Virus record (IMG/VR): IMGVR_UViG_2974801466_000001
Coordinates: 10,197 to 74,196 of that record
Strand: one strand, 5' to 3'
Origin: Haloferacalesvirus Serpecor1
Lineage: Duplodnaviria > Heunggongvirae > Uroviricota > Caudoviricetes > Thumleimavirales > Hafunaviridae
Length of the DNA stretch: 64,000 nucleotides
How positions within the stretch are numbered: the first letter of the stretch is position 1; each line of letters begins with the position of its first letter. The notes beneath the pieces are model-generated. The model searched no databases, was not told where the DNA came from, and saw only the letters and a program-made list of their open reading frames with translations. The translations under genes were made by a program, and so were the position numbers. Below, one piece after another: positions 1 through 64,000 of this stretch.

Positions 1-2971
1 GCAAGCGTACTTCAACTACGAGGTCGCCAAAGGCTTCCGAATCATCGACGGGAAGGACAACCAAACCCAATCCAGCATTAAGCTCATTAACGAAGCCCGG
101 CACGCGGGGGCGCTCGATAAGGGCGTTCCGGCGGCAGAATACGCTGACGGCGGCCCTCCGGTTCAGGCTCTCCTTCCGTGGGTTCAGCGGAAGATGCAGA
201 GCTTCGACCTCGGTGGAAACGGTAGTGACGGTTCTACCGGCGGAGACGACCCCGACCCATCGGACGTGATTGATGAAGACCGGGCCGAAGACGAAGCGCC
301 CGAAATCATCAGCGACGAACGATTCGACTTCGAGAAGGAGGGCTTCGAGGAAGACATTTCGGCGTCCCGACTCGAAGAAGGAGACGTTCTCGCCCTTCGC
401 GGCGATGGGGTGAACGGTCGGTACGTGGTCACGCACATTACGGGTGACTACATCGACGCGACGAACTACCGAGAGACAATCAACGCCAATCTTGACCAGC
501 GGGTGTTCGGCGGCGGCTACCAGAACCTCCACGCCTACGGTCGTGTGGGCCGCGTCTCCGGCTCGGAGCTTTCCGAGGGGGATACGGTCTACAACAAGAA
601 CGGGCAGATTGGAGTTGTGACTCTGATTGACTCCGACGAGATAATCGTCGAGTTTGAAGATGATGTGGGTCGCTTCGAGAACGCGGTTAAGCGTCCCACC
701 AACGACTTCTACCTTGCCAACCCCGAGCAGGTCGTTGACGACGAAACCGACCCGTTCGACCGGGCGAGCCAGCTTTCCAGTATCACCCTCGATGGGGCGG
801 AGACTGACGGGCTGGACGAGGATACGGCAGAGGCCCTACTCCGGCAGTTCGACAAGGTGATTCGGCAGTACGGCTTCCCGCCCGTGTCGAAAATCGTGAC
901 GGACGATACTCTGGATACGATTGACGACGCGATGCGGCCCGGTGGCGATTCGAGCGTTCTCAGGATTCCGTCCCAACTCATCGAGGCGGGTGGCCGAATT
1001 GAGGGAATCGAGGAAGCAAACGAGAACGTCGATTGGGAGCAGTACCGGCGTGCCTACGGCGCGATGCGGGACAGGAGTGGCGCGGAGTACGCGCTTATGC
1101 ACCAGTACGGAGAGTACCTGTTCGATAATCTCTCCGACGACGCGAAGGCGTACCTCGCGGAGAACAGCAACACCATCAATCTCGTTGATGGAGAGCTTGT
1201 TCCCGACGATGATTCTGTCCCGAACATATGGGGTAAATACTCCCGAATCGCCGGAGAGAGCCTAAAGAGCTACTTCGGTGAGAACTTCGCGGCGCACATC
1301 ATGGACGACAACGAGGTGTTCCGCGAGGATACCTTTACTCGTCGTTCCCGGTTCTTCGAGGTCGCGCTCAGCAACCCCGAGCAGTATTTCGACGTGGACG
1401 TTCCGAGCGATTGGGAGCGACCCGACTACTACCTCGGAGTGGACTACGAAGGCGAGCCGCTACGGGAGTCTGACCTCCCCGATGGATACACTCTCGCGTT
1501 GGACAGGTCGTTCGGTGACATAGACGACTTCCGGCGGGGTGAGGACTTCATCGTTCAGACGAGCGACGGTGAGCTGGTTGAAGCATATGTGTTCGAGCGC
1601 CTTCGAGCGAGGGAACATTCACTTGACCGGCAAGAAGACCTCGTTCGGCTCGATGAGAGAGGTGGCGACCGGAAGTTCTACTACTACGGTGGCGGTGAGA
1701 ACTTCAAAATCGTCGGGCAGAAGACTGGCAACTACGAGTTCGCCCAAATCGACCAAGGTGACTTCGTGATTGTCAAACCGAAGGACGGCTACGACGGCCA
1801 AGGTGAGGTAATCGACACCCACTACGCTCGGGTCAGTAGTCGCCCCGGATACGACGACACGCTCGGTGACTACCTCGGTGAAGCGACCGACTTGGTGACT
1901 GGGGAGACTGTCCAGTTGGACAGATACAGCTTCTACGGTCGTCGTGACACCCACCTCGATGAGTGGATGCGCGACGTGGATACCCTCGAACACACCCCGG
2001 ACTCGGAAATCCCCGAGAGCCTAACGACGAACTTCGACCCGGAACACATCGACCTGAGTTGGCGGTACGCTCACGAAGACCGCGACGGGAACGGCCCTGT
2101 GGTCTACGTGAAAACCAACAACGGTGGAAACGTCTACCCGGCGAAGGTCACGGGTGGGGCCGGTGACAGGCTCGACCTCGAATCCACGGAGGTAGACGAG
2201 TTCGGTAAAACTCAGTCGTGGCGACGGAGAGACGACGGAAGTGGGGACGTTGAAATCTACGCCTACTCCCAAGACTACGAGAACTTCCGTAGCTTGGAGG
2301 AGGGAGACGACATTATCATCGACCCGTCACTTCTGGACGTTGAAGACCACCCGTTCCCCGAGGATACGCTGGCAAGGGCGACCATTTCCAGCGACTTCAA
2401 CGGTGTGTTCGCAAGGCCGTGGGCGACCTCCGGTAATGGAGTGAGAGTCAACCACGATGCGTTCGTGGATATTCGAGAGAACGTCCCCGGTTGGGATGCT
2501 TACAACATCGAGGACGGGTATCGAGTTGAGTTCACCGTCAACGGTGAGACTCATACCGGACTCGTTGACCTTGCTCCGTACAACAAGCGGTATCAGGTGT
2601 CTGAATACAGGGTCTACGACGAGACTGCTGGAACGACTGTTCGAGTGGATGCTCGTGACATTACGGGGTACGAAGATTCGGACTTCAAAAGCCGAGTTGA
2701 AGATGCTCCAAACTTCCTGATTGACGGGACTGATTACGTCAGCCCGCCCGATGAACCGGAACAGGCCGAGAAAGGTGACGAGTACCTGCTATGGTCTTAC
2801 CGGGAAGGGAAATTTGTGAGAGCGCGGGTTCGGTACGTATCCGACGTTCTTGGGGAAGTTAGGTTCGAGGTCATAGACGGCGACGACAAGCCATACGAAT
2901 GGACGGGGAAGAATCCCGAGTACGATAGCTCGCTGTTCCCCGTGAAGCCGATGGGGTACAAGCCGAACTAA
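1..2971 (+). CDS. Large acidic virion-associated protein, 5'-truncated at window edge (frame 2 open from nt 2; the ORF-table Met at 194 is internal)
   Basis: Frame 2 has no stop from nt 2 to 2971, giving >925 aa of acidic halophile-type composition. Lies directly upstream of the tail module. No catalytic motif recognised. Confidence 0.4.
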   Translation, partial: QAYFNYEVAKGFRIIDGKDNQTQSSIKLINEARHAGALDKGVPAAEYADGGPPVQALLPWVQRKMQSFDLGGNGSDGSTGGDDPDPSDVIDEDRAEDEAPEIISDERFDFEKEGFEEDISASRLEEGDVLALRGDGVNGRYVVTHITGDYIDATNYRETINANLDQRVFGGGYQNLHAYGRVGRVSGSELSEGDTVYNKNGQIGVVTLIDSDEIIVEFEDDVGRFENAVKRPTNDFYLANPEQVVDDETDPFDRASQLSSITLDGAETDGLDEDTAEALLRQFDKVIRQYGFPPVSKIVTDDTLDTIDDAMRPGGDSSVLRIPSQLIEAGGRIEGIEEANENVDWEQYRRAYGAMRDRSGAEYALMHQYGEYLFDNLSDDAKAYLAENSNTINLVDGELVPDDDSVPNIWGKYSRIAGESLKSYFGENFAAHIMDDNEVFREDTFTRRSRFFEVALSNPEQYFDVDVPSDWERPDYYLGVDYEGEPLRESDLPDGYTLALDRSFGDIDDFRRGEDFIVQTSDGELVEAYVFERLRAREHSLDRQEDLVRLDERGGDRKFYYYGGGENFKIVGQKTGNYEFAQIDQGDFVIVKPKDGYDGQGEVIDTHYARVSSRPGYDDTLGDYLGEATDLVTGETVQLDRYSFYGRRDTHLDEWMRDVDTLEHTPDSEIPESLTTNFDPEHIDLSWRYAHEDRDGNGPVVYVKTNNGGNVYPAKVTGGAGDRLDLESTEVDEFGKTQSWRRRDDGSGDVEIYAYSQDYENFRSLEEGDDIIIDPSLLDVEDHPFPEDTLARATISSDFNGVFARPWATSGNGVRVNHDAFVDIRENVPGWDAYNIEDGYRVEFTVNGETHTGLVDLAPYNKRYQVSEYRVYDETAGTTVRVDARDITGYEDSDFKSRVEDAPNFLIDGTDYVSPPDEPEQAEKGDEYLLWSYREGKFVRARVRYVSDVLGEVRFEVIDGDDKPYEWTGKNPEYDSSLFPVKPMGYKPN

Positions 2972-2972
2972 C

Positions 2973-3194
2973 ATGGCAAGCGACGAAATTGATTCCCTGA
3001 TGGAGAAGTGGGGCGAGGATAACGTCCGTAAGGCGTTTTGGCTCCAAAATCACATCAAGAATCACGGCGTGAAGGGGATTCACTTCATGCACCCCGGCCC
3101 GGACGGTGGCGATAACGCTGAATCCCATATGCGGCAAGTCGGGCCGATGATGGCGAAACGAATCATCGAGGGTGAGCTGGACGACGTTTACTGA
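2973..3194 (+). CDS. Hypothetical small protein (73 aa)
   Basis: ORF tightly packed after the upstream gene (1-nt spacer), same strand as the module. Confidence 0.3.
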   Translation: MASDEIDSLMEKWGEDNVRKAFWLQNHIKNHGVKGIHFMHPGPDGGDNAESHMRQVGPMMAKRIIEGELDDVY

Positions 3195-3738
3195 AGCGCC
3201 GTATCCCACCCTCTCCCCACTATTTTCTCCTATGTTTCCTAAAGAAGCAGTCACAACTCTAATCACGAAACTGAATGGTCGAATCCCCCCGCCTGTCCAT
3301 ACGGCAGGTATTCAGGAGGAACGCCCGGTTCCTGCGGTCTTAATCGACGGAGTAGACCTACGGAACCGAACTCATCACAACTCGAACTACGCGGGGTCTG
3401 AGTACGATTCGCAGGGACGCGAGACGACTCAAATCAACCGCTACTACTACTCGCTTCGGTTCGACCTCGTTGTTCGAGACGACTCCGAAACGGGAGCCTA
3501 CGAAAATCTCACTCATCTACAAACCGCACTTGCGGAGTTGAGTGACCGCCCGTGGGAATCGTTCCACCCGGACGTGAACGACGCCCGGCCTCTCAGCTCG
3601 GGTTCGGTGAACTACACGTTCAACGAGCCTGCTGAGACTGAAATACACCAAGCCTTCGAGCTTGACTCGTTCTACGAGACGAGCGATTCTGACCTCGATG
3701 TTATTGAATCGGTCGTTGACGCAATCGACATTTCCTAA
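3172..3738 (+). CDS. Hypothetical virion module protein (188 aa; alternative start near 3232, MFPKEAV)
   Basis: ORF in the co-directional structural cluster with acidic composition. Confidence 0.35.
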   Translation: MSWTTFTEAPYPTLSPLFSPMFPKEAVTTLITKLNGRIPPPVHTAGIQEERPVPAVLIDGVDLRNRTHHNSNYAGSEYDSQGRETTQINRYYYSLRFDLVVRDDSETGAYENLTHLQTALAELSDRPWESFHPDVNDARPLSSGSVNYTFNEPAETEIHQAFELDSFYETSDSDLDVIESVVDAIDIS

Positions 3739-3746
3739 ATCTATCT

Positions 3747-5039
3747 ATGGCTGACTACGGCAACACTATTGAACCCGGTATTGTTACGAACGTCAACTCG
3801 GCGCTGGCTGTCACTTCGAGTGGTGGCGCTCCCGCTGATGTTGGACTCGTTGGACAGGCCGACCTCGATGCGGGGACGGCTCAGACGAACGCTGTCTATC
3901 AGGTCACTCGTGCGACCAAGGCCCGCGAGTGGTTCGGTGAAGACAGTCCTCTCACCCGCAACGTTCTCGATGCTCTCACCGAGGGAGCCTACCCGGTCTA
4001 CGCGGTCGCGGTTGACCTCGTGGACGTAACGGGCGAAGACCTCTCCGGTCTTTCCTCGAACAACGGTACGCTGGCCGAGGGGCCGGTGAGCGAGGATGCT
4101 TCCGATGTGGTCTTCACCATCGACGGGGTGGCTCTGGACACCGTTCTCGTCTACGACGACGTGAGCGAGATGACCCCCGGCGCTGGCGAGGTCTACGTCA
4201 ACCCGGCAACGCGAGCGTTCAGCATCGACCCCGACGCGACCGTGGGCAACGCTGGCGACTCCGTGGACTACGCGACCGCCGACTACGACGCGGGCCACGC
4301 GGCTCTGGTTGACGGCGCTGGTGGCGCGGTTGACTTCTTCGTTCCGCTGACCGAGGACGTTTCGGTTACGGAGGATGCTCAGGCGTCCGTCAACGCGATG
4401 GCGGGCGAATACAACCTTGCGCTGGCTATCGTCGGCGCTGTCCCCGGCCTCGACCCGAGTGAGTACGACAACTCCTTCGATGATTCCCGCGTTCAGGTCG
4501 TCTACCCTGCTCGGGACGCCGAGGGTTACTCCACGCTCGGGGCCTACGCTGGCCTTCGCGCGAAGCTCGGTATCACGACTACGCCCATCAACAAGCGCCT
4601 CTCGTCCGTCAAGTCTCTCGGTGTTAGCCTGAACAAGGCACAGCGCGGTGAGCTGATTGACGAGCGCGTTGTTCCGCTCGCTGACGAGAGCGAGGGCGCT
4701 CGGATTGCTGACGACGTGAACTCCGTTAGCGACCAGAACAGCGAAGAAGCGGGTATCCGCTTCGGTTTCACCCGGCTCGTGATGGACTACGTTATCACGA
4801 CCATCCGAGTCAACGAACAGCCCTTCATCGGGCGTCTCAACAGCCGTGCGGTGCGTGCGTCCCTTGAGGGTCTTCTGAGCAACCAGCTCAACACGCTCAA
4901 GCGGTCGAACGCTATCGTGGACTACCGCGTGTCGGTGTCCCGCGTCGATGCGACGGCGGCGGCTGTTGAAATTCAGGTCAAGACCGCGAAGCCCCTCCGG
5001 TTCATCGAGAACACGGTTACGATTGGGACTTCGGCGTAA
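3747..5039 (+). CDS. Tail sheath-like protein (alternatively major capsid protein), 430 aa
   Basis: Sits immediately upstream of a 180-aa tube-like ORF, a chaperone pair and the tape-measure protein, matching the sheath-tube-chaperone-TMP order of contractile tails. No motif-level proof. Confidence 0.3.
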   Translation: MADYGNTIEPGIVTNVNSALAVTSSGGAPADVGLVGQADLDAGTAQTNAVYQVTRATKAREWFGEDSPLTRNVLDALTEGAYPVYAVAVDLVDVTGEDLSGLSSNNGTLAEGPVSEDASDVVFTIDGVALDTVLVYDDVSEMTPGAGEVYVNPATRAFSIDPDATVGNAGDSVDYATADYDAGHAALVDGAGGAVDFFVPLTEDVSVTEDAQASVNAMAGEYNLALAIVGAVPGLDPSEYDNSFDDSRVQVVYPARDAEGYSTLGAYAGLRAKLGITTTPINKRLSSVKSLGVSLNKAQRGELIDERVVPLADESEGARIADDVNSVSDQNSEEAGIRFGFTRLVMDYVITTIRVNEQPFIGRLNSRAVRASLEGLLSNQLNTLKRSNAIVDYRVSVSRVDATAAAVEIQVKTAKPLRFIENTVTIGTSA

Positions 5040-5067
5040 AGACTCAAAACACTTCTTTTAATTCATC

Positions 5068-5610
5068 ATGTCTGCTTCTAACGTTGACCGGATTGAGAGC
5101 GCGGCGAACATCACTCTGAACATCTCGAAGGGTGGCGAACAGGTTACTGAGGGCGACTTCGAGGATACTGACTTCGAGGAGACTGACGGCTTCGATGACG
5201 CGGCTGGCGCGGTCGATGCTGGCACTCTCCGCGTCCCCATCTCGCAGTTGGACACCACGAAGGACATTGAGATTTCCGAGATTCGGGAATCCTCGCTGAA
5301 GGCGACCGGCTATTCGGTCACTTCCATCAGCTACTCCGGCTCGATGATGTTCAAGGGCGAGCGTGTCCACGGCCCCGACAACGAGCCGGTTTCCATCGAG
5401 TCGCTTATCTACGACTCGGAGGGCGTCCCGGTTCCCTGCTCGATTACTCTCACCCACGAGCTGTCGGGCAAGACCGAGACGTTCGAGGACGTTCTCGTGA
5501 CGAGCGATTCCTACGAGGTTCAGGCGGAGTCCGAGACGGAGACGGCCTTCGACTGGATTGCGATGGACAAGTCCTCGAAAGACCCCGAGACGGACTCTCA
5601 GAGTTCGTAA
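5068..5610 (+). CDS. Tail tube-like protein, 180 aa
   Basis: Position between the sheath-like ORF and the chaperone/TMP genes; size typical of tube proteins. Confidence 0.3.
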   Translation: MSASNVDRIESAANITLNISKGGEQVTEGDFEDTDFEETDGFDDAAGAVDAGTLRVPISQLDTTKDIEISEIRESSLKATGYSVTSISYSGSMMFKGERVHGPDNEPVSIESLIYDSEGVPVPCSITLTHELSGKTETFEDVLVTSDSYEVQAESETETAFDWIAMDKSSKDPETDSQSS

Positions 5611-5665
5611 ACCCACCTCTCGCTGAATCGACTTTCGACTAAATTTATTTACACTTAAACCTATT

Positions 5666-6136
5666 ATGACTGAAGAAACCGACAACGACAGTAACGACGT
5701 TAACATCTCGAAGCTCCGCGAACTGGCCCTCCGGGGGAAGAACTACCGGGAGGAGTTTGAGACTACCTACCTCGGTGAGAGTCTGACTCTCTACCTCAAG
5801 CCGCTGACGGACATTGAGTTCCTGCCGATTGCGGCGTTCCTCGAAGAAAAGCTGGACATGGACGCCGACGAAGCGAAGGAACGCATCGAGGAGGAGCGAG
5901 AAGCCGGTGACGACGACTCGATTGACATGGCGAACTTCGACGCGGAGTTCGTCGGCATTATGCAGGAGGCCGCCGCGAAGGGCGTTGACACCACGCAGGG
6001 TGACGCCGAGGGTCTGGACGAGAACTTGGTTCTCGAAACTATCCGCGACCTGATTGGTGGGAAGTCCATCGAGATTGCTGAGAAGGTGTTGGACATTTCC
6101 AGCAACGCGGAGGACGCCAAAAAGTTTCGCAGATAG
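5666..6136 (+). CDS. Tail assembly chaperone-like protein (G-like), 156 aa acidic
   Basis: Small acidic ORF immediately upstream of the TMP. Its 3' end overlaps an alternative-frame ORF that runs up to the TMP start. Confidence 0.35.
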   Translation: MTEETDNDSNDVNISKLRELALRGKNYREEFETTYLGESLTLYLKPLTDIEFLPIAAFLEEKLDMDADEAKERIEEEREAGDDDSIDMANFDAEFVGIMQEAAAKGVDTTQGDAEGLDENLVLETIRDLIGGKSIEIAEKVLDISSNAEDAKKFRR

Positions 6137-6449
6137 CGGTGCGGCAGGCGTAATCTTCGGCCTGAAGTCTGAGATTGGTGCTGGATTCGTCGGTTCAGAC
6201 GACCAGCTTGAAATGACTCCGTTCCAGCGACAGGTGTTCGAGGCCGAGAAGGTACGGGAACACCGCGAGCAGGAACAGCAGATGGAAGCCGCCCGTGCCG
6301 GTAAGATGGGCGGTGGCGGTCGAACACCTAACGCGGCTCACCAAAGCGTTTCTTCGGCTGGTAACACTCGCTCTCGGAGCGAGACGGTACGGTATGTGAA
6401 CGACAGTTCCGACGAGAATCCAGAGGCGAACGTCACGTTCGTTGACTAA
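6054..6449 (+). CDS. Overlapping +1-frame ORF; candidate frameshift extension of the tail chaperone (GT-like)
   Basis: ORF in the +1 frame relative to 5666..6136. It overlaps 6054-6136 and ends 2 nt before the TMP start, the classic G/GT arrangement. Confidence 0.3.
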   Translation: MVGSPSRLLRRCWTFPATRRTPKSFADSGAAGVIFGLKSEIGAGFVGSDDQLEMTPFQRQVFEAEKVREHREQEQQMEAARAGKMGGGGRTPNAAHQSVSSAGNTRSRSETVRYVNDSSDENPEANVTFVD

Positions 6450-6451
6450 TC

Positions 6452-8272
6452 ATGTCTGTTACTATTGACCTCGACATTCGTGCCGAGGACGTAATTGCGA
6501 CTCTTGAAGGCGTTGAGGAACAACTCGACCGCCTCGAAAACGACTTCGACTTTTCGCTCGATGGCGACTTCAAGGCGCAGTTGGACGACATTATGGATTC
6601 GCTCGACAAGCTATCCGGTTCGCTTGTTGACGACCTCGATGAAGTTGCGTCCCGGCTCGAAGACCTCGAAATTGACGTTGGCGCTCCCGTAGGAGGGGGC
6701 GACTCTGGTGGCGACACCGGAAGTGATAGCGGAGATAAATACTTTGCCGACAGCTCCGGTTCCACGATGGGCTGGCGGGAGGTTTTCAACCGGATTGCCG
6801 ATTCCGACTACTCCGGCACGACGATGGACGACCTCTCGGACACGACCTTCGACTTCGAGGTTGACCGAGAGCGGAACATCAAGAAAATCAACGACGCGCT
6901 TTCTGAGACTCTTGGTGACGGTCTTCTCTCTAACTTTGTAACCAGTAACTCCCGGTGGGGTGGCGTTACCTCCGACCGGAGTAAGGGCGTTGCTACGCTT
7001 CTGGACGCGAAGGACATTAGCCCGGACAGTCTCCGCCTCGGTCGGATGGGGAAAATGACCAAGCGCGTTAGCGGTCGTGTCTCGAACCTTCGAGGCATTA
7101 TCCGTAGCGCGATTCCCTCTATGGCGAAGTGGTGGCAACTGATTGCTCTCGCGCTTCCGGCCCTGATTGCGTTCGCTGTTCAGGCGTCCGGGGTTGCTAC
7201 CTCGATGCTCGCTATGGCCGGTGCTGGTGCGGCGTTCATCGGCCTCGGTTTGGTCGGACACGGTAACAGCATGGCCGAGTCGTGGCGGAACGCTCAGCAA
7301 CAGCTCTCCCAACTCAAGGAAGACCTGTACGAGACGTTCCTCCCCTCGATGCAGACCTTCGCTCCGATTCAGGCCGCCTTCTTCGATATGCTCCCGAAGG
7401 AGCTTGGGAAGGTCAACGACGCTCTGAAATCGCTCGCTGGTAGCAGTTACCAGTACGCCCTGTTCGACGGGCTTCGGGGTGTCACGAATTGGGTCGCTGA
7501 ACTGATTTACTCGATGCGCGACCTCGATTCGATTGCCACGCAGGTCACGATGCGGTTCGGTGGCATCATCGGGACGAAGATTATCGAGTTCTTCGAGTGG
7601 GCGACGGTTGAAGCCTACCGGAATCAGGAGAGCCTGATTAAGCTCGGTGGCGTGATTATGTCCGTCATTGAGATTATCTACAATCTCTCCAAGATTTTCG
7701 CTCACCTCGTCCTGATGCTCAGTCCGGTGCTGGATGCGGTGGTTTGGCTGACTCAGGTTCTCAGCCAGCCGATGTACCGGGCGCTCGCGTCGGTTATCGT
7801 GCTGTTCGGAATCATCGGCGTAGTGCTGGCGAAGACGGTCGTGACTATTGCGAAGGTTCGCGTTGCGTTCACGATTCTCGGAATCACGGGTTCGGGCGCG
7901 ATGGCCGGACTCGCTTCGAGCGCGGTCGGTGCGATGGCGACCGTGAAGGCGGCAGTCATGTCGGCGGTCGCGTCTCTCGGTCTTCTCCAAGCGGCGCTAA
8001 TCGCCACGGGAATTGGCGCTCTGGTGGTCGGTGCTGGCTACCTCGCGTACAGCGTGATGAAGCCGGACGGCCCGCCGTCTACGGGAAGCGGCCCGAGTTA
8101 CGGGGGTACTGGTGCTGGTCAGACGGTTATCAACGAGGGAGATACCTACAACTTCAACGTTGACGGTTCGACTGACGGCCCGACGACTCAGAAGATGCTG
8201 GATGTTGCGAAGCTGAACAATTCGACCGATTCCACTCGGTCACTCTCTCTTAACGACGGCGAAGGAACCTAA
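6452..8272 (+). CDS. Tail tape measure protein, 606 aa
   Basis: N-terminal coiled-coil-like acidic heptads, long central Ala/Gly/Leu-rich hydrophobic segments (LIALALPALIAFAVQASGVATSMLAMAGAGAAFIGLGLVGHG) and a Gly-rich C-terminus. Position after the chaperone pair. Confidence 0.55.
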   Translation: MSVTIDLDIRAEDVIATLEGVEEQLDRLENDFDFSLDGDFKAQLDDIMDSLDKLSGSLVDDLDEVASRLEDLEIDVGAPVGGGDSGGDTGSDSGDKYFADSSGSTMGWREVFNRIADSDYSGTTMDDLSDTTFDFEVDRERNIKKINDALSETLGDGLLSNFVTSNSRWGGVTSDRSKGVATLLDAKDISPDSLRLGRMGKMTKRVSGRVSNLRGIIRSAIPSMAKWWQLIALALPALIAFAVQASGVATSMLAMAGAGAAFIGLGLVGHGNSMAESWRNAQQQLSQLKEDLYETFLPSMQTFAPIQAAFFDMLPKELGKVNDALKSLAGSSYQYALFDGLRGVTNWVAELIYSMRDLDSIATQVTMRFGGIIGTKIIEFFEWATVEAYRNQESLIKLGGVIMSVIEIIYNLSKIFAHLVLMLSPVLDAVVWLTQVLSQPMYRALASVIVLFGIIGVVLAKTVVTIAKVRVAFTILGITGSGAMAGLASSAVGAMATVKAAVMSAVASLGLLQAALIATGIGALVVGAGYLAYSVMKPDGPPSTGSGPSYGGTGAGQTVINEGDTYNFNVDGSTDGPTTQKMLDVAKLNNSTDSTRSLSLNDGEGT

Positions 8273-8806
8273 ATGAGTAGTTCTGAATTTAATTTCGATG
8301 AAGACCCAATCTCGGAGGGGCCGAACGAGGCACTCACATTCCGAGTCGTAGCCCTCGGGCATCCCGAGACTGACGATGAAGGCGGTGATGGGTCTGTGAA
8401 CCGTCCAGCTCTTTTCGAGTTCGCGCCGATGTTCTATCCCGACCGATTCACGCAGTCGTTCGACAAAGACCTCCGCCGCGAGGGTCAGCAATGTCGCGGT
8501 GAGGACGTTTCTATCAAGAATCTAAAGAACTCTGAGTTCCACGCTACCGGGGTCGTTCTTGAGGAAAATCTGCGCCGCGTTCAGGCGCTTGCGGAACACG
8601 ATGGCGTGGTCGATATGTTCACTCCGGTTTCCCCGAACGGGGGTATGGAGTGCTACATCAAGGGCGGCGACGTTGGCGAGATAGAGGGCTGGAATCCTGT
8701 TAAGAAACAATGGATGTTCAGCTACACGTTTGATTTCGTCTCTACTGGCCTCGATGAGTTTGGCAACGACACCGAGAACGATATTGTGACCGAGATTATC
8801 GAATGA
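8273..8806 (+). CDS. Tail protein following TMP (177 aa; P2 gpU-like or Mu gp41-like position)
   Basis: Synteny only. Confidence 0.3.
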   Translation: MSSSEFNFDEDPISEGPNEALTFRVVALGHPETDDEGGDGSVNRPALFEFAPMFYPDRFTQSFDKDLRREGQQCRGEDVSIKNLKNSEFHATGVVLEENLRRVQALAEHDGVVDMFTPVSPNGGMECYIKGGDVGEIEGWNPVKKQWMFSYTFDFVSTGLDEFGNDTENDIVTEIIE

Positions 8807-10245
8807 ATTGCGAAGACTCTGAGATTTCCTTTGCGTTCATCGGGGAGGATAATGACCTCAGCAATCCGATTGTTGAGATTCGTCCTCTCACGATGGACTT
8901 CCAGCGGAATATGGGTCAGTTCGATTTCGTTCGCTCGAAGTTCTCTCAGGGTGTGGCCGAACACATCGAGGGGGCTGTCCTCGATGATGATGGAATCCTG
9001 AATCGCCCACGTCCTGTCGTTATCAAGCTCGGCGGGAAGCCGATTCACCGGATGCTCTACCTCCCCGACGCGGTTATGTTCGGGGTGAATAACGTCCACA
9101 TCGAGCTTCACGACGTACAGAAATACCTCGATAGGGGAGTTGTGGACTACCAGCGGCAGAACGTCCGACTCGAAGAAGCGTACCGCTACGTGTTCAACCA
9201 GCGGGACACCTCGGACGGGGAGATGTTCTCCGGCATCCGGTTCTCTGTTCCAGAATCGGCTTTCGAGGAACTAAACAGTCGGTACACACCCGGCTTGGGG
9301 CCGATTACGCTGAAGAACCAGCGGTCTTGGGACAAGATTCGGCAGGCTCGGCGCGACCAAACGGGTGCGTTTGAGCCGAAGCAGGAGGAAGACGTTATCC
9401 GCGACCTCGAAGCTGAGAACGTTCACAACATCATCGACGGGCACTACGCCCTCGACTTCAAGCAGGTGTCTCCGTGGGAGGCTATCCTCGAAATGAACGA
9501 GAAGTTCGGTGTCACGACGTGGGTGGCCCCGGACGGATACCTGTGGGTCGGTAGCCGGGAAGCGACCGGCATCGACCACGTTACGGCTCCCGACGACCCC
9601 CGAGTGTGGAAGCTAATCGACTACAACATTACTCCACCGCGCGACCCGATTATGAAGGTCGTCGTCCGGGGAAAGCAGGTTCACGACCCGAAAGATAGTT
9701 TTGCTGATAACGTCGGGGAGTTCGTGAATCAGAGCCGGAACATCTTGGACTTCCGTATGGAGGGAGTCGCAGAACGTCCCGACCTGAACTACGGTCGGGT
9801 GATTACTCCCGAAGACCTCGATGCGGCGGCTGACGGTCTAAAGGAAATCGCCAAGCGGCGGCTAATCAACGAGCAGAAGAAGCAATGGAGCGGGAACATC
9901 GAGCTTCTTCCGTCCCACTCCGGCGACTCGTGGACTGATATTCGAGACGTTCAGATTGGTGACGGAATCGTAACTATCCCGCCCGAGAACGGCGGTGGGG
10001 AGTGCCGGAACAACATTCAGTTGGAGAAGTTCACGATTACCGGCGTTCACCACACGCTGACGGAAAATGGAGAATGGACGCTCCGCCTCGATGTGGTTCC
10101 GATTGCGGATGGAAGTCTCCACCCGGACAACGTGAAGACCTACAACCGCTACTTCGACCCGACGAGCAAGGAGTACGTGGACGAGGAAACGTATGAAGCT
10201 CGCAAGGAGGCAGACAAAGGCTTCCAACTGAACGACCTAATCTGA
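8803..10245 (+). CDS. Tail/baseplate protein, 480 aa (position of P2 gpD or Mu gpN DNA-circulation-like protein)
   Basis: Synteny after the TMP. Start codon overlaps the stop of the previous gene. Confidence 0.3.
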   Translation: MNCEDSEISFAFIGEDNDLSNPIVEIRPLTMDFQRNMGQFDFVRSKFSQGVAEHIEGAVLDDDGILNRPRPVVIKLGGKPIHRMLYLPDAVMFGVNNVHIELHDVQKYLDRGVVDYQRQNVRLEEAYRYVFNQRDTSDGEMFSGIRFSVPESAFEELNSRYTPGLGPITLKNQRSWDKIRQARRDQTGAFEPKQEEDVIRDLEAENVHNIIDGHYALDFKQVSPWEAILEMNEKFGVTTWVAPDGYLWVGSREATGIDHVTAPDDPRVWKLIDYNITPPRDPIMKVVVRGKQVHDPKDSFADNVGEFVNQSRNILDFRMEGVAERPDLNYGRVITPEDLDAAADGLKEIAKRRLINEQKKQWSGNIELLPSHSGDSWTDIRDVQIGDGIVTIPPENGGGECRNNIQLEKFTITGVHHTLTENGEWTLRLDVVPIADGSLHPDNVKTYNRYFDPTSKEYVDEETYEARKEADKGFQLNDLI

Positions 10246-10246
10246 T

Positions 10247-12130
10247 ATGATTCACGGTATTGTTACAAACACGACGACCAGCTCTGGTATTCTCATTGCG
10301 GATGTTCAGGTGGCACGCGCGGGGGTAACTTACAAAGAAGTGCCAGTTGCTCATCTCCACCCCGGCCACCTTCAGTCGATTACTGAGGGTTCGCGGGTTC
10401 TGATGGAGCGTACAGAGGACAATCTGTGGGTCATTATCGGCGTTCTCGAAACGAACGAGGAGCTTCTGCCCGACGACGTAAGTGGGTACGAGCAGGTTAT
10501 GGCGTTCGATGATGGAACGAAGCTTGAGTTCTCGAAGAACGAGGACGGTAGCTACGATACCCGCCTTACGGCTTCAGACGACCTAACTATCGAGTCGAAC
10601 GGGTGGGGTATGCGTACTGGCCGTGACGGGCATATCCAATTTAAGTCCAACTCGGTGGACTTTGACACGAGCGGGACTACCTTCGAGGATAGCTCGGACG
10701 GCGGTTCGACCTCGGACGGTTCGACTTCTGATGGGGATTCCGGCGGCTCTACCTCAGAGCCTACAAGCATCGAGGAGTCTGACCTCGCCTTCGATACGGC
10801 TACTCAGGCAGAACTTGATGCTCATGCGGGCGACGAAAGCGCACACCACGCCCGGTACACGGACTCGGAAGCTGTCTCGGCTATCGAGTCGGTTGCTGAG
10901 AAACTAAACGCGAGCATTTCCGGTGACGCGGATACGGTCGATGGGATGCACGCCGAAGACCTCGCTGGTGGTGGTGTTTCGAGCCACGGTGAGCTTACCG
11001 GCGTTTCAACCGACGACCACCACGCCCGATACACGGATTCGGAAGCGTTAGAGGCTCTTGAGTCGTTGGCTCGCTCTCTCGATGTGGACATTTCCGGTGA
11101 CGCTGACACAGTTGATGGGAAACACGCCGAGGACTTCGCAGAAGCGAATCACTCTCACAGCGAGTACGCTCCAACAGACCACAACCACGACGGTCGGTAC
11201 GCCGACCGCCAGCACCTACACTTCTCCTTCGATGGGTCGAACGGTTGGTATAGAATCGCCTCGAATGGCCCCGTGACGGATGGAGAACGGGGTGGCGATA
11301 GAGCATCCGGTCTATTTACCGTCTATGATACGGATGGTGGCGACCACCGGCACGTCACGTTCTACGCGAGCGTAGCGTACAACAAGAATCCGACTATCAC
11401 CGTTCTCAATTCTACCGTGTACGGTGGTGGGATTGTAGACCGTCTTCGTCTTGTTCACGGGAATACCTACGAAGGGACTGCCTTAGAGGTCTATCTCGGT
11501 AACGATGCCACCGGGATTGATGTCTATATGTGGCAAAATGTGTGGAGTGACGGATGGACGTTGGAAAATGGACAGGCAGGAAGCGTCCCTTCTGGATTCA
11601 ACACTACTAATTTCGACTTAGTTGGTACGAGCGCGTCCTTTGGGGTTGCGACCAATGGAAACGACAATTCGTTCGTTGTTGACCACTCAGGCCGCACCAC
11701 GGCGAATATCGACCAAATCTTCGTGGCAAACGGTTCAGGGTCTAACCTCAACAGTTCCTCTTGGAATACTATCTCGTGGAACAACACGGAGATTGAGGAC
11801 TCTGCGTACAATTTCAACGGCAGTACCGTCACGATTCAGGAAGACGGGACTTACGAAATTGTCGCGGAAGTAGATTTCAGCAGTACGGGCGCGACTCGGC
11901 AAAATCCGAACATAGGTATCCAAAAGAACGGCGATTGGGCAGGTGTTCTCGGTCGCTCCGGCTACATGAGGGACAGCGAAGGCCACAACAGTTCGAGTGC
12001 CCACGCCCGAGCGGTGATTACTGCGTCCTCTGGTGACACTATTCGCGCACAGGCGAGGGGGGATGGTGATACGAGCGGTAGTATCTCTCCCGCGAGAGGG
12101 CAGTTCTACATCAAGAAGCTCAACCGATGA
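10247..12130 (+). CDS. Baseplate central spike (gpV-like N-terminal OB domain) fused to fibre-like repeat region, 627 aa
   Basis: N-terminus MIHGIVTNT..ILIADVQVARAGVTYKEVPV resembles gpV/gp5 N-terminal domains. Internal duplicated segment DxHHARYTDSEAxxAxESxAxxLxxxISGDADTVDG(M/K)HAEDxA occurs twice. Central region is Ser/Asp/Gly-rich. Confidence 0.4.
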   Translation: MIHGIVTNTTTSSGILIADVQVARAGVTYKEVPVAHLHPGHLQSITEGSRVLMERTEDNLWVIIGVLETNEELLPDDVSGYEQVMAFDDGTKLEFSKNEDGSYDTRLTASDDLTIESNGWGMRTGRDGHIQFKSNSVDFDTSGTTFEDSSDGGSTSDGSTSDGDSGGSTSEPTSIEESDLAFDTATQAELDAHAGDESAHHARYTDSEAVSAIESVAEKLNASISGDADTVDGMHAEDLAGGGVSSHGELTGVSTDDHHARYTDSEALEALESLARSLDVDISGDADTVDGKHAEDFAEANHSHSEYAPTDHNHDGRYADRQHLHFSFDGSNGWYRIASNGPVTDGERGGDRASGLFTVYDTDGGDHRHVTFYASVAYNKNPTITVLNSTVYGGGIVDRLRLVHGNTYEGTALEVYLGNDATGIDVYMWQNVWSDGWTLENGQAGSVPSGFNTTNFDLVGTSASFGVATNGNDNSFVVDHSGRTTANIDQIFVANGSGSNLNSSSWNTISWNNTEIEDSAYNFNGSTVTIQEDGTYEIVAEVDFSSTGATRQNPNIGIQKNGDWAGVLGRSGYMRDSEGHNSSSAHARAVITASSGDTIRAQARGDGDTSGSISPARGQFYIKKLNR

Positions 12131-12498
12131 CTATTGAGATTGCTCTACACGGCTCTGCTTGCGAAGCTGACGGCCACCCGTCGAAGTGCCAATCCACCGT
12201 CTCCGGCGAGACGAAGGACGGTGACGGCGATACCTCCGTGACGATTAACGGAGTGCCTGTCACCGACCACAACGACTCGATGCACTTTCCCTCTCACGCT
12301 CACGCTTACGTTGAAACCGACGACGGCGGCTACTGCGACGACTTCTACTCTCACGACCTCGTTCCCGACCAGTCTCACTCGTTGACGGTGAACGGTCAGC
12401 CCGTCGTTCGGGAAGGTGACTCTACGAGTGACCCCGGAGCGGGAACGGCTACGGTTCTGGATAGCGGCGGGAACAGCGCGGTAACGCACACGGAATAG
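12127..12498 (+). CDS. Small His/Cys-rich protein after the spike (PAAR-like tip candidate)
   Basis: 123 aa with HGSACEADGH, SHAHAY and YCDDFYSHD metal-ligand-like clusters; position after the gpV-like gene. Confidence 0.25.
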   Translation: MTIEIALHGSACEADGHPSKCQSTVSGETKDGDGDTSVTINGVPVTDHNDSMHFPSHAHAYVETDDGGYCDDFYSHDLVPDQSHSLTVNGQPVVREGDSTSDPGAGTATVLDSGGNSAVTHTE

Positions 12499-12562
12499 CT
12501 CACATCATATATAAACCCTTTACCATTAATAGTATTAGAGAACGCCCTTCTCCTCCACTCCT

Positions 12563-12889
12563 ATGCTTGATTTAGCCCTAAATAGTGACTTCTCTGTTTT
12601 TCTGGACGAAAGCGGCGACCTTGCTTCGGTAAGTGGGCGCGAGGAGTTCGAGCAGGCGGTTGTTATTCTCTTGACCGAGTTGATGCGGGACGCCGCTATC
12701 GGTGAATTTGACGAGACGACCATCAAACAGAAGCTCAAGCTCGAAGCGTCCCGAGTCGCGCGAAAACACGATTATCTGTCCAGCGTGGACGGCATCGACG
12801 TTTCTCCGCACGACAGCGACCCGAACAAGTACGTCCTACGTATCAACTACAAATCAAATCACGTTTTCGAGGAAGCGATTAGCGAATGA
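12563..12889 (+). CDS. Baseplate wedge protein gpW/gp25-like, 108 aa
   Basis: N-terminus MLDLALNSDFSVFLDESGDLASVSGREEFEQAVVILLTELMRD matches the gpW/gp25 pattern (D-L-A-L..G-D-L..V.G.E...Q). Followed by a J-like gene. Confidence 0.45.
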   Translation: MLDLALNSDFSVFLDESGDLASVSGREEFEQAVVILLTELMRDAAIGEFDETTIKQKLKLEASRVARKHDYLSSVDGIDVSPHDSDPNKYVLRINYKSNHVFEEAISE

Positions 12890-14121
12890 CAATTAACGAA
12901 GACGGCTCTTTTGACGGCGATTCTGAGGAGGAAATCCTCGATGCGATGATTGCCGACGCGAAGCAGTTTTGGTCGGAGGACATTAAGGAATCTGACCTCG
13001 CTGTAATCCGGCAGTTCTACCGGCCTATCGCTCGGCGTCTTGCTCAGGCACAGAACGATATTGGACTTGTCCTTAGTTCGACTCAGATTGACAACGCAGA
13101 GGGTTCTGCCCTCGGACTACTGACGGCACTCATCGGAGTGACGAGACAGCCAGCGGCCCGCGCTCGCGGCGAGGTGACGTTCTATCGGGAAGACGTAGCC
13201 GAGATGGACTACCACGTTCCTGCGGGGACTGAGGTTCAGACTCGAAGCGACCCCCCGATTGAATACGTCACGACCGAGGGGACGGTTATCGCAGAGGGCA
13301 CTACATCAACCACGGCTCCGATAGTCGCGGTTGAACCCGGCGCTAACGCGAACGTCGGGGCCAATTCGATTACGGCTCTCCCGGTTCCGCTGGCAGGAAT
13401 CAATCGTGTCACGAACGAGCAGGAAACGACGGGCGGCGAGAACCGAGAGTCTGACGAAAATCTCCGTGAGCGAGCGAAGGAGGAGCTGGCCGAGGGTTCG
13501 AGCGCAACCGGCCCGGCTCTTGTGAGCGCGGTTCGGGGAGTGGAGGGAGTGTCCTCGGTTAGCATCCTCATCAACGACAAGAAGGAACACAACGGTCGGG
13601 GCCACAACCTTCCGGCTAACTCCGGCGAGCTTGTCGTGACGGGCGGCGAGGACGCGGATATTGCTCAGGCGATTTTGGAAACGAAGGGGATGGATTCGAC
13701 CCTCGTGGCGGGGGTGAACGGCGTTGCCGTGACGGGAACGCTCGCTGAACTTCCGAACGGTCAGACCCATCCGATTGACTTCTCGCGGGCGAACCCCGTG
13801 ACCATCTACATCGAGGCAGATGTTCAGGTCGATTCTACCTACGAGGACGACACCGAGGTTCTGAACAACATCATCAAATACGTCGGCGGAAAGGACATGG
13901 ACGGGTTCGAGAAGGACGGCGAGCTTGGCGTGACGGACGACGTTCTCCACGGCGAAATCGAGTACCGGATTCGAGAGATTCCCGGCGTCTACGACGTTAC
14001 GAGTCTCAAGATTGGTCGCACCGACCCGCCGACCGAGACGACGAACATCAGCATCGGCGGGATGGAAGAAGCACACACCGACGCTCAGACCGACATTACG
14101 CTCAACGTGAGCGAGGTGTAG
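12886..14121 (+). CDS. Baseplate J-like protein, 411 aa
   Basis: W-J-I order, size, overlapping start with the W-like gene. Confidence 0.4.
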   Translation: MTINEDGSFDGDSEEEILDAMIADAKQFWSEDIKESDLAVIRQFYRPIARRLAQAQNDIGLVLSSTQIDNAEGSALGLLTALIGVTRQPAARARGEVTFYREDVAEMDYHVPAGTEVQTRSDPPIEYVTTEGTVIAEGTTSTTAPIVAVEPGANANVGANSITALPVPLAGINRVTNEQETTGGENRESDENLRERAKEELAEGSSATGPALVSAVRGVEGVSSVSILINDKKEHNGRGHNLPANSGELVVTGGEDADIAQAILETKGMDSTLVAGVNGVAVTGTLAELPNGQTHPIDFSRANPVTIYIEADVQVDSTYEDDTEVLNNIIKYVGGKDMDGFEKDGELGVTDDVLHGEIEYRIREIPGVYDVTSLKIGRTDPPTETTNISIGGMEEAHTDAQTDITLNVSEV

Positions 14122-14125
14122 TCGC

Positions 14126-14776
14126 ATGGCGACGATTCACGAGGAGGTTGAAAAACTGGTCAACTCCCTCCCGTCGTACTACGCTGACGACGACGAGAGT
14201 GGGAATTGGAAACTGCTCGATGCGGTTGGTCGCCAAGTCGTAGACCTCGATGGAGACATTGAGACGCTGGACGACGAGACGACCGTTCAGGAAGCCCTCG
14301 ACGTTGATTCGCTTGAGGAACTTGCTGGTATGGTTCAACTCCGGCGGCGCTCCGGTGAAGGCCGCGACCACTATCGAGCGCGGATTATCGCGGAGTACCA
14401 GCTCAACACGAGTGAGGGAACTATCGAGGACGCTTTCAACTCGATGGCGACCATCCTCTCGTGCGAGGTTGAAGACCTCTGGTTTCAGGATTGGCGGTTC
14501 CTGTTCGGTGAAATCCACGACCGAACGGTATGCTTCCTCCTACCATACGACGACGTACAAAACCTCGACCTTTCGGGAGAGGAAATCTCGAAAATCGTCC
14601 AGAAGCTCGCGCCGGTCGGGACTACGGTAAAGTCTCAGTATAACGGCTCTCTCCGGTACAAGTCCAAGGAGGACTACGAGGAGACGAACTGGAACGGTTA
14701 CGATGGCGGCTATGATGCTCTTGACTCCGAGGGCAACCCGACCGGAGAGGGCGGGACAAAAGGAGGACTTATCTAA
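14126..14776 (+). CDS. Baseplate gpI-like protein, 216 aa
   Basis: Synteny following the J-like gene. Confidence 0.3.
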   Translation: MATIHEEVEKLVNSLPSYYADDDESGNWKLLDAVGRQVVDLDGDIETLDDETTVQEALDVDSLEELAGMVQLRRRSGEGRDHYRARIIAEYQLNTSEGTIEDAFNSMATILSCEVEDLWFQDWRFLFGEIHDRTVCFLLPYDDVQNLDLSGEEISKIVQKLAPVGTTVKSQYNGSLRYKSKEDYEETNWNGYDGGYDALDSEGNPTGEGGTKGGLI

Positions 14777-14779
14777 AAT

Positions 14780-16477
14780 ATGGCGTACACTTCTAAACTC
14801 AAGGAATGGGGAGCCGTCGCTGAGGAGCGGTCGGAGTTCCCCGATGGGTACAGGTACACGAAGGAAAACCCGCCCGTCACGCACTACGACAACTTCCTCG
14901 TTCACAATCTCATCGAGGACGTTCGACACCTCGTTGACCTTACGAACGCAATCGACCCGGACAATGATGGGCAGGTCGCTGACGCCGAGACGATTCAGGG
15001 GAAGTCCCCGTCTCAACTTGGTGGCTTCAAGTTCATTCAGTCGGATAACCCCGACGAGCTGACAAGCGGGACGACTTGGTTCAAGGACTCGAACCACCTC
15101 CTGTTCGTTGCTGACGGGGAGCAGTACGATATTTTCCCCGAGACGGGCTACGACGAGACGAGCGACTTCAGCGGCACGGAAGGCTTCTCGCTGACGCACG
15201 AAACTCCGGCAAGGACTCGCCTCGATGCGGGGAGTCTCAAACTCATCAACGAGCAGGTCGTCGCTGACTTCAACTCCGGTATCTCTCCCGACCACGGTGC
15301 GTGGACGTGGAGCGACACCTCGGGTATCAGTCACGAATCGACGAACGGACGAGCCGAGATTACGTCAACCGGAGACGCAACCACGCCTCAGCTTCAGCGG
15401 GACGTTCCCGTGGCTCAGGACATTGAGTTCTCGTTCGAGGTGGCCGAGGACACGTTGAACATCAACGACGAGTCTATCATCCGGCTGGACGACGAGAACG
15501 GGAATCGTGAGCTGGAAATCCAGTTCAACGACGGTGCGGGGAACGTCTCTCTGAGCGACGGTACGGAACTTCTCCCGTCGTGGACTGCCGGACAGACCTA
15601 CGTGTTCGAGGTTGACCCGGACTTCGACGCTGGAACCCTCGATGTGGTAATCAACGGTCAGACCATCATCGCGGGTCGCCCGATGGACGCTACCGCTATC
15701 TCGAACATCTGGTTCGGCTCGAAGACGATGGACTCCGGTTCTGTCCGTAGCGTGTTCGTGGACGATGTTCACACCGGAGCGCGGGAGTACGGCGAGGTCG
15801 TCGTGTCCTGCCCGGAACCGGATTCACGCATCGAGGGGTGGGACTTGCTCCGGTTCGACCGGACGCTGGCCGGAGAGAGCGTCGTTGTGGACGTGGAGGA
15901 CGAGACGGGTACTACGCTCATCTCTGACATAGACTCGAACGAAGACCTCTCGGCGGCTGTTGACGCGGCGACGAACCCACAGATTCGCGTGAAGTTCACT
16001 CGGGAGGATACGTCGAACAACCCGTCGTTCGATTCGCTGTACCGGCGGTGGGTTCTCCGCCCCGGTGACAACGGCGTGAACATCCGAGCCTTCGGCTCTG
16101 ACGGCGCGGATAACGTTCACGAAATCAACTTCACCGCGCCGGTCACGAAGGACGAGGATGGTCGCGTGACGGTTGACCTCGACCCGAGGTACGTCAACGA
16201 GACGGGCGACTCGATGAGTGGCGACCTCGATGTGAACGCGAGCGTCCAAGTTGGTGATGACCTCGTTCTGGACGATGAAGACGGAGAGCAGTTCGTAGTG
16301 GTCGGGAAGGATTCTGACACGCTCACGATTGCGGAAAAGGGCGGCTCTGCCTTCGAGCAGATGGATGTGAACGCTCGGCAGTTCACGAAGCAGGGACACG
16401 AAGTTTGGCACGAAGGGAATCGGGCCTATCAGGTTCGCAAAAACAACTTCATTAGCACGAAACTTTCGCGGAGATAA
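14780..16477 (+). CDS. Tail fibre protein, 565 aa
   Basis: Follows the baseplate genes; acidic beta-rich repeats and a C-terminal divergent domain. Confidence 0.4.
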   Translation: MAYTSKLKEWGAVAEERSEFPDGYRYTKENPPVTHYDNFLVHNLIEDVRHLVDLTNAIDPDNDGQVADAETIQGKSPSQLGGFKFIQSDNPDELTSGTTWFKDSNHLLFVADGEQYDIFPETGYDETSDFSGTEGFSLTHETPARTRLDAGSLKLINEQVVADFNSGISPDHGAWTWSDTSGISHESTNGRAEITSTGDATTPQLQRDVPVAQDIEFSFEVAEDTLNINDESIIRLDDENGNRELEIQFNDGAGNVSLSDGTELLPSWTAGQTYVFEVDPDFDAGTLDVVINGQTIIAGRPMDATAISNIWFGSKTMDSGSVRSVFVDDVHTGAREYGEVVVSCPEPDSRIEGWDLLRFDRTLAGESVVVDVEDETGTTLISDIDSNEDLSAAVDAATNPQIRVKFTREDTSNNPSFDSLYRRWVLRPGDNGVNIRAFGSDGADNVHEINFTAPVTKDEDGRVTVDLDPRYVNETGDSMSGDLDVNASVQVGDDLVLDDEDGEQFVVVGKDSDTLTIAEKGGSAFEQMDVNARQFTKQGHEVWHEGNRAYQVRKNNFISTKLSRR

Positions 16478-16483
16478 TTAAAA

Positions 16484-17521
16484 ATGAGCAATATTAACTA
16501 CGGTGCTGGTATCAGCGGAGATGTTACTTTCTCCTCTAACGGAACACTCAATCGGTTTTCGAGTTTCCGAAATCTGACTATCAACTCAGGAGTGACTGTT
16601 ACAGCTCCTTTTGGTGCTGTTATTCAGGTATCAGAAAAGCTAACTGTTAACGGGACTCTCAAAGTCAATCACCGCGTCGGTTCTGGTTCTAACGGCTCCG
16701 GTGCGAACGGTGGGGACGCTGGCGGGAGTGTGTTTATTCTCGCTAAGGAAGCAGACGGCGATGGTGTAATTCGAGCGAACGGACAAAACGGAGGGAGTAC
16801 GAACGGAAACGGGAACTCGTACAACAATAATAACAATAGGTCGTCCTCTGCCGCGCCCCCGGCTATTGTAGCCCGCGATACTCAGATGATTTCCAGCGGC
16901 GCTCAGGGAGGCCACGACGCAAGCGAAAATAGTGGAGGCGACAACGGAGGCTCCCGAGAGTCGATTGTGGAAGCAGACCTACTTCCCGTGTGGCTCGAAG
17001 ACTGGCTCGTTTCGGGTGGATATGTGACGCAGACCCCGATGGCGAAGCTCGTCTCGGGCGGCGGGGCCGCTGGTGGAGACGGCGGTTCTGACGATAATAA
17101 CAACAACAGTTACAACCGCCCCGGCGGTGGTGGCGGTGGTGGTGCTGGCGGCTCCTTCGGGGGTCGCGGTGGAAACGGAGGTAACGGCGGAAATGGGGGT
17201 GGCGACAGCAACTCCCACGGTAAAGACGGTGGTGGCGGTGCTGGCGCTGGTGGCCTCATCGTTCTGGTGAGCGAAACTATCAGCGGCAGTCTCACTACCG
17301 AGGCAAAGGGCGGTACGGGAGGTACTGGCGCAAACGCCAACGGTAACGAAGGCTCCGGCGGCTCCGGCGGCGGTGGTGGTGGTGGTGCGATTATCGTTGT
17401 CAGTCCCGGTGATATTCCCGCATCTTACGAAGTTGGCGGTGGGCCGACTGGAAACGTCAGAGGCGGAAACAGCGGCGAGGAAGGCATCTTCGTTCAGTTC
17501 CCACTCTCGGTGATTGGATAA
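16484..17521 (+). CDS. Gly/Asn-rich low-complexity fibre or receptor-binding protein, 345 aa
   Basis: Long runs GGGGGGGAGGSFGGRGGNGGNGGNGGG, NNNNN and SGGSGGGGGGG. Composition is atypical for the otherwise acidic proteome. Last gene of the tail module. Confidence 0.4.
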   Translation: MSNINYGAGISGDVTFSSNGTLNRFSSFRNLTINSGVTVTAPFGAVIQVSEKLTVNGTLKVNHRVGSGSNGSGANGGDAGGSVFILAKEADGDGVIRANGQNGGSTNGNGNSYNNNNNRSSSAAPPAIVARDTQMISSGAQGGHDASENSGGDNGGSRESIVEADLLPVWLEDWLVSGGYVTQTPMAKLVSGGGAAGGDGGSDDNNNNSYNRPGGGGGGGAGGSFGGRGGNGGNGGNGGGDSNSHGKDGGGGAGAGGLIVLVSETISGSLTTEAKGGTGGTGANANGNEGSGGSGGGGGGGAIIVVSPGDIPASYEVGGGPTGNVRGGNSGEEGIFVQFPLSVIG

Positions 17522-17907
17522 TGGCACGAGTAAAATACGTTCTTCACGTTCCTCCGGGCTACGACGGCCCGGTTGACCCGATTGTAGATGAAGTTGAAGT
17601 TGATGAAAGCGTCACAAAGCCCGGCGTAGAAGAAGTCGCCGTGGCTGAGGCCGGTGAGGGCGTTCTCGACCGGAACCTCGTCAACAACAACCGGAAGGCG
17701 CAAGTCTCCGAAGCAATCCAGCAGTACGAATTGGAGAGTGACAAGGCCGAGCCTGATGTTCAGGTTCAATTGGATGCTCTCGAAAAAGCAGTCTCCTATA
17801 TGTGGGACGTTGTGAGCGGCGAAGACATTGGTTCTGAGGCACTTCGTGAAGCAGAACTCGATGCGGCGGAAGCTGACGGCGGCGAAGACGACTCTACCTC
17901 GGCGTAA
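17521..17907 (+). CDS. Hypothetical acidic protein, 128 aa
   Basis: ORF with ATGG overlap to the previous stop. Confidence 0.35.
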   Translation: MARVKYVLHVPPGYDGPVDPIVDEVEVDESVTKPGVEEVAVAEAGEGVLDRNLVNNNRKAQVSEAIQQYELESDKAEPDVQVQLDALEKAVSYMWDVVSGEDIGSEALREAELDAAEADGGEDDSTSA

Positions 17908-17927
17908 GCCGGGGTTCTTTTTTTTCT

Positions 17928-18419
17928 ATGTTCCCGAGATTTCTACTCGATAGTGACGACGATTGGCAGGAGGGAGTACGTGCGTGGCTGTATCCACGTC
18001 TCCATCCGTTCCTAACCCCCTTCGGCGGCTACGGAGTCGGCCATACGGGGGTGAATCAGTACGTCGGTAAATTCTCCGAAGATGAGGAAAGCATCGAGGA
18101 GGAACTGGTCGATGGTGGTTTCCGGCGGAATCCGATTGCGTGCTTCAAGTCGCTCCCCGATGGACGCAAGAGCGAGGGGTCGTGGGTTCTCATTCCAGAG
18201 GACGCTCCCGACCACGTTGCTCCGGGGATGCAACTACACGTAACGATGTTCAAGCGAGCTGACGGGCAGAAAGGCCGCGAGATATACGCCCATTACGAAG
18301 ACGATTGGCGTTCGGCTCCGGTCGCTCATCTCCGAGCAAAGAACTTCAGCGCCGCCGCTGGCGTTGATATTGCTCAGGATTACTTGGACAAGGAAACGTT
18401 CCTTATCCGGCAAGAATAG
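17928..18419 (+). CDS. Hypothetical protein, 163 aa
   Basis: ORF preceded by an oligo-T tract. Confidence 0.35.
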   Translation: MFPRFLLDSDDDWQEGVRAWLYPRLHPFLTPFGGYGVGHTGVNQYVGKFSEDEESIEEELVDGGFRRNPIACFKSLPDGRKSEGSWVLIPEDAPDHVAPGMQLHVTMFKRADGQKGREIYAHYEDDWRSAPVAHLRAKNFSAAAGVDIAQDYLDKETFLIRQE

Positions 18420-18434
18420 TAGTTAATCAATCAG

Positions 18435-19265
18435 CTATTCGTCTACTTCGTTGGGTAGCATCCGCGACCCCTTCTTGTGTTGCCACCGACTGTCGCGGTA
18501 CATCGACTGGTGGGAACTAATCTCGTTCTTAGTTCTACGAATCTCCATGTCTTCTTCTTTGGTCATGGGCCGGGAGGTCGCGTCAGTAAGCATCGAATCT
18601 CGGCGGAACGGAATCACCTGAACGATAGGAGTCCCGGCATCGACAACTCCTTCAAAGTCACCGCCAGTCCACATGAACGGCGCGTTGATGTTGTTGAAGT
18701 AGCTGTCAACGTCAACGATTCCAGAGAACGGAGTGAACGGCTGGCCGGGTCGGTTCATCGGGTTCGTGACGAGTACCGAGTAGCCGTCTGGAACCTTTAT
18801 CGACCAATGGTTGATGAACTTCAGAACCGGCCACTTGTGGTTGGGGAACATATCCCCGCCGACCTGAGACAAGCTGTGGGGTGAAACAAGCTCCCGCTGG
18901 AACTCCCACTCGTACTGTACGTACCCATCTTCCGCATTGAAGTAGATTTCACCAGACAGGGGAACAATAAATCCCATCGTCATGGCCTCCATGAACGGAG
19001 CGCACCGCTTCACGGTTGAACGGGAAACTCCATTTCGCTCGTTAGTGGAGCCAAGCTCTCCCTCGGTGTATTGGCCGAGTTGCTTGTACCAATCCGGCAG
19101 TACCTTGTTCGCAGGAATTGGCTCGGGAATCGCTCCGTACAGTTCTTCTTCGGTCACGAACTCGATGAGCTGGTCTTCTTCCGGTTCTTCTTCTGCTGGT
19201 GAGCCGTCCGGTCGAACCTTCGTAGAGAGGTCACTAACGGCCTCAGTTACACTCGAAAAATCCAT
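18435..19265 (-). CDS. Hypothetical protein, 276 aa (possible cupin or dioxygenase-like fold, unverified)
   Basis: Convergent with the tail module; conserved promoter cassette immediately upstream. Confidence 0.4.
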   Translation of the reverse strand: MDFSSVTEAVSDLSTKVRPDGSPAEEEPEEDQLIEFVTEEELYGAIPEPIPANKVLPDWYKQLGQYTEGELGSTNERNGVSRSTVKRCAPFMEAMTMGFIVPLSGEIYFNAEDGYVQYEWEFQRELVSPHSLSQVGGDMFPNHKWPVLKFINHWSIKVPDGYSVLVTNPMNRPGQPFTPFSGIVDVDSYFNNINAPFMWTGGDFEGVVDAGTPIVQVIPFRRDSMLTDATSRPMTKEEDMEIRRTKNEISSHQSMYRDSRWQHKKGSRMLPNEVDE

Positions 19266-19268
19266 TTG

Positions 19269-19322
19269 TCCTCACCCTATTAGACGTGGGGCAACGACTT
19301 AAAGATTCCTCTTTGAGTCTTT
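19269..19322 (-). promoter_or_regulatory. Conserved promoter cassette copy 1 (leftward), drives 18435..19265
   Basis: Sequence ccTCACCCTATTAGACGtggggcaacGACTTAAAGATtcctcttTGAGTCTTT. Read on the minus strand it gives AAAGACTCA, 10 nt, TTTAAG, then conserved CGTCTAATAGGGTGAGG. Confidence 0.55.
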
Positions 19323-19467
19323 AACTTGAAAACTATATGATACCAGAACTCGCAAGCACCCCACCCCTCGTGGCGTGGATGCTCGGCTTTTTCATGGCAT
19401 TGGCACTCAAACGCGGTCGGGTTCAACAGATACTCGACCAATTCCTCCCGACAGACGACTAACTCCC

Positions 19468-19522
19468 TAAGACTTAATTCGGTATCTTTAAGTCCTTAGT
19501 GGCCGTCTAATAGAGTGAGGAG
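19468..19522 (+). promoter_or_regulatory. Conserved promoter cassette copy 2 (rightward), drives nrdJ
   Basis: TAAGACTTAattcggtatcTTTAAGtccttagtggcCGTCTAATAGAGTGAGGAG. Inverted relative to copy 1, forming a divergent promoter pair. Confidence 0.55.
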
Positions 19523-19561
19523 CTTCGTGACGAACGGAGTGACCCCACTCGAATATCCATA

Positions 19562-19602
19562 CCCCGTATTACCCACTTAGGGTAGTACGGGGTGTTTTTC
19601 AC
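19562..19602 (+). terminator. 13-bp hairpin followed by T5 tract in the nrdJ leader (attenuator or terminator-like)
   Basis: ccccgtattaccc-actta-gggtagtacgggg followed by tgtttttc. Confidence 0.3.
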
Positions 19603-19706
19603 TCTAAGTAAACCGCTTAGGAGAGGGTAGGATAGAAGACAAACCCCTCGATGTAGTGAATCACTCCGAGTAGTCCACCTACTATATTACTATACTATAC
19701 AGCAAA

Positions 19707-22127
19707 ATGTCCGTAGTCACAACTGAAGCAGACGAAACCGAACAGACTCTCGAAACCCCCATCAAGACCGTCAACGATTCTCTCTCCGTAGAAGAACGCC
19801 TGACCGACAACGCTCTCCACGGCATCCTCCCGGCCCGCTATCTCCGCAAAGACTCAGAGGGCAACATCACCGAGGACGCCGACGAGCTGTTCCGACGTGT
19901 CGCTGAGAACGTCGCGGGGGCCGAGGTATCCGACGAGGATTACGAAAAGTGGGCCGACGAGTTCCAGCACCAGATGGAAACCCTCCGGTTCATGCCGAAC
20001 AGCCCGACGCTGATGAACGCGGGAACCGACATGAACCAGCTCTCCGCGTGTTTCGTAATCGAGCCGCGAGACGATATGGAAGACATTTTTGAGACGGCTC
20101 AGCAGGCCGCTCTCATCTTCCAGAGCGGGGGTGGCGTCGGCTATGCCTTCTCCCACCTCCGACCGAAGGGCGCGTTCATCAACTCCACGGGTGGCGAAGC
20201 GAGCGGCCCTGTCTCCTTTATGCGGGTCTTTGACGAAACGTGTAATCAGGTGAAACAGGGCGGGAAGCGCCGGGGAGCGCAGATGGCGATTCTCCGCGCC
20301 GACCACCCCGACGTGGGCCGATTCATCGTGGCGAAGCGGAATGAGGGCGACCTCTCGAACTTCAACATCTCTGTCGCTACGACGGACAACTTCATCGAGG
20401 CAGTTGACGCTCAGGACTCCTACACTCTCCGCGACCCCGAGACGGACTACGACGAGCCGTACACGGTGCGAGAGGCATCCGCTCACTTCTACTCCCCCGA
20501 GTATCAGGACAACCCGCGAGACGCCTTTGACGACGGCGAGGGCGCAACCGTGGACGAGAACCTGTGGCGGGACTACGCCGACGAGATTGAGTGTGAGCTG
20601 TTCGGTGAGCGCGTCTCCCTCCGCGAGAAGTGGGAGGGCCACGAGGGTCTTCGCCTCGAAGTGGGTGAGCCGATGGAGCTTCCCGCCGCGTTCATTTGGG
20701 ACGTGATGATTGACGGCGCGTGGCGGAACGGTGAGCCGGGCCTGTTCAACTTCGAGGAATCCAACCGCCAGCACTCCTTCGACGTGGAGAAGTACCCCGA
20801 GTTCCGCATGAACGCGACTAACCCCTGCGCCGAGCAGATGCTCGTGGAGTACGAAGCGTGCAACCTCGGCCACATCAACCTCAGCCTGATGCTGAAGGAG
20901 GACGCGCCGACCTACGACGAGTTCCTTAGCGATAAGCTGGATTCAATCGCTACGGGCGACCTTTCCACCCGCGAAGTCGTGGAGTGGTACTTCGAGACGG
21001 CGACGAATTTTGAAGACCTGAATCGAACCATCGAGGCTGGTGTCCGATTCCTCGATAACGTGGTCACGCAGTCCGACTTCCCGATTCCCGAGATTACCGA
21101 GCGCGTCAACGGGATGCGGAAAATCGGACTCGGAATCATGGGCTTCGCTCAGATGCTTTTCCAGATGGGGATTCCCTACGGGACGCAGGACTCCTACGAG
21201 ATGGCCCGTGCGGTCATGCGGTACATCGACCGGAAGGGAACGTGGTCGTCGCACAATCTCGCCAAGGAGCGCGGCGTGTTCGACTACTGGGACAAGAGCA
21301 AGTACGCTGACCCGACCGAGTACCCCGAGTGGTTCGCGGCCCGCACCGGGCTTGACCCGAACGACCACGCTGGCGGGTTCTTCATCCGCAACCACAACAT
21401 CACGACTATCGCCCCGACCGGCACGACCTCGATGATTGGGAACACGACGGGCGGGTGCGAGCCTGCCTACAACGTGGCGAACTTCAAGAACGTCTCCGAG
21501 GACATTCAGGGCGACGACCTGCTCGTGGAGTTTGACGACTACTTCCTTCGGACGCTCGAAGCGAACGGCATCGACGTGGACGCCGTGAAGGAGGAAGCGG
21601 AGACGCTGATGCGGAACAACGAGTTTGAGGGAGTCAACGACCTGTCTATCCCCACCGAAATCGCGGAAATCTTTGTGACCACGCAGGACTTGTCCTCTGA
21701 ACAGCACGGGCTGATGCAGAGAGCGTTCCAAGAGTTCTGCGACTCGGGCATCAGCAAGACGGTGAACCTCCCGAACGAGGCGACACACGACGACGTGAGC
21801 GAAGCCTACCAGCTTGCCCTCGATGAAGACCGACGCGGCGCGGTTATCAAGGGCCTCACCGTGTACCGGGACGGCTCCCGTGACGTTCAGGTTCTCACGA
21901 CGCGCGTGGACAACAATCTGGACGACGAGGGCGACCGCGACGACGACCTGCTTGAGCTGTACCTCAAGGGAGAGGTGAGCGAGAAGGCGGCGGTTCAGCT
22001 CGGTATCGTTGGAGAGGACGACGTGGGTTCGGATACGCTCACTTGCCCGGAGTGTGGTGACGGTGAGCTTGAGAAGACGGACGACTGTGCGGTGTGTCCC
22101 GAGTGCTGGTACTCTCCGTGTAAGTAG
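19707..22127 (+). CDS. nrdJ: Ribonucleotide reductase, class II (adenosylcobalamin-dependent), 806 aa with C-terminal zinc ribbon
   Basis: Motifs NSPTLMNAGT, TNPCAEQ and CNLGHINL. C-terminal CPECGDGELEKTDDCAVCPECWYSPC. Confidence 0.9.
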   Translation: MSVVTTEADETEQTLETPIKTVNDSLSVEERLTDNALHGILPARYLRKDSEGNITEDADELFRRVAENVAGAEVSDEDYEKWADEFQHQMETLRFMPNSPTLMNAGTDMNQLSACFVIEPRDDMEDIFETAQQAALIFQSGGGVGYAFSHLRPKGAFINSTGGEASGPVSFMRVFDETCNQVKQGGKRRGAQMAILRADHPDVGRFIVAKRNEGDLSNFNISVATTDNFIEAVDAQDSYTLRDPETDYDEPYTVREASAHFYSPEYQDNPRDAFDDGEGATVDENLWRDYADEIECELFGERVSLREKWEGHEGLRLEVGEPMELPAAFIWDVMIDGAWRNGEPGLFNFEESNRQHSFDVEKYPEFRMNATNPCAEQMLVEYEACNLGHINLSLMLKEDAPTYDEFLSDKLDSIATGDLSTREVVEWYFETATNFEDLNRTIEAGVRFLDNVVTQSDFPIPEITERVNGMRKIGLGIMGFAQMLFQMGIPYGTQDSYEMARAVMRYIDRKGTWSSHNLAKERGVFDYWDKSKYADPTEYPEWFAARTGLDPNDHAGGFFIRNHNITTIAPTGTTSMIGNTTGGCEPAYNVANFKNVSEDIQGDDLLVEFDDYFLRTLEANGIDVDAVKEEAETLMRNNEFEGVNDLSIPTEIAEIFVTTQDLSSEQHGLMQRAFQEFCDSGISKTVNLPNEATHDDVSEAYQLALDEDRRGAVIKGLTVYRDGSRDVQVLTTRVDNNLDDEGDRDDDLLELYLKGEVSEKAAVQLGIVGEDDVGSDTLTCPECGDGELEKTDDCAVCPECWYSPCK

Positions 22128-22224
22128 ACTGAGTTAATCAGTTAGCAAGCTTCCCCATCGGGCTTCACCGCCCGGTGGGGATTTTTTGCGTTTCGGGAGG
22201 GAGAAAGAGCCTCGATGCGTCTGT

Positions 22225-22425
22225 TCACGAGAAGATTTCTTCAGCGGGGACGTTGCCGTTCTGGTGCTGTTGTTTCTCCCACTCGATTTCGCCGGAGACT
22301 TTCCCGTAGAGTTCGGCGGCGAGGTTTCGGTCTTCGTAGTCGCGGTTGGGGTCGTCCTTGATGTGTTCCATTTCGTGTTCGAGGAACGCGAGTTGTTGCG
22401 GGGTCAACTCCATATAAAGAACCAC
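22225..22425 (-). CDS. Hypothetical small protein, 66 aa
   Basis: Clean acidic ORF between nrdJ and the att region. Confidence 0.25.
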   Translation of the reverse strand: MVLYMELTPQQLAFLEHEMEHIKDDPNRDYEDRNLAAELYGKVSGEIEWEKQQHQNGNVPAEEIFS

Positions 22426-22638
22426 ACACCGTGGGTATATAAAACGGGGGGTGTCAGTCAGGGTTTTCTTTCAGCCAGCCCGATTGTGGAAACTTGGTGT
22501 TACAAGTGCGGCATACGGGGCTATACCCCCTATTTATTTATAAGTAGGATTGTTAGTAGGAGGTACAGAGGCACGCAGAAGGGGTTGTTCCCGGCAAGGT
22601 TAGCCGCTTTCAGGGCCGTAGGCCCTCTCGGTAAAGCG

Positions 22639-22685
22639 CGTCCTTGGTAAGGACGAGAGCGGGGGTTCAAATCCCCCCTCAGGCT
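22639..22685 (+). other. 3' portion of a tRNA-Thr(GGT)-like gene (anticodon stem-loop to acceptor 3' strand); candidate attP core
   Basis: cgtcc-ttGGTaa-ggacg anticodon arm, ggggg-ttcaaat-ccccc T arm, ctcaggc acceptor 3' strand. No matching 5' acceptor or D arm upstream. Lies directly upstream of the integrase. Confidence 0.45.
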
Positions 22686-22901
22686 TTCAGCCTTCACGGG
22701 GCTTCTCACCCCATTTTGCGTGCTTCTTGGACACGAAACAATGCGAACCAAGAAAGCACTCTACCCACAAACGGCCACCCCCGCGCCGTCTTGCGATTCC
22801 GTGAACTGTCAGGACACTATAACTCTGAACCCCACGCGAGCGCGTATCCTCAACGGTGGTGTCCCGGCTTGAACCGCAACGACCCACTCGACAGCGTGGA
22901 A

Positions 22902-24065
22902 ATGAGCGCGGCATCCGAGGATATACCACCTGCGCCCGAACCCATCGAGTTTGGCTTCCCCCTCGTCAGCAAACGGTCGCGCGAAGACCTCGAAGCGTTC
23001 GGCTTCAACATGGTAGACGACTACCACGACTTCAAAGAAGAACTACTGACGTGGCTCGGCAACTACGGGAAAAACCCCGAAAAGTACGAAGGACTCGCCC
23101 GCACCACGCTTGAGAGTACCCACTACAAGCTCGAAACAGTCTTCCGCTGGCTATGGAAGTACGAAGACCAATACACCACCAACTTCACGCCCGAACACGC
23201 GGATAAGTTCATCTCGCTGTTGAATCAAGCCGACTCGATGATTGACAGCACCGTACTTCACCACGCGAAGGACATACGCCGGTACTTCCGCTACTGTAAC
23301 CACACGAAGGGCAAGAACTACGATTGGGAACCCGACGTGGAACTAAGCCAATCGAACGGAGGAGACGAGCGAGACTACCTCCGACGCGCCGCGTTCGAGC
23401 CGCTGTATCAAGCCGCGCTCAACCACTCGTCGGTCAAAAGCTACTACTCCTGTTCACCAGAGGAACGCACCGAGCTGAAACGATACATCTCTCAGCTAAA
23501 GAAAATCCCAATGGAAAACATCGGGGCCGAGGAGTTCAAGAAAGCAAACTCGTGGAAGTACCCGTCCATGATAGCCGTGACCTTAGACACAGGACTCCGA
23601 CCCATCGAGGTCGGACGCGCCAAGGTGTCGTGGGTGAACCTCCAAGATAACGAACTGAACATCCCGAAGGACGAGTCCACGAAGAACGAGGGACATTGGA
23701 ACTGCTCGATTCAGGGAACAACCGCAAACGCACTCGAACGGTGGCTGAAAGAGCGAAAAGCGATAGACAAGTACGACGGTCGGGACGAGCTATGGCTCAC
23801 GCAGAAGGCCCGCCCCTACAACTCCGACTCGTGTAACGGCCTGCTTGACCGAATCATCGAGTCTGGGAACGTCCCGATTCCCGAACACCGGGAGGACGAA
23901 GTATCGTGGTACAGCATCCGCCACGGAGTCGCTACGTATTGGGCGAACCACGTCGGCCCCCACCACGCGAAAGAACAGCTCCGGCACAAGTCGGTCACGA
24001 CGACGATGAAATACCTCCACTCAGACCCCGACACCCGAGGGAGCGCGGTCGAACAAATCTGGTAG
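22902..24065 (+). CDS. int: Tyrosine recombinase / integrase (probable start MSAASED at 22902; the ORF-table start 22644 overlaps the tRNA fragment)
   Basis: Catalytic residues: R in GLRPIEVGRAK, R-H in YSIRHGVATYWANH, and RHKSVTTTMKYLH with the Tyr nucleophile. Confidence 0.85.
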   Translation: MSAASEDIPPAPEPIEFGFPLVSKRSREDLEAFGFNMVDDYHDFKEELLTWLGNYGKNPEKYEGLARTTLESTHYKLETVFRWLWKYEDQYTTNFTPEHADKFISLLNQADSMIDSTVLHHAKDIRRYFRYCNHTKGKNYDWEPDVELSQSNGGDERDYLRRAAFEPLYQAALNHSSVKSYYSCSPEERTELKRYISQLKKIPMENIGAEEFKKANSWKYPSMIAVTLDTGLRPIEVGRAKVSWVNLQDNELNIPKDESTKNEGHWNCSIQGTTANALERWLKERKAIDKYDGRDELWLTQKARPYNSDSCNGLLDRIIESGNVPIPEHREDEVSWYSIRHGVATYWANHVGPHHAKEQLRHKSVTTTMKYLHSDPDTRGSAVEQIW

Positions 24066-24067
24066 CG

Positions 24068-24550
24068 TTACGACGCAACCTCCGCGACCGACTTCAGCCC
24101 GCGCTCGTTCAAACGGTACTCCTTCTTTCGACCGTCCGTGTCGTGGGGTCGCTTCTCCATCACGCCCCTCTCCGAAAGCTCCCATAGGATTTGGCTCACG
24201 TCGTCCGGGTCTATCTCGGAGTCTTCATCCAACTCCGCTTTGATTTCCGTCGTCGTGTGCCACTCGTCGCCGTTGTTCTCGTAGAGGAACGTGGCGAGCT
24301 TCCGCGTCCGTGACCCTTCCTCGAAGGTGACTAAATCCATCCCACCCCCATCCGTCTCTCCATTCACCTCAATTTCCTCTCCGGTGATGTATTCCGTGAG
24401 GTCGATTGGGGACTCCGCCTCGATTGTCACCCTGATGTTCTCGATGGATTCGTTGAATCCGACTTCCTCCATGAACGTATTGAACGCATCGAGGGATTGG
24501 TCGCCCGACAGTTCCAGAGTCATAACTCCGTCTGATTGACTTGACGACAT
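24068..24550 (-). CDS. Acidic protein with C-terminal winged-helix DNA-binding domain (candidate lysogeny or transcription regulator), 160 aa
   Basis: C-terminus WHTTTEIKAELDE...ILWELSERGVMEKRPHDTDGRKKEYRLNERG resembles a wHTH. Convergent with the integrase. Confidence 0.4.
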   Translation of the reverse strand: MSSSQSDGVMTLELSGDQSLDAFNTFMEEVGFNESIENIRVTIEAESPIDLTEYITGEEIEVNGETDGGGMDLVTFEEGSRTRKLATFLYENNGDEWHTTTEIKAELDEDSEIDPDDVSQILWELSERGVMEKRPHDTDGRKKEYRLNERGLKSVAEVAS

Positions 24551-24669
24551 AATCCGAGGATTCGCCGCCCCATCTGAAAAAGTCCGTGGCTCGTCACCTT
24601 ACTAAAACAAAAAAGACCCCCGACCACGGGGGGTCGGGGGTGGCAAACACTACTGTATCTTTAGAACCG

Positions 24670-24960
24670 CTACGCCGACGCTGGCTTGTTCTGCTCGCTA
24701 TACTTCCAGAACTCAGTTTCCTCAGAGTGTAACCGAGCGTGGTCAGCCGCCGACATGAGACTCAGATTCGATGGTCGGTTGTCCCACCGAACTCCGTTGA
24801 GGTGGTGAACTTGATTCTGACACACAGCCTCGAAGCCATGCTCCGCGACCATGATTAACCGATGAATCGCAACCTCCTTCTGGACGCCCTCGTACTCGTT
24901 CGTCGCTATCTCGTAGCCGTGATGCCAGCAATGTCCTGCTGGACTTCTATCGGAGGACAC
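24670..24960 (-). CDS. HNH endonuclease, 96 aa
   Basis: HH-LNGVRWDNRPSNL...H-ARLH (HNH signature with the DNRxxNL core). Confidence 0.7.
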   Translation of the reverse strand: MSSDRSPAGHCWHHGYEIATNEYEGVQKEVAIHRLIMVAEHGFEAVCQNQVHHLNGVRWDNRPSNLSLMSAADHARLHSEETEFWKYSEQNKPASA

Positions 24961-24961
24961 G

Positions 24962-26326
24962 TCACTTCTTGAAGTTCATCACGGGCTTGAGGCGGTCAAC
25001 GACCCGCGCCGTGGGTTCCAGATTCTCCTCGATGAGTTCCATCGGCTTGTAGGCTTCCGGCACTTCGTCGCCGGGGACGACCGCCGAGTACGTCCCGTTG
25101 TCGTACATCCGCTTGCGGGTGGCGTCGGCGTCGAACTGCTCGTGCGCCCATCCACGGGAACCGAGTCGGCCCGCACCGTGGGGAGCCGAGTAGTTGTAGT
25201 CGGGGTTCCCGCGTCCCTGACAGAGCAGAGTACCGTCCTCCATGTTCATCGGGATGGCGAACAGCTCACCGTCCTGAGCGCGGGTGGAGCCTTTCCGAAT
25301 CACCATATCCTCGAAGTCCACGTAGTTGTGCGGGGAGTCGAGGAACTTGTTGATAGACGCATCGAGGGTTTCGGCCACCTCCTGAATCATCAGCAGGCGG
25401 TTGAAGCTCGCGTAAGTCTGAGCGAGCATCATATCGTAGTAGTACCCGTAGGCTTCGCGGCCTTCGAGGTAATCGAGGTCTTTGTTCCGGTCGGCGTCCG
25501 GGGAGTAGGACTCAATCTCGGAGCCGATACGTTCGATTTCCTCGCCGTCGTTGTAGAGGCGAATCTTCTCCCAATCCGGGGAGCCGTCGCGGTTCGTGTA
25601 GTGCTTCAACCGCTCGCCCATCTCGCCCCACTTCACGTCGGCGTCACGGTGTTCGGTCGCCTTCGCCTGCCAGTACGCCGCGACCTTCTGACCGAGGTTC
25701 CGCGACCCGGAGTGAACGACTACCCACAGGTCGCCGGACAGCTCGGACTCAGCAATCTCGATGAAGTGATTACCGGAACCGAGCGTGCCGAGGGAACGGA
25801 GCGCGTATCTCTTGCTGATTCCGACGCGCTTGCACATCTTCTCGAAGTAGTCCGGGCGGAACATCCCCTCGTCCCGGTTCTCGTAGTCGAAGTCCATCGC
25901 GTCGTAGAAGTAGAGTAGCTTCTCGTTCACCTTCCACCACGGGAACGACCACTCAAGTTCGACCGGCGGCTCCTTGTGAGCGCGACCCGTCCCCATCGGA
26001 ATCCGGTCGCGTACCTCCTTGTTCACCTCACGGAAGTCGTCTATATCGGATGGGTGGTCGGCGGTCGATACATCGAGGCGGGCCGCCGTCATACCGCACC
26101 CAATGTCGCCCCCGACCGTCTTCGGAATCACGCGGTCGGTCAGCGGCATCGAGAACCCGACGATACACGCAGGCCCGAGGCCCCCGTGACAGTCCGGCAT
26201 GAACTTCACCGGGTTCTGGAACGCCTCGTGGTCAACCATCTCCTGTATCTCGTCACGGAGTCCGTCTTCCACTTCTTCTTCTGGTAGGTGTACCTCTGCT
26301 GTCGTACTGTTTCCTTCTACAATCAT
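24962..26326 (-). CDS. rtcB: RtcB-family RNA 3'-phosphate ligase, 454 aa
   Basis: NYSAPHGAGRLGSRGWA, HNYVDFED, and metal-ligand Cys/His (CHGGLGPACIVGF, GNHFIE). Confidence 0.85.
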   Translation of the reverse strand: MIVEGNSTTAEVHLPEEEVEDGLRDEIQEMVDHEAFQNPVKFMPDCHGGLGPACIVGFSMPLTDRVIPKTVGGDIGCGMTAARLDVSTADHPSDIDDFREVNKEVRDRIPMGTGRAHKEPPVELEWSFPWWKVNEKLLYFYDAMDFDYENRDEGMFRPDYFEKMCKRVGISKRYALRSLGTLGSGNHFIEIAESELSGDLWVVVHSGSRNLGQKVAAYWQAKATEHRDADVKWGEMGERLKHYTNRDGSPDWEKIRLYNDGEEIERIGSEIESYSPDADRNKDLDYLEGREAYGYYYDMMLAQTYASFNRLLMIQEVAETLDASINKFLDSPHNYVDFEDMVIRKGSTRAQDGELFAIPMNMEDGTLLCQGRGNPDYNYSAPHGAGRLGSRGWAHEQFDADATRKRMYDNGTYSAVVPGDEVPEAYKPMELIEENLEPTARVVDRLKPVMNFKK

Positions 26327-26540
26327 TAGGTCTGTTTAGATAGAGTGTATAACTCTGAGTGTTCTACTACGGTACTGTCTTAGTTGAGTGAACAACCCTC
26401 GATGTGGTAAAACTCAAAGTAGGTAACTAACGGTAGTAAACTACTAAGAGTATATATCTAAGATAGATATTTCGCCCGCGTTATGCGCTCGCGCGAGCTA
26501 ATTCGGATGTTTCGTCGTATAGTACCAGACGGTACTATAT

Positions 26541-26567
26541 GACTTAAAGATGCCGATTTAAGTCTTT
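26541..26567 (-). promoter_or_regulatory. Promoter cassette copy 3 (core only), leftward toward rtcB
   Basis: GACTTAAAGATgccgatTTAAGTCTTT. Minus strand reads AAAGACTTA, 10 nt, TTTAAG. Confidence 0.45.
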
Positions 26568-26572
26568 AAGGA

Positions 26573-26785
26573 CTACTGTGGTGGCTTCAAGAACCGGAGC
26601 GGAACCGACCACGAACCCTTCAAGAACCACACGAAGAACCACGGATAGACGAACATCGTCGCCAGCATATTCAGAAGCGAAACCACCAGCACACCATAGA
26701 ACGCTACCTCCAAGAACAGAAGCAGGAACGCCTGAATCGTGAACCCGAGGTAGAACGAGTAGATGTAGGTGTTAGCTGTCTTCAT
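26573..26785 (-). CDS. Small membrane protein, 70 aa (two hydrophobic helices)
   Basis: Hydrophobic stretches FYLGFTIQAFLLLFLEVAFYGVLVVSLLNMLA. Confidence 0.4.
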   Translation of the reverse strand: MKTANTYIYSFYLGFTIQAFLLLFLEVAFYGVLVVSLLNMLATMFVYPWFFVWFLKGSWSVPLRFLKPPQ

Positions 26786-27039
26786 TTATTCCCGAAGTTG
26801 GTGTCGTTCATCGGAACGCAAGAGAGGCCGCCACCTTCGTAAGCGACCGAAGCGTAGCAGACGACACCAGCTTCCCGGTCGATGAATCGGTCAACCGACT
26901 TCTGATTATCCTCGTAGACCTCCGTAGCGTCAGAGGCGTTTGCTTTAATCGGGGACTCCTCAGGCTGTTCAGCAACACAGCCAGCGAGAGTAATAGTCGA
27001 TACAACCGCAAGTATCAGTAGAATCTTTCTAAAGTTCAT
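26782..27039 (-). CDS. Putative secreted lipoprotein, 85 aa
   Basis: Signal peptide MNFRKILLILAVVSTITLAGC with a lipobox-like LAGC. Start overlaps the stop of the upstream gene. Confidence 0.45.
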   Translation of the reverse strand: MNFRKILLILAVVSTITLAGCVAEQPEESPIKANASDATEVYEDNQKSVDRFIDREAGVVCYASVAYEGGGLSCVPMNDTNFGNK

Positions 27040-27218
27040 TCTTCGATTGGTCTGGTGTGGTAGTTAACGCCGTGGTAGCCGGTCGTCGGAATCGGCTGGT
27101 CGATACGCTCGATGAGCGGCCACGGAAGCTCGTACCGCCCGAACAGGTAGCCGCAGACGTTTCCGTTGTGGTCAGTTATCGCTCGAACCTTCGCGTCGTC
27201 GGGAACTTCCAATTCCAT
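27036..27218 (-). CDS. Hypothetical small protein, 60 aa
   Basis: Translationally coupled ORF. Confidence 0.3.
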   Translation of the reverse strand: MELEVPDDAKVRAITDHNGNVCGYLFGRYELPWPLIERIDQPIPTTGYHGVNYHTRPIEE

Positions 27219-27334
27219 CGGTAATCGTTTCGTCTCCGGGGTCTTCGGGGTTCACCGTCCCGAGGTATTCGCCGTTCAATACAACGTCCACCCACTCGTC
27301 GTGGGTTCCCATAACCGGGGGACTCTCTCCCACG

Positions 27335-27547
27335 TCACACCTCGATAACTCCGATTCCAACGTCCACGGTCGGCGGCCAATTGAAATTCTCGTCGTTCTT
27401 CAACCGGACGTAGTGGGCTACGTTGCCCTCTTTTGTCCAGTAAAAGTCCGTCACGTCGTAGTGGTATGACTGGTCTTGGAATAGAGGTGGAAACTCGAAG
27501 TCAGAATCAGACGGCTCCGTGACCACCTCGATGAGTCCTTTCGTCAC
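27335..27547 (-). CDS. Hypothetical small protein, 70 aa
   Basis: ORF, acidic. Confidence 0.3.
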   Translation of the reverse strand: MTKGLIEVVTEPSDSDFEFPPLFQDQSYHYDVTDFYWTKEGNVAHYVRLKNDENFNWPPTVDVGIGVIEV

Positions 27548-27978
27548 GGCTCAACCACGGCACGAGCAAGCCACTCCTTCGCCGTGTCCAGCGCGTCTTC
27601 GTAAGCCCGGTACTCCGACTCCGAGATGTTGAACCGAATCTTCGAGATTGGGTCGTAGGCATCGTAGGTCGTCAACGAACCGCCCAACTCCATCGAGTCA
27701 ACTTCACACCGAGCGAGAACATCCCGCCGGGCTTCGTCCTCCACCTCGTTGCGGATGTTGTAGAGTTCGTGGAACGTCTCCGGGCTGAAGGCGTCGTTGG
27801 GAATCTCCTGAAGGATAGCGTTCAGGTGGCGGGCAAGCCGAACGTCCCGAGAGGGTTCGACCTCAGGAACGAACTGCTTGAGCGTCCCGACCTCGCCGGA
27901 AACGCCGTCGCCGTACACCGCTTCGTCTCCGAGCTTCGTCTGTTCCAGAAGCTCGTGGACTTGCTCAAGCCGATTCAT
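27544..27978 (-). CDS. Hypothetical acidic protein, 144 aa
   Basis: ORF coupled to dcd. Confidence 0.4.
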   Translation of the reverse strand: MNRLEQVHELLEQTKLGDEAVYGDGVSGEVGTLKQFVPEVEPSRDVRLARHLNAILQEIPNDAFSPETFHELYNIRNEVEDEARRDVLARCEVDSMELGGSLTTYDAYDPISKIRFNISESEYRAYEDALDTAKEWLARAVVEP

Positions 27979-28522
27979 CGAAGTCCTCGTACAGCCGGGA
28001 GGGAGTCGCCCCGGTTTGGTCGCTGTATTTGTTCCCGTTCTCCTCCGAGTAGGCCACGTCCGGCGTCGTCTTCATATCGTGAAGTGCGAGCTGGCAAATC
28101 CGCATCCCGTCGCGGAGTCGAATCGGGTACGGGGCCGCGTTGAACAGTTCGAGCGTCACCTGCCCCCGGAAACCGGGGTCGATGAAGCCCGCGTTGTGGA
28201 TGAACAGGCCGAGTCGTCCGACCGAGCTACGCCCGTGGAGGATACCCACCTTGTCGTCGGGGACGGTGATGTTCTCCTCGGTGTGGGCAAGAGCGAACTT
28301 ACCGGGAGAGAGTGATAGCTCGCTCGTTCTTTCGTAGTGGGCCGGGTAGGTGTCGGCGTCGTCCACTTCGACCACTCCCGTAGCGGAAGGAATCCGAAGC
28401 TCCGACCCGAGGTGCAAATCCATCGAGGCGGGTTCGACGGAGAGTTGTTTCCCGTTCCCCCGAGTCGCCCCGAGGTCGCCCCGGCTAATCGCGTGCTGAA
28501 TATCGTGCTGAGACAGAATCAT
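27965..28522 (-). CDS. dcd: dCTP deaminase (likely start MILSQHDI at 28522; the ORF-table start 28594 would overlap thyX)
   Basis: N-terminal MILSQHDIQHAI and GFIDPGFRGQVTLELFN (dCTP deaminase/dUTPase fold motifs). Confidence 0.75.
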   Translation of the reverse strand: MILSQHDIQHAISRGDLGATRGNGKQLSVEPASMDLHLGSELRIPSATGVVEVDDADTYPAHYERTSELSLSPGKFALAHTEENITVPDDKVGILHGRSSVGRLGLFIHNAGFIDPGFRGQVTLELFNAAPYPIRLRDGMRICQLALHDMKTTPDVAYSEENGNKYSDQTGATPSRLYEDFDESA

Positions 28523-29223
28523 GGCGCGATGATGGAGTTGTTGTTCGTGACCTCCTCGTAGGCCGAGAAGACGAGCGGCGACCACTCCATACACTCATCG
28601 AGAACCTTCGTAGCGAACTCGCGGGCCTCCCATTGGGCCTTCATGTTCTTCCGAAGGTCGAAGAAGTGCATCAGCGTCCGAGCGTTCGCGGAGAACGTCA
28701 GGTCAACCTCAACGCCGATGGGGAGAACGAACCGGGCGTCCTCCTTCGCCATCCCCTGCTCGATGAGCCGTTCGTACAGCTCTACGGAGTTTACGAAGTG
28801 GCCCTCGAAGGCGTCCCGTCCGGTGAAGTCCTCAACGGCTCCGTCGTACTGTCCAAGCACCACGTCCTCCGCCGAGGGGTTGTTCTTATCGCCCGGAGGG
28901 ACGACGATGTTCTTCTCGGAGAAGTCGCAGTAGCGTTGGCTCTGAACGTCGAACGACATATGGCGGTGTCGCGTGACCTGAGCCATAGCCGACCGGCTGA
29001 GTCCTTCGACCGCGAAGAACGCTTGGATGTGTTCAAACGGCCCGAAGTGGCCGCGTCGGAGCAGTTCCTTGAGTAGTTCCTCCTGAGTCTTCGAGGTTCC
29101 AGCGAGGGCGTCCTCGACGGTCTTCCCGACGAGGGATTCGCTCATGTAGTCGCCACGAGCGGCCATAACGGGAACGTCGTCGGCGTTCGGGGTGCTGTAT
29201 TCAGTCTTCAGTTCGACTTTCAT
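28519..29223 (-). CDS. thyX: Flavin-dependent thymidylate synthase ThyX, 234 aa
   Basis: ThyX signature RHRHMSFDVQSQRY (RHRxxxxxxxSxR). Confidence 0.85.
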   Translation of the reverse strand: MKVELKTEYSTPNADDVPVMAARGDYMSESLVGKTVEDALAGTSKTQEELLKELLRRGHFGPFEHIQAFFAVEGLSRSAMAQVTRHRHMSFDVQSQRYCDFSEKNIVVPPGDKNNPSAEDVVLGQYDGAVEDFTGRDAFEGHFVNSVELYERLIEQGMAKEDARFVLPIGVEVDLTFSANARTLMHFFDLRKNMKAQWEAREFATKVLDECMEWSPLVFSAYEEVTNNNSIIAP

Positions 29224-29225
29224 TG

Positions 29226-29390
29226 GTGGTAGTAGGTGAGATTGAGGTCGATTTCGGTCATTTCCGGGTGGAAGTGATGGGTTTCGCTAAACCCCTCGAT
29301 GCGGCAGTCTTCTCGTAGTACGTCGCTGAGAACGTCAGCAAGTAGTGATGCAAGTTCGTCTTCGGTGACAGCTTGAAAGCGTCTCATAGA
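29226..29390 (-). CDS. Hypothetical small protein (about 54 aa; below the ORF-table cutoff)
   Basis: ATG at 29390 (minus strand). Reads MRRFQAVTEDELASLLADVLSDVLRE... and ends directly before thyX. Confidence 0.25.
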
Positions 29391-29430
29391 TGTGTCTCTC
29401 TGGTTTAGATTATCGCGCAGAACAGCGGCT

Positions 29431-29483
29431 CCTCACTCTAATAGACGTTGGGCAAGGACTTAAAGACTTCTATCTAAGTCTTT
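29431..29483 (-). promoter_or_regulatory. Promoter cassette copy 4 (leftward), drives the thyX-dcd operon; overlaps the polB 3' end
   Basis: cCTCACTCTAATAGACGttgggcaagGACTTAAAGActtctatctAAGTCTTT. Confidence 0.55.
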
Positions 29484-32073
29484 AGCAGAACGCGGCCAGC
29501 CCGGTCTGACTCTGACCTTCAATCGCGGCGTCCACGTCGATTCCAACGGCGTCCAGAATGTCCACCATCGGGTTCCGAACGAGCGTGTCCTGCATCCGCT
29601 TCACGTCCACGGTGAGGTCGTCTCGGAGGTCGTCCAGTTGCGCCCCCCGTTCGTATCCAATCACATCGAGCGTGTCTTCTCCGAGCGTCGTGTGCTTGAG
29701 GTAGACCCGCTTGACGGTGTTCCCCTTCCCGAAGTTACAGTCCTTGATGAACTTGTTACCGTAGTAGGCCGCTCGGGGCGAAGCGTCCTTCGGCGTCCCG
29801 TTTGTCCACGAGTAGTCTTCAAGCTCCTTGCCAAGACCACCGGGGATTCCGATAAGGTCGAAGTCGGGGTTAGAGGCGTCGATGCGACCGGCCCCTTCCC
29901 GAATAATCCGACGAATATCGTCGCTCGAACTTCCCCGAACGATTGCTTCCAGCGTCTCTCGCTGAACCTCCTTGGTGAGCTGAGCCGTGTTCGCCTTCTT
30001 ACACGGGTAGCCGGAGATAGAGAGCTTACCCTTCCCGTCCTTGATTTGGTCGGAGTAGTCCATCCCCTCATCCCACGTCTTCGTGTAGGCGTAGAACTTC
30101 TTTTGCCCGGACATGAAGAAGTGAGAGGCGTACATCTCAATCTCAATCTCGAACCGGCACGGGTCGGTCGGCATCCCGTACTCGGCGGCGAGGTCAACGT
30201 AGACCTCGTTGTTCAGCTCGCCCGTGATGGATTCGGCTTCGCGGAGGCACTTCTCCTGTCCCCACTCCGGGGGGAACTCGATGTAGTTCGAGTCCGTGTC
30301 GCCATATGCCACATTTGCGACAGTTTCCTCGTTGACGTGCTTTGCCGTGCGCTTGATTACTGCCTGCCCGGTGAGGGTGACAGCGGCGGCAATATCGTCG
30401 TCGTAGAGGAAGAAGCGAACCCATCCAAGAACGCCGTAAATCGAGTTAACTATCGTCTTCCTGACACTATACTCCTCGGCCCACTCAGCCTTCTCGTCGG
30501 CGCTGAGCGAGTCGTCCTTCTTCATTTCGCCCGCGTGTTCCTTGAGGCGGAGTGCTTCGTCCACCAGTTCGCGGAACACGCCGTCGAAGTCGAGCCGGAA
30601 GTAAACGTCGTTGGCCGCCTTCGCCACCGGAACGAGGTCGCCCCCTTCTTCGAGGACAGCGTAGAGGCCGTCGTCGTGTTCCTCCACGTAGAGCGGGTCA
30701 ACCTTCGTCTCCGGGCTGGCGTTCAGCATCCAGATAGCGTTCGGGTACAGCGAAGCGAGGTCGATACCGACCACGTTCTCCTTGAGGCCGTTGAACGCCG
30801 GGAACACGTAGGCTCCGTCGTACTTCTCGGTGTCTTCCGGCGGGTTCGCGGTCGGCCCGGCGTAGCCCTCCTTGTAGAGCTTCCGGCGAATCATCATCTC
30901 GATGAACTCGTTGTTCGCCGTCGTCTGCTCGAAGTCCAGACCGATGGTGTCTCGAAGCGCCTTCTTGAACGCGAGGACGTTCGCGGCTTCGTTGATACCC
31001 ACGGTGAGGGCAACGTCCTTCGTGTTGTAGTTGAGGAACTTTCGAGTGTTCTCCGAGTATAGCTCGTAGAAGCCCTTATCGGAGTGTTCGATTTTCGCGT
31101 CCTCCAACTCCATCTCGGCGGCGTTGTCCAGCGACCCGCTGACCTTCGTGAACTTGGTGTCCTTCCAAGCGTCCATCAGGTCGTAGCAGGTGCGTCCCTG
31201 AATCGTCGGGCCGCCGTATCCGGTGTAGGTGTTCCCGGTGCGAGAGAGGCGGTCGGCGTTGACACCGCGCTCTTTCATCCGCTCGATAACGAACGGGGTG
31301 TCGAACCCGTTGCTGTTCCAGCCAACCACGAGGTCGCTGTCCATCTCGTTGACGTACTTGGCGAACTCCGTGAGCATCTTCCGCTCGCTCGGCTCGAACT
31401 TGAGCTGGTCGAGGTGTTCAAGGCCGAGGTCGCTCGGGTGGCTCACCGCATCGAGGTCGGCGTCGGGGAAGCGGTCGCCAAGGCCGTGACCGTCGAGGTC
31501 GATGAATCCCACGTACTCGTCGGTGTAGTTGTCGTGAGCGACGATGCTCAGGATTCGGGCCTTCCCGTAGTCGGGGAAGCCCTCGCCCCGGTCGTCAGTC
31601 TCAATGTCGAACGTCAGAACGCGGGGCGGCGCGTCCAACTCCACCGGCTCAAGCTCGTCGGGGCTGACCCGACCAGACGGGGCGCGAACGCCGGTCTTAA
31701 TGTTGTAGTCGATTCGGAGCCGGTCGGTGTAGTCCACGTCGGCTTCCCACGACTTCGAGAAGAACGAGGCGACCTCGCCCATCTTCTTCGGGTTGTTGAC
31801 GATTACCTTCGCCAGCTCGTCTCCGTCCACGAGGCCGGTGAAGTCGGTGTCGTCATACCCCTCGATGTAGTCATTATCGAACGGGTCTACCTTCCCTTTC
31901 TCCTCAGCGGGGATGTAGAAGTAGGACGGGAAGTTTTCGACCACGATTGAGTCGTGCTTCCCGGCCTCGGTTCGCCCGAACAGTTCGACTTTCGGGGTGT
32001 AGTCTTCGTAAATCAGTTCGGTGTTCGTGACGTAGATTTCCTTCATTTTAAACGAGACAGGCGCTCCATCCAC
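29482..32073 (-). CDS. polB: Family B DNA polymerase with 3'-5' exonuclease domain, 863 aa
   Basis: Exo I FDIETD, motif A DLASLYPNAI, motif C YGDTDS, and KKRY-like downstream. Confidence 0.9.
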   Translation of the reverse strand: MDGAPVSFKMKEIYVTNTELIYEDYTPKVELFGRTEAGKHDSIVVENFPSYFYIPAEEKGKVDPFDNDYIEGYDDTDFTGLVDGDELAKVIVNNPKKMGEVASFFSKSWEADVDYTDRLRIDYNIKTGVRAPSGRVSPDELEPVELDAPPRVLTFDIETDDRGEGFPDYGKARILSIVAHDNYTDEYVGFIDLDGHGLGDRFPDADLDAVSHPSDLGLEHLDQLKFEPSERKMLTEFAKYVNEMDSDLVVGWNSNGFDTPFVIERMKERGVNADRLSRTGNTYTGYGGPTIQGRTCYDLMDAWKDTKFTKVSGSLDNAAEMELEDAKIEHSDKGFYELYSENTRKFLNYNTKDVALTVGINEAANVLAFKKALRDTIGLDFEQTTANNEFIEMMIRRKLYKEGYAGPTANPPEDTEKYDGAYVFPAFNGLKENVVGIDLASLYPNAIWMLNASPETKVDPLYVEEHDDGLYAVLEEGGDLVPVAKAANDVYFRLDFDGVFRELVDEALRLKEHAGEMKKDDSLSADEKAEWAEEYSVRKTIVNSIYGVLGWVRFFLYDDDIAAAVTLTGQAVIKRTAKHVNEETVANVAYGDTDSNYIEFPPEWGQEKCLREAESITGELNNEVYVDLAAEYGMPTDPCRFEIEIEMYASHFFMSGQKKFYAYTKTWDEGMDYSDQIKDGKGKLSISGYPCKKANTAQLTKEVQRETLEAIVRGSSSDDIRRIIREGAGRIDASNPDFDLIGIPGGLGKELEDYSWTNGTPKDASPRAAYYGNKFIKDCNFGKGNTVKRVYLKHTTLGEDTLDVIGYERGAQLDDLRDDLTVDVKRMQDTLVRNPMVDILDAVGIDVDAAIEGQSQTGLAAFC

Positions 32074-32163
32074 AGTTCAGGCAGGTTCGGCATCCGCCCT
32101 GCGGGGCGATTCGGGGGTTGTTACATCCACACGGTGCGGCTTGCTGGTGACTCTGGTTCTTAC

Positions 32164-32637
32164 TCATCGCTGTTTGGTGATTTTAACCTCAGAACGATTC
32201 CACGTCGTTTTCGCCGTCGCTTCCGGTGCGACGTACTGTATGTCCTCGAAGCCGTCGCGGTTCCGCTCGATGCGGCCCTTTCCTTCGATGATTGTGTTCG
32301 CTTCGGGGTCGTAGGCGACGACCTCTCCATCGGTGAACGCCACCGGGTCGTACTCTACAATCCGAGTGTCGTCTCGCTCCAAGATGAAGATGGAATTGAC
32401 GCCCATCCCGCGAACTTGATTCAGAATGTCCTCGGAGATTGCGTACCCCGCGTATTTGCGGAAGTAGTGCTGGTCGGCTTCGCCCTTCCCGTGACGGTTC
32501 CGAGGGAAGGCGGCAATCCGACCACGGTGAGCATCCTCTCCGAAGTGGCCGATTACTACGTCCGATTTACGTATCGGAGCAACGAGTGTCGTCTTCGGTG
32601 CTGGTGTTTCTGCGTAGTCGTGTAGTGTGCTACTCAT
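32164..32637 (-). CDS. Hypothetical protein, 157 aa
   Basis: ORF downstream of polB on the same strand. Confidence 0.4.
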   Translation of the reverse strand: MSSTLHDYAETPAPKTTLVAPIRKSDVVIGHFGEDAHRGRIAAFPRNRHGKGEADQHYFRKYAGYAISEDILNQVRGMGVNSIFILERDDTRIVEYDPVAFTDGEVVAYDPEANTIIEGKGRIERNRDGFEDIQYVAPEATAKTTWNRSEVKITKQR

Positions 32638-32818
32638 TATCTCGTTGCCGTTCCCTCATTGTCGCGTTCTTTGCTATCTCCAAACAGAAATGGCAGAGCG
32701 ACTTGCCGGGAACAGGCTCTCTATTTTCGCATTTTCGGCATTTGGTCATGTCTCTGGATTCGTGCCGCACCGCCAGCGGATGCTGACGGTGTTTCGACCG
32801 AAACAGAGATACAGAGAA

Positions 32819-33733
32819 TTAGAGATACGCCGGGGACTCGCCCCGGTATTCCTCCTTCCACTCAGGGTAGGAGAGCGTGTCATCGCGGTAGAAATATGCC
32901 CGACCGGGGAACGGATGTTCGTCGTCGGGATGTAGACAAAGCTCGTCACGAGAAGGCGGTCGGGCCTTCCGTTCGTCTTCGAGAAGTGGCGGGGTTTGTG
33001 GGTGTTCGACCTCCCGCCGTCGTCGGTTCAGGAACGCGGAGTCAACGCGGTCGTCCTTGTTCCAAGAGAGTAGAACGTTCTCCATCGACCGCTCGATGCG
33101 GTCGTAGTAGTTGTGGCCGCTCTCACCCCACTTATCGCCCTGCCACACACTCCCGAATTGAGCCGCCTTCAACGGTGAGGCGGTGTCAACGGAGTGGACG
33201 GGGACGTAGTGGGATAACTCGAACTGTCGGTGGGGGCTTCCGCCGAGGATATGAACGCTTCGGCAGTTGCGGTACTCCCATACAGGCCACGGTACACCAC
33301 CAAAGCGGTCTTGAGCGGGGAGTCCGACACGGAAGCGAGAGGGAACGCGGTCGGGCTTGACGCCCTTCGGAACCACGATAACCACCTCTGCGTGGCGACC
33401 GAGACGGTCAGCCTTAGCAAGAGTAGAATCGAGGGAAGACTCGTCTGTAATATCAGGCGCAACAGCATATTTCGGCTGTTCGCGTTTCACCACATCGAGG
33501 TGGGCTTCCCACTTCTGGTCGAACGGAATATCATCTTGAAGGAACGGCCAATCGACGAACTCCACCGGAATTTCCCTCGGTGGTCGGGCTTTCGTACTTT
33601 CCATCCCCACGAGCGAGCCACTACGGTAGGCCGCTCGGGGCATATCTTCTCCGCCGCAGGACGTTACTATAACATCAATTCGGTCGGGTGAGCTGGTGCT
33701 GTCGCTGGTCGATGCGTACTCGGTGAGACTCAT
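32819..33733 (-). CDS. Hypothetical protein, 304 aa (conserved-looking core VIVVPKGVKPDRVP...ILGGSPHRQ; function unknown)
   Basis: Long ORF with non-repetitive sequence, co-oriented within the replication module. Confidence 0.4.
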   Translation of the reverse strand: MSLTEYASTSDSTSSPDRIDVIVTSCGGEDMPRAAYRSGSLVGMESTKARPPREIPVEFVDWPFLQDDIPFDQKWEAHLDVVKREQPKYAVAPDITDESSLDSTLAKADRLGRHAEVVIVVPKGVKPDRVPSRFRVGLPAQDRFGGVPWPVWEYRNCRSVHILGGSPHRQFELSHYVPVHSVDTASPLKAAQFGSVWQGDKWGESGHNYYDRIERSMENVLLSWNKDDRVDSAFLNRRRREVEHPQTPPLLEDERKARPPSRDELCLHPDDEHPFPGRAYFYRDDTLSYPEWKEEYRGESPAYL

Positions 33734-33916
33734 TAGGAATTATCGGCTACTTCAGGGAGTGAGCGTGCTGTGCGTACAGGGAGTTGCGGATTACCTCCGC
33801 GTTCTCCGCTTGGTCGTGCTGTCTCACAACACGCTTCATTTGAGCGTACTCGGTGAGAATCGAGGCGAGGTCATCGAACGATTCGTTGTGTAGGACGAAG
33901 CTGAGGTTTTCTTCGG

Positions 33917-34117
33917 TCATTTTCGGTTATTGTAGATTTGTCGCAGGTAGTCGTAGACGGCTCCAAGCCCGAAGCTCAGGACGAGAACGCCGAGAGGTAT
34001 CAGGCAGAGGCGGAGGAACACTTCCCCGTCACTCATCGAGGCCGAGTTGAGAGGGGATTTTCGTGTTCCCGAACGGGGCGCACCCCTTACAGTAAACGAC
34101 CGAGGCGGTCGCCCCAC
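33917..34117 (-). CDS. Small membrane peptide, 66 aa
   Basis: C-terminal hydrophobic segment LIPLGVLVLSFGLGAVYDYL. Confidence 0.25.
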   Translation of the reverse strand: MGRPPRSFTVRGAPRSGTRKSPLNSASMSDGEVFLRLCLIPLGVLVLSFGLGAVYDYLRQIYNNRK

Positions 34118-34229
34118 GGTAGCGGGCGCTTCTTTTCTGAACCACGTAGTAATCGTCGTTCGACTCGGGGTTCAGGTAGTTGAACTCTTTACCGCATTTC
34201 GTACAGTTGTGAGGTAGATTGAAGTCCAT
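34029..34229 (-). CDS. Small zinc-ribbon protein (start MDFNLPHNCTKCGKEF; about 66 aa)
   Basis: CTKCGK...CKGCAPFG Cys pairs. ATG overlaps the TAA stop of the upstream peptide (TAATG). Confidence 0.35.
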   Translation of the reverse strand: MDFNLPHNCTKCGKEFNYLNPESNDDYYVVQKRSARYRGATASVVYCKGCAPFGNTKIPSQLGLDE

Positions 34230-34231
34230 TA

Positions 34232-34357
34232 GTGAATCCGAACGAGGCCCCAACAGTTGCGGCACTTCGTCGCCCACGTCTCTCCATCGTGGTGAGAGGG
34301 GCTGATTTCCTCCTTGTAGTAGTCTTGCTCCTCCGGGGAGCAGTCGCAATGACTCAT
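34232..34357 (-). CDS. Small Cys-rich peptide (MSHCDCSPEEQ...CRNCWG; about 41 aa)
   Basis: Internal Met of ORF 34229..34483. Its start codon abuts the Cas4-like stop at 34357. Confidence 0.3.
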
Positions 34358-35373
34358 CAGTAGGGATACCAGTTCTTCGTTCGCTTGTGGTTCGTTATCT
34401 CGTCCTTCGGCTTCGTGGAGCCGTCCGGTTCCGCGAATCCGTGGTAGCCTTCGCCGCCCTTCTTCCCCCACGTCGAGGCACACTCATCGTAGAAGAAGCA
34501 CTTGCCGTGACCGTAGTGGCAGAGCGGGCCGGTGTTCAGGTCGTAGTTTTCCTCGGTCGGTTCCATCTGCATCCCGAGGACGGCCTTTCGGATGATGTGT
34601 CGGCGGTCTTCGTCCGGGTAGGGACTGACGACCAGCTCATCCTCTTGCGGATAGTACCCGGCGACCCCGGCGATTTCGTAGTCGAGGTCGTTCTCGAACA
34701 GCCACCCGTAGAACTCACCTTCGAGGTAGATTCCCTTGTGGCGGTACTTCGGGTCTTGAACCTTCCCGGTCTTGTAGTCAACTATGACCACACCTTCGTT
34801 AGCCTCGATGCCGGGGACGGTCGCGGCGTGAAGCAGGGCGTCGGCGTACCCCATCCACGGAAGCTTCCCGATGGGAATATCGTCGCCTTCGAGCCGACCT
34901 TCGACCTCCACCCCGAGGGGGAGCCACGCATCGAGGGCGTACTCCATCACGGTCTTCCCGTCACGGGGGTCGTCCAGAGCGCGGAACTTCGCGGCGGCGT
35001 AGTCGCAGGCCAACTCCCACCGCTTATCCTCGAACTTCCAGAAGTTCGCAATATGGGGGTGGAGCCATTGCGCCCAATCCTCCCACGGCCCCATCAACTC
35101 GGCATACGTCTCGGGACGCTCGCCGTGTTCTTCGACGTACTCGATGAGGTTCAGGTGGAACGTCTCATACGCCCGGTGAATCTGACTCCCCTTCTCCGTG
35201 TGGTAGGAACCGGGCGTCCGGTTGTCCATCCAGTAGGAATATAGAAACTTCCTTGGACATTGGAGGTACGTCTTGACGCGGGACTTCGAGATGTGTTCGA
35301 GGCCGTTCTCAGCGTTCTCGTCGGGAACGGTCAGGTCGATTTCTCGCCCGTCGTCAGTTAGTGCCTTGCTCAT
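34357..35373 (-). CDS. Cas4-like / RecB-family PD-(D/E)XK exonuclease with FeS-type Cys cluster, 338 aa
   Basis: N-terminal LQCPRKFLYSYW, catalytic VVIVDYKTGKV, and C-terminal CHYGHGKCFFYDEC. Confidence 0.75.
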   Translation of the reverse strand: MSKALTDDGREIDLTVPDENAENGLEHISKSRVKTYLQCPRKFLYSYWMDNRTPGSYHTEKGSQIHRAYETFHLNLIEYVEEHGERPETYAELMGPWEDWAQWLHPHIANFWKFEDKRWELACDYAAAKFRALDDPRDGKTVMEYALDAWLPLGVEVEGRLEGDDIPIGKLPWMGYADALLHAATVPGIEANEGVVIVDYKTGKVQDPKYRHKGIYLEGEFYGWLFENDLDYEIAGVAGYYPQEDELVVSPYPDEDRRHIIRKAVLGMQMEPTEENYDLNTGPLCHYGHGKCFFYDECASTWGKKGGEGYHGFAEPDGSTKPKDEITNHKRTKNWYPY

Positions 35374-35587
35374 CTTCCAGTACCTCGACGTGTTCGGTTA
35401 TGTCCATCGCGTGAAGCTCTCCATCTCGTGTTTTGAACTCGATTACCGCGCGGTCTTCCCCGGCGGCCCGGCGGAGAATATCCATCAGAATATCCTTCGT
35501 TTCCTGAGGGAGTCCGACGCTCACGAGAACAGCGCCTCCGCTTGGTTTTTCATCTGACGGGGTTCCGGGCTGAACACCCCCTCCCAT
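35354..35587 (-). CDS. Hypothetical small protein, 77 aa
   Basis: ORF overlapping the Cas4-like start by 20 nt. Confidence 0.3.
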   Translation of the reverse strand: MGGGVQPGTPSDEKPSGGAVLVSVGLPQETKDILMDILRRAAGEDRAVIEFKTRDGELHAMDITEHVEVLEDEQGTN

Positions 35588-35678
35588 TTCTTGTTCGTCG
35601 CTTTCGCTTCCTGTATTGACCGCTCGATTTCGAGTGCGAGCGCGTCAATCTCGTCGTGTAGGTCTTGGTCTTCTTCGT

Positions 35679-36053
35679 TCATCGTAGATTGCTGGCGAGA
35701 TTGACGTAGCCGAGACGGTCACGGTAGTCGTCCTCGTTGTAGTCACCGCCCTGCGCTCGGGCGAGTTTGAACAACGCCATCATCTCCGCCACGTCAGAGG
35801 CGGTTAGTTCCCATTCGAGTCCGTACTGAATCGAGAGGTAGGTTGACCAGTACGCGGCGATTCTATCGAAGGAATCCTCGGGAGCGCCGTGGGTTTCCGA
35901 ACGCCCCTCGATGATTTCCTTCGCTTCTTCGAGCAAGTCTCCGTTATTTATCTCGTCCATGTCGTACCCGGTCGTATTTGATTTCGTCCACGTCCATTCG
36001 AGCGTGGTCGGTCGGTTCTTCACAAACCGGACACTCCATCTCGGTCTGTTCAC
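35679..36053 (-). CDS. Hypothetical acidic protein (likely start at internal MDEINNG, about 93 aa)
   Basis: ORF. The N-terminal part overlaps the upstream gene's 3' end. Confidence 0.35.
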   Translation of the reverse strand: MNRPRWSVRFVKNRPTTLEWTWTKSNTTGYDMDEINNGDLLEEAKEIIEGRSETHGAPEDSFDRIAAYWSTYLSIQYGLEWELTASDVAEMMALFKLARAQGGDYNEDDYRDRLGYVNLASNLR

Positions 36054-36330
36054 CCCTGTCTCGCTGGCTGATTACGTCCGTCTCGAACGCTTGGCACTTG
36101 GAACACCGATACCGGAAGGCGTCCTTGATACCGCGAACTTGTGACCGGACGATTCGACCGCCCTGAATCTGCTTGAGGCCGTTCTCGTAGTAGAACTTGA
36201 CCGTCCCATCAGGGAGGTTCATCACATCGAGGACGTTCTCGTACTCTTTGAAGTTCGAGAGATTGCCGTCGTCGTCAACCTGAGCGAGATGGATGTTATG
36301 GCTGATTCCGTCTGTTCCGAAACTCATCAT
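35944..36330 (-). CDS. Zinc-ribbon protein, 128 aa
   Basis: CSKCQ...CPVCEE Cys pairs. Confidence 0.4.
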   Translation of the reverse strand: MMSFGTDGISHNIHLAQVDDDGNLSNFKEYENVLDVMNLPDGTVKFYYENGLKQIQGGRIVRSQVRGIKDAFRYRCSKCQAFETDVISQRDRGEQTEMECPVCEEPTDHARMDVDEIKYDRVRHGRDK

Positions 36331-36345
36331 TATGGTGGAGGGCGC

Positions 36346-36696
36346 TTACTCGTCGTCCTGTGCGAAGTACCCGGAGTGCTTGCCGTCGCGTTCTCCGAGC
36401 AGTTCGAGGTCGCCGCGCTGAAGTCTGAGGTAGACGCCGAAAGCAGACTCCTTGAGTCCTTCCAGAATCTCGATGAGCTGTTCGTCCTCGTCGCCTTTCG
36501 CCATGAGAATCCGCTCATCGAGGGCGTTGCTCAGCTTGAGTGCCCCCGACTTGTAGGCGTCCAACTCCTGATGGGCCGTCTTAATGTCGCCCACGAGGTC
36601 TGCCAGCGACTCCTCCTCACCGCCGATTTCCACGGTCGTCTCGTTCATCAGGCGTTTCAACTCGGCAGTCTTCTCTGTTGGGTCAGTCATGTCCAT
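36346..36696 (-). CDS. Hypothetical coiled-coil acidic protein, 116 aa
   Basis: ORF. Confidence 0.4.
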   Translation of the reverse strand: MDMTDPTEKTAELKRLMNETTVEIGGEEESLADLVGDIKTAHQELDAYKSGALKLSNALDERILMAKGDEDEQLIEILEGLKESAFGVYLRLQRGDLELLGERDGKHSGYFAQDDE

Positions 36697-36697
36697 A

Positions 36698-37123
36698 TTA
36701 GATACCTCCCGCTTCAGCGTTGACGCGACCCGCCGCTTTGGGGTCGTTCACGATTTCGTATGTCGGTCGCCCTTCGTCGCAGATAAGACCGCACTCGGGA
36801 CACACCGGCTCTCCGGTGTCAATCTTCTTCGCGGCTTCCTCACAGTCCGGGCAGGTGAGGGTTTCCTCCGTCACCTTCTTCTTGAGAACTCGGCCTCTCG
36901 GAGCGTCGTGGGCTACGGGAATGAACTCGTCGTAGTAGCCCTCCATCAGCTCGCCGTTAATCATCCGTCCGGGGTGGTAACAGCGGAGGTGAGTGGGCAT
37001 CCAGTCGTACTCGGTTTCGAGTGCGAACTTGTGAAGCGCCCAGTAGTCGTGGATTTCAGGGCCGCTTTCGATGGTAGTGGTGTCAGCTCTTGGCTTGCCG
37101 AAGAACTCGTCTTTGTTGTCCAT
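36698..37123 (-). CDS. Zinc-ribbon protein, 141 aa
   Basis: CPDCEE...CPECG Cys pairs. Confidence 0.4.
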   Translation of the reverse strand: MDNKDEFFGKPRADTTTIESGPEIHDYWALHKFALETEYDWMPTHLRCYHPGRMINGELMEGYYDEFIPVAHDAPRGRVLKKKVTEETLTCPDCEEAAKKIDTGEPVCPECGLICDEGRPTYEIVNDPKAAGRVNAEAGGI

Positions 37124-37208
37124 TTAATTTCCTGCTGGTGTTACTGCTAAGACTCGTCGGACTATGCTTAACTCTTTGTAAAAGACTCGGCGCTAAGTCT
37201 TCGAGTCT

Positions 37209-38387
37209 TTACGGCTGATACTGAACGTCGTAGAGCCACGTCAGCGGCAGAGAGTCAGAGACGCCGTGAATCGTCGCACCCGGCATCGACCACTCGCTGA
37301 TGGATTCCTCGAAGTCGCCCGGCGGCTTGATGGAACCGGAGCGAATCACGGGAACGTTCATCACGCGGTCAACGCCCTGCGTGTGGTAGTGCCCGGCGTA
37401 GGCAATCTCGAAGTTGTGCTGAAGGAGCCATCCTCTCCAATCTCGCTTCGCCGCCGCCGTCCCGATGTGTTCCGCCGCGTTCTGTCCGTGGCGGATGTGA
37501 GCGCGGTGTCCCCGAATCTCGAAGTTCGTGAACCCGGTGCGCTCGTTGCGGATGAAGGTGATGTTGTCGTACTCCGACGCCCGAACCACCGCATCGAGCA
37601 TCCGGTACACAATATCGTCGCCGTTCGCCTTCTGACTCGAACCGTTAATCCGAATCTCGCCGTGGTTGCCGGTCTGACACACGACCTGAACGGCGTCGAA
37701 GTTCTCCGCGAGCGTCCGAATCTGCTCGAAGTGGACTTGGGCCGCGAGGTCTACCTGCTCGTTGAAGTTCAGTTCGACCTCCCACGCCTGTCCCCAGTAG
37801 ATACCGGAGCCGGTGATAATGTCGCCGCCCATCACGTAGTGAACCGTGTGGAAGTCCCACCCGGCCTTCCGCTGGCGCTCAATCAGTTCGAGCGTCTTCT
37901 GCGTCCGGTAGCGAATCCGCTCAAGAGCGATTTCGGTGTTGAAGACCTCGTTCCCGAACTCGTCTTCGAGAACGTCGCCAATGTGGTCGTCCGTGACGTG
38001 AATCACCACGTCTTCCTCACCACCCTCGGAGAGCGGGACGGCGCTGATAGCGGGTTCCGTGTTGTTCAAGACTTTATCGAGGCGCTTCGAGAGCGACCCG
38101 GCGGCCTTGTTCAGCCGCTTCGTCTTCGTTGCCTTCGTGGTCGAACCGTACTCGCGGGTCTTGTTCTGGTTCGTGGGGTGTTCCTTCTCCGTGTCCCGCA
38201 TATACGCCTCGACCTTCCCCTCGATGCGTCTTTTCGCAAGGGGAGCGCCCTTGCGCTCGATACTGCTGATGTGGTCGCGGGCGGTAGACTCGGAGAAGCC
38301 AAACTCCTCGGAGAGCTGAGCGTAGCCAGCGGGCAGGTGGTCGATGATTTCCAGTTCAGTAGGTGTGAGGTTCTGTTCGTAGTTCAT
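37209..38387 (-). CDS. N-terminal wHTH fused to Mre11/SbcD-like calcineurin-type phosphoesterase, 392 aa
   Basis: Metallophosphatase motifs VIHVTDDHIGD, YVMGGDIITG, CQTGNHGE and YAGHYHTQG. N-terminal LTPTELEIIDHL...STARDHISSIERKG HTH-like segment. Confidence 0.75.
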   Translation of the reverse strand: MNYEQNLTPTELEIIDHLPAGYAQLSEEFGFSESTARDHISSIERKGAPLAKRRIEGKVEAYMRDTEKEHPTNQNKTREYGSTTKATKTKRLNKAAGSLSKRLDKVLNNTEPAISAVPLSEGGEEDVVIHVTDDHIGDVLEDEFGNEVFNTEIALERIRYRTQKTLELIERQRKAGWDFHTVHYVMGGDIITGSGIYWGQAWEVELNFNEQVDLAAQVHFEQIRTLAENFDAVQVVCQTGNHGEIRINGSSQKANGDDIVYRMLDAVVRASEYDNITFIRNERTGFTNFEIRGHRAHIRHGQNAAEHIGTAAAKRDWRGWLLQHNFEIAYAGHYHTQGVDRVMNVPVIRSGSIKPPGDFEESISEWSMPGATIHGVSDSLPLTWLYDVQYQP

Positions 38388-39622
38388 TGAGGTACGTATT
38401 CTTCGTCGTAGATTCGGCAGGATTCGTCCGAGCGGTCATTCATTCCGACACAGAACTCGCCGCCTGCGTCCCATACGTTCTGACAAACGAACGGGCCTTC
38501 GTAGCGAGAGATGAGGTCTTCAACCAGAGAGCGCGTCGTGGACTCGTTATACCCCTCGATGGGGCGAAAGAAGTTCACGATAACTTCGATTGGAACCTTC
38601 TTCTGAATCAGCTCCTTCATCACGTTAATCTCCATCACGCGGCTCTCAGAACCGTAGGAGTAGGAGTCGTCACGCTTGATGAACTCCATGATACAGGGCT
38701 TGTTAGCGACGAGAAGCGGAATGTCGCTGACCTTGATTCGGTCGTTCGATTCTTCCCGGTATTTCTTCACGGCTTTCGGGTCTTTGACCGACCCACGGCG
38801 CTCGCTGTACGTGCCTTCGCCACCGCTGGCGTTCCGCACTTCGAGGGCCACTTCCCGGCGTCCCGCCGCTGAAGGCGACCGTGCCTTGTGGGGAACGGGC
38901 CGGGGGCCGCTGGTAAGTTCGAGATAGTCGTCCGGGGTGAGGTCTACCAGTTCCTCGATTCCAACCGGGACACACCAACTCGTTTCCTCCCGGTGTTCAG
39001 CGCCGGGGTGGGGCGTGTTGGGATGCCGGACGAGTCGGGCGAGGTCGCTTGAGTCAACGTCAACCCACGGGTCGATGTTGATTCCACCAGCGATTTCGTC
39101 CAACTGCTCTATCATCTGGTTGCCGTACTTTTCGAGTCCACGCTTGAACTGAGTGTACGACCCGTTGGCTACGTCCACTTCCTCGAAGTCGAAGAATAGG
39201 TGGATTCCTTTGTGACCGGAGAGGGACGCTCGCCAATGCTGTTCTTTGCCGCCTTCGAGGATTGCCTCAGCGACCAACTGAACGCGAATCAGGAGGTCAC
39301 TCATCGAGCGTTTCCACGCATCGAGGGTTCGGTTCCGTTCGCGGTACTCGGAGTCAGCGGGAACGTCGAAGTCAATGAAGATAGTGTCTATCTTCGGGAT
39401 GTTGTCCCCGTCGTCCGTGTGACCCCGAGGGAAGGAGTAGGTGGATACGAACCCGTCCTTTCCTGCGCGACCGGCCTCAAGAAGACTGCTTACCAACTCT
39501 ACTCGATTGTTCGCCGGTTCCTGTATCCTAAACCGGGTGCTTACCCGACGTGGAGCGTCCGGCCCCACGTCGGGACACCACACTTTCGATGCTTCCCATA
39601 GAAGCTTCTCGTGATTTCCCAT
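38384..39622 (-). CDS. Archaeo-eukaryotic primase (AEP / PriS-like) superfamily protein, 412 aa
   Basis: Motif I IFIDFDVP, motif II SGHKGIHLFFDF, acidic motif III region. Confidence 0.65.
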   Translation of the reverse strand: MGNHEKLLWEASKVWCPDVGPDAPRRVSTRFRIQEPANNRVELVSSLLEAGRAGKDGFVSTYSFPRGHTDDGDNIPKIDTIFIDFDVPADSEYRERNRTLDAWKRSMSDLLIRVQLVAEAILEGGKEQHWRASLSGHKGIHLFFDFEEVDVANGSYTQFKRGLEKYGNQMIEQLDEIAGGINIDPWVDVDSSDLARLVRHPNTPHPGAEHREETSWCVPVGIEELVDLTPDDYLELTSGPRPVPHKARSPSAAGRREVALEVRNASGGEGTYSERRGSVKDPKAVKKYREESNDRIKVSDIPLLVANKPCIMEFIKRDDSYSYGSESRVMEINVMKELIQKKVPIEVIVNFFRPIEGYNESTTRSLVEDLISRYEGPFVCQNVWDAGGEFCVGMNDRSDESCRIYDEEYVPQ

Positions 39623-39637
39623 GTGTTTGAGTGGTCA

Positions 39638-39751
39638 TTAGGTACACCTCTCGGTGAAGCTCGTACAGCCCGCACTCTGACAGCCCGGACAGTATTCTGC
39701 TACGCCGCCGGTACTGGTTTCACAGCACCGGCACGTCCAGCGACCGTTCAT
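39638..39751 (-). CDS. 37-aa Cys-rich zinc-ribbon peptide (MNGRWTCRCCETSTGGVAEYCPGCQSAGCTSFTERCT)
   Basis: ATG overlaps the TGA stop of the upstream 498-aa gene (ATGA). Eight Cys residues. Confidence 0.35.
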   Translation of the reverse strand: MNGRWTCRCCETSTGGVAEYCPGCQSAGCTSFTERCT

Positions 39752-41244
39752 CCGAGCGTGCCACCAGCGAAGGCTTGCTCCGCGCCAGCATCGTCGGTGT
39801 CGTCGGCGTCGTCGGACTCATCGGCGTCGTCGCCTCCGCCGTAGAGGTCTTGGGAGAACACGTCTTCCTCCTGCTCGGTCGCTTCTTCGACCTTTTCTTC
39901 GAGGATGTTGTATTTCGTGATGTTCAGCTTCTCCCCGGTGAAGGGGTGGGTCACGAACAGGCCGTCGCCTTCGCAGTACCGCTCGATGTATTCCTCCGCA
40001 ATGTCGTCGGGGAGGGCCTTTCGAGCGGTTTCCTTCGTGTCCTCCACGATTTCCTCCCAATTGAGGCTCACGTCACGCTTCGCCTGAGCCGCGAACTCGG
40101 ATGCCTTCCACATCACGGGGTTCTCGTTCTGGTCTTTGCGAACGTAGCCCTTCGTGAGCATATTGTTCAGCGCGGAGTGAACGTCCCGGTTCGTGATGTT
40201 GAAGCCACGGTCGCGCATCTCCATCTGAATCTCGGCCTTCGAGTACCCGCTGTTGGATTCTCGAAGCATCGACAGCATCTCGAAGTCAATCTCGCGGAGA
40301 TTGAGCGCCGAGAGAATCATCTGCTCACCGAAGATTCGCATGGCGTACCACACGTCGGCGGGCGTGATTAGGAGAGTCGCCGTCTCCTTCCGGTCAGGAA
40401 GGGCGGGAGTCATGCGGTCTTTGTAGTGGAACAGAGCCACAGACCGGCAGAAGTCCAGCAGGCGCGGGAAGTCCTGTCGGGCCTCGGTGAAGTGCTGAGG
40501 GAGCGGGTTCTGGTTGTTCAGCGCAACCGACACCGGGTTCAGCGTTCCACCGTTCGGGCCGTCGTCGGACGAGAACATCTTGACGGGGATGCCGGAGACG
40601 TACCGGCGAATCTCGTCGCGCTCATCCTCGGTGAAGTTATACTCGACGAGGCCAGCTTCCTGCCGGGCCTGCCGCTCGTTCACCTCCTTGGTCAGCTCCT
40701 CGCTGGCGTCGATGGAGACGACGAGAGCGCGGTTCCGAAGTTCGGGGTAGTCGTTGAGGTCAACCTGCTGGTTGTCCGAAGCGACGAACAGCACGAAGGC
40801 GTCCGGCGGCTTCAGCTCGAACGACTCGGTTTGACCGCTCGTACCGAGAGCGCGAGAGTGGGTAGCCGACTTGCCCTCTCCGTGTCGCTTCATAATCTCC
40901 TCCAAGTGCTGTTTGTCTTGAAGGGTCGCAATGTCCGGGTAACGGTGGACACGGGCCGAGTTCATCTGGTCTTCTTTCATGTAGAGGTCGGTCTTACTGG
41001 TCGAGTCGGGAACCTTGAACACGAAGTCCCCCATCGTACAGTAGTCAGCCGCATCCACCACCATGTCCTTGCCACCTCGTGAGAGGCCGGTCATAGCGAC
41101 GAACCCTCCGTTGAACCACGAGAGGAACACGGTCTGAAGGGTGTCTTCTTCCCCCATCAGCCCGAAATCCTCTTTCATCAGCGTCAGGTCGTACAGGTTC
41201 GGAATGTAGGTTTCTTCCATCTGGTTGAGAACGGGTATGTGCAT
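39748..41244 (-). CDS. P-loop-like NTPase with C-terminal winged-helix and poly-acidic tail, 498 aa (candidate replication initiator or helicase loader)
   Basis: Deviant Walker A TGLSRGGKD, hhhhD stretches (FVLFVASDN, LVVSIDASEE), wH-like EIQMEMRDRGFNITNRDVHSALNNMLTKGYVRK. Positioned upstream of the primase. Confidence 0.45.
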   Translation of the reverse strand: MHIPVLNQMEETYIPNLYDLTLMKEDFGLMGEEDTLQTVFLSWFNGGFVAMTGLSRGGKDMVVDAADYCTMGDFVFKVPDSTSKTDLYMKEDQMNSARVHRYPDIATLQDKQHLEEIMKRHGEGKSATHSRALGTSGQTESFELKPPDAFVLFVASDNQQVDLNDYPELRNRALVVSIDASEELTKEVNERQARQEAGLVEYNFTEDERDEIRRYVSGIPVKMFSSDDGPNGGTLNPVSVALNNQNPLPQHFTEARQDFPRLLDFCRSVALFHYKDRMTPALPDRKETATLLITPADVWYAMRIFGEQMILSALNLREIDFEMLSMLRESNSGYSKAEIQMEMRDRGFNITNRDVHSALNNMLTKGYVRKDQNENPVMWKASEFAAQAKRDVSLNWEEIVEDTKETARKALPDDIAEEYIERYCEGDGLFVTHPFTGEKLNITKYNILEEKVEEATEQEEDVFSQDLYGGGDDADESDDADDTDDAGAEQAFAGGTLG

Positions 41245-41321
41245 TGCGAGCGTAATTTCAGGAACCTATTTCATGGCCTAAGCTCGGGACTATACTACTT
41301 CATCGAGCGGGAGAACAGAGC

Positions 41322-41567
41322 CTACTCGTCCTTTCGGACGTGCTTCTCCCACCGCTCCATGATGCTCCTCTCCGTCGCTTCCCACGCAAGGTCTTCCAGA
41401 GCCTCGATGACTTCCTCCGGGTCGTCAACAGGCTCGCCGTCCTCGTGGGGAATCTCGGCGGTTAGGAACGTGTGGGCCGTCGCAGGTTCGTACTGCCCGA
41501 GTTGTTTCTTCTTGTCCGTACCGACCTGTACCTCCGTCACGTACTGCTTGGCGTCGTCCTTGTCCAT
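41322..41567 (-). CDS. Hypothetical small protein, 81 aa
   Basis: ORF. Confidence 0.35.
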   Translation of the reverse strand: MDKDDAKQYVTEVQVGTDKKKQLGQYEPATAHTFLTAEIPHEDGEPVDDPEEVIEALEDLAWEATERSIMERWEKHVRKDE

Positions 41568-41598
41568 CTTTAAGAGTTAGGGGTGCGTCTCCGAGTCT

Positions 41599-42552
41599 TT
41601 ACATCCGGTTCTCGATTTCCGCAACCACCGCATCGAGGTCGTAGTCGGCGTCACCGACTTCGCCGTTCACGAGCTGTTCGACGTTCTCCGGGTTCGTCTC
41701 GCCCGTGTTCGCCATGAAGTCGATAATCTGGTCGGCGGCCTGCGGGACACCCTCGGGAAGCCCCTCGTCGTCGGAGCCGTCGCCGCCGAGCGAACCACCG
41801 GAGTCACCGGAGGACTCGTCGGCGTCGTCGCTGTCACCGCCGCCGTTGTTGGCGATGGTGATACCGGCCAGCGTCTCGGCGTCGAGAACCTTCGCGTCCG
41901 TGTATTCCACGTAGTCGTCTTCGCTCTCCGCGTCGTCCGGCAGGAAGCCGTCCTTGTAGTAGGAGAGAATCACGCGGCGGCCTTCGAGGTCGTCTCGAAG
42001 TTCGAGAGCATCCTCGTTCAGCCAGTTGTAGTTGTCGTCCTTGTCGTCAACCACGTCGTGACCGGCGGGCGTGATGACCTTGGCGAAGGTGCGGTTCTTC
42101 GTCCCGTTGCTGAGCCACAGCGTACAGTTGCCGAGGCTCACCGGGTCGTCGCCCTCCTTCACCGCCTCGGAGAGTTTGTACGTGAAGTCGTTGCTACCGA
42201 ACTGCTCGTTGTGCCGGGAAGGAACGTCGTCGGCGTCCACATCCTCCGCAAGTGCGCCGTTGTCGTCGGTGGCGAACCAAGTGTCCCACCCGAAGACCTT
42301 GACCGTATCATCGTCCGGGTCGCCGGGCGACCGCTCCATCACGATTCCGTCGATTACCTCCACGTCGTCGGCGTCCACGATGAGGGACTGCCCGTAGGAC
42401 GACCCGGTGTATTCACCGAGACGACCAATCGTGAACGAGATGAAGGCGTAGTTGTTCATCTTGAGCGACAGGCGCTCCTCGAAGTCGCCGCCCGCGCCGC
42501 TGTTGCTGTTGTTGCTACCGCCGCTGTTGTAGTCGGTGTCGAAAAGGCTCAT
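41599..42552 (-). CDS. Hypothetical acidic protein with Gly/Ser/Asp-rich termini (SSB-like acidic tail?), 317 aa
   Basis: First gene of the leftward replication operon. C-terminal GGGDSDDADESSGDSGGSLGGDGSDDEG. Confidence 0.4.
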   Translation of the reverse strand: MSLFDTDYNSGGSNNSNSGAGGDFEERLSLKMNNYAFISFTIGRLGEYTGSSYGQSLIVDADDVEVIDGIVMERSPGDPDDDTVKVFGWDTWFATDDNGALAEDVDADDVPSRHNEQFGSNDFTYKLSEAVKEGDDPVSLGNCTLWLSNGTKNRTFAKVITPAGHDVVDDKDDNYNWLNEDALELRDDLEGRRVILSYYKDGFLPDDAESEDDYVEYTDAKVLDAETLAGITIANNGGGDSDDADESSGDSGGSLGGDGSDDEGLPEGVPQAADQIIDFMANTGETNPENVEQLVNGEVGDADYDLDAVVAEIENRM

Positions 42553-42783
42553 TTGTTGTAGTTGGGTTTCTCTGGTTCTGGTTATCGGTCGGTACGAAGC
42601 CAGCTACGGCATAGGTATTTGCGCCGTAGAAAGTCTGGACGGGCGGAATCGAACCGCCCTTGGGAGGTTTACAGCCTCCGCGTTCGCCTTGAACACGTCC
42701 AGAAATGGCCTATGATTGGGGGTGTCCACACCGCGTGAACGGGAGTGGCTACAAAGGTACGGCCAGCACCTCGCGTAGCCAAG

Positions 42784-42856
42784 CGCCGAGGACAGGACTC
42801 GAACCTGTGACTACGTGGTTAACAGCCACGCGCTCTACCAACTGAGCTACCTCGGC
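42784..42856 (-). tRNA. tRNA-Asn (anticodon GTT)
   Basis: The reverse complement folds canonically: acceptor gccgagg/cctcggc, D arm gctc-agttggta-gagc, anticodon arm cgtgg-ctGTTaa-ccacg, T arm acagg-ttcgagt-cctgt, discriminator g. Confidence 0.9.
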
Positions 42857-42883
42857 AAGAGAAAGGAAGGATTGGGTGCTTGT

Positions 42884-42934
42884 CCCCACTCTATTAGATG
42901 TGGGACTAAGACTTAAAGATACCTATATGAGTCT
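42884..42934 (-). promoter_or_regulatory. Promoter cassette copy 5 (leftward), drives tRNA-Asn
   Basis: cCCCACTCTATTAGATGtgggactaaGACTTAAAGATACCtatatGAGTCTTA. Confidence 0.55.
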
Positions 42935-43019
42935 TAGAAGTCGTCGGGAGGGATACCCCGCTCGATGAAGTTAGTAGCAAGTGGAGAACCACGACCGGGA
43001 GAGATAGACGTAGGAGACA

Positions 43020-43229
43020 TTACTTATCGAGACGGTTAACCCACGTAGAGAGATTCTTCACGGAGAGGCCGTCAGACCGAATATCGTCAGCGAGAGAGTT
43101 GAGAGAATCGAGTAGAGCAGAATCGTTGAGAGAGACGGGATATTCGATAGAGATGATGTCCACCTCGTCTCCGTCACCGAACGGTTCAAGAGTCACTTCG
43201 AGGTCGCCGGAGGTCTGAGTGTAGCTCAC
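43020..43229 (-). CDS. Hypothetical small acidic protein, 69 aa
   Basis: ORF. Confidence 0.35.
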   Translation of the reverse strand: MSYTQTSGDLEVTLEPFGDGDEVDIISIEYPVSLNDSALLDSLNSLADDIRSDGLSVKNLSTWVNRLDK

Positions 43230-43676
43230 TTACTCCTCCGAGAGCGCGTCGAAGTTCGGAACGACCGTGCCGTTCACGCGGTTGCCGGGAACGCTCATCC
43301 CGGTCAGCTCGAACACGTCGGCCACCTTCTCGATACCGAACGCATCGAGTAGGTCGAAGAACTCGGCGGAAGCGTCCTCGATACCATCGGGGAGGTCGAA
43401 CTCCAAGTCAGCCGGGTCGGGGCCGTTCTCCGTGTACGTGGGAATGACCACGTACAGGTCTTCGGTCAGCTCACCCCGGTCGATGAGTCTCGGCTCACCG
43501 AACTGAATCTGAACCTCGAAGCCGGAGTCCGTGCGTTCCGTGATTGCGTTGAAGACCGCCTCCGCCCCGCCGAGGTCGAGGTAGTCGTATTCGTTGTCGT
43601 TACTGCCGAACAGTAGGTTTCGGATGAATCCAAACATAGTTCTCTCTGGTTTCCAGCAGATAACCGTCGCTGGCAC
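43230..43676 (-). CDS. Hypothetical acidic protein, 148 aa
   Basis: ORF coupled to the downstream gene. Confidence 0.4.
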   Translation of the reverse strand: MPATVICWKPERTMFGFIRNLLFGSNDNEYDYLDLGGAEAVFNAITERTDSGFEVQIQFGEPRLIDRGELTEDLYVVIPTYTENGPDPADLEFDLPDGIEDASAEFFDLLDAFGIEKVADVFELTGMSVPGNRVNGTVVPNFDALSEE

Positions 43677-43718
43677 GGCTTAGGTAGCGTAGTACCGAAT
43701 CCCCAATGACTAAGGGGA

Positions 43719-43799
43719 AGCGACCGGCGGGAATCGAACCTCGCCTTGACCCTACCCACGCCCGTCGAGGGGCATGGTCATAGGGCCACCATTGGTCGC
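43719..43799 (-). ncRNA. tRNA-like element (acceptor 6 bp, D-like arm, irregular anticodon arm with 6-nt loop, T-like arm with 8-nt loop GTTCGATT and an A-C mismatch)
   Basis: Reverse complement gcgacc..tggt-ggccctatg-acca..ggcgag-gttcgatt-cccgcc-ggtcgc. Does not satisfy canonical tRNA rules. Confidence 0.3.
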
Positions 43800-43818
43800 A
43801 AAACGCAGAACGAGTGTG

Positions 43819-43953
43819 CTACTCGTTCTTCATTTCGTACATCGTCTCCTCGTGTTCCAACTCAGCCTTTCGTCGGAAGTATCCGAACGCGGCCACCGTG
43901 ATAACCGCCACGAGGAACAGCCACAGAATAATCAAGAAGACGACTTTGAACAT
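43819..43953 (-). CDS. 44-aa single-pass membrane peptide (MFKVVFLIILWLFLVAVITVAAFGYFRRKAELEHEETMYEMKNE), partner of the SPFH protein
   Basis: ATG is 1 nt after the SPFH gene stop. Below the ORF-table cutoff. Confidence 0.35.
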   Translation of the reverse strand: MFKVVFLIILWLFLVAVITVAAFGYFRRKAELEHEETMYEMKNE

Positions 43954-43954
43954 C

Positions 43955-44830
43955 CTACTCGCCTTCTTCGTCAGTCTCCGTCACGAGCGAGGGGGTTTCG
44001 TCACTCGGGAGGTAGATGGTCTTACCATCCGAGTTCTTGATTGCCTCGATGTAGCGAATCTGGATGAGTTCCGGGTTGTTACGAACGGACTGAGCGACAA
44101 TCTCGTTCGACTTCGCCTCACCACGAGCCTTCTCGATTTGGGCACGGGCTTCCTGCTTCGCCACTTCAACCTCGGCCTCAGCCTTCAGCTCTCTCTGTTG
44201 GGCGACCTCCTTCTCCGTAATTGAACGCTCGTAAGACTCGGGGAAGTTCACCTTCGTAATCTGAACGGAGTCCAGAACGAGGCCGGTCTGAGCGAACTTC
44301 TCCTCAAGCTGGCTCCGAGCATCCATCGTGATTTCCGTCTGACCGGCGGAGGTGTAGACCTCGCTCGTCTTCATGCTACCCGTCGTAACGAGCATCTGCT
44401 TGGCGAGCGTCGTCCGAATCATCCGCTTCTCGGCGTTCTCAAGAGTGCGGTAGTCGGTGTAGAAGTCAGTCACCGCCTCCGGGTCGTTCGGAAGCTGGTA
44501 GCGAACGGTCACGTCGAACGTCGCCTCCACACCATCGGCGGTCTTCACCACGATGGGGTCAGCGTATTCTTTCGCTCCCTCTCCGGGGTTCGAGGTCATG
44601 GTGTACGCCTGCTGGCGAGTAGAGAGCGTCACAACGTCGTTCTGGACAGGAGTAATCCAGTTCGCACCGGGCTGAAGAACCTCACCGCTTGCGTCACCCC
44701 ACTCGGTGACGACGCCGACGTTTCCTTCATCAACGGGATTCCATGCCATCGCACCGAGCGAACCGGCGGTGAGAAGCATGAAAGCCATAACAACTCCGAC
44801 AGCTTTCAGTTTGAATGTAGTTAGTTCCAT
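43955..44830 (-). CDS. SPFH / band-7 (stomatin-prohibitin-flotillin-HflK/C) family membrane protein, 291 aa
   Basis: N-terminal TM anchor, then the SPFH core (GNVGVVTEWG...VTLSTRQQ...ADGVEATFDVTVRYQL), then a C-terminal coiled coil (QQRELKAEAEVEVAKQEARAQIEKARGEA). Confidence 0.8.
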   Translation of the reverse strand: MELTTFKLKAVGVVMAFMLLTAGSLGAMAWNPVDEGNVGVVTEWGDASGEVLQPGANWITPVQNDVVTLSTRQQAYTMTSNPGEGAKEYADPIVVKTADGVEATFDVTVRYQLPNDPEAVTDFYTDYRTLENAEKRMIRTTLAKQMLVTTGSMKTSEVYTSAGQTEITMDARSQLEEKFAQTGLVLDSVQITKVNFPESYERSITEKEVAQQRELKAEAEVEVAKQEARAQIEKARGEAKSNEIVAQSVRNNPELIQIRYIEAIKNSDGKTIYLPSDETPSLVTETDEEGE

Positions 44831-44874
44831 TTAGTAGATTTCTCTGGTCTGTTTAATAGAGCGGTACACCGCAT

Positions 44875-44943
44875 CGAGTTGGGAGGAATCGAACCTACCC
44901 ACTACGCTAACCAGCAACTCGGAAAAGCCACCGTAGAGGTGGC
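44875..44943 (-). ncRNA. tRNA-like minihelix (7-bp acceptor-like stem cgagttg/caactcg enclosing a T-arm-like hairpin gtagg-ttcgatt-cctcc) plus adjacent 6-bp hairpin gccacc-gtaga-ggtggc
   Basis: Lacks D and anticodon arms. Located in the leader between promoter cassette 6 and the SPFH gene. Confidence 0.3.
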
Positions 44944-45009
44944 TGGACACCAACGAGTAACAATGGCAGGACTCAGCCAAGCAAACGAGTCAAGGGGGCC
45001 ACCGCGACC

Positions 45010-45063
45010 TCCTCACTCTATTAGACGCGATACTATGACTTAAAGATACCGCTTTGAGTCTTT
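45010..45063 (-). promoter_or_regulatory. Promoter cassette copy 6 (leftward), drives the tRNA-like/SPFH operon
   Basis: cCTCACTCTATTAGACGcgatactatGACTTAAAGATACCgcttTGAGTCTTT. Confidence 0.55.
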
Positions 45064-45119
45064 ACTCCGTGCTACTCAGATAGCAAAGACTTAAGCGAAG
45101 CAACTCCGTCTTTGTAGCT

Positions 45120-45671
45120 ATGGCGAAGACGAAACATAAGAATCAGGAAAAGGTCGTCAAGTGCCCCGTTGAGGGTTGCGACCACGAGGGGTTATCCCGA
45201 GGGATGCACCTTCACGTTCGTCAGTCCAGCGGCAACGGACACGGGCCGAACGGGGATGTACCCGAACACTTAGACTTTAGTAATCTGGAAGTTGTGGGTA
45301 CACGGGAAGTTGAAATGGATTACCCGTCTGAACGCAAAGGCGAGGACGTTGCCCGTCTCTGTCCCTTCTGCCGACGCCCATTCAGCGGGTATCAGGGAGT
45401 TATGATTCACCTCGGTCAGATTCAGGGGAAGGAGAACCACCCTGAGGATGCTACCGATATGGTGGAGAAGGGTGACTGTCCGGTTGCTCACGTCGATGAG
45501 AACCGCAACGTTGTAGAAGTGATTGAGGAAGGCGACCCCGACCTCATGCCGTCCACGGAAGACCGTCGTGAAGGCTCTGTGCCGCGAGCCGACGTGATTG
45601 CCTACATCGAGTGGGCTGAATCCAACGACCACCTCACGGCGGCCAACAAAGCCCGAGAGATGCTACTCTAA
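45120..45671 (+). CDS. Zinc-finger protein, 183 aa
   Basis: KCPVEGCDHEG and CPFCRRPFSG Cys/His pairs. Confidence 0.45.
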   Translation: MAKTKHKNQEKVVKCPVEGCDHEGLSRGMHLHVRQSSGNGHGPNGDVPEHLDFSNLEVVGTREVEMDYPSERKGEDVARLCPFCRRPFSGYQGVMIHLGQIQGKENHPEDATDMVEKGDCPVAHVDENRNVVEVIEEGDPDLMPSTEDRREGSVPRADVIAYIEWAESNDHLTAANKAREMLL

Positions 45672-46189
45672 ATCTCGATTTCGTCACGCCACTTTTCCGA
45701 GAAGAACTCGGGTTCGTACTTCCACTTATTTATCGACGGGTCGTTACGGTACAGTTCGTTTGTGAGCTTCACCATCTCGTAGAACCCCTGTTTCGTCAGG
45801 TAGTCCTTCTCCCGATACGCCGGGAGGATTTCTCCCATGAAGATGGACGCCAGCTCACTCTGCTGAATCAGGTACGGAGCCAGCGGCCCGTAGAATCGCT
45901 CAATTGATTCAGCGTCCGAGATTTTGAACAGCATCGTCGTTCCGCTATCCTTGATTTCCCACCGGACTCCCTGCTCGGAACAGTATTCCTCGAATAGCCC
46001 GAACACGGCGGTCTGTGGGTCGCTACGACTGATTTGAACGTATGGTTCTATCTTGTATCCGGTCTTGAAGTCATCATCCTCGCTGATTTCCACTCGGAAC
46101 CGACCGAGTGAATCGACTACTCCGGCGATGTACGCTACGTCGTCCTCTTTCATACCACCCAGTTTCGGGGTGGCCTGTGATAATGTCAT
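45668..46189 (-). CDS. LAGLIDADG-type homing endonuclease-like protein (single motif, I-CreI-sized), 173 aa
   Basis: N-terminal DVAYIAGVVDSLGRF matches the LAGLIDADG core pattern. Free-standing between two inverted promoter cassettes. Confidence 0.4.
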   Translation of the reverse strand: MTLSQATPKLGGMKEDDVAYIAGVVDSLGRFRVEISEDDDFKTGYKIEPYVQISRSDPQTAVFGLFEEYCSEQGVRWEIKDSGTTMLFKISDAESIERFYGPLAPYLIQQSELASIFMGEILPAYREKDYLTKQGFYEMVKLTNELYRNDPSINKWKYEPEFFSEKWRDEIEI

Positions 46190-46205
46190 TCATTGTTCTG
46201 CTGTC

Positions 46206-46262
46206 AAAGACTTAGAATCGGTATCTTTAAGTCCTTAGTTGCCGTCTATTAGAGTGAGGAGT
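46206..46262 (+). promoter_or_regulatory. Promoter cassette copy 7 (rightward), drives 46443..47383
   Basis: AAAGACTTAgaatcggtatcTTTAAGtccttagttgCCGTCTATTAGAGTGAGGAG. Confidence 0.55.
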
Positions 46263-46442
46263 TCTTCCGGCTCTACTACACAGTATAGTACCTACTACTC
46301 TACTCTAACTACTCTGATAACACCCTGTTAGCTAAAGAGACTCGATGTAGTAAACTACTCTTAGTAATACACTTAGTAGTTATACTCTTAGTTATACTGT
46401 TAGGTCAGTTATCGGGGAACTCTACCTCTGAGATGATTCTAA

Positions 46443-46922
46443 ATGGAAACCCTAACCGAGAAGCAACCACCTGAAGTCATTACTCCCGATACCGAGAACG
46501 CAACGTACTTCGACCCGAGCGAACGAAACACCAATTCTGACAAGTTCAAGCGGCTGATGCTCTACAACCGGGGAACTTGGCTCGGCCCCGGCGAGGAAAA
46601 CAAGAAGGTCACGCACCGACAGGACAACCTCGCTATCCTCGATTCCCTCAGCGGCCAACTCGAACTAACGCCCTTCCAGAAGGGCAAAGCACGACGAATC
46701 TATGACGCTCTCGACCTACAAGACCTCGGTAAACCTGCTTGCCTCGTTGCTTTCGGTGTTTGCGCTCTCGTTGCTAACGACGACGTTCACGACGGGACTC
46801 GCTACTGGCCGACTGCCAACGACACCTGCGACCTGTTCGAGAACATCGCTGGCAACCTCGGGTTCACGGAGAATCAACAGCTCAGCATCATTCTCACTAT
46901 CGACCACCGGAGGCCGGAATGA
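46443..46922 (+). CDS. Hypothetical protein, 159 aa
   Basis: ORF preceded by a long leader carrying the conserved CTCGATGTAGTAAACTAC motif. Confidence 0.45.
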   Translation: METLTEKQPPEVITPDTENATYFDPSERNTNSDKFKRLMLYNRGTWLGPGEENKKVTHRQDNLAILDSLSGQLELTPFQKGKARRIYDALDLQDLGKPACLVAFGVCALVANDDVHDGTRYWPTANDTCDLFENIAGNLGFTENQQLSIILTIDHRRPE

Positions 46923-47383
46923 GCGAGTTTACGATTCTCCGCGACACTCGGGAACACGAGGGCCACGGTTACTGGTTCGAGGACTACCCCGTGGAAGTGA
47001 AGGAGACGAAGCTCCGTACCGGCGACTACGCCGTACAGGAACCGGGCTACTACGGCAAGCACGGAACCTACGTCCCTCCGTTCGCAGTTGAACGCAAGGC
47101 GAAGGGTGACTTCCTTAACTCCATCACTCACGAACGCGACCGCTTCGAGCGGGAGCTGAAGCGAGCCGACGATTGGGAAGCCCCGATGCCGGTCGTGGTC
47201 GAAGCCCCGTGGCTTGACTTCACGCAGGGCAACTACTGGCGGAATATCAATCCCAACTCGATTATTGGGACGGTCGAAAAGTGGCCGGGCTACTACAACG
47301 TTGACTTCTTCTTCAAGCCAACTGTATCCGACTCAGAGAAGTTCACTTACGAGTTCCTCAAGTGGTGGAACAATCGAGAGTGA
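46919..47383 (+). CDS. PD-(D/E)XK nuclease-like protein (possible Holliday-junction resolvase / VRR-NUC-like), 154 aa
   Basis: TGDYAV ... FAVERKAKGD (D ... E-x-K arrangement). Confidence 0.35.
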   Translation: MSEFTILRDTREHEGHGYWFEDYPVEVKETKLRTGDYAVQEPGYYGKHGTYVPPFAVERKAKGDFLNSITHERDRFERELKRADDWEAPMPVVVEAPWLDFTQGNYWRNINPNSIIGTVEKWPGYYNVDFFFKPTVSDSEKFTYEFLKWWNNRE

Positions 47384-47677
47384 ACGCCAACACCTCTGCC
47401 GACGAACTTCTGTTCGAGCGTAATCGAGTTTCGGTGCTGTAAAAGTCGTGTTTGACACTCTATACTACTGTTCGTAACCGTCGATGTGTTTTTCATGGGT
47501 GGATAATTCGACGACTTTCCCAATGTGCAAGATTAGTCGGTCGGTCGAACTCAACTTCTTCGGGAGGTAGAAAAGGGACTGCTTGGGGACTTTCTGGTTC
47601 GTTCCTACTCGGTACTCCTGTCTCACGTTGAACATAGACATTTGGTAATTATTCGTTCTATTCTGAGTGCTGTACCC

Positions 47678-47893
47678 CTACGCTCGAAGAACGTCCGACT
47701 GCGCGGCTTCGAGCGCAGAGACAGCTTCATCGAGATAATCTTCGGCGGCATAACCGGCTACATCATCGTCGTCTCTCGCAAGTTCGAGAGCGTCAATAAC
47801 GTCTGAGAAGAAATCCGCTATGTTTTCAGTATCCTGTTCATCCGCATCGAGTCCTGTGATTTTTGCCTTAACTTCCATTACGACTTCCTTCAA
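47678..47893 (-). CDS. Hypothetical acidic protein, 71 aa
   Basis: ORF. Confidence 0.35.
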   Translation of the reverse strand: MKEVVMEVKAKITGLDADEQDTENIADFFSDVIDALELARDDDDVAGYAAEDYLDEAVSALEAAQSDVLRA

Positions 47894-48051
47894 AGACGCC
47901 TCTCATTTTCGAGTTGCATCTCAAGCTTCTGCTTTTGGTCTTTGGTGCGCTTCTCCGAGATTTCCTTCTGAAGAAGGAACACGGGAAGGAGTACGATAGT
48001 CGAGAGGAATATCACGCCGAAGACGGCGAGGCCGTCCAGTAGGGCGCTCAT
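47890..48051 (-). CDS. Small membrane peptide (MSALLDGLAVFGVIFLSTIVLLPVFLLQKE..., about 53 aa)
   Basis: C-terminal in-frame part of ORF 47890..48444. The remainder of that ORF is Arg/Gly-rich, looks like a GC artefact and overlaps 48048..48386. Confidence 0.3.
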   Translation of the reverse strand: MSALLDGLAVFGVIFLSTIVLLPVFLLQKEISEKRTKDQKQKLEMQLENERRL

Positions 48052-48386
48052 CGGTTTTCCTCCACCCACGAGATTGCCGTAGCGAGGGCGCTCATCATCT
48101 CGATGTACCACGGCCCGGCATACAGAGAGTAGACCGGGTAGCCGTCCTCGATATACTCGTCGGGAGTATCCTCGTTGACTATCTCGAACTCTCGAACGAC
48201 TATGTTGTACCCCTGTTCGGGGTCGTCGTTCTCCGGGTAGACCTCCACCTCCACGCACTTTTCGTAATTGTAGAGCCGGAAGTCCCGAGCGTTCGCTCCG
48301 ATGGGGCAGTATTCCCAATCGTACTTCGTGAGGTCGGGGCCAACGTGGTTGCCGCTCTTGTCGGTTTTGACACCCACTACAACCAC
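48048..48386 (-). CDS. Hypothetical acidic protein, 112 aa
   Basis: ORF. Confidence 0.4.
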   Translation of the reverse strand: MVVVGVKTDKSGNHVGPDLTKYDWEYCPIGANARDFRLYNYEKCVEVEVYPENDDPEQGYNIVVREFEIVNEDTPDEYIEDGYPVYSLYAGPWYIEMMSALATAISWVEENR

Positions 48387-48673
48387 CCGAGGTCTTCCGC
48401 AATATCTCGCCCGACCCTTGACTTTCGTTCAGCGGCGTACTCATCCTCCTCGATGCTTTCGACCGCCGCGAGCCACGCTTGGCGGGCTTTCTCCTCGGGG
48501 ATTACTGAGTGAGCGTTCCCCAAGTCCAGCTCCCGAACGTAGTAGTCGTAAGTCTCTGCTATCTCGGTGGACTCGTCGCCCGTGTTCGGAGCGAAGCCCG
48601 CCGCGACCGCCGGGCAACAGCATCCACCAATCTCGTCCTTTCCGTAAGCGAAGTTCTTGCTTTGCGTACTCAT
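48377..48673 (-). CDS. Hypothetical protein, 98 aa (CCCP motif)
   Basis: ORF. Confidence 0.35.
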   Translation of the reverse strand: MSTQSKNFAYGKDEIGGCCCPAVAAGFAPNTGDESTEIAETYDYYVRELDLGNAHSVIPEEKARQAWLAAVESIEEDEYAAERKSRVGRDIAEDLGWL

Positions 48674-49122
48674 TGTTCGTAGACGACCTCGTATTTGTCA
48701 CCGACCCGAACCCGAACGTATCCGTCACCGTACTCGTTCGGCGGGTCGCAGTCCAGAATCTCGATTTCCTCGAAGTCCGTGATTTCCACGGACACCAGAG
48801 CGTCTTCGTACAACCGCTCGATGAAGCCCCACTCGTTGTGGTAGTCTTCTTCCGACGCGAGGTAGGCCACGTCCGGCTCACCGTCGCGGAGAAGCACGAC
48901 GCGCTCCACGTCGCACCGGAACGACCGCATTTCCTCACATTGCCAGCCCTCCCCGTAACGGCCCTCAGCGTAGTGGCACGACTCGATGAAGACAGCCGCT
49001 CCATCCTCGAAGATGGGGTAGTCGGGGTCACACGGCATCCACTCGTGGTCGTGAGAGCGGTCGGGAGCGTTCCACGGCGCTCGTGGGTCGCCAGCCGACG
49101 TTCCCGGCGGGTAGTTGCTCAC
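48670..49122 (-). CDS. Hypothetical acidic protein, 150 aa
   Basis: ORF. Confidence 0.4.
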   Translation of the reverse strand: MSNYPPGTSAGDPRAPWNAPDRSHDHEWMPCDPDYPIFEDGAAVFIESCHYAEGRYGEGWQCEEMRSFRCDVERVVLLRDGEPDVAYLASEEDYHNEWGFIERLYEDALVSVEITDFEEIEILDCDPPNEYGDGYVRVRVGDKYEVVYEQ

Positions 49123-49454
49123 GCTTCCACCTCCGGTCGCCGGGAAGACGACGGCCCGTAGCTCAGGATAGCCGAGAACGAGAGCGTCTTCCGCTCGCTA
49201 CGGTTCAGGTCGTGTTCTTCGGCGTGCTTTTCCACGATTGCCGCCTGCCTGTCCCCATCGAGGTAGTGGTCGGAGTACCAACCACTCCCGTAGTCGTCGG
49301 GGTTTTCCAGCACATCATCGAAGTCGAGAGGCGGTTCTGCTTCCGCGTACATCTCGCGGAGAACGTCGTTGAGGATTTCTTGTATATTTATCATAGGCTG
49401 AATCGCTCGTTCCACCGGGGGTTGTCCATGAACGTCGTGCCACAGTCGGGACAC
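49119..49454 (-). CDS. Hypothetical acidic protein, 111 aa
   Basis: ORF. Confidence 0.35.
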   Translation of the reverse strand: MSRLWHDVHGQPPVERAIQPMINIQEILNDVLREMYAEAEPPLDFDDVLENPDDYGSGWYSDHYLDGDRQAAIVEKHAEEHDLNRSERKTLSFSAILSYGPSSSRRPEVEA

Positions 49455-49528
49455 TCGAACGTCGTCTCACGTCCGTTCTGTAAGACGGCTGTTCCGGGGC
49501 ACTCCACGCAGTTTCGAGTCTCCGGCAT
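49391..49528 (-). CDS. 45-aa zinc-ribbon peptide (MPETRNCVECPG...FECPDCGTTF)
   Basis: Internal Met of ORF 49391..49804. Its ATG abuts the stop of 49528..49959. Two CxxC pairs. Confidence 0.3.
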   Translation of the reverse strand: MPETRNCVECPGTAVLQNGRETTFECPDCGTTFMDNPRWNERFSL

Positions 49529-49959
49529 CACTCGTCTCCGTGGACGACCGGGGCGATTGCGAGGTACTGCTCGGAGTCCTCGGGCTTCACCACGAGAATG
49601 AAGTTCCACTCGGGGTGGATGAACAGCGCCTCGGGGTTCTCCCGAAGGTTCACGTCGAAGAACTCCTCGGCGTGGTCGAAGTAGGAGAACTGAACGCGGG
49701 TCTTCTTCCCCTCCGCTCCCTCCTCGGGGTAGAGGTCTACGTAGTGCCCGTCGTCCGTTCGCTGAACGTCCACCGGGTGTTCCGACGCGAGCTGGTAGTC
49801 CCACGTAATCCGCTTGTTCTTCTTCCTCAGGTCGTCGCCGTAGGTTCCGAGGCAGACCGTGTTTTCGTCGTTCTCTATCGCTCCTTCGAGAGTGTCGGTG
49901 TTGACGCTCCCGAACAGTTCCTCGAACATCTCCTCATCTGTTGTAGTGGTAACACTCAT
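49528..49959 (-). CDS. Hypothetical acidic protein, 143 aa
   Basis: ORF. Confidence 0.4.
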   Translation of the reverse strand: MSVTTTTDEEMFEELFGSVNTDTLEGAIENDENTVCLGTYGDDLRKKNKRITWDYQLASEHPVDVQRTDDGHYVDLYPEEGAEGKKTRVQFSYFDHAEEFFDVNLRENPEALFIHPEWNFILVVKPEDSEQYLAIAPVVHGDE

Positions 49960-50384
49960 TATTGGTTCTCTGAGTCTTTGCCGTGAATTTCGTACAGCGC
50001 CTCCATGAAATCCGACATTTCATCGAAGCTACTCCGGTCAACCGTCTCGCCGTCGTAGTAGGCTGACTGATTAAGCCGAGCGAGGTCGAGACACCTATCA
50101 CACAGCCCGTTTCGAGGGCCGGGAGTCTCGTTGCCGCAAACCCCGTAGTATTCGCACTCCCAATCCTCCGGCTGAGGTTCAGCCCGAGTGTTGTGGGAGG
50201 TGTGGGTTGTATCGACGCCGAGCTTGTCCATCCAGTAGGAGATTGTCCCGGCGGAACAGCCGAGTTCGTCGCCCATCTCGGACTGGTCAAGCCCTTCGTC
50301 GTGATACAGCTCACGGAGCGTTTCTTTGTCCTTCCACGGGTCTTTGTCGGGGATTTCCGCCCCGAAGTCAGCGAGGGTACTCAT
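49959..50384 (-). CDS. HTH DNA-binding protein (sigma-70 region-4-like / LuxR-like HTH), 141 aa
   Basis: KETLRELYHDEGLDQSEMGDELGCSAGTISYWMDKLGV. Confidence 0.4.
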   Translation of the reverse strand: MSTLADFGAEIPDKDPWKDKETLRELYHDEGLDQSEMGDELGCSAGTISYWMDKLGVDTTHTSHNTRAEPQPEDWECEYYGVCGNETPGPRNGLCDRCLDLARLNQSAYYDGETVDRSSFDEMSDFMEALYEIHGKDSENQ

Positions 50385-50560
50385 TAGTGAATCCTCCGCT
50401 CTTTGAACTCCTCGATGTGGATTTCCTCGAACTGTTCTTCGCCGTCTTCATATCCCACAGAACACCACACGTAGGGATGTTCAGGGGACGGCCCGGCCTT
50501 AACCAGAACGCGACCGTAGCCTTCGAGCGAATACCCGCTACCTTTTGCTGGTGCTTTCAT
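50384..50560 (-). CDS. Hypothetical small protein (start MKAPAKGSGY; the ORF-table N-terminal extension is likely spurious)
   Basis: ATG overlaps the TGA of the upstream zinc-ribbon peptide. Confidence 0.3.
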   Translation of the reverse strand: MKAPAKGSGYSLEGYGRVLVKAGPSPEHPYVWCSVGYEDGEEQFEEIHIEEFKERRIH

Positions 50561-50691
50561 TCTTTTATCGCCTTCATCCCGCATTTGAAGCAGATGTATC
50601 TCGCTTCGCCGTCTTCGTCGTAGCGAAGACCGAACACGACTCCCGCCGAGCCGTTCTCCCGAGCCGATTCTCCGCACTCGTTACACGGCAT
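50557..50691 (-). CDS. 44-aa zinc-ribbon peptide (MPCNECGESARENG...YICFKCGMKAIKE)
   Basis: Two CxxC pairs; ATGA overlap with the downstream gene. Confidence 0.3.
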   Translation of the reverse strand: MPCNECGESARENGSAGVVFGLRYDEDGEARYICFKCGMKAIKE

Positions 50692-50841
50692 TAGTCTAAG
50701 ACGCCGTGTTCATCGGGTTCATCCCCTCGTTCCCCTCCATCCAGTAGATAGGGAAGGGGTGAATCGGGAGTAACAATTCGCCCGGACATACCGAAGCTAA
50801 TTGCTCGGGGTTGATTGCCCGGTCTTTCGGAACGCACCGCC

Positions 50842-51108
50842 TCACCACCAGCCATCGAATCCCATTACCTGCCGGGCGAGGTTGTCTATCGAGTCCCGAC
50901 CGCTCAGGAACAGGACGTTCGACACCATCTGCTTGATAGCATCGAGGCGGGGGAACCGGGCTTCCCGAACCTCCATCCACTTGTTCACCACTTCCCGAAG
51001 GGAGCGGGCCTTGTCGTAGAACGCCGTCACCAGTTCAGCCGAGAACTGTCGGGCGAGGTTCCACGCTTCGAGCTGTTCGAGGTATCGTCCGTGTAGTCCA
51101 TTATCCAT
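50842..51108 (-). CDS. Hypothetical protein, 88 aa
   Basis: ORF. Confidence 0.4.
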   Translation of the reverse strand: MDNGLHGRYLEQLEAWNLARQFSAELVTAFYDKARSLREVVNKWMEVREARFPRLDAIKQMVSNVLFLSGRDSIDNLARQVMGFDGWW

Positions 51109-51506
51109 TATACAGTCACCTCAGCGGCGTGAGCCGGTCGGGTCGAATTGATGCGCCGAACGTCGAACACTTCCAGCATGATTGCCTTGTTGTTGTAGTC
51201 GGCTCGGGTGTACGCTTCGTAGAGGTCGCCGTCCCATAGCGCCGAGAAGAAGTGACCGCCGTAGTGGTCGAAATCCTCAGCGTTCTCCTCCGTCAGCGAC
51301 TCCCACTCGCGGGTGTATTTCTTGACCTCCACGAGAGCGGAGTTGCGGGTGACGGCCTTTCCGTCGCCGCGCTTCCTCTCCATCGAAGTCACGTCGAACG
51401 AGCAGACCTCGATGAGTCGTTCGTCAGCTCCGACCCACCGGAGTAGGCGTCGTTCGTGGTCGGTCAGGTCGGGCGTCGGGTCGGTGAAGTTGGTAAGTTC
51501 TGTCAT
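51108..51506 (-). CDS. Hypothetical protein, 132 aa
   Basis: ORF coupled to the downstream gene. Confidence 0.4.
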   Translation of the reverse strand: MTELTNFTDPTPDLTDHERRLLRWVGADERLIEVCSFDVTSMERKRGDGKAVTRNSALVEVKKYTREWESLTEENAEDFDHYGGHFFSALWDGDLYEAYTRADYNNKAIMLEVFDVRRINSTRPAHAAEVTV

Positions 51507-51556
51507 AGTTTTGTGTTCCTCTAAGACTCGGAGTGATAACTATAAGTCTTTATCGG

Positions 51557-53353
51557 TTATCGCCACGGTGCGGCTTCCGGGTCGCTCCAATGCTCCGGCG
51601 GTTCGTCCCGAATCGCCTCGGTGAACCATCCCGGCGGCTTCGTCCGGTTCATCAGCTTGTTGAACGCCCCGTCGATGACGTAGTACGACGCGGCTTCACT
51701 CGGTTCAGGGCCACGGACGGCTCGCCCCACGGACTGCTGAACGTCGAGGGAGGCCGACTCCATATACCACGTCCAGTCGTTCCGCTCATCGAGCAGGTAG
51801 GACACTCGACTGTCCCCGAGGTACGGGTAGGGAACCTTCAGGAGAACCTGCCAGCGGCAACGGTCGCCGTGGAGGTCAACTCCCTCCATCATCGACGGGG
51901 AGATGAGAATGTCCTTGTCGGAGTTAACCCACTCCTCAATCATCTCCACCTTGTCTTTCTCTTGGTCTTGAACGATAGCGTTCGCGCTCCCAAGAGACTC
52001 CCCAAGCTTCTCTGCTCGCTTGTAGGAGTTGGTGTGAATCAGCCCCTTCTCGCCTTTGTGGTGGCTGTTAATCTCGCGGATGGTGTTCACGACCTTGTTC
52101 CAGTTGCGTTCCTCTCCGTCGCCGCTCATCGAGCCGACGATAGTGTTCGTGTGAATCAGTCGGTGTTCCTCGGGGAACGGCATCGTCCGGCTAATGAGCT
52201 TCGTAGAACCTTCGAGGCCAATCCGGTCGGCCCACTCTGCGATGTTCTCCCGGTAGGGAATCGTAGCCGACGAGATAACGCGCTTCCGGCCACGGCTCCA
52301 AATGAACCGTTCGAGGAACTTGTCCACGTCAACGGGACTGACGACCATCTTCTTCTGCCCGGACTTCCCGAACTTGCTGACGGTGACAGTCCACGGTCGG
52401 TCTTCCTTCACCTCTTGGTGACAGTATTCGACCTTCTTGATGAAGTCCTTACATTGGTCAACCTCGGCCTGCCGGTTCGGGTCTTCGTCGTGGCGGTCAA
52501 CGAAGTTCGTCGCTCGGTCGTAGAGGCTGTTGAGGATGGGCGTAATGTCCTCGAACCGCTCGAAGTCCCACGAGATTCGGTCGCCCGTGTTCCGGTAGAC
52601 CTCGTTCGGGAGAACCCACGGCGAGATAGTGAACCCCGCGAACAACGAGGCGACTTGGCTTTCGAGGCCGTGTCCCTCGTCCACAATCACGAGGTCGCGG
52701 TCGTCAAAGGAAATCTGTTCTTCCTGAACGTCGTTCACCATTATCTTCGTTGGGAGGTAGTTGTCCACGACGAGCATTGCGAACGTGAGCGCCGCCATAT
52801 CGTCGCTCATCGCCCGGTCTTTCGCTCGCCAGTAGGTACATCCCGCAATCGTTCGGCAGGATTCTCCCTCCGTTTCGTCGGCCAGCGTACAGTCCTTACA
52901 GTTGTCGCCGCTGGCTCCGCAGATGTAGTCCTGCCGGGACTTGAGCATCGTGAGATACGCCTGAAGGTCTACGTCCTCGGCAAGCTGATTCCGAAGCTGT
53001 TTCTGAGGGGTCGTGTAGAAGGACTTGCCCGACTCGATGCCGTAAAGCTTGTAGTTGAAATGGTCTTCAAGACGACGCTTGTTCTTTGCGAGGTGAGAGA
53101 AAACGCGACCGAGAGTGACGTTGATAGGAGACTTGCCAATCCCGGTCGGCCCGTCGATTACGACGTTCGTGTGACCCTCGATGAACAGGGCTTCGAGAGC
53201 ATCCTTGAGGATTTCATCTTGGTACTCTCGGTAGCCGGGGAACGGGAACAGTTCGTCAGCGAGGTCGAAAAGGTACTCGCGGAGTCCGTCCCTGTTCTGT
53301 GAGTAGTTGGCTAACGGTTCGACTCTCTGGTTTTGTATTGCTGTTGTTGACAT
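51557..53353 (-). CDS. SF2 helicase of the XPD/Rad3/DinG type with 4-Cys FeS insertion, 598 aa
   Basis: Walker A GPTGIGKSP, 4-Cys cluster CGASGDNCKDCT...CRTIAGC between Walker A and B, DEGH box LVIVDEGHGLE, C-terminal helicase motifs (QSVGRAVRG). Confidence 0.7.
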   Translation of the reverse strand: MSTTAIQNQRVEPLANYSQNRDGLREYLFDLADELFPFPGYREYQDEILKDALEALFIEGHTNVVIDGPTGIGKSPINVTLGRVFSHLAKNKRRLEDHFNYKLYGIESGKSFYTTPQKQLRNQLAEDVDLQAYLTMLKSRQDYICGASGDNCKDCTLADETEGESCRTIAGCTYWRAKDRAMSDDMAALTFAMLVVDNYLPTKIMVNDVQEEQISFDDRDLVIVDEGHGLESQVASLFAGFTISPWVLPNEVYRNTGDRISWDFERFEDITPILNSLYDRATNFVDRHDEDPNRQAEVDQCKDFIKKVEYCHQEVKEDRPWTVTVSKFGKSGQKKMVVSPVDVDKFLERFIWSRGRKRVISSATIPYRENIAEWADRIGLEGSTKLISRTMPFPEEHRLIHTNTIVGSMSGDGEERNWNKVVNTIREINSHHKGEKGLIHTNSYKRAEKLGESLGSANAIVQDQEKDKVEMIEEWVNSDKDILISPSMMEGVDLHGDRCRWQVLLKVPYPYLGDSRVSYLLDERNDWTWYMESASLDVQQSVGRAVRGPEPSEAASYYVIDGAFNKLMNRTKPPGWFTEAIRDEPPEHWSDPEAAPWR

Positions 53354-53618
53354 TTCTTAGAAGGTTCTGGTCAGCTCGTCAATAGCCGGGGCGACCAACT
53401 CCCGACGACGCCCCACCGTAGGGCGTTTCGCCGTTATTCTCGCCACTCCCGCCGCTCTATGTCGATTATCTCAGACACGTCACGGCGGGGCTTCGTCTTT
53501 CCACGACGACGCCAACACGCCTTCCTCCGAAGGGAGTAGAAGTAGTCGTAGTCAGATTGCTCTATCTTCTCAATATCTTCTTCCATAATACCGTAGTGAC
53601 ACCGCAGGATGTTCGCCG

Positions 53619-53828
53619 CTATCGAGTCGTGTAGATTTCTTCGCCCCGTTCTCGGTCGTAGAGTGAGACAATCCCTCGATGGATGTGAACGCCGAGTTGA
53701 TACTCGGTTCCATCCGCCTCGAAGTCCATCTGGAACCAATCACCCTCTGTCTGAGTGTAGAAGGTGGAACGGTTCGGGATTGCGTCCAGAATATCCAGTA
53801 CGTCTCGGGCTTGTAGTTCGTTACTCAT
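53619..53828 (-). CDS. Hypothetical small protein, 69 aa
   Basis: ORF. Confidence 0.35.
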   Translation of the reverse strand: MSNELQARDVLDILDAIPNRSTFYTQTEGDWFQMDFEADGTEYQLGVHIHRGIVSLYDRERGEEIYTTR

Positions 53829-54126
53829 CTTCAGGTTCCTCGTTCGTGATTAGCAGTTCTTCTTCCGTCGCTGTTACCCACACCCACCCGTCTTCCTCGG
53901 TCGGCGTGACCGTCACGGCTTCCTCGTCACCTACCATCACTTCGAGGCCGCCGATACGAACTGAACCGGGCGGAGCTTCGTAGGTGGTTGTGTCGTCTCC
54001 CATATACGTCCCGAGAACACGAACCTTCTCGCCCTCTCGAAAGATACTGACGTGCTGGAAGGTTGCTTTTCCAGTTATCGTCCCGATTGTGTCGTCACCC
54101 ATTAACCGGGTCTTCCACCTCTCCAC
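53821..54126 (-). CDS. Hypothetical protein, 101 aa
   Basis: ORF. Confidence 0.35.
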   Translation of the reverse strand: MERWKTRLMGDDTIGTITGKATFQHVSIFREGEKVRVLGTYMGDDTTTYEAPPGSVRIGGLEVMVGDEEAVTVTPTEEDGWVWVTATEEELLITNEEPEDE

Positions 54127-54469
54127 CTATCAAGGCTTCCTCTGAGACGGCCTCGAACCAGAACTTCACACCAACTCCCTTCCCGGTGAGAGTAGAGAAG
54201 GCGAACTTGAATCCGAACTCCTCCATCGTCTTCCGCTCGCTGTTCATCACGAGGTGGGAACACGGGTCGCCACTACTGTCTACGTAGGGGTGGAACGGAA
54301 TCAGGAGCATCTGAACGTCCCCATCGTTCCCAATTCGGATGTGGCTCAGCTCACGGAACCGCTCGGGAAGCTCATCGAGGATTCGTTCTTCGAGAACATC
54401 GTAGTCCACTTCTTCGGTCGTCGGTTCTTCGGTGCTGGTGCTGTCGCTGGTGCTGGTGGTCGTACTCAT
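54095..54469 (-). CDS. Hypothetical acidic protein, 124 aa
   Basis: ORF. Confidence 0.35.
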   Translation of the reverse strand: MSTTTSTSDSTSTEEPTTEEVDYDVLEERILDELPERFRELSHIRIGNDGDVQMLLIPFHPYVDSSGDPCSHLVMNSERKTMEEFGFKFAFSTLTGKGVGVKFWFEAVSEEALIGGEVEDPVNG

Positions 54470-54476
54470 TTGAGGA

Positions 54477-55130
54477 TTACTCGCTGGTTTCTCGCTCTCG
54501 TTCTCGCCGGGCGCAGATGTTACTGAGGAACAGCTTGAGGGAATACTCGGGAATCTGTCGGTCGGCGTTCCGAACCGCGACTCGTGGGCTGATTACCTCG
54601 AACGGCTCACCGTCCGGGTCGTACATCCGCCACTCTCCTTGCCCGATTGATTCGAGAGTGTACGTCACCGGCTCTTTCGCAGATAGGTTGATGTAGTAGT
54701 CGTACTCGAACCGGACACCACCATCGTAGATGGGGCCTTCGAGCAGGTTTATCGCTTCACCGAGGTCTTCTCGTGTCTCCTCGATAAAGCGAACCCAATT
54801 GAGAACGTCGTTATACAACCCGGCGTGAGCAAGGTCGCTCACCGCATCTTGCTGGTCTTCCGGGTCGTCGTAGTACCGCTCGCCGCCTTCGTTATAGAAG
54901 CCATTATCGCAATGGTAGATGACACACCGCTGGTAATACTGAACCAGCTCGTGATTCTCCACGGCGGCTTCAACGATAGCCCACATCGGAACGTCGTCGG
55001 GAATCTCGTTGGGATTGAACGCAGAGCTTCGGATTTCCTCGGCTCCCTCCATCCCCCAATCGTAGTATTTCTTTGCCGTTGCCTGTACCTCGTTGTTGTA
55101 ACTCTCGAAGGAGTCGTATTTGTTTGTCAT
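54477..55130 (-). CDS. Hypothetical protein, 217 aa
   Basis: ORF. Confidence 0.45.
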   Translation of the reverse strand: MTNKYDSFESYNNEVQATAKKYYDWGMEGAEEIRSSAFNPNEIPDDVPMWAIVEAAVENHELVQYYQRCVIYHCDNGFYNEGGERYYDDPEDQQDAVSDLAHAGLYNDVLNWVRFIEETREDLGEAINLLEGPIYDGGVRFEYDYYINLSAKEPVTYTLESIGQGEWRMYDPDGEPFEVISPRVAVRNADRQIPEYSLKLFLSNICARRERERETSE

Positions 55131-55200
55131 AGGTGGTAGACCTCCGCTCCGATAATCGCCGCGAAAATTAACACCGCACAGAGAAATACAAGAAAGAGGC

Positions 55201-55683
55201 TCACGGTTTCAGCCCCGGAGTATCCACGTACAGCGGGCCGATTAGTTCGGCTACGTCGCTGAAGTTCTCCGGTTCCACGATGAAGCCCCGCCACGCGAGG
55301 CTGAACTTCCCGAGGTCGCGCTCTTTCAGCTCATCGTCAATCACTCGGCAGATGTGTTCGTTGTAGAGTCGGGGAACCACGAAGAACCCCTGAGGGAACT
55401 GCTTAATCTCGAACGTCGTCGGCTTCTCCTTCACCAGCGACCCCCACAAGTGGGACTTCTCCGGGTCGCTCCCGTGTTGGGACACCCACATCTGAGTCAC
55501 GAGGCTACGGTAGCGTTCGTGGAGGTGGAGAGCTTCGAGATTACTCGGTTCCATCAACACATCGAGGCTGTCTATCTCATCGAGGTGGTGCTTGAGGTCG
55601 TCCACCACGAGGGCCTTTGCGATGTTCTGGTTCAACTCCCTCATCGTCCCGTAGAGGGTGTCCGAAGCCCATCCATCCTCCAC
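55201..55683 (-). CDS. Hypothetical protein, 160 aa
   Basis: ORF. Confidence 0.4.
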   Translation of the reverse strand: MEDGWASDTLYGTMRELNQNIAKALVVDDLKHHLDEIDSLDVLMEPSNLEALHLHERYRSLVTQMWVSQHGSDPEKSHLWGSLVKEKPTTFEIKQFPQGFFVVPRLYNEHICRVIDDELKERDLGKFSLAWRGFIVEPENFSDVAELIGPLYVDTPGLKP

Positions 55684-55731
55684 GGTCTGTTCGATTGTCT
55701 CCGGGTCGAGAACGAACCGCCGGTAGTAGGC

Positions 55732-56049
55732 TCACACCGACCCACCGACCGACTCGTAATACTGCTCGATGCGTCCGAACTCCGTCTCCCACACCTTCGG
55801 GTCGTCGTTGGCGGCCTCGAAGTCGGGGCGGTTCTCGGAAATCGTCTTGCTCTTTCCGTTGAAGATTTCCCGAATCCAGAAGTCGTCGTGGAGAGGCTTC
55901 GGGTCGTCCGGGTCGGTTAGTTGGGCCGCCTTCCACACCGGGCTAACCGGGTCGTCGGGCTTCAGTCGGGTTGTCCCGACGTGTTTGTTCTTCTTTAGTT
56001 CGACCAGCGATTCTCCGGCCTTCGTCTCGATAGCAGTTGGAACGCTCAT
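55732..56049 (-). CDS. Hypothetical protein, 105 aa
   Basis: ORF; AAAGACTCAAA immediately precedes the ATG. Confidence 0.4.
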   Translation of the reverse strand: MSVPTAIETKAGESLVELKKNKHVGTTRLKPDDPVSPVWKAAQLTDPDDPKPLHDDFWIREIFNGKSKTISENRPDFEAANDDPKVWETEFGRIEQYYESVGGSV

Positions 56050-56065
56050 TTTGAGTCTTTAGGAG

Positions 56066-56338
56066 TTACCGAACCATTCGCCGCGCCGCCATTCCACCAA
56101 CGAACTTCTGGTGGTGCTGTCCACAGAGGATGAACCGCGCCGTGTCGTCCTCCGCAATCTGACTCCCCTGATACGGGCAGGGGTCGTCGTCGGTCGCTAC
56201 TTCTCGTCCGTGGTGACACATCTCGTCGCCGTGGTAGTGTTCAAAGTCAACCATTAGTGAGTCTCCGCGTAGTGTTGTTCGTGAGTCTTTGCGCTGAACA
56301 TCGGGAGCTTGTCCTGCCACCACCGCTTCCAAAGGCAA
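56066..56338 (-). CDS. Cys/His-rich small protein(s) (may be two coupled peptides: 56257..56430 zinc ribbon and 56066..56255 starting MVDFEHYHG)
   Basis: Table ORF plus an overlapping alternative-frame zinc-ribbon ORF (MEPHDNYPKNCPVCEST...) joined by TAATG. Confidence 0.25.
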   Translation of the reverse strand: MPLEAVVAGQAPDVQRKDSRTTLRGDSLMVDFEHYHGDEMCHHGREVATDDDPCPYQGSQIAEDDTARFILCGQHHQKFVGGMAARRMVR

Positions 56339-56711
56339 CGGAAGTTGCTACACCGGACGCCGTAGGAGCGTTCTTCGACGGTCGATTCACAGACAGGACA
56401 GTTCTTCGGGTAGTTATCGTGGGGTTCCATTACTGAGTCACCTCAATCACACAACTCCGGCAGAAGTATTCCTTCGAGGCTTCCCCGTCGTTCAAGGTCG
56501 CCAGCCGGTATTCACCGTCTTCTTTCACCACCGGAGCGCCGTTCAACCGAAGGCCGCCACACCGCTCACAGTTCACGGCCAAGTTCCTCCCAAGAACTCG
56601 ATGAAGCGGTCTTCGTTGTGGTCGTAGTAGCCCCGAATCTCTCGGTGACAGTCGTTACACCGCCACTTCGCTCGCTTTCCCCGACCGACCAGCCAGCGGC
56701 GGTCTTTATGC

Positions 56712-56981
56712 TCACACATTAATGGTAAGCTCCTGAATCTCGCTGGTTCGGAACGGCTTGCTCGGGTCTTGTCCCTGAACCGTGGACTCGATAACGACCT
56801 CCGCGACCTTCTCGTAAGGGTAGTCCTTGGCGTACACTCCGGCTTCTTCAAGCCTCGATGCGACTTCCCGCCGAGTTTCCAGCGGGAGCTTGTTTGGTCG
56901 GAGGTAGAACATATGTCCACCTCGGGAGTCGTTCTTCGGCCCTGCTCGAACGTCGTGGGTCTTGGTATGGGTTACACTCAT
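56712..56981 (-). CDS. Hypothetical protein, 89 aa
   Basis: ORF. Confidence 0.3.
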   Translation of the reverse strand: MSVTHTKTHDVRAGPKNDSRGGHMFYLRPNKLPLETRREVASRLEEAGVYAKDYPYEKVAEVVIESTVQGQDPSKPFRTSEIQELTINV

Positions 56982-57346
56982 CGGTTCTTGGGGTGGAAGA
57001 TGTGGTTCTCAGGGTAGTCCCGGTCAGCCGACCAGCCGAAGGACTTGAGCCAAACGCTCAGACAGCTCTCACAGAGGTAGACTGTCATATAGCCCCCGGC
57101 GAGTCCTCCGGTGTAGTCGCTCAGCACGCCTTTGTCTCGACCTCCCCGGTTACACTCCGGGCAATGGTTGTCGTGGTGGTATCCCTCGAAGTGAATCCCC
57201 GAAGGCATCGACCGGAAGGGGTTGTCGTCCGAAGCGTGAGGCATCTCGAAGACCTCCGTATCCACGCCCCACGTTTCCACGAGGGCTTCGCGGCGTTCGA
57301 TTCCGATTAACTCTCTATCACCGTCGTCGTTTGTTTCAACACTCAT
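56978..57346 (-). CDS. Zinc-ribbon protein, 122 aa
   Basis: HCPECNRG...CESC Cys pairs. Confidence 0.4.
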   Translation of the reverse strand: MSVETNDDGDRELIGIERREALVETWGVDTEVFEMPHASDDNPFRSMPSGIHFEGYHHDNHCPECNRGGRDKGVLSDYTGGLAGGYMTVYLCESCLSVWLKSFGWSADRDYPENHIFHPKNR

Positions 57347-57364
57347 TATTGTATCTCCGAGTCT

Positions 57365-58033
57365 TTAGACCGAACCAACCAGAGTCAGCTCGTCGTTCAG
57401 GTATTCCTCCTGAAACTCCATCTCGTCCTCCCAATCCTTCTGACAGTCCTCGCAGTAAGCGAAGGGGAAGCTCCGGCCCTTGACCTTCACAACGTGGTCG
57501 TGGTCACAGACCTCGTTCTGATACCGCGCTTCCTCCTCGCGGAGTTCGTCGATGCGCTCCTCGACGGCCCAATGAAGGCCATTTCGGATGGAATCCTCGA
57601 TTTCAGCCTCGTTGACGCCGTTCTCGTAAGCCTCTCGAATCTCCTTCGGGGTTGCCTCGACGGTGAACTCGACAGTCACCGTTCCCCACTTCTCCCCGGT
57701 GTATTCTTCACACCGGAGCTTCGAGCCGCCCCGAGAGCCGTGCTTCATCTCCCACTTCCCTCGGGAGTAGGGAACCACCTGCCAGTTCGGGGAGCAGGAA
57801 TACTTCGCCATCCCCTCGATGTGTCCCTTATGGTCGTAGGTCTTGAGGGTGACGTGGGGAAGCTTCACCCGGAGATGCTTCATATCCCTCGGGTACAGCT
57901 CGAACCAGCGACCCATCCAGCGGGCCTTCCGAACCCGCTTCCACGCTTCTTCGTCGTTAGCGTGGAATCGGTAGTGGTAGTCTCTGCCGTCCGGGTTTCC
58001 CATCCAGTCCTCGGGATAGTCTCTCCACGTCAT
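57365..58033 (-). CDS. Hypothetical protein with C-terminal Cys/His cluster, 222 aa
   Basis: CDHDH...CEDCQ Cys/His cluster. Confidence 0.45.
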   Translation of the reverse strand: MTWRDYPEDWMGNPDGRDYHYRFHANDEEAWKRVRKARWMGRWFELYPRDMKHLRVKLPHVTLKTYDHKGHIEGMAKYSCSPNWQVVPYSRGKWEMKHGSRGGSKLRCEEYTGEKWGTVTVEFTVEATPKEIREAYENGVNEAEIEDSIRNGLHWAVEERIDELREEEARYQNEVCDHDHVVKVKGRSFPFAYCEDCQKDWEDEMEFQEEYLNDELTLVGSV

Positions 58034-58148
58034 TCGTCGTCCTCCGGTAAGAGGTCGCCGTACTTCGTCTTGCTACGCTTGCTCTTTCGCTCGGCTTTCT
58101 CGATGTTGTCCTTCTCGTCGTCGGTGAGGGTATCTTCCAGAGTTGTCA

Positions 58149-58397
58149 TTAGTGTTCGACCTCCTCGATGGGGAGAATCAGCGGCTCGTTCTCGGTGTCA
58201 ATCGGGTCTTCCGACCAGAAGAACACACCAAACGTCTCCGAATCGTATTGGTGAACGTCGTATGCTTCGGTGTAGTTCTCCTCATCATCGAACGACTCAT
58301 CGAAGGTCGTGACTGCCTCAACATCCGACTCGGCAGTAACGATGATTTCGTAGCGGTACTCTCTCATCCCTTGGTCGCTGAGTCCTATTACTGACAT
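58149..58397 (-). CDS. Hypothetical acidic protein, 82 aa
   Basis: ORF flanked by unlisted about 36-47-aa acidic mini-ORFs at 58036..58152, 58400..58510, 58786..58929 and 59117..59260. Confidence 0.35.
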   Translation of the reverse strand: MSVIGLSDQGMREYRYEIIVTAESDVEAVTTFDESFDDEENYTEAYDVHQYDSETFGVFFWSEDPIDTENEPLILPIEEVEH

Positions 58398-58507
58398 TTC
58401 TCACTCCACGATGTAGTGGCCGTTCGGCGTTTCGTAGACCGTTCCGGGCTTCACGTAGTCGTCGTCTTCTGTCATTACCTCGTCAATCGCCATTTCGAGA
58501 ATGTTCA

Positions 58508-58786
58508 TTAGTATCCTGCCTCGTAGACCGCTTCAGCTTGCTCGAACTCCGATTCATCGGCGTCTGTGAATACCTCGATTTCCACTACGGAGCGAGGGTA
58601 TCCCTCGGTATCCACGATGAAGTTCTCGTAGACAATCCACCGCTCACCGAGTCCGAGGTCTTCTTCCAGCAACTCGGTCGCCGCGAAAATCGCATCGAGT
58701 TCGTTCTCCTCATCCACCGCATACTCTGCGGCGAAAACATCCAATCCAGCCTTCAACTCCTCGATGATGTGTTCTTCCAAGCTCAT
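58508..58786 (-). CDS. Hypothetical acidic protein, 92 aa
   Basis: ORF. Confidence 0.35.
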   Translation of the reverse strand: MSLEEHIIEELKAGLDVFAAEYAVDEENELDAIFAATELLEEDLGLGERWIVYENFIVDTEGYPRSVVEIEVFTDADESEFEQAEAVYEAGY

Positions 58787-58922
58787 CCCTTGATGATTTG
58801 GAGTCCACGGTTCGCTTCGAGGACGTGTTCCGCCGCTTCCTTCGAGGGGAACGACTCGATAATCTCGAATATCGCTTCCCCGTTGTCTATCACCGGCTCT
58901 GTCGGGTCGATTAGGTGGTATC

Positions 58923-59117
58923 TCATACTGTTAGGGCCTCAGGCTTCACTTCGTGGCTCGGCTCTCCCGTAGGAGCCATCGAGAGGGTCGGGCCTTCCGG
59001 TTCCTCGTTCACCACCATTACGGCTCCCGCCGCTGGTGGTTCGTCGTCGTCGCTTCCGTCCCTCGGTCGAATCTTCAGGAGAGGATTCGCGTTGCTTTCG
59101 TCGTCGTCGCCGCTCAT
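58923..59117 (-). CDS. Hypothetical small protein, 64 aa
   Basis: ORF. Confidence 0.3.
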   Translation of the reverse strand: MSGDDDESNANPLLKIRPRDGSDDDEPPAAGAVMVVNEEPEGPTLSMAPTGEPSHEVKPEALTV

Positions 59118-59260
59118 AGGTGAGCGACTTTCTCCATCGGGTCGTTGAAACCGTCCAGCTCGTCCATATCGAAGCCGGGAACGTCCCGGTCGTCGTAGCT
59201 TGCTTCGTCGTTCATCTCCGGGTCGTGGAAGTCAGGGTAGTAGTTGTCGTACATCGTTCT

Positions 59261-59617
59261 CTAAAGGGCGTTCAGGGCGTCTTCCAGCTCTCGGTCGAAC
59301 AGCGCCACCAGTTGCTCGATGGACTGTTCCTCTCGCTCGATTGCGTTGAAGGGCCTCCCGTCAACATCGTAGATGATGTAATCAGCCTCGGTCGGCTCAA
59401 TCGCAATCGAACCCCACTCGATTTGCTCGTCGTAGAACTTCGCTACGGAAGCTCGGCGGAGTCGGTACAGGTAGTCTCCGACCTTCAGTTCGAGGTCGGC
59501 TTCGCTTAGGTCGATACGTCGGTCGTCGGTTGGTGATTCTGCTACTGCCATCGGTGTCACTCGGTAGTATGGGCTACCGAAGGCTCTGCTACGGAGTCGA
59601 ACCGTAGTTACCGCCAC
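59261..59617 (-). CDS. Hypothetical acidic protein, 118 aa (start may be MAVAESPTDD at about 59551)
   Basis: ORF. Upstream leader carries the tRNA-like minihelix. Confidence 0.35.
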   Translation of the reverse strand: MAVTTVRLRSRAFGSPYYRVTPMAVAESPTDDRRIDLSEADLELKVGDYLYRLRRASVAKFYDEQIEWGSIAIEPTEADYIIYDVDGRPFNAIEREEQSIEQLVALFDRELEDALNAL

Positions 59618-59655
59618 TCAGAGCAAAGGGTTAAAGTTGCTTACTTGAGTCTTTA
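59563..59655 (-). promoter_or_regulatory. Paralogous leader A: AAAGACTCA, 11 nt, TTTAAC promoter, then tRNA-like minihelix (gctctg-[ctacgg-TTCGACT-ccgtag]-cagagc), then second hairpin, then GTGACACCgATG
   Basis: Minus-strand reading. Minihelix at 59583..59624, second hairpin at 59563..59578. Confidence 0.4.
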
Positions 59656-60072
59656 GGCCGGAGATAGTGCGACTTTCCTCCCGTTCCTCACGTCGGCATC
59701 GAGGTGAACGTGGTTGTGCTGAGTCTCGTTCTTCGTCCCGTCGTCTCGAAGCTCCACGTAGTCAGCGTCGGTTACTGTCCCGGTGTCGTATTCCATCGTG
59801 AAGGCTTCCCTCTCTCGAATCCACGAGAGACAGTCTCCGGTGTCCCACAGGTAGAACAGTCCAGCCTCAATCCGGTCGTCGGGGGCCTCGGAGTCTTCGC
59901 TTAGGTGAAGGACTGTCTCACCATACCCGTCGATGAGTTTGACCTCCCATTCTCCGTAAGCGTTCTTCCAGCTTTTGTACGTCTCGTAGCTCGGTATGTC
60001 GTGGTAGTCCATTATCAGAACCTCAGGTGTCCTTTGCGTCGGTCGGCTCTCTCGGCTCGTTCGAGGTCGCAA
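59653..60072 (-). CDS. Hypothetical protein, 139 aa
   Basis: ORF. Confidence 0.4.
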   Translation of the reverse strand: MRPRTSRESRPTQRTPEVLIMDYHDIPSYETYKSWKNAYGEWEVKLIDGYGETVLHLSEDSEAPDDRIEAGLFYLWDTGDCLSWIREREAFTMEYDTGTVTDADYVELRDDGTKNETQHNHVHLDADVRNGRKVALSPA

Positions 60073-60333
60073 TAGAAGCAGTTACAATCCGGGTTGAAGG
60101 AGTGTGGTCGCTTCATAGGCAATCGCTGTAACCACAGGCTTTACAGCCGAAGGCTGTCAGCGAAGCACCTCCGATGTGTGTTGGCTCATCCTCCCAATAC
60201 GATTCCTCTCCGGCTTCACAGTCGTCGTTGAAGTGGCACATTTGAGTTTAGTGGTTACTCACATCGAGTCGGTGTTACCTCCGAGAAGTTCCTCACTCTC
60301 AAAGACAACGTTTGAGTATTAAGTCTTTGCTGT

Positions 60334-60690
60334 TTACATCCAAGCTCCGGTGTAAGCCGCTCCCGACTTACTCCGAACCTTTCGCTCTCGCTTCTCTCGG
60401 CGGCTCTCTTGCTCTTTGAGCGTCTTGAGCTTCTTCCCGGTTCCCCAGTAAGTCGAAACGATATACTCGGTCTTCGGGTCAATCACTACCGTCATTACAG
60501 CTCCGCTCCATCTCGTTTCCAGCAGGACGTTTCCGCTATGTCCCTGAAAGGCGTCACCTTCCTCGATAGCTTGGTCTATCGCTTCCATCGGTATCCGTCG
60601 CTCTCGTCGCCGGTTCCCACCGTGGGAACGGGGATTGTAGTCGTAGCTCGATGCGTCTCGGCTGAATTGAATCTCGCTCATAGTTGTCAC
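60334..60690 (-). CDS. Hypothetical basic protein, 118 aa
   Basis: ORF. Confidence 0.35.
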   Translation of the reverse strand: MTTMSEIQFSRDASSYDYNPRSHGGNRRRERRIPMEAIDQAIEEGDAFQGHSGNVLLETRWSGAVMTVVIDPKTEYIVSTYWGTGKKLKTLKEQESRREKRERKVRSKSGAAYTGAWM

Positions 60691-61025
60691 TCGCTGTCGT
60701 GGTATTCGGAGTAGCGCCGCCGGTACTTCGCGGCCTTCTTCTTGGCCTCGATTTCCTCGTCAGTTAGGCCGGAGCCTTCGTATTCCTCAGGCTCCGACGT
60801 TTTCTCGTGATGGGGATGAATCTCACTTGGGTCGGGAGTCCATCCCATATACTCGGCCAGCTCCTCTCCTGTAAGGAGTTCTCCCTCGCGTCGTTCCTCA
60901 ACTACCGCTCCGAAGGCTCGATGCCTCTGGTCGATTTTGAGGTCGGCTCGGTGGCTCCATTGGTTTTGCTTCTCGCTGTCGGACTGGGTTACAGTCCCGA
61001 GTTTTGGCGAAAACATTGGTGTCAC
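60687..61025 (-). CDS. Hypothetical protein, 112 aa
   Basis: ORF. Confidence 0.4.
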   Translation of the reverse strand: MTPMFSPKLGTVTQSDSEKQNQWSHRADLKIDQRHRAFGAVVEERREGELLTGEELAEYMGWTPDPSEIHPHHEKTSEPEEYEGSGLTDEEIEAKKKAAKYRRRYSEYHDSE

Positions 61026-61028
61026 TTG

Positions 61029-61112
61029 CCAGTAGCTTACGCTACTGAGGCCCTTCCGGGGAGTCGAACCCCGGAGCCGCCGCTAAGGGTTAAAGTTGCT
61101 TAGATGAGTCTT
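61029..61112 (-). promoter_or_regulatory. Paralogous leader B: AAAGACTCA, 11 nt, TTTAAC promoter, then T-arm-like hairpin ccgggg-TTCGACT-ccccgg, then hairpin cagtagc-gtaa-gctactg, then GTGACACCaATG
   Basis: Same architecture and about 60% identity with leader A. Confidence 0.4.
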
Positions 61113-61119
61113 TGCGTCG

Positions 61120-62109
61120 TTACTCGGAGTTTTCGAGCAACTGCTGAAGGAGTGCGTCCTTCTCGCGCTGGCTCATCTCACTCACGTCGGGAACCTCCGG
61201 CTCGGGAAGCTCGACGTGTTCCTCGTAGTCTTCCCAGTTGAGACTAATCTGGTTCTCCACGATGTGAACCAGAAGTGCCTCACCGTACTTGTTCCCGATA
61301 CCCTTCACTTCCGTAGGGTCGAAAAGGTCGTCGGGAAGACCGAGGCCGGTGTCACTCTCGCCGTCGCTACCGCTACCGTCGCTGTTGTTCGTATCGCTCG
61401 TTTCCACCGTCTCATCGACTTCGATTTCTCCGAAGTAGTCACTCAGTAGCGTCTCAAGGCGGGCCTTTGCTTCCTCGTAAGTCGGGACACTCCCGACCTC
61501 GAAGCCTTCCGTAGCCTCTTGGCGGCCTTCACTTGCCACTACCGGGACAATCGGCTCCCCGTCGCTGTTGATGGGAACCATCACGGTGTCACTTGCCTCG
61601 ATGATTTCCTGCGAGAGCAGTAGCTCACGCTGGAAGTCGTCGGCTTCCGCGAGAGGCATCACACCAAATCCGCCGTTCTCCTCCTTTAAGGAGTCGTACT
61701 TACCAGTAAACTGGTTGTATTCGCTGGCGGTGAAGTCGGTAGCCTTCCAGAAGGCCCGACCAATAGAGCCGTCGCTATCGTTAGCGTCAGTCGGCTCGAT
61801 GATGTTGACCTCTCTCGGAGCTTCACACCACTTAGCGATGTCACTCTCTCCGCCCTTCTTCACAGAATCCTCTCCGAACGCCTTGCGAACTTCGTGGGCA
61901 AGGCTCATCACGGAGTGGTCGTCCTTCTGAAGAAGGTCGTAAAGGTCGCTAACGTGGTTAGCGCCGAGGGTAGTCACCGTGTTCTCAACGAAATCGCCGT
62001 CGCTGTTGACTTTCACAGACATAGTTCGTTGGGTGTCACTTAGTGCTACTTTCCGAGGGGGAAGCACCAAACCCCCCATTCCGACAGATAGGAGGGAGAT
62101 AATTCTCAC
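61120..62109 (-). CDS. Acidic protein with helix-hairpin-helix (GIG) DNA-binding motif, 329 aa (likely start MSVKVNSDGD near 62022); first gene of the long leftward early array
   Basis: HhH motif PTEVKGIGNKYGEALLVHI. Confidence 0.45.
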   Translation of the reverse strand: MRIISLLSVGMGGLVLPPRKVALSDTQRTMSVKVNSDGDFVENTVTTLGANHVSDLYDLLQKDDHSVMSLAHEVRKAFGEDSVKKGGESDIAKWCEAPREVNIIEPTDANDSDGSIGRAFWKATDFTASEYNQFTGKYDSLKEENGGFGVMPLAEADDFQRELLLSQEIIEASDTVMVPINSDGEPIVPVVASEGRQEATEGFEVGSVPTYEEAKARLETLLSDYFGEIEVDETVETSDTNNSDGSGSDGESDTGLGLPDDLFDPTEVKGIGNKYGEALLVHIVENQISLNWEDYEEHVELPEPEVPDVSEMSQREKDALLQQLLENSE

Positions 62110-62629
62110 TCACTACTGTCGTGGTTTACTTAGCGAGGGTCTTAGACCCTCAAAGCATCAATCCTCGTTAATTCGAGGTAGCTTACGCTGGAACCTTTCT
62201 GTCTATCCTTCCCCGCCCCTTACGGGACGGGCCGAACATACTAACGAGCGTTTTAAACGTGACACACATCCCTTTAGGCCGACTGCTATACGCGCCGCTA
62301 TGTGACTGATTCACTATGCGGAACTTCAAGTCTCAAAGAGTCTTTCGCGTTAATCGCTATGAGCTAAGCTCTTGACTACTACGTTCGTCTCCCTACGAAC
62401 CTGTTTATGGCATAGACTTTCGTACCATAGGCTAAGCACCTATTGTTTTAACCGCAACCGCAACCGAAAGTGGGTGGGATTCACGTTTCCATAGATGTAT
62501 CTAATACATCCGGTTCGACAGCTTCGAGACATTAATGCTCGATGCGTCTATTTTCGTCACTCTTTGCCCTAAGGGTCGCTCTTTGTTCGGGCCATACTCC
62601 CCCTGTAACCTGAAAATACACACCGTGGG

Positions 62630-63520
62630 GCCGCCCCACGGTTTCGGGCCAACATACCGGGAAACCGCCCCCACTTTCGCGGGGTTTCCCGTTCGGGCCG
62701 TACTTCAAACGTAACACCGGGAAACACGTATCGGGGCCGGGCAGGGTTTTCACTTAGGGTCACAAACCCTAATGTGCCTAACTACCCGGTGTGTTTCCTT
62801 TGTCGTATCAGGGGCGGGGCCGGGTTTCACGGTTACAAACCGTTTCGCCCGACCGCCCCCTCTTTCCCGCCCCGGCCCCTAAGGGCCGGTAAATCTCCCC
62901 CGTACTAAGACGGGCCTATGTGGTCTTTGGGCCGTTTCGGGACGTTTCCCGGTTATCTCCCCGACCGTGGGGAATTGTCGGTTAATCCGACGTTTCCGTA
63001 CTAACGAACCTACTAAGAATCCCGGCCCCGGTATCCACACCGGGGTTTCCGGCCCCTAAGGGCCGTTTCGCCGTGAAAGACGGGCCGTTTCCGGCCCCGT
63101 CTCCTACATTCCGTAAGGGTCAATTCGGCGTTTGTTCCGTCTCTCGGGGCGGCCCGTAACAGGGGCCGAAACCCGAGAGAACTACCAAACACGTACTTAC
63201 CCGCCCCCGACCGTTCGGGGGGAGATTAGCGGTAATTCCGTTTGAAGGTGGTATCGTACTACGGAAACAGCCAACGGGGGACGCATATGACAACGCCCCC
63301 GGAAAGTGGGAATTAAACCACTTTTCCGGTGTTTCCGGGCCTTTTACGCCGGGGAGTGTATCCCCCGGCCCGTTTCAGGGGGCCGACCGCCCCGGTTAAC
63401 ATCAAACCGGGGCGGGCCGCCTTTCGCCGGGCGACATTCAACCAGAATACCCGGTTTCATATAAACCCGTCGATTCGAGATAGTATATAAAGACGGGAAA
63501 CCCCGGAAACGCCGAACGTG
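62630..63520. repeat. Non-coding array of at least 10 short GTTTCC(C/G)GG / CCGGGAAAC-type repeats with G- and C-strings (ORB/iteron-like), plus two copies of GGCCCCTAAGGGCCG
   Basis: Examples: ACCGGGAAACcgCCCCC, GGGGTTTCCCG, CCGGGAAACacgtatcGGGG, cGTTTCCCGGtt, GGGGTTTCCGGCCCC, GCCGTTTCCGGCCCC, GTGTTTCCGGGCC. No credible ORF. Confidence 0.5.
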
Positions 63521-63620
63521 AAGGGTACAAGCCTCGATGCGGTAAAACACGGTAAACGGAAAAGAGGCAGATATACCGGAATATGGGTAAGGGTAGGGGG
63601 GCGGGGAGACGGGCCGGGAC

Positions 63621-63663
63621 TGGGAGAGACGGGGAGAGACGGACGGACGGGGAGAGACGGACG
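63621..63663. repeat. Tandem GGGAGAGACGG(-ACGG) microsatellite
   Basis: tgggagagacggggagagacggacggacggggagagacggacg. Confidence 0.6.
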
Positions 63664-63790
63664 CATAACGGCCCGTACTTACCGAAACCGGCGTTTTCAG
63701 GGGCCATAGGATACCGGATAACGGCCCGTATGGACGGGCAGGGGGAGACGGCCCGCGCGGGACGAGAGACGGGACGGGCCGGTATCTGGA

Positions 63791-63866
63791 CGGGACGGGA
63801 CGGGACGGGACGGGACACACCGGGGCCGACCGGGGCCGGGGCCGGGACGGGGGCCGACCGGGACAC
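63791..63866. repeat. Tandem (CGGGA)5 followed by (CCGGGG/CCGAC) GC-rich repeats
   Basis: cgggacgggacgggacgggacgggac...ccggggccgaccggggccggggccgggacgggggccgaccgggac. Confidence 0.6.
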
Positions 63867-64000
63867 ACCGAACGGGGACGCGGGCCGCCCGCGCGTAGGG
63901 CGAGCAACAACGCCAATATCCGAGGGTACAAGCCCGAGCGAGGGGGCCGACCGAGGGGCCGGTTAGAACATTGAGTGTCTTTCCGCACGCAGGCTTTAGT

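Follow-up and report, generated by a model that had tools for sequence, protein, structure and literature searches.

The closest described counterparts of the element considered here are the intergenic repeats (IRs) of the archaeal virus HF2, which carry a motif termed alpha (Russ, Pfeiffer and Dyall-Smith 2021, Viruses 13:2388; PMC8707807); the IRs of Halorubrum virus Serpecor1 were compared in an earlier study (Dyall-Smith et al. 2020, Genes 11:405). In HF2, bgaH reporter assays together with primer extension showed class I repeats to be promoters, with a transcription start site (TSS) 26 nt past the start of the TATA box (PMC8707807). When the alpha region of IR4 was subjected to scanning mutagenesis, promoter activity stayed the same in virus-free Haloferax volcanii, and the HF2 authors, who termed alpha "a common regulatory motif", proposed the involvement of virus-encoded factors (PMC8707807). 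An alpha-like 14-mer at an early promoter outside the IRs, T-4384, was reported in the same study (PMC8707807).

The sequence analyzed here (the window, 64 kb) corresponds to nt 10197-74196 of the Serpecor1 record MN901521.1, a myovirus of the HF1/HF2 group. The recurrent 9-mer to which the initial annotation drew attention is the alpha motif of HF1/HF2-type archaeal viruses, and as such is already published. It is an asymmetric, non-palindromic DNA word of 9-12 bp found in Haloferacalesvirus (HF1/HF2-group) genomes, with the consensus YAAAGACTYR. HF2 alpha, CTAAAGACTTAGAA, comes from the same virus genus, has the same sequence and occupies orthologous positions, and the order of elements (alpha, BRE, TATA or beta, TSS or gamma) is common to both viruses. 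No essential difference separates the Serpecor1 element from the HF2 IR system. The HF2 cloning primers for IRA, IRB, IRCc and IRPc begin at the motif; the last corresponds to a capsid-gene site (record nt 8242) outside the window. Beyond the HF2 paper, the present analysis adds the copies at 5038, 37202, 41592, 45085, 49971, 51543, 57358 and 62337, along with enrichment statistics, adjacency to stop codons and the observation that copies outside the IRs are better conserved than those within them. The sites in the window are as follows, class I repeats first.

19314-19322, minus strand: class I repeat; alpha AAAGACTCA, then 10 nt, TCTTTAAGTC and CGTCTaaTAGgG
19468-19476, plus strand: class I repeat; alpha variant TAAGACTTA, upstream of the ribonucleotide reductase gene
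26559-26567, minus strand: class I-like repeat; alpha AAAGACTTA, HF2 IR4.5 orthologue, gamma replaced by an inverted repeat
29475-29483, minus strand: class I repeat; alpha AAAGACTTA, HF2 IR4 orthologue, PolB TAA stop embedded in the motif
42928-42936, minus strand: class I repeat; alpha variant TAAGACTCA, HF2 IR3 orthologue, upstream of tRNA-Asn
45055-45063, minus strand: class I repeat; alpha AAAGACTCA, HF2 IR2 orthologue
46206-46214, plus strand: class I repeat; alpha AAAGACTTA (cAAAGACTTAGAA), HF2 IR1c orthologue, TATA spacing 11 nt
5038-5046, plus strand: AAAGACTCA; tail-sheath TAA stop embedded in gTAAAGACT, tail-tube ATG 21 nt on, late region
37202-37210, minus strand: AAAGACTCG; metallophosphatase stop codon embedded, 85-nt spacer
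41592-41600, minus strand: AAAGACTCG; gene 380 stop embedded, 24 nt before the gene 375 ATG
45085-45093, plus strand: AAAGACTTA; ATG of CxxC gene 415 (plus strand) 26 nt further on, diverging from the 45055 repeat
49971-49979, minus strand: AAAGACTCA; within the final codons of gene 475 (HTH/CxxC), 11 nt before the gene 470 ATG
51543-51551, minus strand: AAAGACTTA; 6 nt past the helicase stop codon, flanking an AT-rich box together with an inverted partner, cTAAGACTCG (51523-51530, plus strand)
56052-56060, minus strand: cTAAAGACTCA; 16-nt spacer, 2 nt before the gene 550 ATG, inside the cloned HF2 fragment IRDc
56282-56290, minus strand: AAAGACTCA; inside the coding sequence (CDS) of gene 560
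57358-57366, minus strand: cTAAAGACTCG; gene 585 stop embedded, 11 nt before the gene 580 ATG
59646-59654, minus strand: cTAAAGACTCA; gene 630 stop embedded; orthologous to the HF2 14-mer CTAAAGACTTAGAA that precedes the mapped 5' end T-4384 (IRCc), opens a leader cassette of 106 nt (59549-59654)
60320-60328, minus strand: gcAAAGACTTA; HF2 IRB orthologue, followed by gamma-like GAGAGTGAGG without a beta box
61105-61113, minus strand: gcAAAGACTCA; HF2 IRA orthologue, opens a 100-nt leader cassette (61014-61113, genes 655/650) in the region where the 12.7-kb early HF2 transcript F2 begins
62337-62345, minus strand: gAAAGACTCT; terminal non-coding DNA, gene 655 about 315 nt downstream

Further, poorly conserved copies are found in the 85-nt spacer of site 37202, at 37149 (plus), about 37182 (plus) and 37194 (minus).

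The exact 9-mer TGAGTCTTT has nine matches in the window against 0.51 expected, a number reached in none of 100 shuffles, and the claim that it occurs far above chance is borne out. The figure of 12 or more sites between 37141 and 61112 holds only for the degenerate word, since exact matches in that range number six (45055, 49971, 56052, 56282, 59646 and 61105) and the remaining listed sites carry CGAGTCTTT or TAAGTCTTT, each with one mismatch. No listed site lacks the motif or a variant of it, but those at 49971 and 56282 lie inside annotated CDSs. The degenerate word AAAGACTYR has 19 matches in the window, 16 of which fall within intergenic DNA extended by 10 nt on either side (6.9 kb; 0.27 expected; at most four in 300 dinucleotide shuffles), an enrichment of about 60-fold, whereas the remaining 57 kb of coding DNA contain three (1.94 expected). 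An equal frequency in coding regions had been named as grounds for refutation; since the word is near expectation there and enriched between genes, the comparison does not refute the finding. Non-coding DNA makes up 9% of the window, and 18 of the 21 matches to the shorter AAAGACT touch it. This is the most over-represented 7-mer in intergenic DNA and is present in 15 different intergenic segments.

Orientation is similarly non-random. All conserved copies, and 19 of the 21 AAAGACT matches, are co-oriented with the downstream gene; one exception, 29462 (plus), is the complement of the beta box of an intergenic repeat, and the other, at about 37181 (plus), is not conserved in relatives. All 20 listed sites have alpha, (C)TAAAGACTYA at the 5' edge, and seven of the 20 are complete class I repeats, in which beta (TCTTTAAGTC, the TATA box) lies 10-11 nt downstream of alpha. 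CTTTAAGT is located at 19297, 26542, 29458, 42911 and 45038 on the minus strand and at 19486 and 46225 on the plus strand. The 13 other sites lack beta and are therefore alpha-only sites rather than class I repeats. Gamma (CGTCTNNTAGAG), which contains the TSS, is exact in four of the seven repeats, has one mismatch at 19314 (TAGgG) and at 42928 (CaTCT), and is replaced at 26559, as it is in HF2 IR4.5. Alignments of the loci place the repeats in positions and orientations orthologous to the annotated HF2 IR1c, IR2, IR3 and IR4, and putative promoter activity in Serpecor1 is extrapolated from these HF2 orthologues.

The distance from the motif to a TTTAAG or TTTAAC box, described in the initial annotation as quantized at 10-11 or 19 nt, is 10 nt at eight sites and 11 nt at one, and 9-10 nt at 5038. 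However, the second class measures 18 nt rather than 19 nt (37202 and 41592, the latter with a box directly adjoining the ATG), geometry varies elsewhere, and about half of the motif sites have no TATA-like box downstream. As the nine sites at 10-11 nt are the seven paralogous class I repeats and one pair of paralogous cassettes, paralogy accounts for most of the apparent quantization. Among relatives, the TTTAAC box at 59646 has diverged (TTCAAC, ATCAAC, TCCAAC, TCTAAC), whereas the motif is conserved; the box would fall at -20 to -15 of the HF2-mapped 5' end, and the motif occupies -39 to -31. Relative to the HF2-mapped TSS, the motif of class I repeats is at about -45 to -37, and elsewhere it occurs 2-36 nt before an ATG, so that the fixed distance to the TSS expected of a core element is not observed. 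Nor does it appear to be a required promoter element, given that alpha mutations in HF2 IR4 are neutral in Haloferax volcanii (PMC8707807). The broader description of an oriented, intergenic cis element linked to transcription stands, with seven copies preceding, by 10-11 nt, a TATA box for which transcriptional activity was demonstrated in the HF2 orthologues. Two cases had been placed 4-12 nt from the ATG; the gaps are in fact 2 nt (56052) and 11 nt (57358), and 49971 provides a third, at 11 nt. A possible operator role at these ATG-adjoining sites, as the initial annotation suggested, is a reasonable proposal. The tightest positional rule concerns the preceding gene: at no fewer than 13 sites, the motif overlaps the upstream stop codon or lies 0-7 nt past it, while the distance to the next ATG ranges from 2 to 232 nt.

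Conservation across the genus was assessed at 12 non-repeat sites by comparison of Serpecor1 with HF2, HRTV-8, VOLN27B, HCTV-7 and HJTV-1. The motif is 96% identical, compared to 81% for the 20 nt upstream and 70% for the next 10 nt, and AAAGACT is invariant at ten of the 12 sites across the five related viruses. The copies at 41592, 45085, 49971, 56052 and 62337 are invariant in all six viruses, even though indels abut the motif at 41592 and 56052, and the copy at 59646 is retained although the flanking gene has been replaced. The copy at 56282 is altered in HRTV-8 and absent in VOLN27B, and for that reason is possibly a chance or coding copy.

It seems somewhat probable, on balance, that the motif is the recognition site of a sequence-specific regulator, probably outside the basal promoter. 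Alpha marks the upstream edge of intergenic regulatory modules, namely the class I promoter repeats (seven), the early-region cassettes with structured leaders (two) and some ten other gene junctions. In such a model, a DNA-binding regulator, whether virus-encoded or a host factor, would recognize it and modulate the host RNA polymerase in the early, middle and late programme. Both the binding of a protein and the regulation of transcription by that binding are inferred. Neutral alpha mutations in a virus-free host would be expected if the site needs a factor missing there, but a non-functional element would give the same result. Operator-typical layouts are seen in the inverted pair around the AT-rich box (51523/51543) and in the cluster of copies at 37149-37210. 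Because positions relative to start sites and ATGs are heterogeneous, activation or repression cannot be read from the geometry. A search for the binding protein identified none; candidates are the early HTH/CxxC protein 475, the winged-helix protein 220 beside the integrase and protein 355 (HTH N-terminus), for which the HTH and winged-helix labels are those of the record annotation and Pfam matches are weak, below curated cut-offs.

It is quite unlikely that TBP and TFB (possibly a particular host paralogue) use the motif itself as a BRE/TATA-like site, with initiation about 25 nt downstream. At 5038, 41592, 45085 and the capsid-gene site (record nt 8242), it lies 21-26 nt before the ATG, the place expected of a TATA box for a leaderless or short-leader mRNA; at 60320 its 3' half (CTTAATAC) is about 26 nt before the gamma-like initiator; and beta, the proven TATA box, contains TTTAAGTC, the reverse complement of GACTTAAA in alpha. 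However, in class I repeats the mapped start is served by the TATA box of beta and mutation of alpha is neutral (PMC8707807), the position at T-4384 is -39 to -31, a start 25 nt downstream would be intragenic at 56052, 57358 and 49971, and the fixed G, C and T in AAGACTC are unusual for a TATA box. The motif resembles archaeal BRE/TATA elements in being A-rich and oriented, with four sites placed as for leaderless mRNA, but differs in its variable distance to mapped starts and in being dispensable for HF2 IR4 promoter activity. Set against recognition by a DNA-binding regulator, the proximity to stop codons may indicate a function tied to the upstream gene end or to RNA. An RNA-level signal, in which AAAGACUYA in polycistronic transcripts would serve processing, protein binding or translation coupling where the upstream cistron ends, is nevertheless distinctly improbable. 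It would fit the strict co-orientation with transcription, the closer tie to the preceding stop codon than to the next ATG, the structured, tRNA-like leader elements that follow two copies, and the 13-35 kb primary transcripts of HF2, which are apparently processed to RNAs of 0.5-9 kb (PMC8707807). Yet the copy at 45085 (plus) and the divergent-region repeats at 19468 and 46206 have no co-oriented upstream gene, so transcription of the motif is not a necessity; neither complementarity nor a structure that includes it was found, and stop-codon proximity is accounted for equally well by compaction of the genome up to whichever functional element comes first in the spacer.

That the motif has no function of its own, being a remnant of duplicated repeats, a "boundary" homology at mosaic junctions or a restriction/methylation target (GAGTC), is highly improbable. 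Paralogous 58-bp repeats do account for seven copies and paralogous cassettes for two more, the sites at 59646, 51543 and 41592 coincide with mosaic breakpoints between viruses, and alpha mutations were neutral in the reporter assay (PMC8707807). Against this, about ten copies share only the 9-12-mer with the repeats and yet are the best conserved (96% versus 70-81% in the flanks), and homologous recombination requires more than 9-12 bp. Genome-wide, GAGTC and GACTC show mild depletion (100 and 99 occurrences, where about 139 would be expected) and no strand asymmetry, unlike the strongly strand-biased long motif. A special case of regulator binding, rather unlikely and proposed by analogy, is a single viral repressor that would act on about 20 oriented sites to block both initiation and elongation in the early/middle arm, in the manner of the repressor of L5 and other cluster A mycobacteriophages. 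Mycobacteriophage L5 has more than 20 asymmetric sites, oriented according to transcription, in its promoters and in short gaps between genes, and the motif distribution follows the same logic as these stoperators (PMC9283540). There are about 22 asymmetric motif sites, with every conserved copy co-oriented with transcription, and copies are found in promoters (class I repeats) and short gaps, including the 16-18-nt junctions at 56052 and 57358 and the overlaps with stop codons. Also found are an integrase, attP and a winged-helix gene beside the integrase, and alpha is dispensable for basal promoter activity (PMC8707807). On the other hand, HF2 is lytic on its laboratory host (PMC8707807), the class I motif lies upstream of BRE/TATA rather than over it, and HF2 transcripts F1 and F2 run through motif copies in lytic growth. 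The read-through is not decisive, because little or no repressor would be expected during lytic growth.

Recognition by a regulator has parallels in both archaea and phages. Haloarchaeal upstream activating sequences (UAS) adjoin the BRE, as in the GvpE-responsive gvp promoters and the Bat-dependent bop promoter, and archaeal activators act from directly upstream of the BRE. The class I motif is likewise just upstream of the BRE (about -45 to -37) and dispensable for basal transcription, but it differs from the UAS in sequence and in having no known activator, and many copies are not beside a TATA box. The stoperators of cluster A mycobacteriophages (L5 gp71 and relatives) are similar in copy number (about 20), in consisting of one short asymmetric site and in an orientation locked to transcription. 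The likeness is one of analogy only, not homology, as the transcription machinery is archaeal in one case and bacterial in the other, and a 13-mer with a known monomeric repressor in the phages compares with a 9-12-mer without a known binder in Serpecor1. It is unlikely that a single viral repressor or anti-terminator controls both initiation and elongation across the early/middle arm of an archaeal tailed virus through about 20 oriented YAAAGACTYR copies, those in the 16-18-nt junctions and over stop codons among them; if it did, this would be the first stoperator-like system acting on archaeal RNA polymerase.

The repeated element of Halorubrum virus Serpecor1 is a short oriented word, the alpha motif (degenerate form AAAGACTYR), whose invariant core in the direction of transcription is AAAGACT. 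Serpecor1 is a myovirus of the HF1/HF2 group (genus Haloferacalesvirus, family Hafunaviridae), and megablast matches window 49000-62000 to its record MN901521.1 at 100%. The core occurs 21 times in the window, and 18 of these copies are in contact with non-coding DNA as split by the record annotation, in which genes cover 91% of the window and 5.7 kb is non-coding (window positions are record positions minus 10196, by direct sequence comparison). The exact 9-mer TGAGTCTTT is present nine times in the window against 0.51 expected, a count reached by none of 100 shuffles, and allowing one mismatch raises the number to 32, where 14.5 would be expected. When intergenic DNA with 10 nt on either side (6.9 kb) and the coding remainder are shuffled separately with dinucleotides kept, AAAGACTYR is found 16 times in the former against 0.27 expected (maximum 4 in 300 shuffles) and three times in the latter against 1.94. 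AAAGACT is the most over-represented 7-mer in intergenic DNA, where it occupies 15 separate spacers, and a frequency matrix from 20 sites reads Y-[A/T]-AAGACT-[C/T]-[A/G], with an A-rich stretch after it.

The initial annotation had reported a 9-mer recurring at 12 or more intergenic sites between 37141 and 61112. The excess is borne out by the shuffled controls and, since the word is not equally frequent in coding DNA, the element is real; the observation is significant and its details are partly right. The listed sites do carry the motif or a variant, but exact copies in that range number just six, the rest reading CGAGTCTTT or TAAGTCTTT. Placement is mostly intergenic, although the copies at 49971 and 56282 lie within annotated CDSs, and the range is too narrow, with further copies at 5038, 19314, 19468, 26559, 29475 and 62337. 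Copies are also present ahead of the window, for example cTAAAGACTTA at record nt 8241-8250, 21 nt before the major capsid protein ATG and equivalent to the HF2 fragment IRPc. In the late arm the motif stands ahead of two abundant structural genes, those for the capsid and the tail tube.

The element has been published before, as the alpha motif of intergenic repeats in HF1/HF2, and its detection here is mainly a rediscovery. Seven copies form the 5' element of 58-bp class I repeats, the promoter-bearing repeats known from HF1/HF2 and studied by Russ, Pfeiffer and Dyall-Smith (PMC8707807), with the layout alpha AAAGACTYA, a 10-11 nt spacer, beta TCTTTAAGTC, 9 nt and gamma CGTCTNNTAGAG. The HF2 repeats IR1c, IR2, IR3 and IR4 align with window positions 46206, 45055, 42928 and 29475, respectively, and the Serpecor1 repeats were compared with those of HF2 earlier, in Figure S3 of the virus description (PMC7230728). 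Every class I repeat showed promoter activity with a bgaH reporter, with transcription starting at a G in gamma, 26 nt past the start of the beta TATA box, and with a BRE at -33 to -37 (PMC8707807); with a 10-nt spacer, the 9-mer would lie at about -45 to -37. The proposed association with promoters stands in part, as class I repeats drive transcription in HF2, but alpha is dispensable for basal promoter activity in a host without viral proteins (IR4 mutagenesis, PMC8707807). A second intergenic word, CTCGATG, was set aside because coding DNA is also rich in it; an extended form, CTCGATG(T/A)RGTRA, occurs in long spacers with class I repeats (19647, 26398, 41301, 42961, 46341 and 60262).

The non-repeat copies are likewise not new in substance. 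The supplementary primer table of the HF2 study (PMC8707807) allows the cloned HF2 fragments to be matched to sites as follows.

HF2 cloned fragments and corresponding alpha motif sites
IRA, HF2 from 2880: forward primer starts GCAAAGACTCATCTG; window 61105
IRB, HF2 from 3666: forward primer starts GTAAAGACTTAATAC; window 60320
IRCc, HF2 from 4343: forward primer starts CTAAAGACTTAGAACG; window 59646
IRDc, HF2 7941-8001: fragment includes the motif and ends at ATGAGCGTTCC; window 56052
IRPc, HF2 from 69431: forward primer starts CTAAAGACTTAATC; capsid-gene site, outside the window

The HF2 14-mer at 4343-4356, which precedes a mapped early transcript end at G 4384 (T-4384), is orthologous to site 59646. 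The 12.7-kb early transcript F2 starts between genes 005 and 010 (RT-PCR table, PMC8707807), an interval that corresponds to the IRA spacer (window 61017-61119). Site 60320 (IRB; 60242-60333, minus strand) resembles a class I repeat without the beta/TATA box; a gamma-like AGAGTGAGG follows 20 nt after alpha, which puts the 3' half of alpha (CTTAATAC) in the expected place of the TATA box.

The downstream gene is co-oriented with 19 of the 21 copies, the exceptions being 29462, which is the complement of a beta box, and 37181. The spacings originally assigned to a TTTAAG, TTTAAC or TTAAAG box are less secure. A distance of 10-11 nt to TTTAAG/TTTAAC is indeed seen in the seven class I repeats and in the leader cassettes starting at 59646 and 61105, but these are two paralogous families and not nine independent cases, and the box at 59646 (TTTAAC) differs in the relatives and would fall at -20 to -15 of the HF2-mapped end. 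The supposed 19-nt class measures 18 nt, at 37202 and 41592, and at 41592 the box abuts the ATG, too close to serve as that gene's TATA box. Copies close to an ATG, also noted at the outset, are upheld: three conserved ones (49971, 56052 and 57358) end 2-11 nt ahead of the ATG, which leaves no room for a promoter. The tightest positional regularity is with the upstream gene. Its TAA stop codon is embedded in TAAAGACT in six cases and lies 6-7 nt upstream in seven more, and this proximity is kept even where the spacer is 50-246 nt; the distance to the next ATG runs from 2 to 232 nt. Two copies are followed by the junction AATAATGAGTGTT (a stop, then a start reading Met-Ser-Val) at 49957-49969 and 57344-57356 on the minus strand, and a similar ATGAGCGTT follows copy 56052; these could represent a paralogous junction or a common translation-start context.

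Homologous regions of HF2, HRTV-8, VOLN27B, HCTV-7 and HJTV-1 were aligned with Serpecor1 at each site. At 12 non-repeat sites, identity to Serpecor1 is 96% in the 9-mer, 81% in the 20 nt upstream and 70% in the 10 nt downstream, and AAAGACT is unchanged across all six viruses at ten of them. The motif at 59646 is kept despite a replaced upstream gene in HRTV-8 and VOLN27B, as are those at 41592 and 56052 despite abutting indels. Conservation is less strict within class I repeats, where alpha is 90% conserved with variants such as TAAGAATCA and AAAGAGTTA. The coding copy at 56282 is not conserved among the relatives and may be a chance occurrence. An IMG/VR search with protein 625 returned just HF2 itself, so these figures are based on five GenBank relatives of about 86-92% identity. 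In the sister genus, the 44-kb HRTV-7 (Mincapvirus) has eight AAGACTYR copies, with no class I repeat found and no deeper footprint; the motif is essentially genus-specific.

Two copies head paralogous early-gene leader cassettes on the minus strand, at 59549-59654 and 61014-61113. In both, 10 nt separate the motif from TTTAAC. Next comes a tRNA-like element, made up of an outer stem, the linker AGYGGCGG and a T-arm-like hairpin whose 6-bp stem carries the invariant 7-nt loop TTCGACT; it is followed by a second hairpin and then AGTGACACCNATG. The T-arm shows three compensatory pairs between the two paralogues (Alifold), and in cassette C all six viruses keep the outer stem base-paired, with double substitutions in it on two independent occasions. 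Single-sequence folds agree on both hairpins but give the outer stem in cassette C alone, with modest z-scores (-1.4 and -2.5). The HF2 end T-4384 maps 4 nt downstream of this outer stem's 5' strand and could therefore reflect processing within a tRNA-like element instead of transcription initiation. An Rfam scan of the whole window finds a tRNA, an attP tRNA-like element and a type II hammerhead ribozyme, and none for the motif or the leader cassettes. The ribozyme (RF02276, 39.1 bits; 53366-53433, minus strand), between the helicase gene and gene 515, is already in the record annotation. At 63606-63958, short G-rich tandem repeats (GAGACGGGGA x5.7, CGGGA x11, CCGGGG x4.5) adjoin and extend into the 320-bp genome terminal repeat.

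A site recognised autonomously by a protein, rather than a core-promoter element of fixed geometry, seems with somewhat better than even confidence to fit the data best. The motif would then be the first functional element of each spacer, bound by a putative DNA-binding protein. This reading is favoured by the strong site-specific conservation, by a strand asymmetry locked to transcription, by the intact basal activity without alpha where viral proteins are absent, and by inverted pairs around an AT-rich box (51523/51543) together with the cluster at 37149-37210. The pair at 51523-51551, upstream of gene 500, comprises AAAGACTTA, 13 AT-rich nt including TTATAG, and GAGTCTTAG, and three of the five relatives retain it. 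The cluster occupies the 85-nt spacer that follows the metallophosphatase gene; its four copies are spread over both strands, and just 37202 is conserved. A search for a palindromic half-site found inverted partners in these two spacers and no others, and the relatives do not share the one at 37181. Candidate binders might include the early HTH/CxxC protein 475, the winged-helix protein 220 beside the integrase, and protein 355 with its HTH N-terminus; Pfam scans of these three and of the three genes behind the ATG-proximal copies gave sub-threshold HTH/MarR/PadR matches or none, so the candidates are named tentatively.

A BRE/TATA-like role would suit the position of four sites 21-26 nt ahead of an ATG, and of 60320, but is contradicted by the mapped starts and by the IR4 mutagenesis. 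An RNA-level signal at cistron ends would account for the proximity to stop codons and would suit the processing known for long transcripts, but copies lacking a co-oriented gene upstream contradict it. A further alternative is that the copies are non-functional, mark recombination junctions or are methylation targets. Restriction or methylation at GAGTC or GANTC was rejected, as GANTC is at expectation and GAGTC and GACTC show a mild, strand-symmetric depletion. The latter two number 100 and 99 in the whole window against about 139 expected (first-order Markov), each about 28% rarer, which may reflect mild avoidance of a restriction site.

What the analysis adds to the published motif is its occurrence beyond class I repeats as the genome's most enriched intergenic word, its stricter conservation outside those repeats, its proximity to upstream stop codons and its presence in junctions too short for a promoter. 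This distribution supplies a concrete target sequence for finding a regulator of temporal expression in haloarchaeal tailed viruses. What remains of value is the longer list of sites and what may be the most interesting form of protein recognition, a network of operator- or stoperator-like sites, suggested here by analogy only. The operator/stoperator sites of cluster A mycobacteriophages (PMC9283540) are a close parallel to the distribution seen here, with about 20 copies in one orientation at promoters and in very short junctions.

Follow-up and report, generated by a model that had tools for sequence, protein, structure and literature searches.

A conserved tRNA-like RNA in the tRNA and prohibitin region of Halorubrum virus Serpecor1

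Why should a haloarchaeal virus interleave tRNA genes and tRNA-like elements with genes for a membrane protein, its small partner and two acidic proteins? The question is raised by a stretch of 64,000 nucleotides (the window) that is 100% identical to MN901521, Halorubrum virus Serpecor1 (Haloferacalesvirus), whose GenBank annotation agrees with the features of the region (Table 1). Every part listed in the original prediction is present, on the minus strand and in the order given; the list omitted tRNA-Tyr(GTA), although this gene lies within the limits set for the region (42560-45120). The tRNA and prohibitin region of Serpecor1 is already published and mostly ordinary. The exception is one tRNA-like element (element B), a member of a conserved, unannotated structured-RNA family that is found in tRNA clusters of haloarchaeal viruses.

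Table 1 Features of the Serpecor1 region (positions in the window)
Feature	Position	Strand	Evidence
tRNA-Tyr(GTA)	42633..42702	-	ARAGORN; Rfam 40.6 bits; annotated in GenBank
tRNA-Asn(GTT), canonical	42783..42856	-	ARAGORN; Rfam 75.8 bits
Class I intergenic-repeat promoter, HF2 IR3 homologue (originally promoter 5)	42883..42935	-	repeat, motif, position
Acidic 69-aa protein, unassigned function	43020..43229	-	phrog_21851 E=2.9e-44
Acidic 135-aa protein, unassigned function	43230..43637	-	phrog_16114 E=2.4e-72, residues 1-135
Hairpin directly 3' of element B, CCCC-UUAGUCAUU-GGGG	43701..43718	-	read by eye
Element B, 81-nt structured tRNA-like RNA	43719..43799	-	covariation, fold, covariance model
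Hairpin GAACGAG-TAGCACA-CTCGTTC then UGCGUUUU	43800..43828	-	read from sequence
44-aa single-pass membrane partner of SPFH	43819..43953	-	ORF; phrog_27041 E=1.7e-30
Prohibitin-family SPFH protein, 291 aa	43955..44830	-	Pfam Band_7 E=4.7e-34
Element A, 48-nt tRNA-derived minihelix	44874..44921	-	alignments
Leader hairpin GCCACC-TCTAC-GGTGGC then UUUU	44922..44943	-	read from sequence
Class I intergenic-repeat promoter, HF2 IR2 homologue (originally promoter 6)	45010..45062	-	repeat, motif, position

The region probably comprises two early/middle transcription units, each with a class I intergenic-repeat promoter, and tRNA-type units are likely interspersed among the protein genes. The IR2 unit would start with a 97-nt leader ending in a hairpin and U4, followed by a tRNA slot (slot A), the SPFH gene, the gene of its 44-aa partner, a further hairpin with U4, a second tRNA slot (slot B) and the two acidic protein genes, while the IR3 unit would carry tRNA-Asn and tRNA-Tyr at its start. 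The two predicted promoter cassettes are real: they share 83% identity across 53 nt, both contain the class I motif TCTTTAAGTC (in the IR2 homologue this is the TATA element, 45037-45046), and their positions match the annotated IR2 and IR3 of HF2. By homology with HF2, transcription would start at about G45018 in the IR2 homologue and at about G42891, 35 nt upstream of tRNA-Asn, in the IR3 homologue. For the HF2 IR promoters, activity and start sites were measured by reporter and primer extension assays, and IR3 gives rise to an 18-kb transcript (PMC8707807).

The tRNA-Asn(GTT) gene is genuine, being recognised by both ARAGORN and Rfam, and was found in all relatives examined. The proposal that it compensates for codon usage is reasonable as a supply argument, Asn accounting for 4.5% of all codons and for 10.4% of those in the Gly/Asn-rich ORF 16484-17521; it fails as compensation of a codon bias, because a single anticodon reads both Asn codons. 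tRNA-Tyr(GTA) has a C1-G72 pair and a short D-loop, and its anticodon stem differs from that of Hardycor2 by compensatory changes (GGAGG/CCTCC versus CTCGG/CCGAG).

Profile searches confirm the SPFH assignment. The protein matches Pfam Band_7 and phrog_200 (E=1.2e-67), its top PDB sequence match is prohibitin-2 (1.6e-14), and the solved structures nearest to it in sequence and fold are prohibitin 1/2, followed by stomatin, HflK/C, erlin and QmcA. Its AlphaFold model (pLDDT 77.5; helices 3-29 and 198-251) finds prohibitin, stomatin and HflK/C cages as best Foldseek matches and has an N-terminal membrane helix, the SPFH domain and a long coiled-coil helix. The start codon of the 44-aa partner lies 1 base past the SPFH stop codon, and its hydrophobic segment spans residues 4-22 (Kyte-Doolittle maximum 3.11). 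Homologues of 45-52 aa stand immediately 3' of the SPFH gene in the related contigs L023, L025 and L028, with invariant LWL, YF and HE residues, in viruses whose SPFH proteins are just 42-62% identical; the predicted coupling of a small membrane protein to SPFH is thereby upheld. The partner is not NfeD: it had no Pfam or NCBIfam match, and 44 aa are too short for an OB domain. Most likely, the two proteins form a membrane-anchored prohibitin-like ring or cage.

Such a pair had been called unexpected in a virus, which it is not: SPFH pairs are common in phages (phrog_200), and the SPFH gene adjoins a CxxC gene here and in more distant related contigs. The suggestion that the pair is a superinfection-exclusion or defence module is unlikely. 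The protein does belong to a membrane-anchored, cage-forming family, and the pair is missing from one related clade (L022-type contigs) and hence dispensable for the core functions of the virus. Against this, PADLOC models give no match to the pair, it is not accompanied by a gene for a toxin, a nuclease or a sensor, and it is stably inherited at one position across diverged hafunavirus-like contigs, which fits a routine role in the infection cycle, e.g. organising membranes or modulating a membrane protease.

Of the two acidic proteins (net charges -24 and -10 for the larger and the smaller, respectively), the larger had been predicted as 148 aa. The ORF exists, but that length was counted from an upstream GTG; the most likely start is the ATG at 43637, which is supported by the GenBank annotation, a PHROG match over the full 135 aa and sequence conservation in relatives that begins at this ATG.

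The two predicted tRNA-like elements are more than chance, since GGTTCGANTCC occurs seven times in the window against 0.4 expected, four of these in this region on one strand. With the threshold relaxed to E<=10, the Rfam tRNA model still gives no match to either element. We consider it probable that both occupy tRNA slots whose occupants vary between related viruses. Slot A holds either tRNA-Arg(TCT), intact in HF2, Hardycor2, HRTV-10, HJTV-1, HCTV-7 and Hardygib1, or element A; slot B holds element B, or tRNA-Gly(TCC) with a free-standing hairpin H (HRTV-8 and HRTV-10), or tRNA-Ser(TGA), which in L028 stands exactly at the position of element B with homologous 3' flanks.

In element A, present in 16 phage records, an acceptor stem of 7 bp (CGAGTTG/CAACTCG) is joined by a linker of 16 nt to an imperfect T-arm whose loop is TTCGATT; D and anticodon arms are absent. 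It is identical to tRNA-Arg at 24 of 48 positions, with flanks at 77-87%. The leader hairpin with its UUUU stops 1 base short of it and is kept in ten relatives, G-U variants included, directly 5' of either tRNA-Arg or element A. The element A alignment shows no compensatory change, the T stem is 66.7% paired, the acceptor stem is broken in one variant and the fold z-score is -1.45. Element A looks like a decaying remnant because of the lack of covariation and the unpaired T-stem positions.

Element B differs in that its acceptor stem and T-arm are retained through compensatory changes, whereas element A shows decay only. It is a three-way junction without a D-arm: the 6-bp acceptor stem is followed by a linker (AAUGGY), then by the long hairpin H and finally by a T-arm with the loop UUCGAUU and one bulged base. 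In hairpin H (15 bp in total), a UGA/G internal loop separates stems of 7 and 8 bp, the latter capped by the loop CUYGAY. The alignment comprises ten distinct sequences, every one 81 nt long. Pairing holds in 99.6% of its cells, and compensatory changes occur at eight pairs, among them four of the acceptor stem and one of the T stem; 0 of 500 shuffles reached this result. The minimum free energy fold is the same structure (-47.1 kcal/mol, z=-3.98); the antisense strand folds at -38.9 kcal/mol, and G-U pairs and fold energies favour the gene-sense strand. A scan of the window with the covariance model gives a single copy (109.6 bits). Of the 36 phage records that contain element B, none annotates it as an RNA; nothing is annotated under it in haloferacalesvirus records, and in HRTV-25/-27 a 'hypothetical protein' CDS lies over it. 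No Rfam family matches it. Among haloferacalesviruses it is 92.6-98.8% identical, against 83.7-90.4% for the whole region.

Hairpins flank element B on both sides. The 5' one overlaps the stop codon of the 44-aa ORF, abuts the 5' end of element B and is kept in all haloferacalesvirus relatives aligned; the stem of the 3' one changes in relatives yet still pairs, as judged by eye (CCCCT/AGGGG, CGCCT/AGGCG, GCGCCC/GGGCGC), and the same hairpin follows tRNA-Ser(TGA) in L028. Hairpin H also stands free, 3' of tRNAs, in other halovirus tRNA clusters. Over 13 distinct sequences from both contexts it is 98.9% paired with compensatory changes at six pairs, its inner helix being partly fixed by the search pattern, so that the invariance of this helix is inflated. 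We favour the interpretation that element B is a selectively maintained 81-nt tRNA mimic in slot B of Serpecor1, which keeps the acceptor stem, the T-arm and a GG-containing linker and has a conserved 15-bp hairpin in place of the D and anticodon arms.

It is rather improbable that recombination and deletion in a fast-changing cluster left both elements behind as remnants of tRNA genes devoid of function. Element A fits this by its lack of compensatory change, poorly paired T stem, broken acceptor variant and weak z-score, and was published as a partial tRNA-Arg (PMC7230728); the occupants of the slots vary, and there are homing-endonuclease genes in the vicinity. Yet with 24/48 identical positions element A is no plain deletion of tRNA-Arg and it has a perfect 7-bp acceptor stem, while element B, more conserved than the surrounding genes, shows its eight compensatory pairs and, in ten variants that represent two or more virus groups, no indels; for element B the covariation already contradicts a functionless remnant. 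That element B is a working, aberrant tRNA-Ser (anticodon YGA) active in translation is very improbable. Its loop CUYGAY includes CGA or UGA, both serine anticodons, and its 81 nt are close to the 83 nt of the tRNA-Ser(TGA) at the same position in L028, but the loop has 6 nt rather than 7, the 'anticodon stem' would have 15 bp, both the D-arm and a self-paired variable arm are missing, the discriminator base varies (U, A, G), and the Rfam tRNA model, as stated, gives no match.

A possible, though less probable, alternative to the tRNA mimic is that element B and free hairpin H are mainly a functional small RNA (e.g. protein-binding or decoy), the tRNA-like part or the flanking tRNAs serving excision alone and any mRNA cutting being a side effect. 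Hairpin H is conserved in two contexts, inside a tRNA-like frame and free between real tRNAs, whose processing would release it; its CUYGAY loop is invariant, a U-G pair and the UGA/G internal loop are retained, and the outer stem is free to covary. In L034 and L051 element B adjoins tRNA-Asn, not lying between protein genes. Four variants of free H, inspected by eye, have a 5' hairpin whose loop is the complement of a stretch 3' of H, the two sides changing in step (AGTCGC/GCGACT, CCAGCG/CGCTGG, CGCTTAC/GTAGGCG). On the other side, neither a partner nor a target was identified, Rfam gave no matching family and no consistent protein-gene neighbour was seen; besides, a small RNA is compatible with a role in punctuation and does not exclude it.

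With regard to the tRNA slots, the original prediction that the elements act as processing punctuation is plausible: in the reading that we prefer, the tRNA and tRNA-like units would be RNase P / tRNase Z cleavage points. Relatives carry intact tRNA-Arg, tRNA-Gly and tRNA-Ser in the two slots, and these must be excised from the same transcripts. The host enzymes would recognise the units and cleave the polycistronic RNA at both borders of each, so that upstream mRNAs would terminate in a protective hairpin, downstream mRNAs would receive short leaders, and tRNA-Asn, tRNA-Tyr and a B RNA of ~81 nt would be freed. The t-elements of Haloferax, described below, offer a precedent. In HF2, long transcripts detected by RT-PCR contrast with Northern bands of 0.5-9 kb, and the authors suggested processing (PMC8707807). 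Against this reading, element B has no D-arm, and element A neither a D nor an anticodon arm. Punctuation is not needed to express these genes, as L025 has the SPFH pair without a tRNA or tRNA-like unit on either side. Hairpin H is conserved in its loop, its U-G pair and its UGA/G internal loop beyond the demands of a processing signal, which suggests that element B has a function of its own.

Among the closest known systems is the region of HF2 (AF222060.2, nt 18366-20897) running from IR2 to tRNA-Arg, prohibitin, IR3 and tRNA-Asn/tRNA-Tyr. The two viruses share an orthologous arrangement of genes, with orthologous promoters, SPFH pair, tRNA-Asn and tRNA-Tyr. HF2 differs by an intact tRNA-Arg(TCT) in the place of minihelix A and by an ORF of 43 aa, missing from Serpecor1, that separates the genes of the acidic proteins. 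Its copy of element B is 98.8% identical to that of Serpecor1, and neither record annotates the element. With prohibitin, HflK/C and QmcA-YbbJ cages the Serpecor1 SPFH protein shares the membrane helix, SPFH domain and coiled-coil helix, and, like these, it is encoded with a second membrane subunit. This subunit is a 44-aa single-helix peptide and not an SPFH paralogue or an NfeD/OB-fold protein, and no associated protease gene lies nearby. Phage T4 species 1 and 2 RNAs are stable non-tRNA RNAs within the tRNA cluster of a large phage, and in T4 clusters, as in mitochondrial tRNA punctuation, small RNAs or mRNAs co-transcribed with tRNAs are freed by tRNA-processing enzymes; these systems belong to other host domains and involve other RNA structures. 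The tRNA-like t-element of Haloferax volcanii, located upstream of 5S rRNA (Holzle et al. 2008, 2012, cited in PMC4326828), is by its description there similar to elements A and B, all being non-tRNA, tRNA-like structures inside longer haloarchaeal or haloviral transcripts. According to the same source, t-elements are proven in vivo substrates of RNase P and tRNase Z, whose cuts define the ends of neighbouring RNAs, whereas the cuts at A and B are putative. Unlike the t-element as described, element B has in addition a conserved hairpin of 15 bp whose loop is invariant.

The 2.7-kb region is 100% identical to Serpecor1 (MN901521.1; Hafunaviridae, Haloferacalesvirus; window coordinate = record coordinate - 10196), and about 40 related haloviruses are 84-90% identical to it. 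The GenBank record already annotates tRNA-Tyr, tRNA-Asn (labelled 'Asx'), four hypothetical proteins and a 'prohibitin family protein', and the genome paper mentions tRNA-Asn and a 'partial tRNA-Arg(TCT) ... with a 28 nt deletion' (PMC7230728). Most of the island is largely known: the genome with its tRNAs and prohibitin gene, the promoters and the 'partial tRNA-Arg' had been published before. All parts listed in the original prediction were found, in the listed order and on the minus strand. Its RNA inventory was right on tRNA-Asn and overlooked tRNA-Tyr(GTA), and the ORF it read as 148 aa is better read as 135 aa.

Positions of the features discussed, in window coordinates
Feature	Position	Strand	Content or score
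Class I intergenic-repeat promoter, IR2 position	45010-45062	-	beta TCTTTAAGTC and gamma CGTCTNNTAGAG, both exact
Class I intergenic-repeat promoter, IR3 position	42883-42935	-	beta TCTTTAAGTC exact; gamma with 1 mismatch (CATCTAATAGAG)
Leader, IR2-type start to slot A	44922-45018	-	
Element A	44874-44921	-	48-nt tRNA-derived minihelix
SPFH protein	43955-44830	-	291 aa
Membrane partner	43819-43953	-	44 aa
Element B	43719-43799	-	81-nt tRNA-like RNA
Junction of 135-aa and 69-aa genes	43229-43230		
tRNA-Asn	42783-42856	-	RF00005, 75.8 bits
Gap between tRNA-Asn and tRNA-Tyr	42703-42782	-	
tRNA-Tyr(GTA)	42633-42702		RF00005, 40.6 bits; C1-G72 pair
LAGLIDADG-type endonuclease gene	45668-46189	-	
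Gly/Asn-rich ORF	16484-17521		
Weak tRNA match	22615-22685	+	31.9 bits
Type II hammerhead ribozyme match	53366-53433	-	39.1 bits (gathering threshold 37)
Minihelix-like unit	59580-59625	-	GCTCTG...CTACGGTTCGACTCCGTAG CAGAGC
Minihelix-like unit	61045-61090	-	CCCTT...CCGGGGTTCGACTCCCCGG AAGGG

The two promoter cassettes are copies of a 53-nt repeat (83% identity) at positions matching the annotated IR2 and IR3 of HF2; beta TCTTTAAGTC plus gamma CGTCTNNTAGAG at conserved genome positions define the class I promoter. Every IR was active on a reporter gene and start sites were mapped, measurements made in HF2 only (PMC8707807). By homology, transcription in Serpecor1 would start at about G45018 and G42891, giving a 97-nt leader ahead of element A and a 35-nt leader ahead of tRNA-Asn. 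The leader of about 97 nt has long invariant stretches in ten viruses (e.g. GAGTGAGGAGGTCGCGGTGGCC and ACTCGTTTGCTTGGC), ends in a hairpin followed by U4 and is more conserved than the occupant of slot A, the site of element A; it might function as a leader RNA or attenuator.

Far from being debris, the second tRNA-like element (element B) is an 81-nt RNA with covarying base pairs. Ten distinct versions, from haloferacalesviruses, HRTV-27 (L049) and the metagenome contigs L034 and L051, are all exactly 81 nt long. The 5' part consists of a 6-bp acceptor stem, a linker AAUGGY with an invariant GG, and hairpin H, in which a UGA/G internal loop separates the outer 7-bp stem from an 8-bp stem that ends in the loop CUYGAY. 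In the 3' part, two unpaired bases lead into a T-arm of 4 bp and 2 bp, separated by one bulged base, with the loop UUCGAUU. Variants of the acceptor stem are GCGACC/GGTCGC, GCGCTC/GAGCGC and GTCCTC/GAGGAC, and those of the T stem GGCG/CGCC and GGTG/CACC. Covariation was accepted where pairs are kept through compensatory changes across diverged sequences, above shuffled and shifted controls. In element B 99.6% of the cells are paired and 8 of 27 pairs show compensatory changes, values reached by none of 500 shuffles, while shifted alignments are 37-47% paired. The single-sequence minimum free energy fold is the same structure (-47.1 kcal/mol, z=-3.98). The complementary strand folds more weakly (-38.9) and several of the pairs are G-U, which assigns the structure to the gene-sense RNA. 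Among haloferacalesviruses element B is 92.6-98.8% identical, more than the whole region; their records annotate no feature at this site, and it is not annotated as RNA in more than 30 sequenced haloviruses.

A tRNA was accepted as an RF00005 cloverleaf above the gathering threshold of 29 bits with a 7-nt anticodon loop; in element B a 15-bp stem carries a loop of 6 nt. RF00005 matched neither element A nor element B at E<=10 (42400-45300), nor the homologues of element B in eight relatives at E<=0.05, and a search of the region and related loci gave no Rfam family for element A, element B or hairpin H. In contig L028 a genuine tRNA-Ser(TGA) occupies the exact position of element B, with the same hairpin and the motif CUACUACGCUAC on its 3' side; element B thus corresponds in position to a class II tRNA and may have arisen from one. 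L023 (5041-5215) holds a variant that keeps the acceptor stem, the linker, the outer stem of H and the T-arm around an insertion of about 85 nt inside the hairpin, with a stem of its own (TACCTG/CAGGTA).

Hairpin H also occurs free of element B. In slot B, the site of element B, HRTV-8, -19 and -10 carry an intact tRNA-Gly(TCC), a free-standing H and a degenerate acceptor/T-arm unit; the annotated 180-197-aa ORFs 3' of tRNA-Gly in these three viruses cross the free hairpin. Other halovirus tRNA clusters place H between tRNA-Leu and tRNA-Arg (L037, L047), between tRNA-Leu genes (L040), or between tRNA-Arg and the SPFH gene (L038). Across 13 distinct H sequences 98.9% of the cells are paired and six pairs show compensatory changes; the search pattern partly fixed the inner helix and left the outer helix and one inner pair free. 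In cellular genomes (one per species, 185,579 prokaryotic species) no haloarchaeal copy was found, only three chance bacterial matches. Matches in the metagenome contigs L030, L031, L035, L036, L039, L041 and L045, which are GC-rich and without tRNAs or halovirus context, were also discarded as chance. Inspected by eye, H lacks the second bulge 4 bp away that a bulge-helix-bulge intron motif would need and the tandem G-A pairs of a K-turn or C/D box; a hammerhead core was dismissed likewise. The likeness of its loop to haloarchaeal type I-B CRISPR repeats is one that we take to be weak. Elsewhere, the window contains a type II hammerhead match; a conserved hammerhead ribozyme in HF1-group viruses was noted in the Serpecor1 paper (PMC7230728).

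Slot A was aligned in ten relatives. It holds an intact tRNA-Arg(TCT) in six of them, HF2 (via Hardycor2-like sequence), Hardycor2, HRTV-10, HJTV-1, HCTV-7 and Hardygib1, and the minihelix in Serpecor1, HRTV-8/-19, HJTV-2, HSTV-4 and the contigs L022, L023 and L032. Element A combines a 7-bp acceptor stem with a T-arm whose 5-bp stem contains one or two mismatches, and has neither a D arm nor an anticodon arm. The published view of a simple 28-nt deletion of tRNA-Arg has to be corrected: the minihelix matches tRNA-Arg at only 24 of 48 positions, the flanks match well (152/198 and 48/55), and the acceptor stem (CGAGTTG/CAACTCG) is perfectly paired although most of its positions differ from the tRNA-Arg stem. 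The six minihelix variants show no compensatory changes; one position of the T stem never pairs and another pairs in half of them, and in the L032 variant both stems are broken. With 84.7% of the cells paired, equal to the shuffle mean, element A does not rise above the covariation controls, and its fold is not unusual (z=-1.45). We read element A, from these alignments, as a decaying tRNA-derived remnant. Two IMG/VR pattern scans for a full-length parent returned only the same minihelix and one unrelated contig. Two further minihelix-like units of the window lie just 3' of the AT-rich AACTTTAACCC, a class II intergenic-repeat lookalike. Their role at the RNA level is uncertain, since inferred start sites may fall within them; one of the two is probably the aberrant 'tRNA-Pro' noted upstream of the terminase gene in the Serpecor1 paper (PMC7230728).

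Both tRNA-Asn and tRNA-Tyr have the full cloverleaf with a 7-nt anticodon loop. Compensatory changes in the anticodon stem of tRNA-Tyr between Serpecor1 and Hardycor2 indicate selection on this tRNA. Seven copies of the T-loop motif GGTTCGANTCC lie in the window (0.4 expected), four of the seven on one strand of this region. In the 62 long ORFs of the window Asn accounts for 44.8 and Tyr for 34.9 per 1000 codons, AGA is rare (2.5), and Asn makes up 10.4% of the Gly/Asn-rich ORF. Asn accounts for roughly 2-3% of haloarchaeal proteomes. On this codon usage, the loss of tRNA-Arg(TCT) would be tolerable and an extra supply of tRNA-Asn and tRNA-Tyr is plausible. The gap between the two genes is 80 nt in Serpecor1, HRTV-8, HJTV-1 and Hardygib1 and 19 nt in HF2 and Hardycor2; HJTV-2 has no tRNA-Tyr. 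HSTV-4 and its relatives have a PD-(D/E)XK nuclease gene directly 3' of tRNA-Asn (L010 667-1128), and in all of these viruses a LAGLIDADG-type endonuclease gene adjoins the CxxC gene. Mobile nucleases may be behind the mosaic make-up of the tRNA slots. ARAGORN reported 6-nt or 8-nt anticodon loops in several tRNAs of related clusters (L028 4023-4098; L050 5439-5511; L051 1202-1274 and 2329-2403); those of them run against the Rfam tRNA model nevertheless reached 45-51 bits. Other tRNAs of L028, 97 and 157 nt long, are probably intron-containing. The position of a weak tRNA match elsewhere in the window suits the partial tRNA-Thr beside the integrase that the literature describes as attP.

The SPFH protein (291 aa) is of the prohibitin type, with the SPFH domain, N-terminal membrane anchor and C-terminal coiled-coil helix by which this family was judged. 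Pfam PF01145 (Band_7) matches above cut-off (E=4.7e-34), and prohibitin-2 (1.6e-14) and prohibitin-1 are the best solved relatives. The AlphaFold model (pLDDT 77.5) has an N-terminal helix (3-29) containing the hydrophobic segment (11-29), an alpha/beta domain and a helix at 198-251; in Foldseek it matched 8rrh (E=5e-15), the best folds being prohibitin, stomatin, HflK/C, erlin and QmcA cages. The Serpecor1 ATG is the conserved start, and annotated N-terminally extended versions of the protein (355 or 314 aa) cross minihelix A in HRTV-8 (L005 2221-3288), HRTV-19 (L003 3221-4288) and HJTV-2 (L009 1936-2880). The 44-aa ORF starts one base past the SPFH stop codon and has a single strongly hydrophobic segment. 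It is real, as 45-52-aa homologues with invariant LWL, YF and HE follow the SPFH gene in contigs whose SPFH proteins are 83%, 62% and 42% identical. The SPFH pair of the original prediction thus stands; its view of the SPFH protein as unusual is overstated, given the phrog_200 match (E=1.2e-67). The partner is no NfeD protein: it has no significant match in Pfam or NCBIfam, and an OB domain would not fit in 44 aa. Nor did a defence role find support: the sole PADLOC match among the SPFH-region proteins (capH, E=0.0067) was spurious and the other three proteins had none. For the 44-, 135- and 69-aa proteins PADLOC, NCBIfam and Pfam gave nothing, and the only matches were PHROGs of unknown function. 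At the 135-aa/69-aa junction Serpecor1 lacks a 43-aa ORF seen in HF2, Hardycor2, HRTV-8, HRTV-10, HJTV-1, HCTV-7 and others.

In L022, L032, L033, L044 and L048 element B follows element A after 20 nt and the SPFH pair is absent, in agreement with the two proviruses reported to lack the prohibitin gene (PMC7230728). This spacing would suit a cassette inserted between A and B. Insertion is the less likely course, as distant contigs (SPFH 42-62% identical) hold the pair at the same position, in a kept order of ERCC4 nuclease, two ORFs without Pfam match, CxxC-type protein (opposite strand), SPFH, small partner and 129-137-aa protein. On this gene order, the pair is more likely to be old in the lineage and to have been lost in the L022 clade.

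An acceptor stem stacked on a T-arm with a canonical T-loop is the part of a tRNA touched by RNase P and tRNase Z. Element B has this t-element structure (6-bp acceptor stem, 6-bp T stem, one bulge), and element A was counted as having it despite its T-stem mismatches. Established parts, namely the promoters (in HF2), the tRNAs, the RNA structure of element B and the SPFH fold, frame a mechanism in which RNase P (5' end) and tRNase Z (3' end) would cut the tRNA-type units out of the transcript, and the hairpin plus U4 ahead of each slot would form the 3' end of the upstream RNA. We infer this cleavage from the real tRNAs in the same slots of relatives, which must be excised, the selection on the acceptor stem and T-arm of element B, the hairpin plus U4 before each slot, and the Haloferax t-elements processed likewise. 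A bacterial-type terminator scan did not flag the hairpin-plus-U4 sites, as its criterion is 5 T in 8.

The processing role in the original prediction is plausible. Two points speak against punctuation as the sole role: L025 carries the same gene pair without any tRNA unit, and the conservation of hairpin H exceeds the need of a cleavage signal. A broader proposal, to which we give a low probability, is that element B and free H form a new class of small RNA encoded by haloarchaeal tailed viruses, excised by host enzymes through tRNA mimicry, with the invariant hairpin binding a host or viral factor. Such an RNA would be more than punctuation, and might for instance divert host defences that target tRNAs, as a decoy, or regulate translation.

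The recognition of element B as a covarying RNA, with a core hairpin that recurs in other haloarchaeal-virus tRNA clusters, is a modest but real addition. Element B and hairpin H offer archaeal virology a concrete non-coding RNA candidate, and a natural case of viral-cluster tRNA genes remodelled into other RNAs. Among known systems, processing of long primary transcripts was proposed by the authors of the HF2 study (PMC8707807), and t-elements of Haloferax are cleaved by RNase P and tRNase Z in vivo (PMC4326828).

Follow-up and report, generated by a model that had tools for sequence, protein, structure and literature searches.

Halorubrum virus Serpecor1 is an HF1/HF2-like myovirus, and the 64,000-nucleotide stretch of its genome analysed here (the window) contains the exact T-loop motif GGTTCGAYTCC five times, always on the minus (gene) strand (at 42645, 43730, 44885, 59593, and 61060). 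When one mismatch was allowed, 18 matches were found in the window vs. 5.3 ± 2.3 in shuffles. The copy at 42645 belongs to a real tRNA-Tyr, whereas the remaining four are non-tRNA sites, located in two gene leaders (A and B) and in two further elements (el1 and el2), so that the canonical minus-strand T-loop described for these sites in an earlier note was found intact at each of them. As read from the sequence, all four are enclosed by a stem: the three acceptor-like stems listed in the earlier note were recovered, and the leader B element proved to be enclosed as well, by a 5-bp outer stem that had been overlooked. No tRNA was called at el1, el2, A, or B by ARAGORN or, even with hits up to E = 10 admitted, by the Rfam tRNA model; the elements are nonetheless real, sense-strand, conserved, and structured. 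Moreover, the four do not form the single family originally envisaged but split into two classes, i.e., leaders A/B and el1/el2, as a covariance model of the A/B class matched el1 and el2 at the T-loop only.

Table 1. Positions in the window of the tRNA-like elements and of the leader features surrounding them
Feature	Coordinates	Strand	Sequence parts (5′ to 3′)
Genuine tRNA-Tyr and tRNA-Asn, likewise in an mRNA leader (for comparison)	42633..42856	minus	
el1, chimeric tRNA-like three-way junction	43719..43799	minus	GCGACC stem, long hairpin, T-arm, GGTCGC
el1, inner long hairpin	43748..43787	minus	GGCCCTA/TAGGGTC + CCATGCCC/GGGCGTGG, loop CTCGAC
el2, tRNA-slot minihelix	44875..44921	minus	CGAGTTG, CTGGTTAGCGTAGT, GGGTAGG-TTCGATT-CCTCCC, (C)AACTCG
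Leader A, conserved box and start codon of HrrSp1_625	59549..59560	minus	GTGACACC-G-ATG
Leader A, second hairpin	59562..59579	minus	CGGTAG-CCCATA-CTACCG
Leader A, t-element-like minihelix	59583..59624	minus	GCTCTG, AGTGGCGGTAA, CTACGG-TTCGACT-CCGTAG, CAGAGC
Leader A, alpha-type motif, overlapping the TAA stop of the upstream gene	59646..59654	minus	AAAGACTCA
Leader B, conserved box and start codon of HrrSp1_650	61014..61025	minus	GTGACACC-A-ATG
Leader B, second hairpin (GNRA loop)	61030..61047	minus	CAGTAGC-GTAA-GCTACTG
Leader B, t-element-like minihelix	61051..61089	minus	CCCTT, AGCGGCGGCT, CCGGGG-TTCGACT-CCCCGG, AAGGG
Leader B, alpha-type motif, common to HF2 class I promoter repeats	61105..61113	minus	AAAGACTCA

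From AAAGACTCA through the mini-tRNA and the second hairpin to GTGACACC-N-ATG, each column of leader A has its counterpart in leader B, and the two are true paralogues in gene leaders, as the earlier note held. In both, an outer stem of 5–6 bp encloses the linker AGYGGCGG and a T-arm (6-bp stem, UUCGACU loop), yielding a minihelix of ~40 nt in which the anticodon arm is missing and the single-stranded linker replaces the D-loop. The outer stem of leader A (GCTCTG/CAGAGC, 59624–59583) is followed by C 59582, and that of leader B (CCCTT/AAGGG, 61089–61051) by C 61050 at the discriminator position. In contrast, the TTTAAC that had been counted among the shared leader parts is poorly conserved and occupies –20 to –15 when counted from the nucleotide that corresponds to a mapped HF2 5′ end (see below), so that it is probably not a TATA box. 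A covariance model built from A and B recovered exactly two copies per genome arm (85–100 bits), and a 48-nt covariance model of the viral copies (R2; E-values of the model searches are rough) scored leader A at 65.5 bits and leader B at 67.8 bits. The single-sequence folding energies of both elements were unremarkable (z of –1.0 to –1.7), and in longer context alternative pairings compete.

Across 19 relatives, the A/B element is the best-conserved segment of its region (95–96% mean pairwise identity), whereas in the flanking coding sequence identity is 63–75% on three sides and 94% on the fourth (the gene preceding B), and the protein downstream of A is just 60–64% identical in some relatives. 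In the 19 genomes all six pairs of the leader A outer stem were kept, with two compensatory and two wobble (G.U) changes, and the minihelix stems of leader B were 100% paired, while three of the seven pairs in its second hairpin changed on both sides with pairing kept. Comparison of A with B revealed double-sided changes in 8 of 17 pairs. Since the T-stem is invariant within the haloferacalesviruses, its pairing is supported only by this paralogue comparison and by the cross-family one, in which 15 elements from five virus groups had 95.6% of cells paired (46–54% in slid controls) and compensatory changes in 8 of the 11–12 pairs. RNAalifold, run independently, yielded the same two stacked helices, the G.U pairs of which work on the sense strand only. 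These alignments show the A/B motif to be under strong purifying selection with covarying stems, and covariation of the outer stem indicates that the whole minihelix is selected, beyond the T-hairpin alone.

Intergenic, sense-oriented copies of the same motif were found in SH1, HCIV-1, HHTV-2, and HRTV-27 (R2 scores of 52–69 bits), each with a hairpin and then an ATG downstream; HRTV-27 has at least five of them. The motif thus recurs in at least four halovirus lineages, punctuating small-ORF operons in unrelated haloviruses, and constantly lies 30–65 nt upstream of the ATG, ahead of a conserved box (GTGACACC, or ACTACC in HRTV-27). Neither the T-loop nor the AGYGGCGG linker varies among the elements, although part of this agreement reflects how the cross-family elements were collected, namely by similarity. 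The promoter motif is absent from the HRTV-27 and SH1 copies, and in four HRTV-27 copies the upstream TAA stop codon lies 0–2 nt from the outer stem, leaving no space for a promoter and implying that the element always resides within a longer RNA.

In the host lineage, elements located directly 5′ of the 5S rRNA were examined in Natronorubrum, Haloarcula, Halorussus, and Natrinema replicons; their architecture, taken from these four replicons and not from Haloferax itself, consists of a 5–6 bp stem, a 10–15 nt linker with GG, a 5-bp T-stem, a TTCGATY loop, and C-N-UUA. R2 aligned full-length to three of the four (17–27 bits) and scored 30.7 bits on a second Natronorubrum copy (E of 3e-7 to 2e-3 overall, in a search space of 4 kb), while in Halorussus it matched the T-arm only (14.1 bits, model positions 21–37). 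In host and viral elements alike, an acceptor-like stem of 5–6 bp stacks on a T-arm whose loop reads UUCGAYU, an 8–15-nt single-stranded GG-containing linker stands in place of the D arm, an anticodon arm is lacking, a C comes directly after the stem and a U two positions later, and the length is equal (that of the 48-nt model). However, the viral copies separate protein-coding genes instead of preceding an rRNA, have a T-stem of 6 instead of 5 bp and a near-invariant AGYGGCGG linker, and are always followed by a hairpin. The t-element upstream of the Haloferax 5S rRNA is a documented tRNase Z/RNase P substrate, being cut by tRNase Z in Haloferax volcanii and used together with RNase P to release engineered crRNAs (PMC4326828), whereas cleavage of the viral copies is predicted from the likeness. 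This likeness, together with the recurrence in unrelated haloviruses, makes host cutting of viral operon RNAs probable. Nevertheless, tRNA-likeness is no guarantee of processing, as Holzle et al. reportedly found in 2012 that 47 other predicted Haloferax tRNA-like elements were left uncleaved in vitro.

Other tRNA-like systems offer looser parallels. The mascRNA/MALAT1 3′-end element (RF01684) was the sole Rfam model to touch leader B, at 22 bits vs. a gathering score of 42.5 (E = 2.3). Like the leader element, mascRNA is tRNA-like with a reduced middle, and it is itself processed by RNase P and RNase Z, but it stems from a eukaryotic nuclear lncRNA and is a cloverleaf with an anticodon-like arm. 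In the animal mitochondrial punctuation model, tRNAs within polycistronic RNA serve as RNase P/RNase Z cleavage signals, and mitochondrial stop codons abut tRNAs much as the HRTV-27 stop codons abut the element; in the present case, however, an archaeal virus would rely on host enzymes and on a minimal minihelix instead of a cloverleaf. Plant mitochondrial t-elements, similarly, are tRNA-like RNase P/RNase Z signals in polycistronic RNA that set mRNA ends (PMC1920247).

In HF2, primer extension mapped a 5′ end to 4384 that the authors of the HF2 paper interpret as a transcription start; a box, CTAAAGACTTAGAA, that is homologous to AAAGACTCA of leader A overlaps the promoter assigned to this 5′ end (T-4384). 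The 5′ end falls inside element A, between AGT and GGCGG, and past the 5′ strand of the outer stem; the RNase P-type site lies 9 nt upstream of it and the tRNase Z-type site 32 nt downstream, and an RNA starting there cannot form the outer stem. According to the same paper, transcript F2 (3073–15629) spans leader A, transcripts F1 and F2 were not linked by RT-PCR, and a cDNA primed on the leader B T-loop (2937–2924) reaches 1855, so that read-through RNA extends at least to that T-loop; processing of long primary transcripts is suggested there as well. A hammerhead ribozyme is also present in the same early operon. The leaders have the alpha motif (AAAGACTCA/CTAAAGACTTAGAA) in common with the promoter-carrying class I intergenic repeats (IRs) of HF2, but they lack the beta and gamma motifs and are not annotated as IRs. 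Section 3.4 of the HF2 paper, and the passages of it that term searches returned, make no mention of the tRNA-like part of the leaders.

Taken as a whole, we consider it reasonably probable that leaders A and B carry a virus-borne t-element at which host enzymes cut read-through RNA. The RNA punctuation or end maturation put forward in the earlier note has become much more plausible through the 5S-upstream match and the recurrence in unrelated haloviruses, and cleavage is what we infer from these. A rather unlikely alternative is that the T-arm mimic acts without endonucleolytic punctuation, as an uncleaved regulatory structure in the 5′UTR or between cistrons. In that case hairpin 2 and the T-hairpin, the latter either alone or with its outer stem, would be bound by a host protein that recognises T-loops (e.g., Pus10, a TrmI-type methylase, or the CCA-adding enzyme), or would simply make the 5′ end of the mRNA more stable or adjust how translation of the following cistron starts. 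The constant position ahead of the ATG and conserved box would suit such a role, the invariant T-loop and linker suggest sequence-specific recognition, and HF2 4384, if a start, would leave 6 nt between the 5′ end of the primary transcript and the T-hairpin, with the outer stem missing. However, selection on the full minihelix via the covarying outer stem, the permanent embedding of the HRTV-27 elements in longer RNA, and the known cleavage, in Haloferax, of the counterpart of the closest structural match all argue against it.

That the elements are functionless, decaying tRNA pseudogene debris is improbable and would mainly concern el1 and el2; for A and B this possibility, raised in the earlier note, is excluded by their 95–96% identity, their covariation, and their spread across several virus families. 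In favour of it, el1 and el2 are derivatives of real tRNA genes, situated in tRNA slots of two other leaders, their T-stems are imperfect (a mismatch or a bulge), and the A/B model fails to recognise them. El2 (enclosing stem CGAGTTG/CAACTCG, 44921–44875) corresponds to the published partial tRNA-Arg(TCT) of Serpecor1 and HRTV-8 with its 28-nt deletion (Dyall-Smith et al. 2020, PMC7230728), lacks the anticodon arm, and occupies the exact slot that holds a full tRNA-Arg(TCT) in HF2, HRTV-5, -10, -22, Hardygib1, and VOLN27B. While that paper treats it as a curiosity at the identical locus, an intact acceptor stem and T-arm are seen here in five viruses (Serpecor1, HRTV-8, HRTV-19, HJTV-2, and HSTV-4), with an invariant 3′ half and a pair-preserving A-U to G.U change as the sole acceptor-stem difference. 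Moreover, only 26 of 47 aligned bases match the HF2 tRNA-Arg (45% differ), whereas the flanks are 82% identical, a divergence that argues against a recent simple deletion. El1 (enclosing stem GCGACC/GGTCGC, 43799–43720; T-arm with a 1-nt bulge) folds at –47.1 kcal/mol (MFE; z = –4.0) and is almost invariant in the seven relatives in which it was found. Four other relatives have in its place a genuine tRNA-Gly(TCC) together with the same long hairpin and another tRNA-like element; the el1 acceptor stem covaries with that of this second element of the type II genomes (GCGACC/GGTCGC vs. GCAACCG/CGGTTGC); the long hairpin likewise changes on both sides in 4 of 15 pairs among six distinct sequences, with 96.7% of cells paired. 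Since acceptor stem and T-arm are retained, both elements could be processed too, albeit less certainly than A and B.

Finally, a DNA-level inverted-repeat operator or promoter-proximal site for a dimeric viral or host regulator is most improbable: the outer-stem arms do flank the HF2 5′ end in haloferacalesviruses (about –9 to –4 and +32 to +37), with the alpha motif of the promoter repeats just upstream, and these viruses encode many small CxxC/HTH proteins, but wobble intermediates tolerated on the sense strand only, the invariably sense orientation, the exact T-loop with its match to a host RNA processing signal, and the copies in HRTV-27 and SH1 without a promoter motif all speak for RNA.

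Under the favoured t-element reading, host tRNase Z would cut early polycistronic read-through RNA 3′ of the invariant C following the outer stem, with a possible RNase P cut where that stem begins on its 5′ side, parting the upstream from the downstream cistron. The downstream mRNA would acquire a new 5′ end 3–5 nt before the second hairpin, which would guard its monophosphate 5′ end. In the haloferacalesviruses a promoter would have been added upstream, and if HF2 4384 is indeed a transcription start, transcription would begin inside element A, and the promoter-initiated RNA would lack the minihelix and retain the T-hairpin and hairpin 2 only.

The window was found to be identical to Halorubrum virus Serpecor1 (a myovirus of the HF1/HF2 type, genus Haloferacalesvirus; MN901521.1), the record coordinate being the window coordinate plus 10196. 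Genes in the vicinity of the elements discussed here are encoded on the minus strand. Scanning it for the exact T-loop motif GGTTCGAYTCC revealed five occurrences, all on the minus strand, i.e., one within a genuine tRNA-Tyr and one in each of the four elements singled out in the earlier note (elements 1 and 2, in the slots of tRNA-Gly and tRNA-Arg, respectively, and the leader elements A and B). The complementary stems that had been described around elements 1, 2 and A were found as such, but B, which had been listed as a T-hairpin only, is enclosed as well (CCCTT at 61089–61085 pairs with AAGGG at 61055–61051). A tRNA identity was not borne out for any of the four: ARAGORN, which looks for the canonical cloverleaf (D arm, anticodon arm and anticodon), called only Tyr and Asn in this region, and the Rfam tRNA model yielded zero matches to the elements even at E ≤ 10. 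The sole Rfam contact was that of the mascRNA-menRNA model (RF01684) with leader B, at 22 bits versus a gathering threshold of 42.5 (E = 2.3). Moreover, the four do not constitute the single family that had been supposed, but fall into two classes, the A/B model matching elements 1 and 2 in the T-loop only.

Positions of the T-loop elements and associated features (window coordinates for Serpecor1)
Feature	Genome	Position	Strand	Remarks
Element 1	Serpecor1	43719–43799	-	tRNA-Gly slot
Element 2	Serpecor1	44875–44921	-	tRNA-Arg slot
Leader element A	Serpecor1	59583–59624	-	Upstream of HrrSp1_625
Leader element B	Serpecor1	61051–61089	-	Upstream of HrrSp1_650
GTGACACC box	Serpecor1	62032–62039	-	Before ATG of HrrSp1_655, first gene of the operon
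Terminator-like hairpin and TTTT	Serpecor1	43800–43830	-	Directly 5′ of element 1; GAACGAG..CTCGTTC tgcgTTTT
Terminator-like hairpin and TTTT	Serpecor1	44922–44950	-	Directly 5′ of element 2; GCCACC..GGTGGC TTTT
ACCAGAGARA	Serpecor1	44848, 43650, 42576, 29404	-	6–14 nt upstream of ATG
Hammerhead ribozyme, type II	Serpecor1	53366–53433	-	Rfam RF02276; 39.1 bits vs. gathering score 37
Weak tRNA match	Serpecor1	22615–22685	+	31.9 bits; perfect T-arm GGGGG-TTCAAAT-CCCCC
Intergenic motif	SH1, HCIV-1			Sphaerolipoviridae, another viral realm
Intergenic motif	HHTV-2			Saparoviridae
Intergenic motif	HRTV-27			Minorvirus; at least five strong copies
Variant copy	HRTV-27	4395–4520 of L082 (record ~50985–51001)		Outer stem CCGCGG/CCGCGG
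t-element-like minihelices	Natronorubrum bangense plasmid NZ_CP031309.1	356–403, 552–599		

Leaders A and B proved to be true paralogues, as had been claimed, and can be aligned column for column. Each intergenic unit consists of an outer, acceptor-like stem, a linker of 8–11 nt (AGYGGCGG(N1-3)), a 6-bp T-stem closed by UUCGACU, the return strands, an invariant C, a second hairpin and finally GTGACACC-N-ATG. The outer stem and T-stem are stacked with no bases between them (6 + 6 bp in A and 5 + 6 bp in B, i.e., 11–12 bp), the linker joins both stems in the place of a D-stem and anticodon arm, which are lacking in the viral element, and the 7-nt T-loop (GGTTCGACTCC; UUCGAYU class, G-C closed) is invariant in all viral copies. 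The GTGACACC box also precedes the first gene of the operon, where it follows a GGGGG...CCCCC hairpin without T-loop.

That the leaders are structured beyond a simple hairpin and are conserved in relatives was confirmed in 19 haloferacalesvirus genomes, where the stacked stems of A and B are 100% paired; in comparisons across virus families the stems covary. Pairing in the outer stem of A is maintained through two compensatory changes (GCTCTG/CAGAGC, GCTCCG/CGGAGC and GCCCCG/CGGGGC) and two G·U intermediates, while both stems of B are invariant in these genomes except for one C-to-U change that leaves a U·G pair; the second hairpins covary in both leaders. Between A and B, 8 of the 17 pairs change on both sides, the loop and linker remaining unchanged. 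Within its neighbourhood, conservation peaks at the minihelix (95–96% mean pairwise identity), the flanking coding sequence being 94% identical on one side (the gene upstream of B) and 63–75% on the other three; identity of the protein downstream of A falls to 60–64% in some relatives. A covariance model of the entire A/B unit, including the second hairpin, recovered exactly two copies per genome arm (85–100 bits); neither the window nor four other genome arms yielded any more.

A wider family was revealed when the minihelix alone (the 50-nt B element) was used as a blastn query in "distant" mode, with matches in unannotated intergenic gaps of four other viruses and in an uncultivated viral contig. 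Scans of IMG/VR, GTDB genomes and metagenomes for GGTTCGAYTCC...GTGACACC(NATG) had returned haloferacalesvirus-like contigs only, because the GTGACACC anchor is genus-specific, and a search of PLSDB with the SH1-type element gave nothing meaningful. All copies in the other viruses are in sense orientation, with a hairpin and an ATG downstream, in this order; for the viral elements as a whole, this hairpin lies within 3–9 nt of the 3′ side. Across 15 elements, 95.6% of the cells were paired and 8 of the 12 pairs were compensatory, versus 46–54% pairing in slid controls, and RNAalifold independently found the same two stacked helices. One HRTV-27 variant has the same T-arm and a 33-nt insert replacing the short linker; it is located at the annotated start of gp94, the start codon of which may be mis-called.

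The architecture of these elements is that of the t-element, a tRNA-like structure located directly upstream of 5S rRNA in Haloferax. According to papers from the Marchfelder laboratory (PMC4326828), this element is cut by tRNase Z to generate the 5′ end of 5S rRNA, and RNase P and tRNase Z process it in vivo when copies flank a crRNA. Haloarchaeal replicons were queried with 5S rRNA and the sequence upstream was inspected. In Natronorubrum, Haloarcula marismortui, Halorussus and Natrinema, the 45–50 nt before 5S comprise a 5–6 bp stem, a linker, a T-stem with GGTTCGATTCC or GGTTCGATCCC as T-loop (TTCGATT or TTCGATC) and a return strand, followed by C-N-UUA, where 5S begins. Host and viral elements thus have the same architecture and spacing, as well as a C behind the stem and a U two nucleotides beyond that C. 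They differ in T-stem (5 bp in the host vs. 6 bp in A and B), linker (10–15 nt containing GG vs. the viral AGYGGCGG(N1-3) of 8–11 nt) and position (host elements end 2–4 nt before the 5S start, whereas viral copies are intergenic, 30–65 nt before an ATG). A covariance model built from viral minihelices only aligned at all 48 positions to the Haloarcula and Natrinema replicons (L098, 26.9 bits; L100, 24.8 bits) and twice to that of Natronorubrum (17.0 and 30.7 bits), the accompanying E-values being rough, and matched the Halorussus replicon in the T-arm only. The Natronorubrum plasmid holds several 5S rRNA matches, with one minihelix before a 5S gene and a second, the higher-scoring one, about 30 nt after it. 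The lone 5S gene on pHH400 of Haloarcula hispanica is without such an element. Structurally, the leader motif belongs with the t-elements, and what is new is its viral setting, its intergenic position and its presence across virus realms. The openly accessible literature searched held no description of the motif or its spread among haloviruses, and only two papers, from the Dyall-Smith group, were found on the motif or on tRNA-like elements in these viruses.

An alpha-type motif common to the HF2 promoter repeats (AAAGACTCA) is located upstream. Of the three motifs that follow one another in class I intergenic repeats of HF2, namely alpha, beta (TATA) and gamma (start site), it is the only one present in the A/B leaders, and no such repeat is annotated at the homologous HF2 sites. 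The TTTAAC of leader A, situated at –20 to –15 from the mapped HF2 5′ end, is doubtful as a TATA box (cf. the variants TCTAAC, TTCAAC and ATCAAC). Four copies in HRTV-27 have the stop codon of the preceding gene 0–2 nt from the outer stem, which leaves no space for a promoter, so that the element is necessarily within a longer RNA.

Primer extension does not distinguish a primary transcription start from a processed end. The HF2 5′ end mapped in this manner at 4384, at the G that opens the GGCGG of element A, is read as a transcription start by the authors of the HF2 transcript study, and we accept that reading, since 4384 fits neither the predicted RNase P site nor the predicted tRNase Z site. 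If so, promoter-initiated RNA would contain the T-hairpin and second hairpin only, and the minihelix would exist only in read-through RNA. In the same study, a cDNA primed on the leader B T-loop (2937–2924) extends back to 1855, indicating that RNA reading through from the upstream gene extends to this T-loop at least. Transcript F2 (3073–15629) covers leader A and was not joined to F1 by RT-PCR. The study also contrasts RT-PCR transcripts of 12–35 kb with Northern species of mostly 1–2.5 kb, for which its authors suggest processing.

Elements 1 and 2, the second class, have a downstream motif in common with the genuine tRNA-Asn/Tyr cluster. Both are preceded by a hairpin and T-run and followed by a hairpin and then ACCAGAGARA before the ATG; intact tRNAs in relatives are preceded by the same hairpin-TTTT arrangement. 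ACCAGAGARA occurs in the leaders of element 2, element 1 and tRNA-Asn/Tyr and after one promoter repeat; it may act as a signal for translation or processing that is specific to leaders. Element 2 has been described, also in HRTV-8, as a partial tRNA-Arg(TCT) with a 28-nt deletion (PMC7230728), and an intact tRNA-Arg(TCT) occupies its position in six relatives (HF2, HRTV-5, -10, -22, Hardygib1 and VOLN27B). Its mini form, found in five viruses, has an invariant 3′ half and retains a T-arm, although imperfect, as well as an acceptor stem of 7 bp. Only 26 of 47 aligned bases (55%) are identical to tRNA-Arg, versus 82% in both flanks, and the acceptor stem differs throughout with pairing kept; judged by sequence, element 2 is probably not a recent simple deletion of tRNA-Arg.

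The slot of element 1 contains a real tRNA-Gly(TCC), a hairpin and a second tRNA-like element in HRTV-8, -10, -19 and VOLN27B, and an 81-nt three-way junction in Serpecor1, HF2 and five others. In this junction, a 6-bp acceptor stem encloses a long hairpin and a T-arm whose 1-nt bulge varies freely (A, T or C), and the fold is very stable (z = –4.0). The long hairpin occurs in both arrangements, with covariation at 4 of 15 pairs. A D-arm-like helix (ATGGT/ACCAT) was rejected, as the T/C variation at one position is uncompensated, and inspection of the long hairpin discounted a bulge-helix-bulge intron site or K-turn (one 3-nt bulge opposite a single G only, no tandem G·A). Elements 1 and 2 are derivatives of tRNA genes and may still be processed, the latter view being taken with less confidence than that on the leaders.

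Several annotations in these regions deserve mention. HRTV8_80 and HRTV-19_gp79, downstream of tRNA-Gly, exceed their Serpecor1 homologue by 135 nt as annotated; since these ORFs overlap the second tRNA-like element, their starts were probably placed too far upstream. The tRNA-Gly of HRTV-19 is annotated at an unexpected place, inside gp77. The weak tRNA match on the plus strand is probably the partial tRNA-Thr that has been reported as the attP site beside the integrase (PMC7230728, PMC8707807). The hammerhead ribozyme occupies the gap that immediately precedes the Rad3-like helicase gene and belongs to the early operon of the leaders; a "putative hammerhead ribozyme" is annotated in Hardygib1 and mentioned in PMC7230728. 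Its presence fits a theme of RNA cutting between cistrons.

Chiefly because of the architecture, spacing and C...U arrangement shared with the host element, a function as RNA processing signal was ranked first. We infer that tRNase Z would cut after the C 3′ of the outer stem and that RNase P may do so at the 5′ border of that stem, which would release a minihelix of about 40 nt and a downstream mRNA with its 5′ end guarded by the second hairpin. More broadly, it is possible, at a likelihood somewhat short of even, that haloviruses of two unrelated realms (Haloferacalesvirus, Minorvirus and Halohivirus of the tailed Caudoviricetes; SH1 and HCIV-1 of the membrane-containing Sphaerolipoviridae) have in common a mobile "punctuation cassette", i.e., a copy of the host 5S t-element plus a protective hairpin, that brings in tRNase Z and RNase P of the host so that polycistronic viral transcripts are split into single mRNAs. 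Such a system would parallel, in archaeal viruses, the tRNA punctuation of mitochondria, with the degraded tRNA genes of elements 1 and 2 kept for the same purpose in the HF1 group.

The viral minihelix model provides a compact and easily searched RNA motif by which the borders of cistrons are marked in several families of haloviruses, and the elements offer natural short t-elements for RNA release in haloarchaeal genetics, where the host t-element already yields crRNAs. The findings also suggest that "partial tRNAs" in viral genomes may persist as processing signals rather than as junk. If true, the proposal would supply a mechanism for the discrepancy between long RT-PCR and short Northern species in HF2, and would mean that archaeal viruses make use of the tRNA-processing enzymes of their hosts for mRNA maturation.
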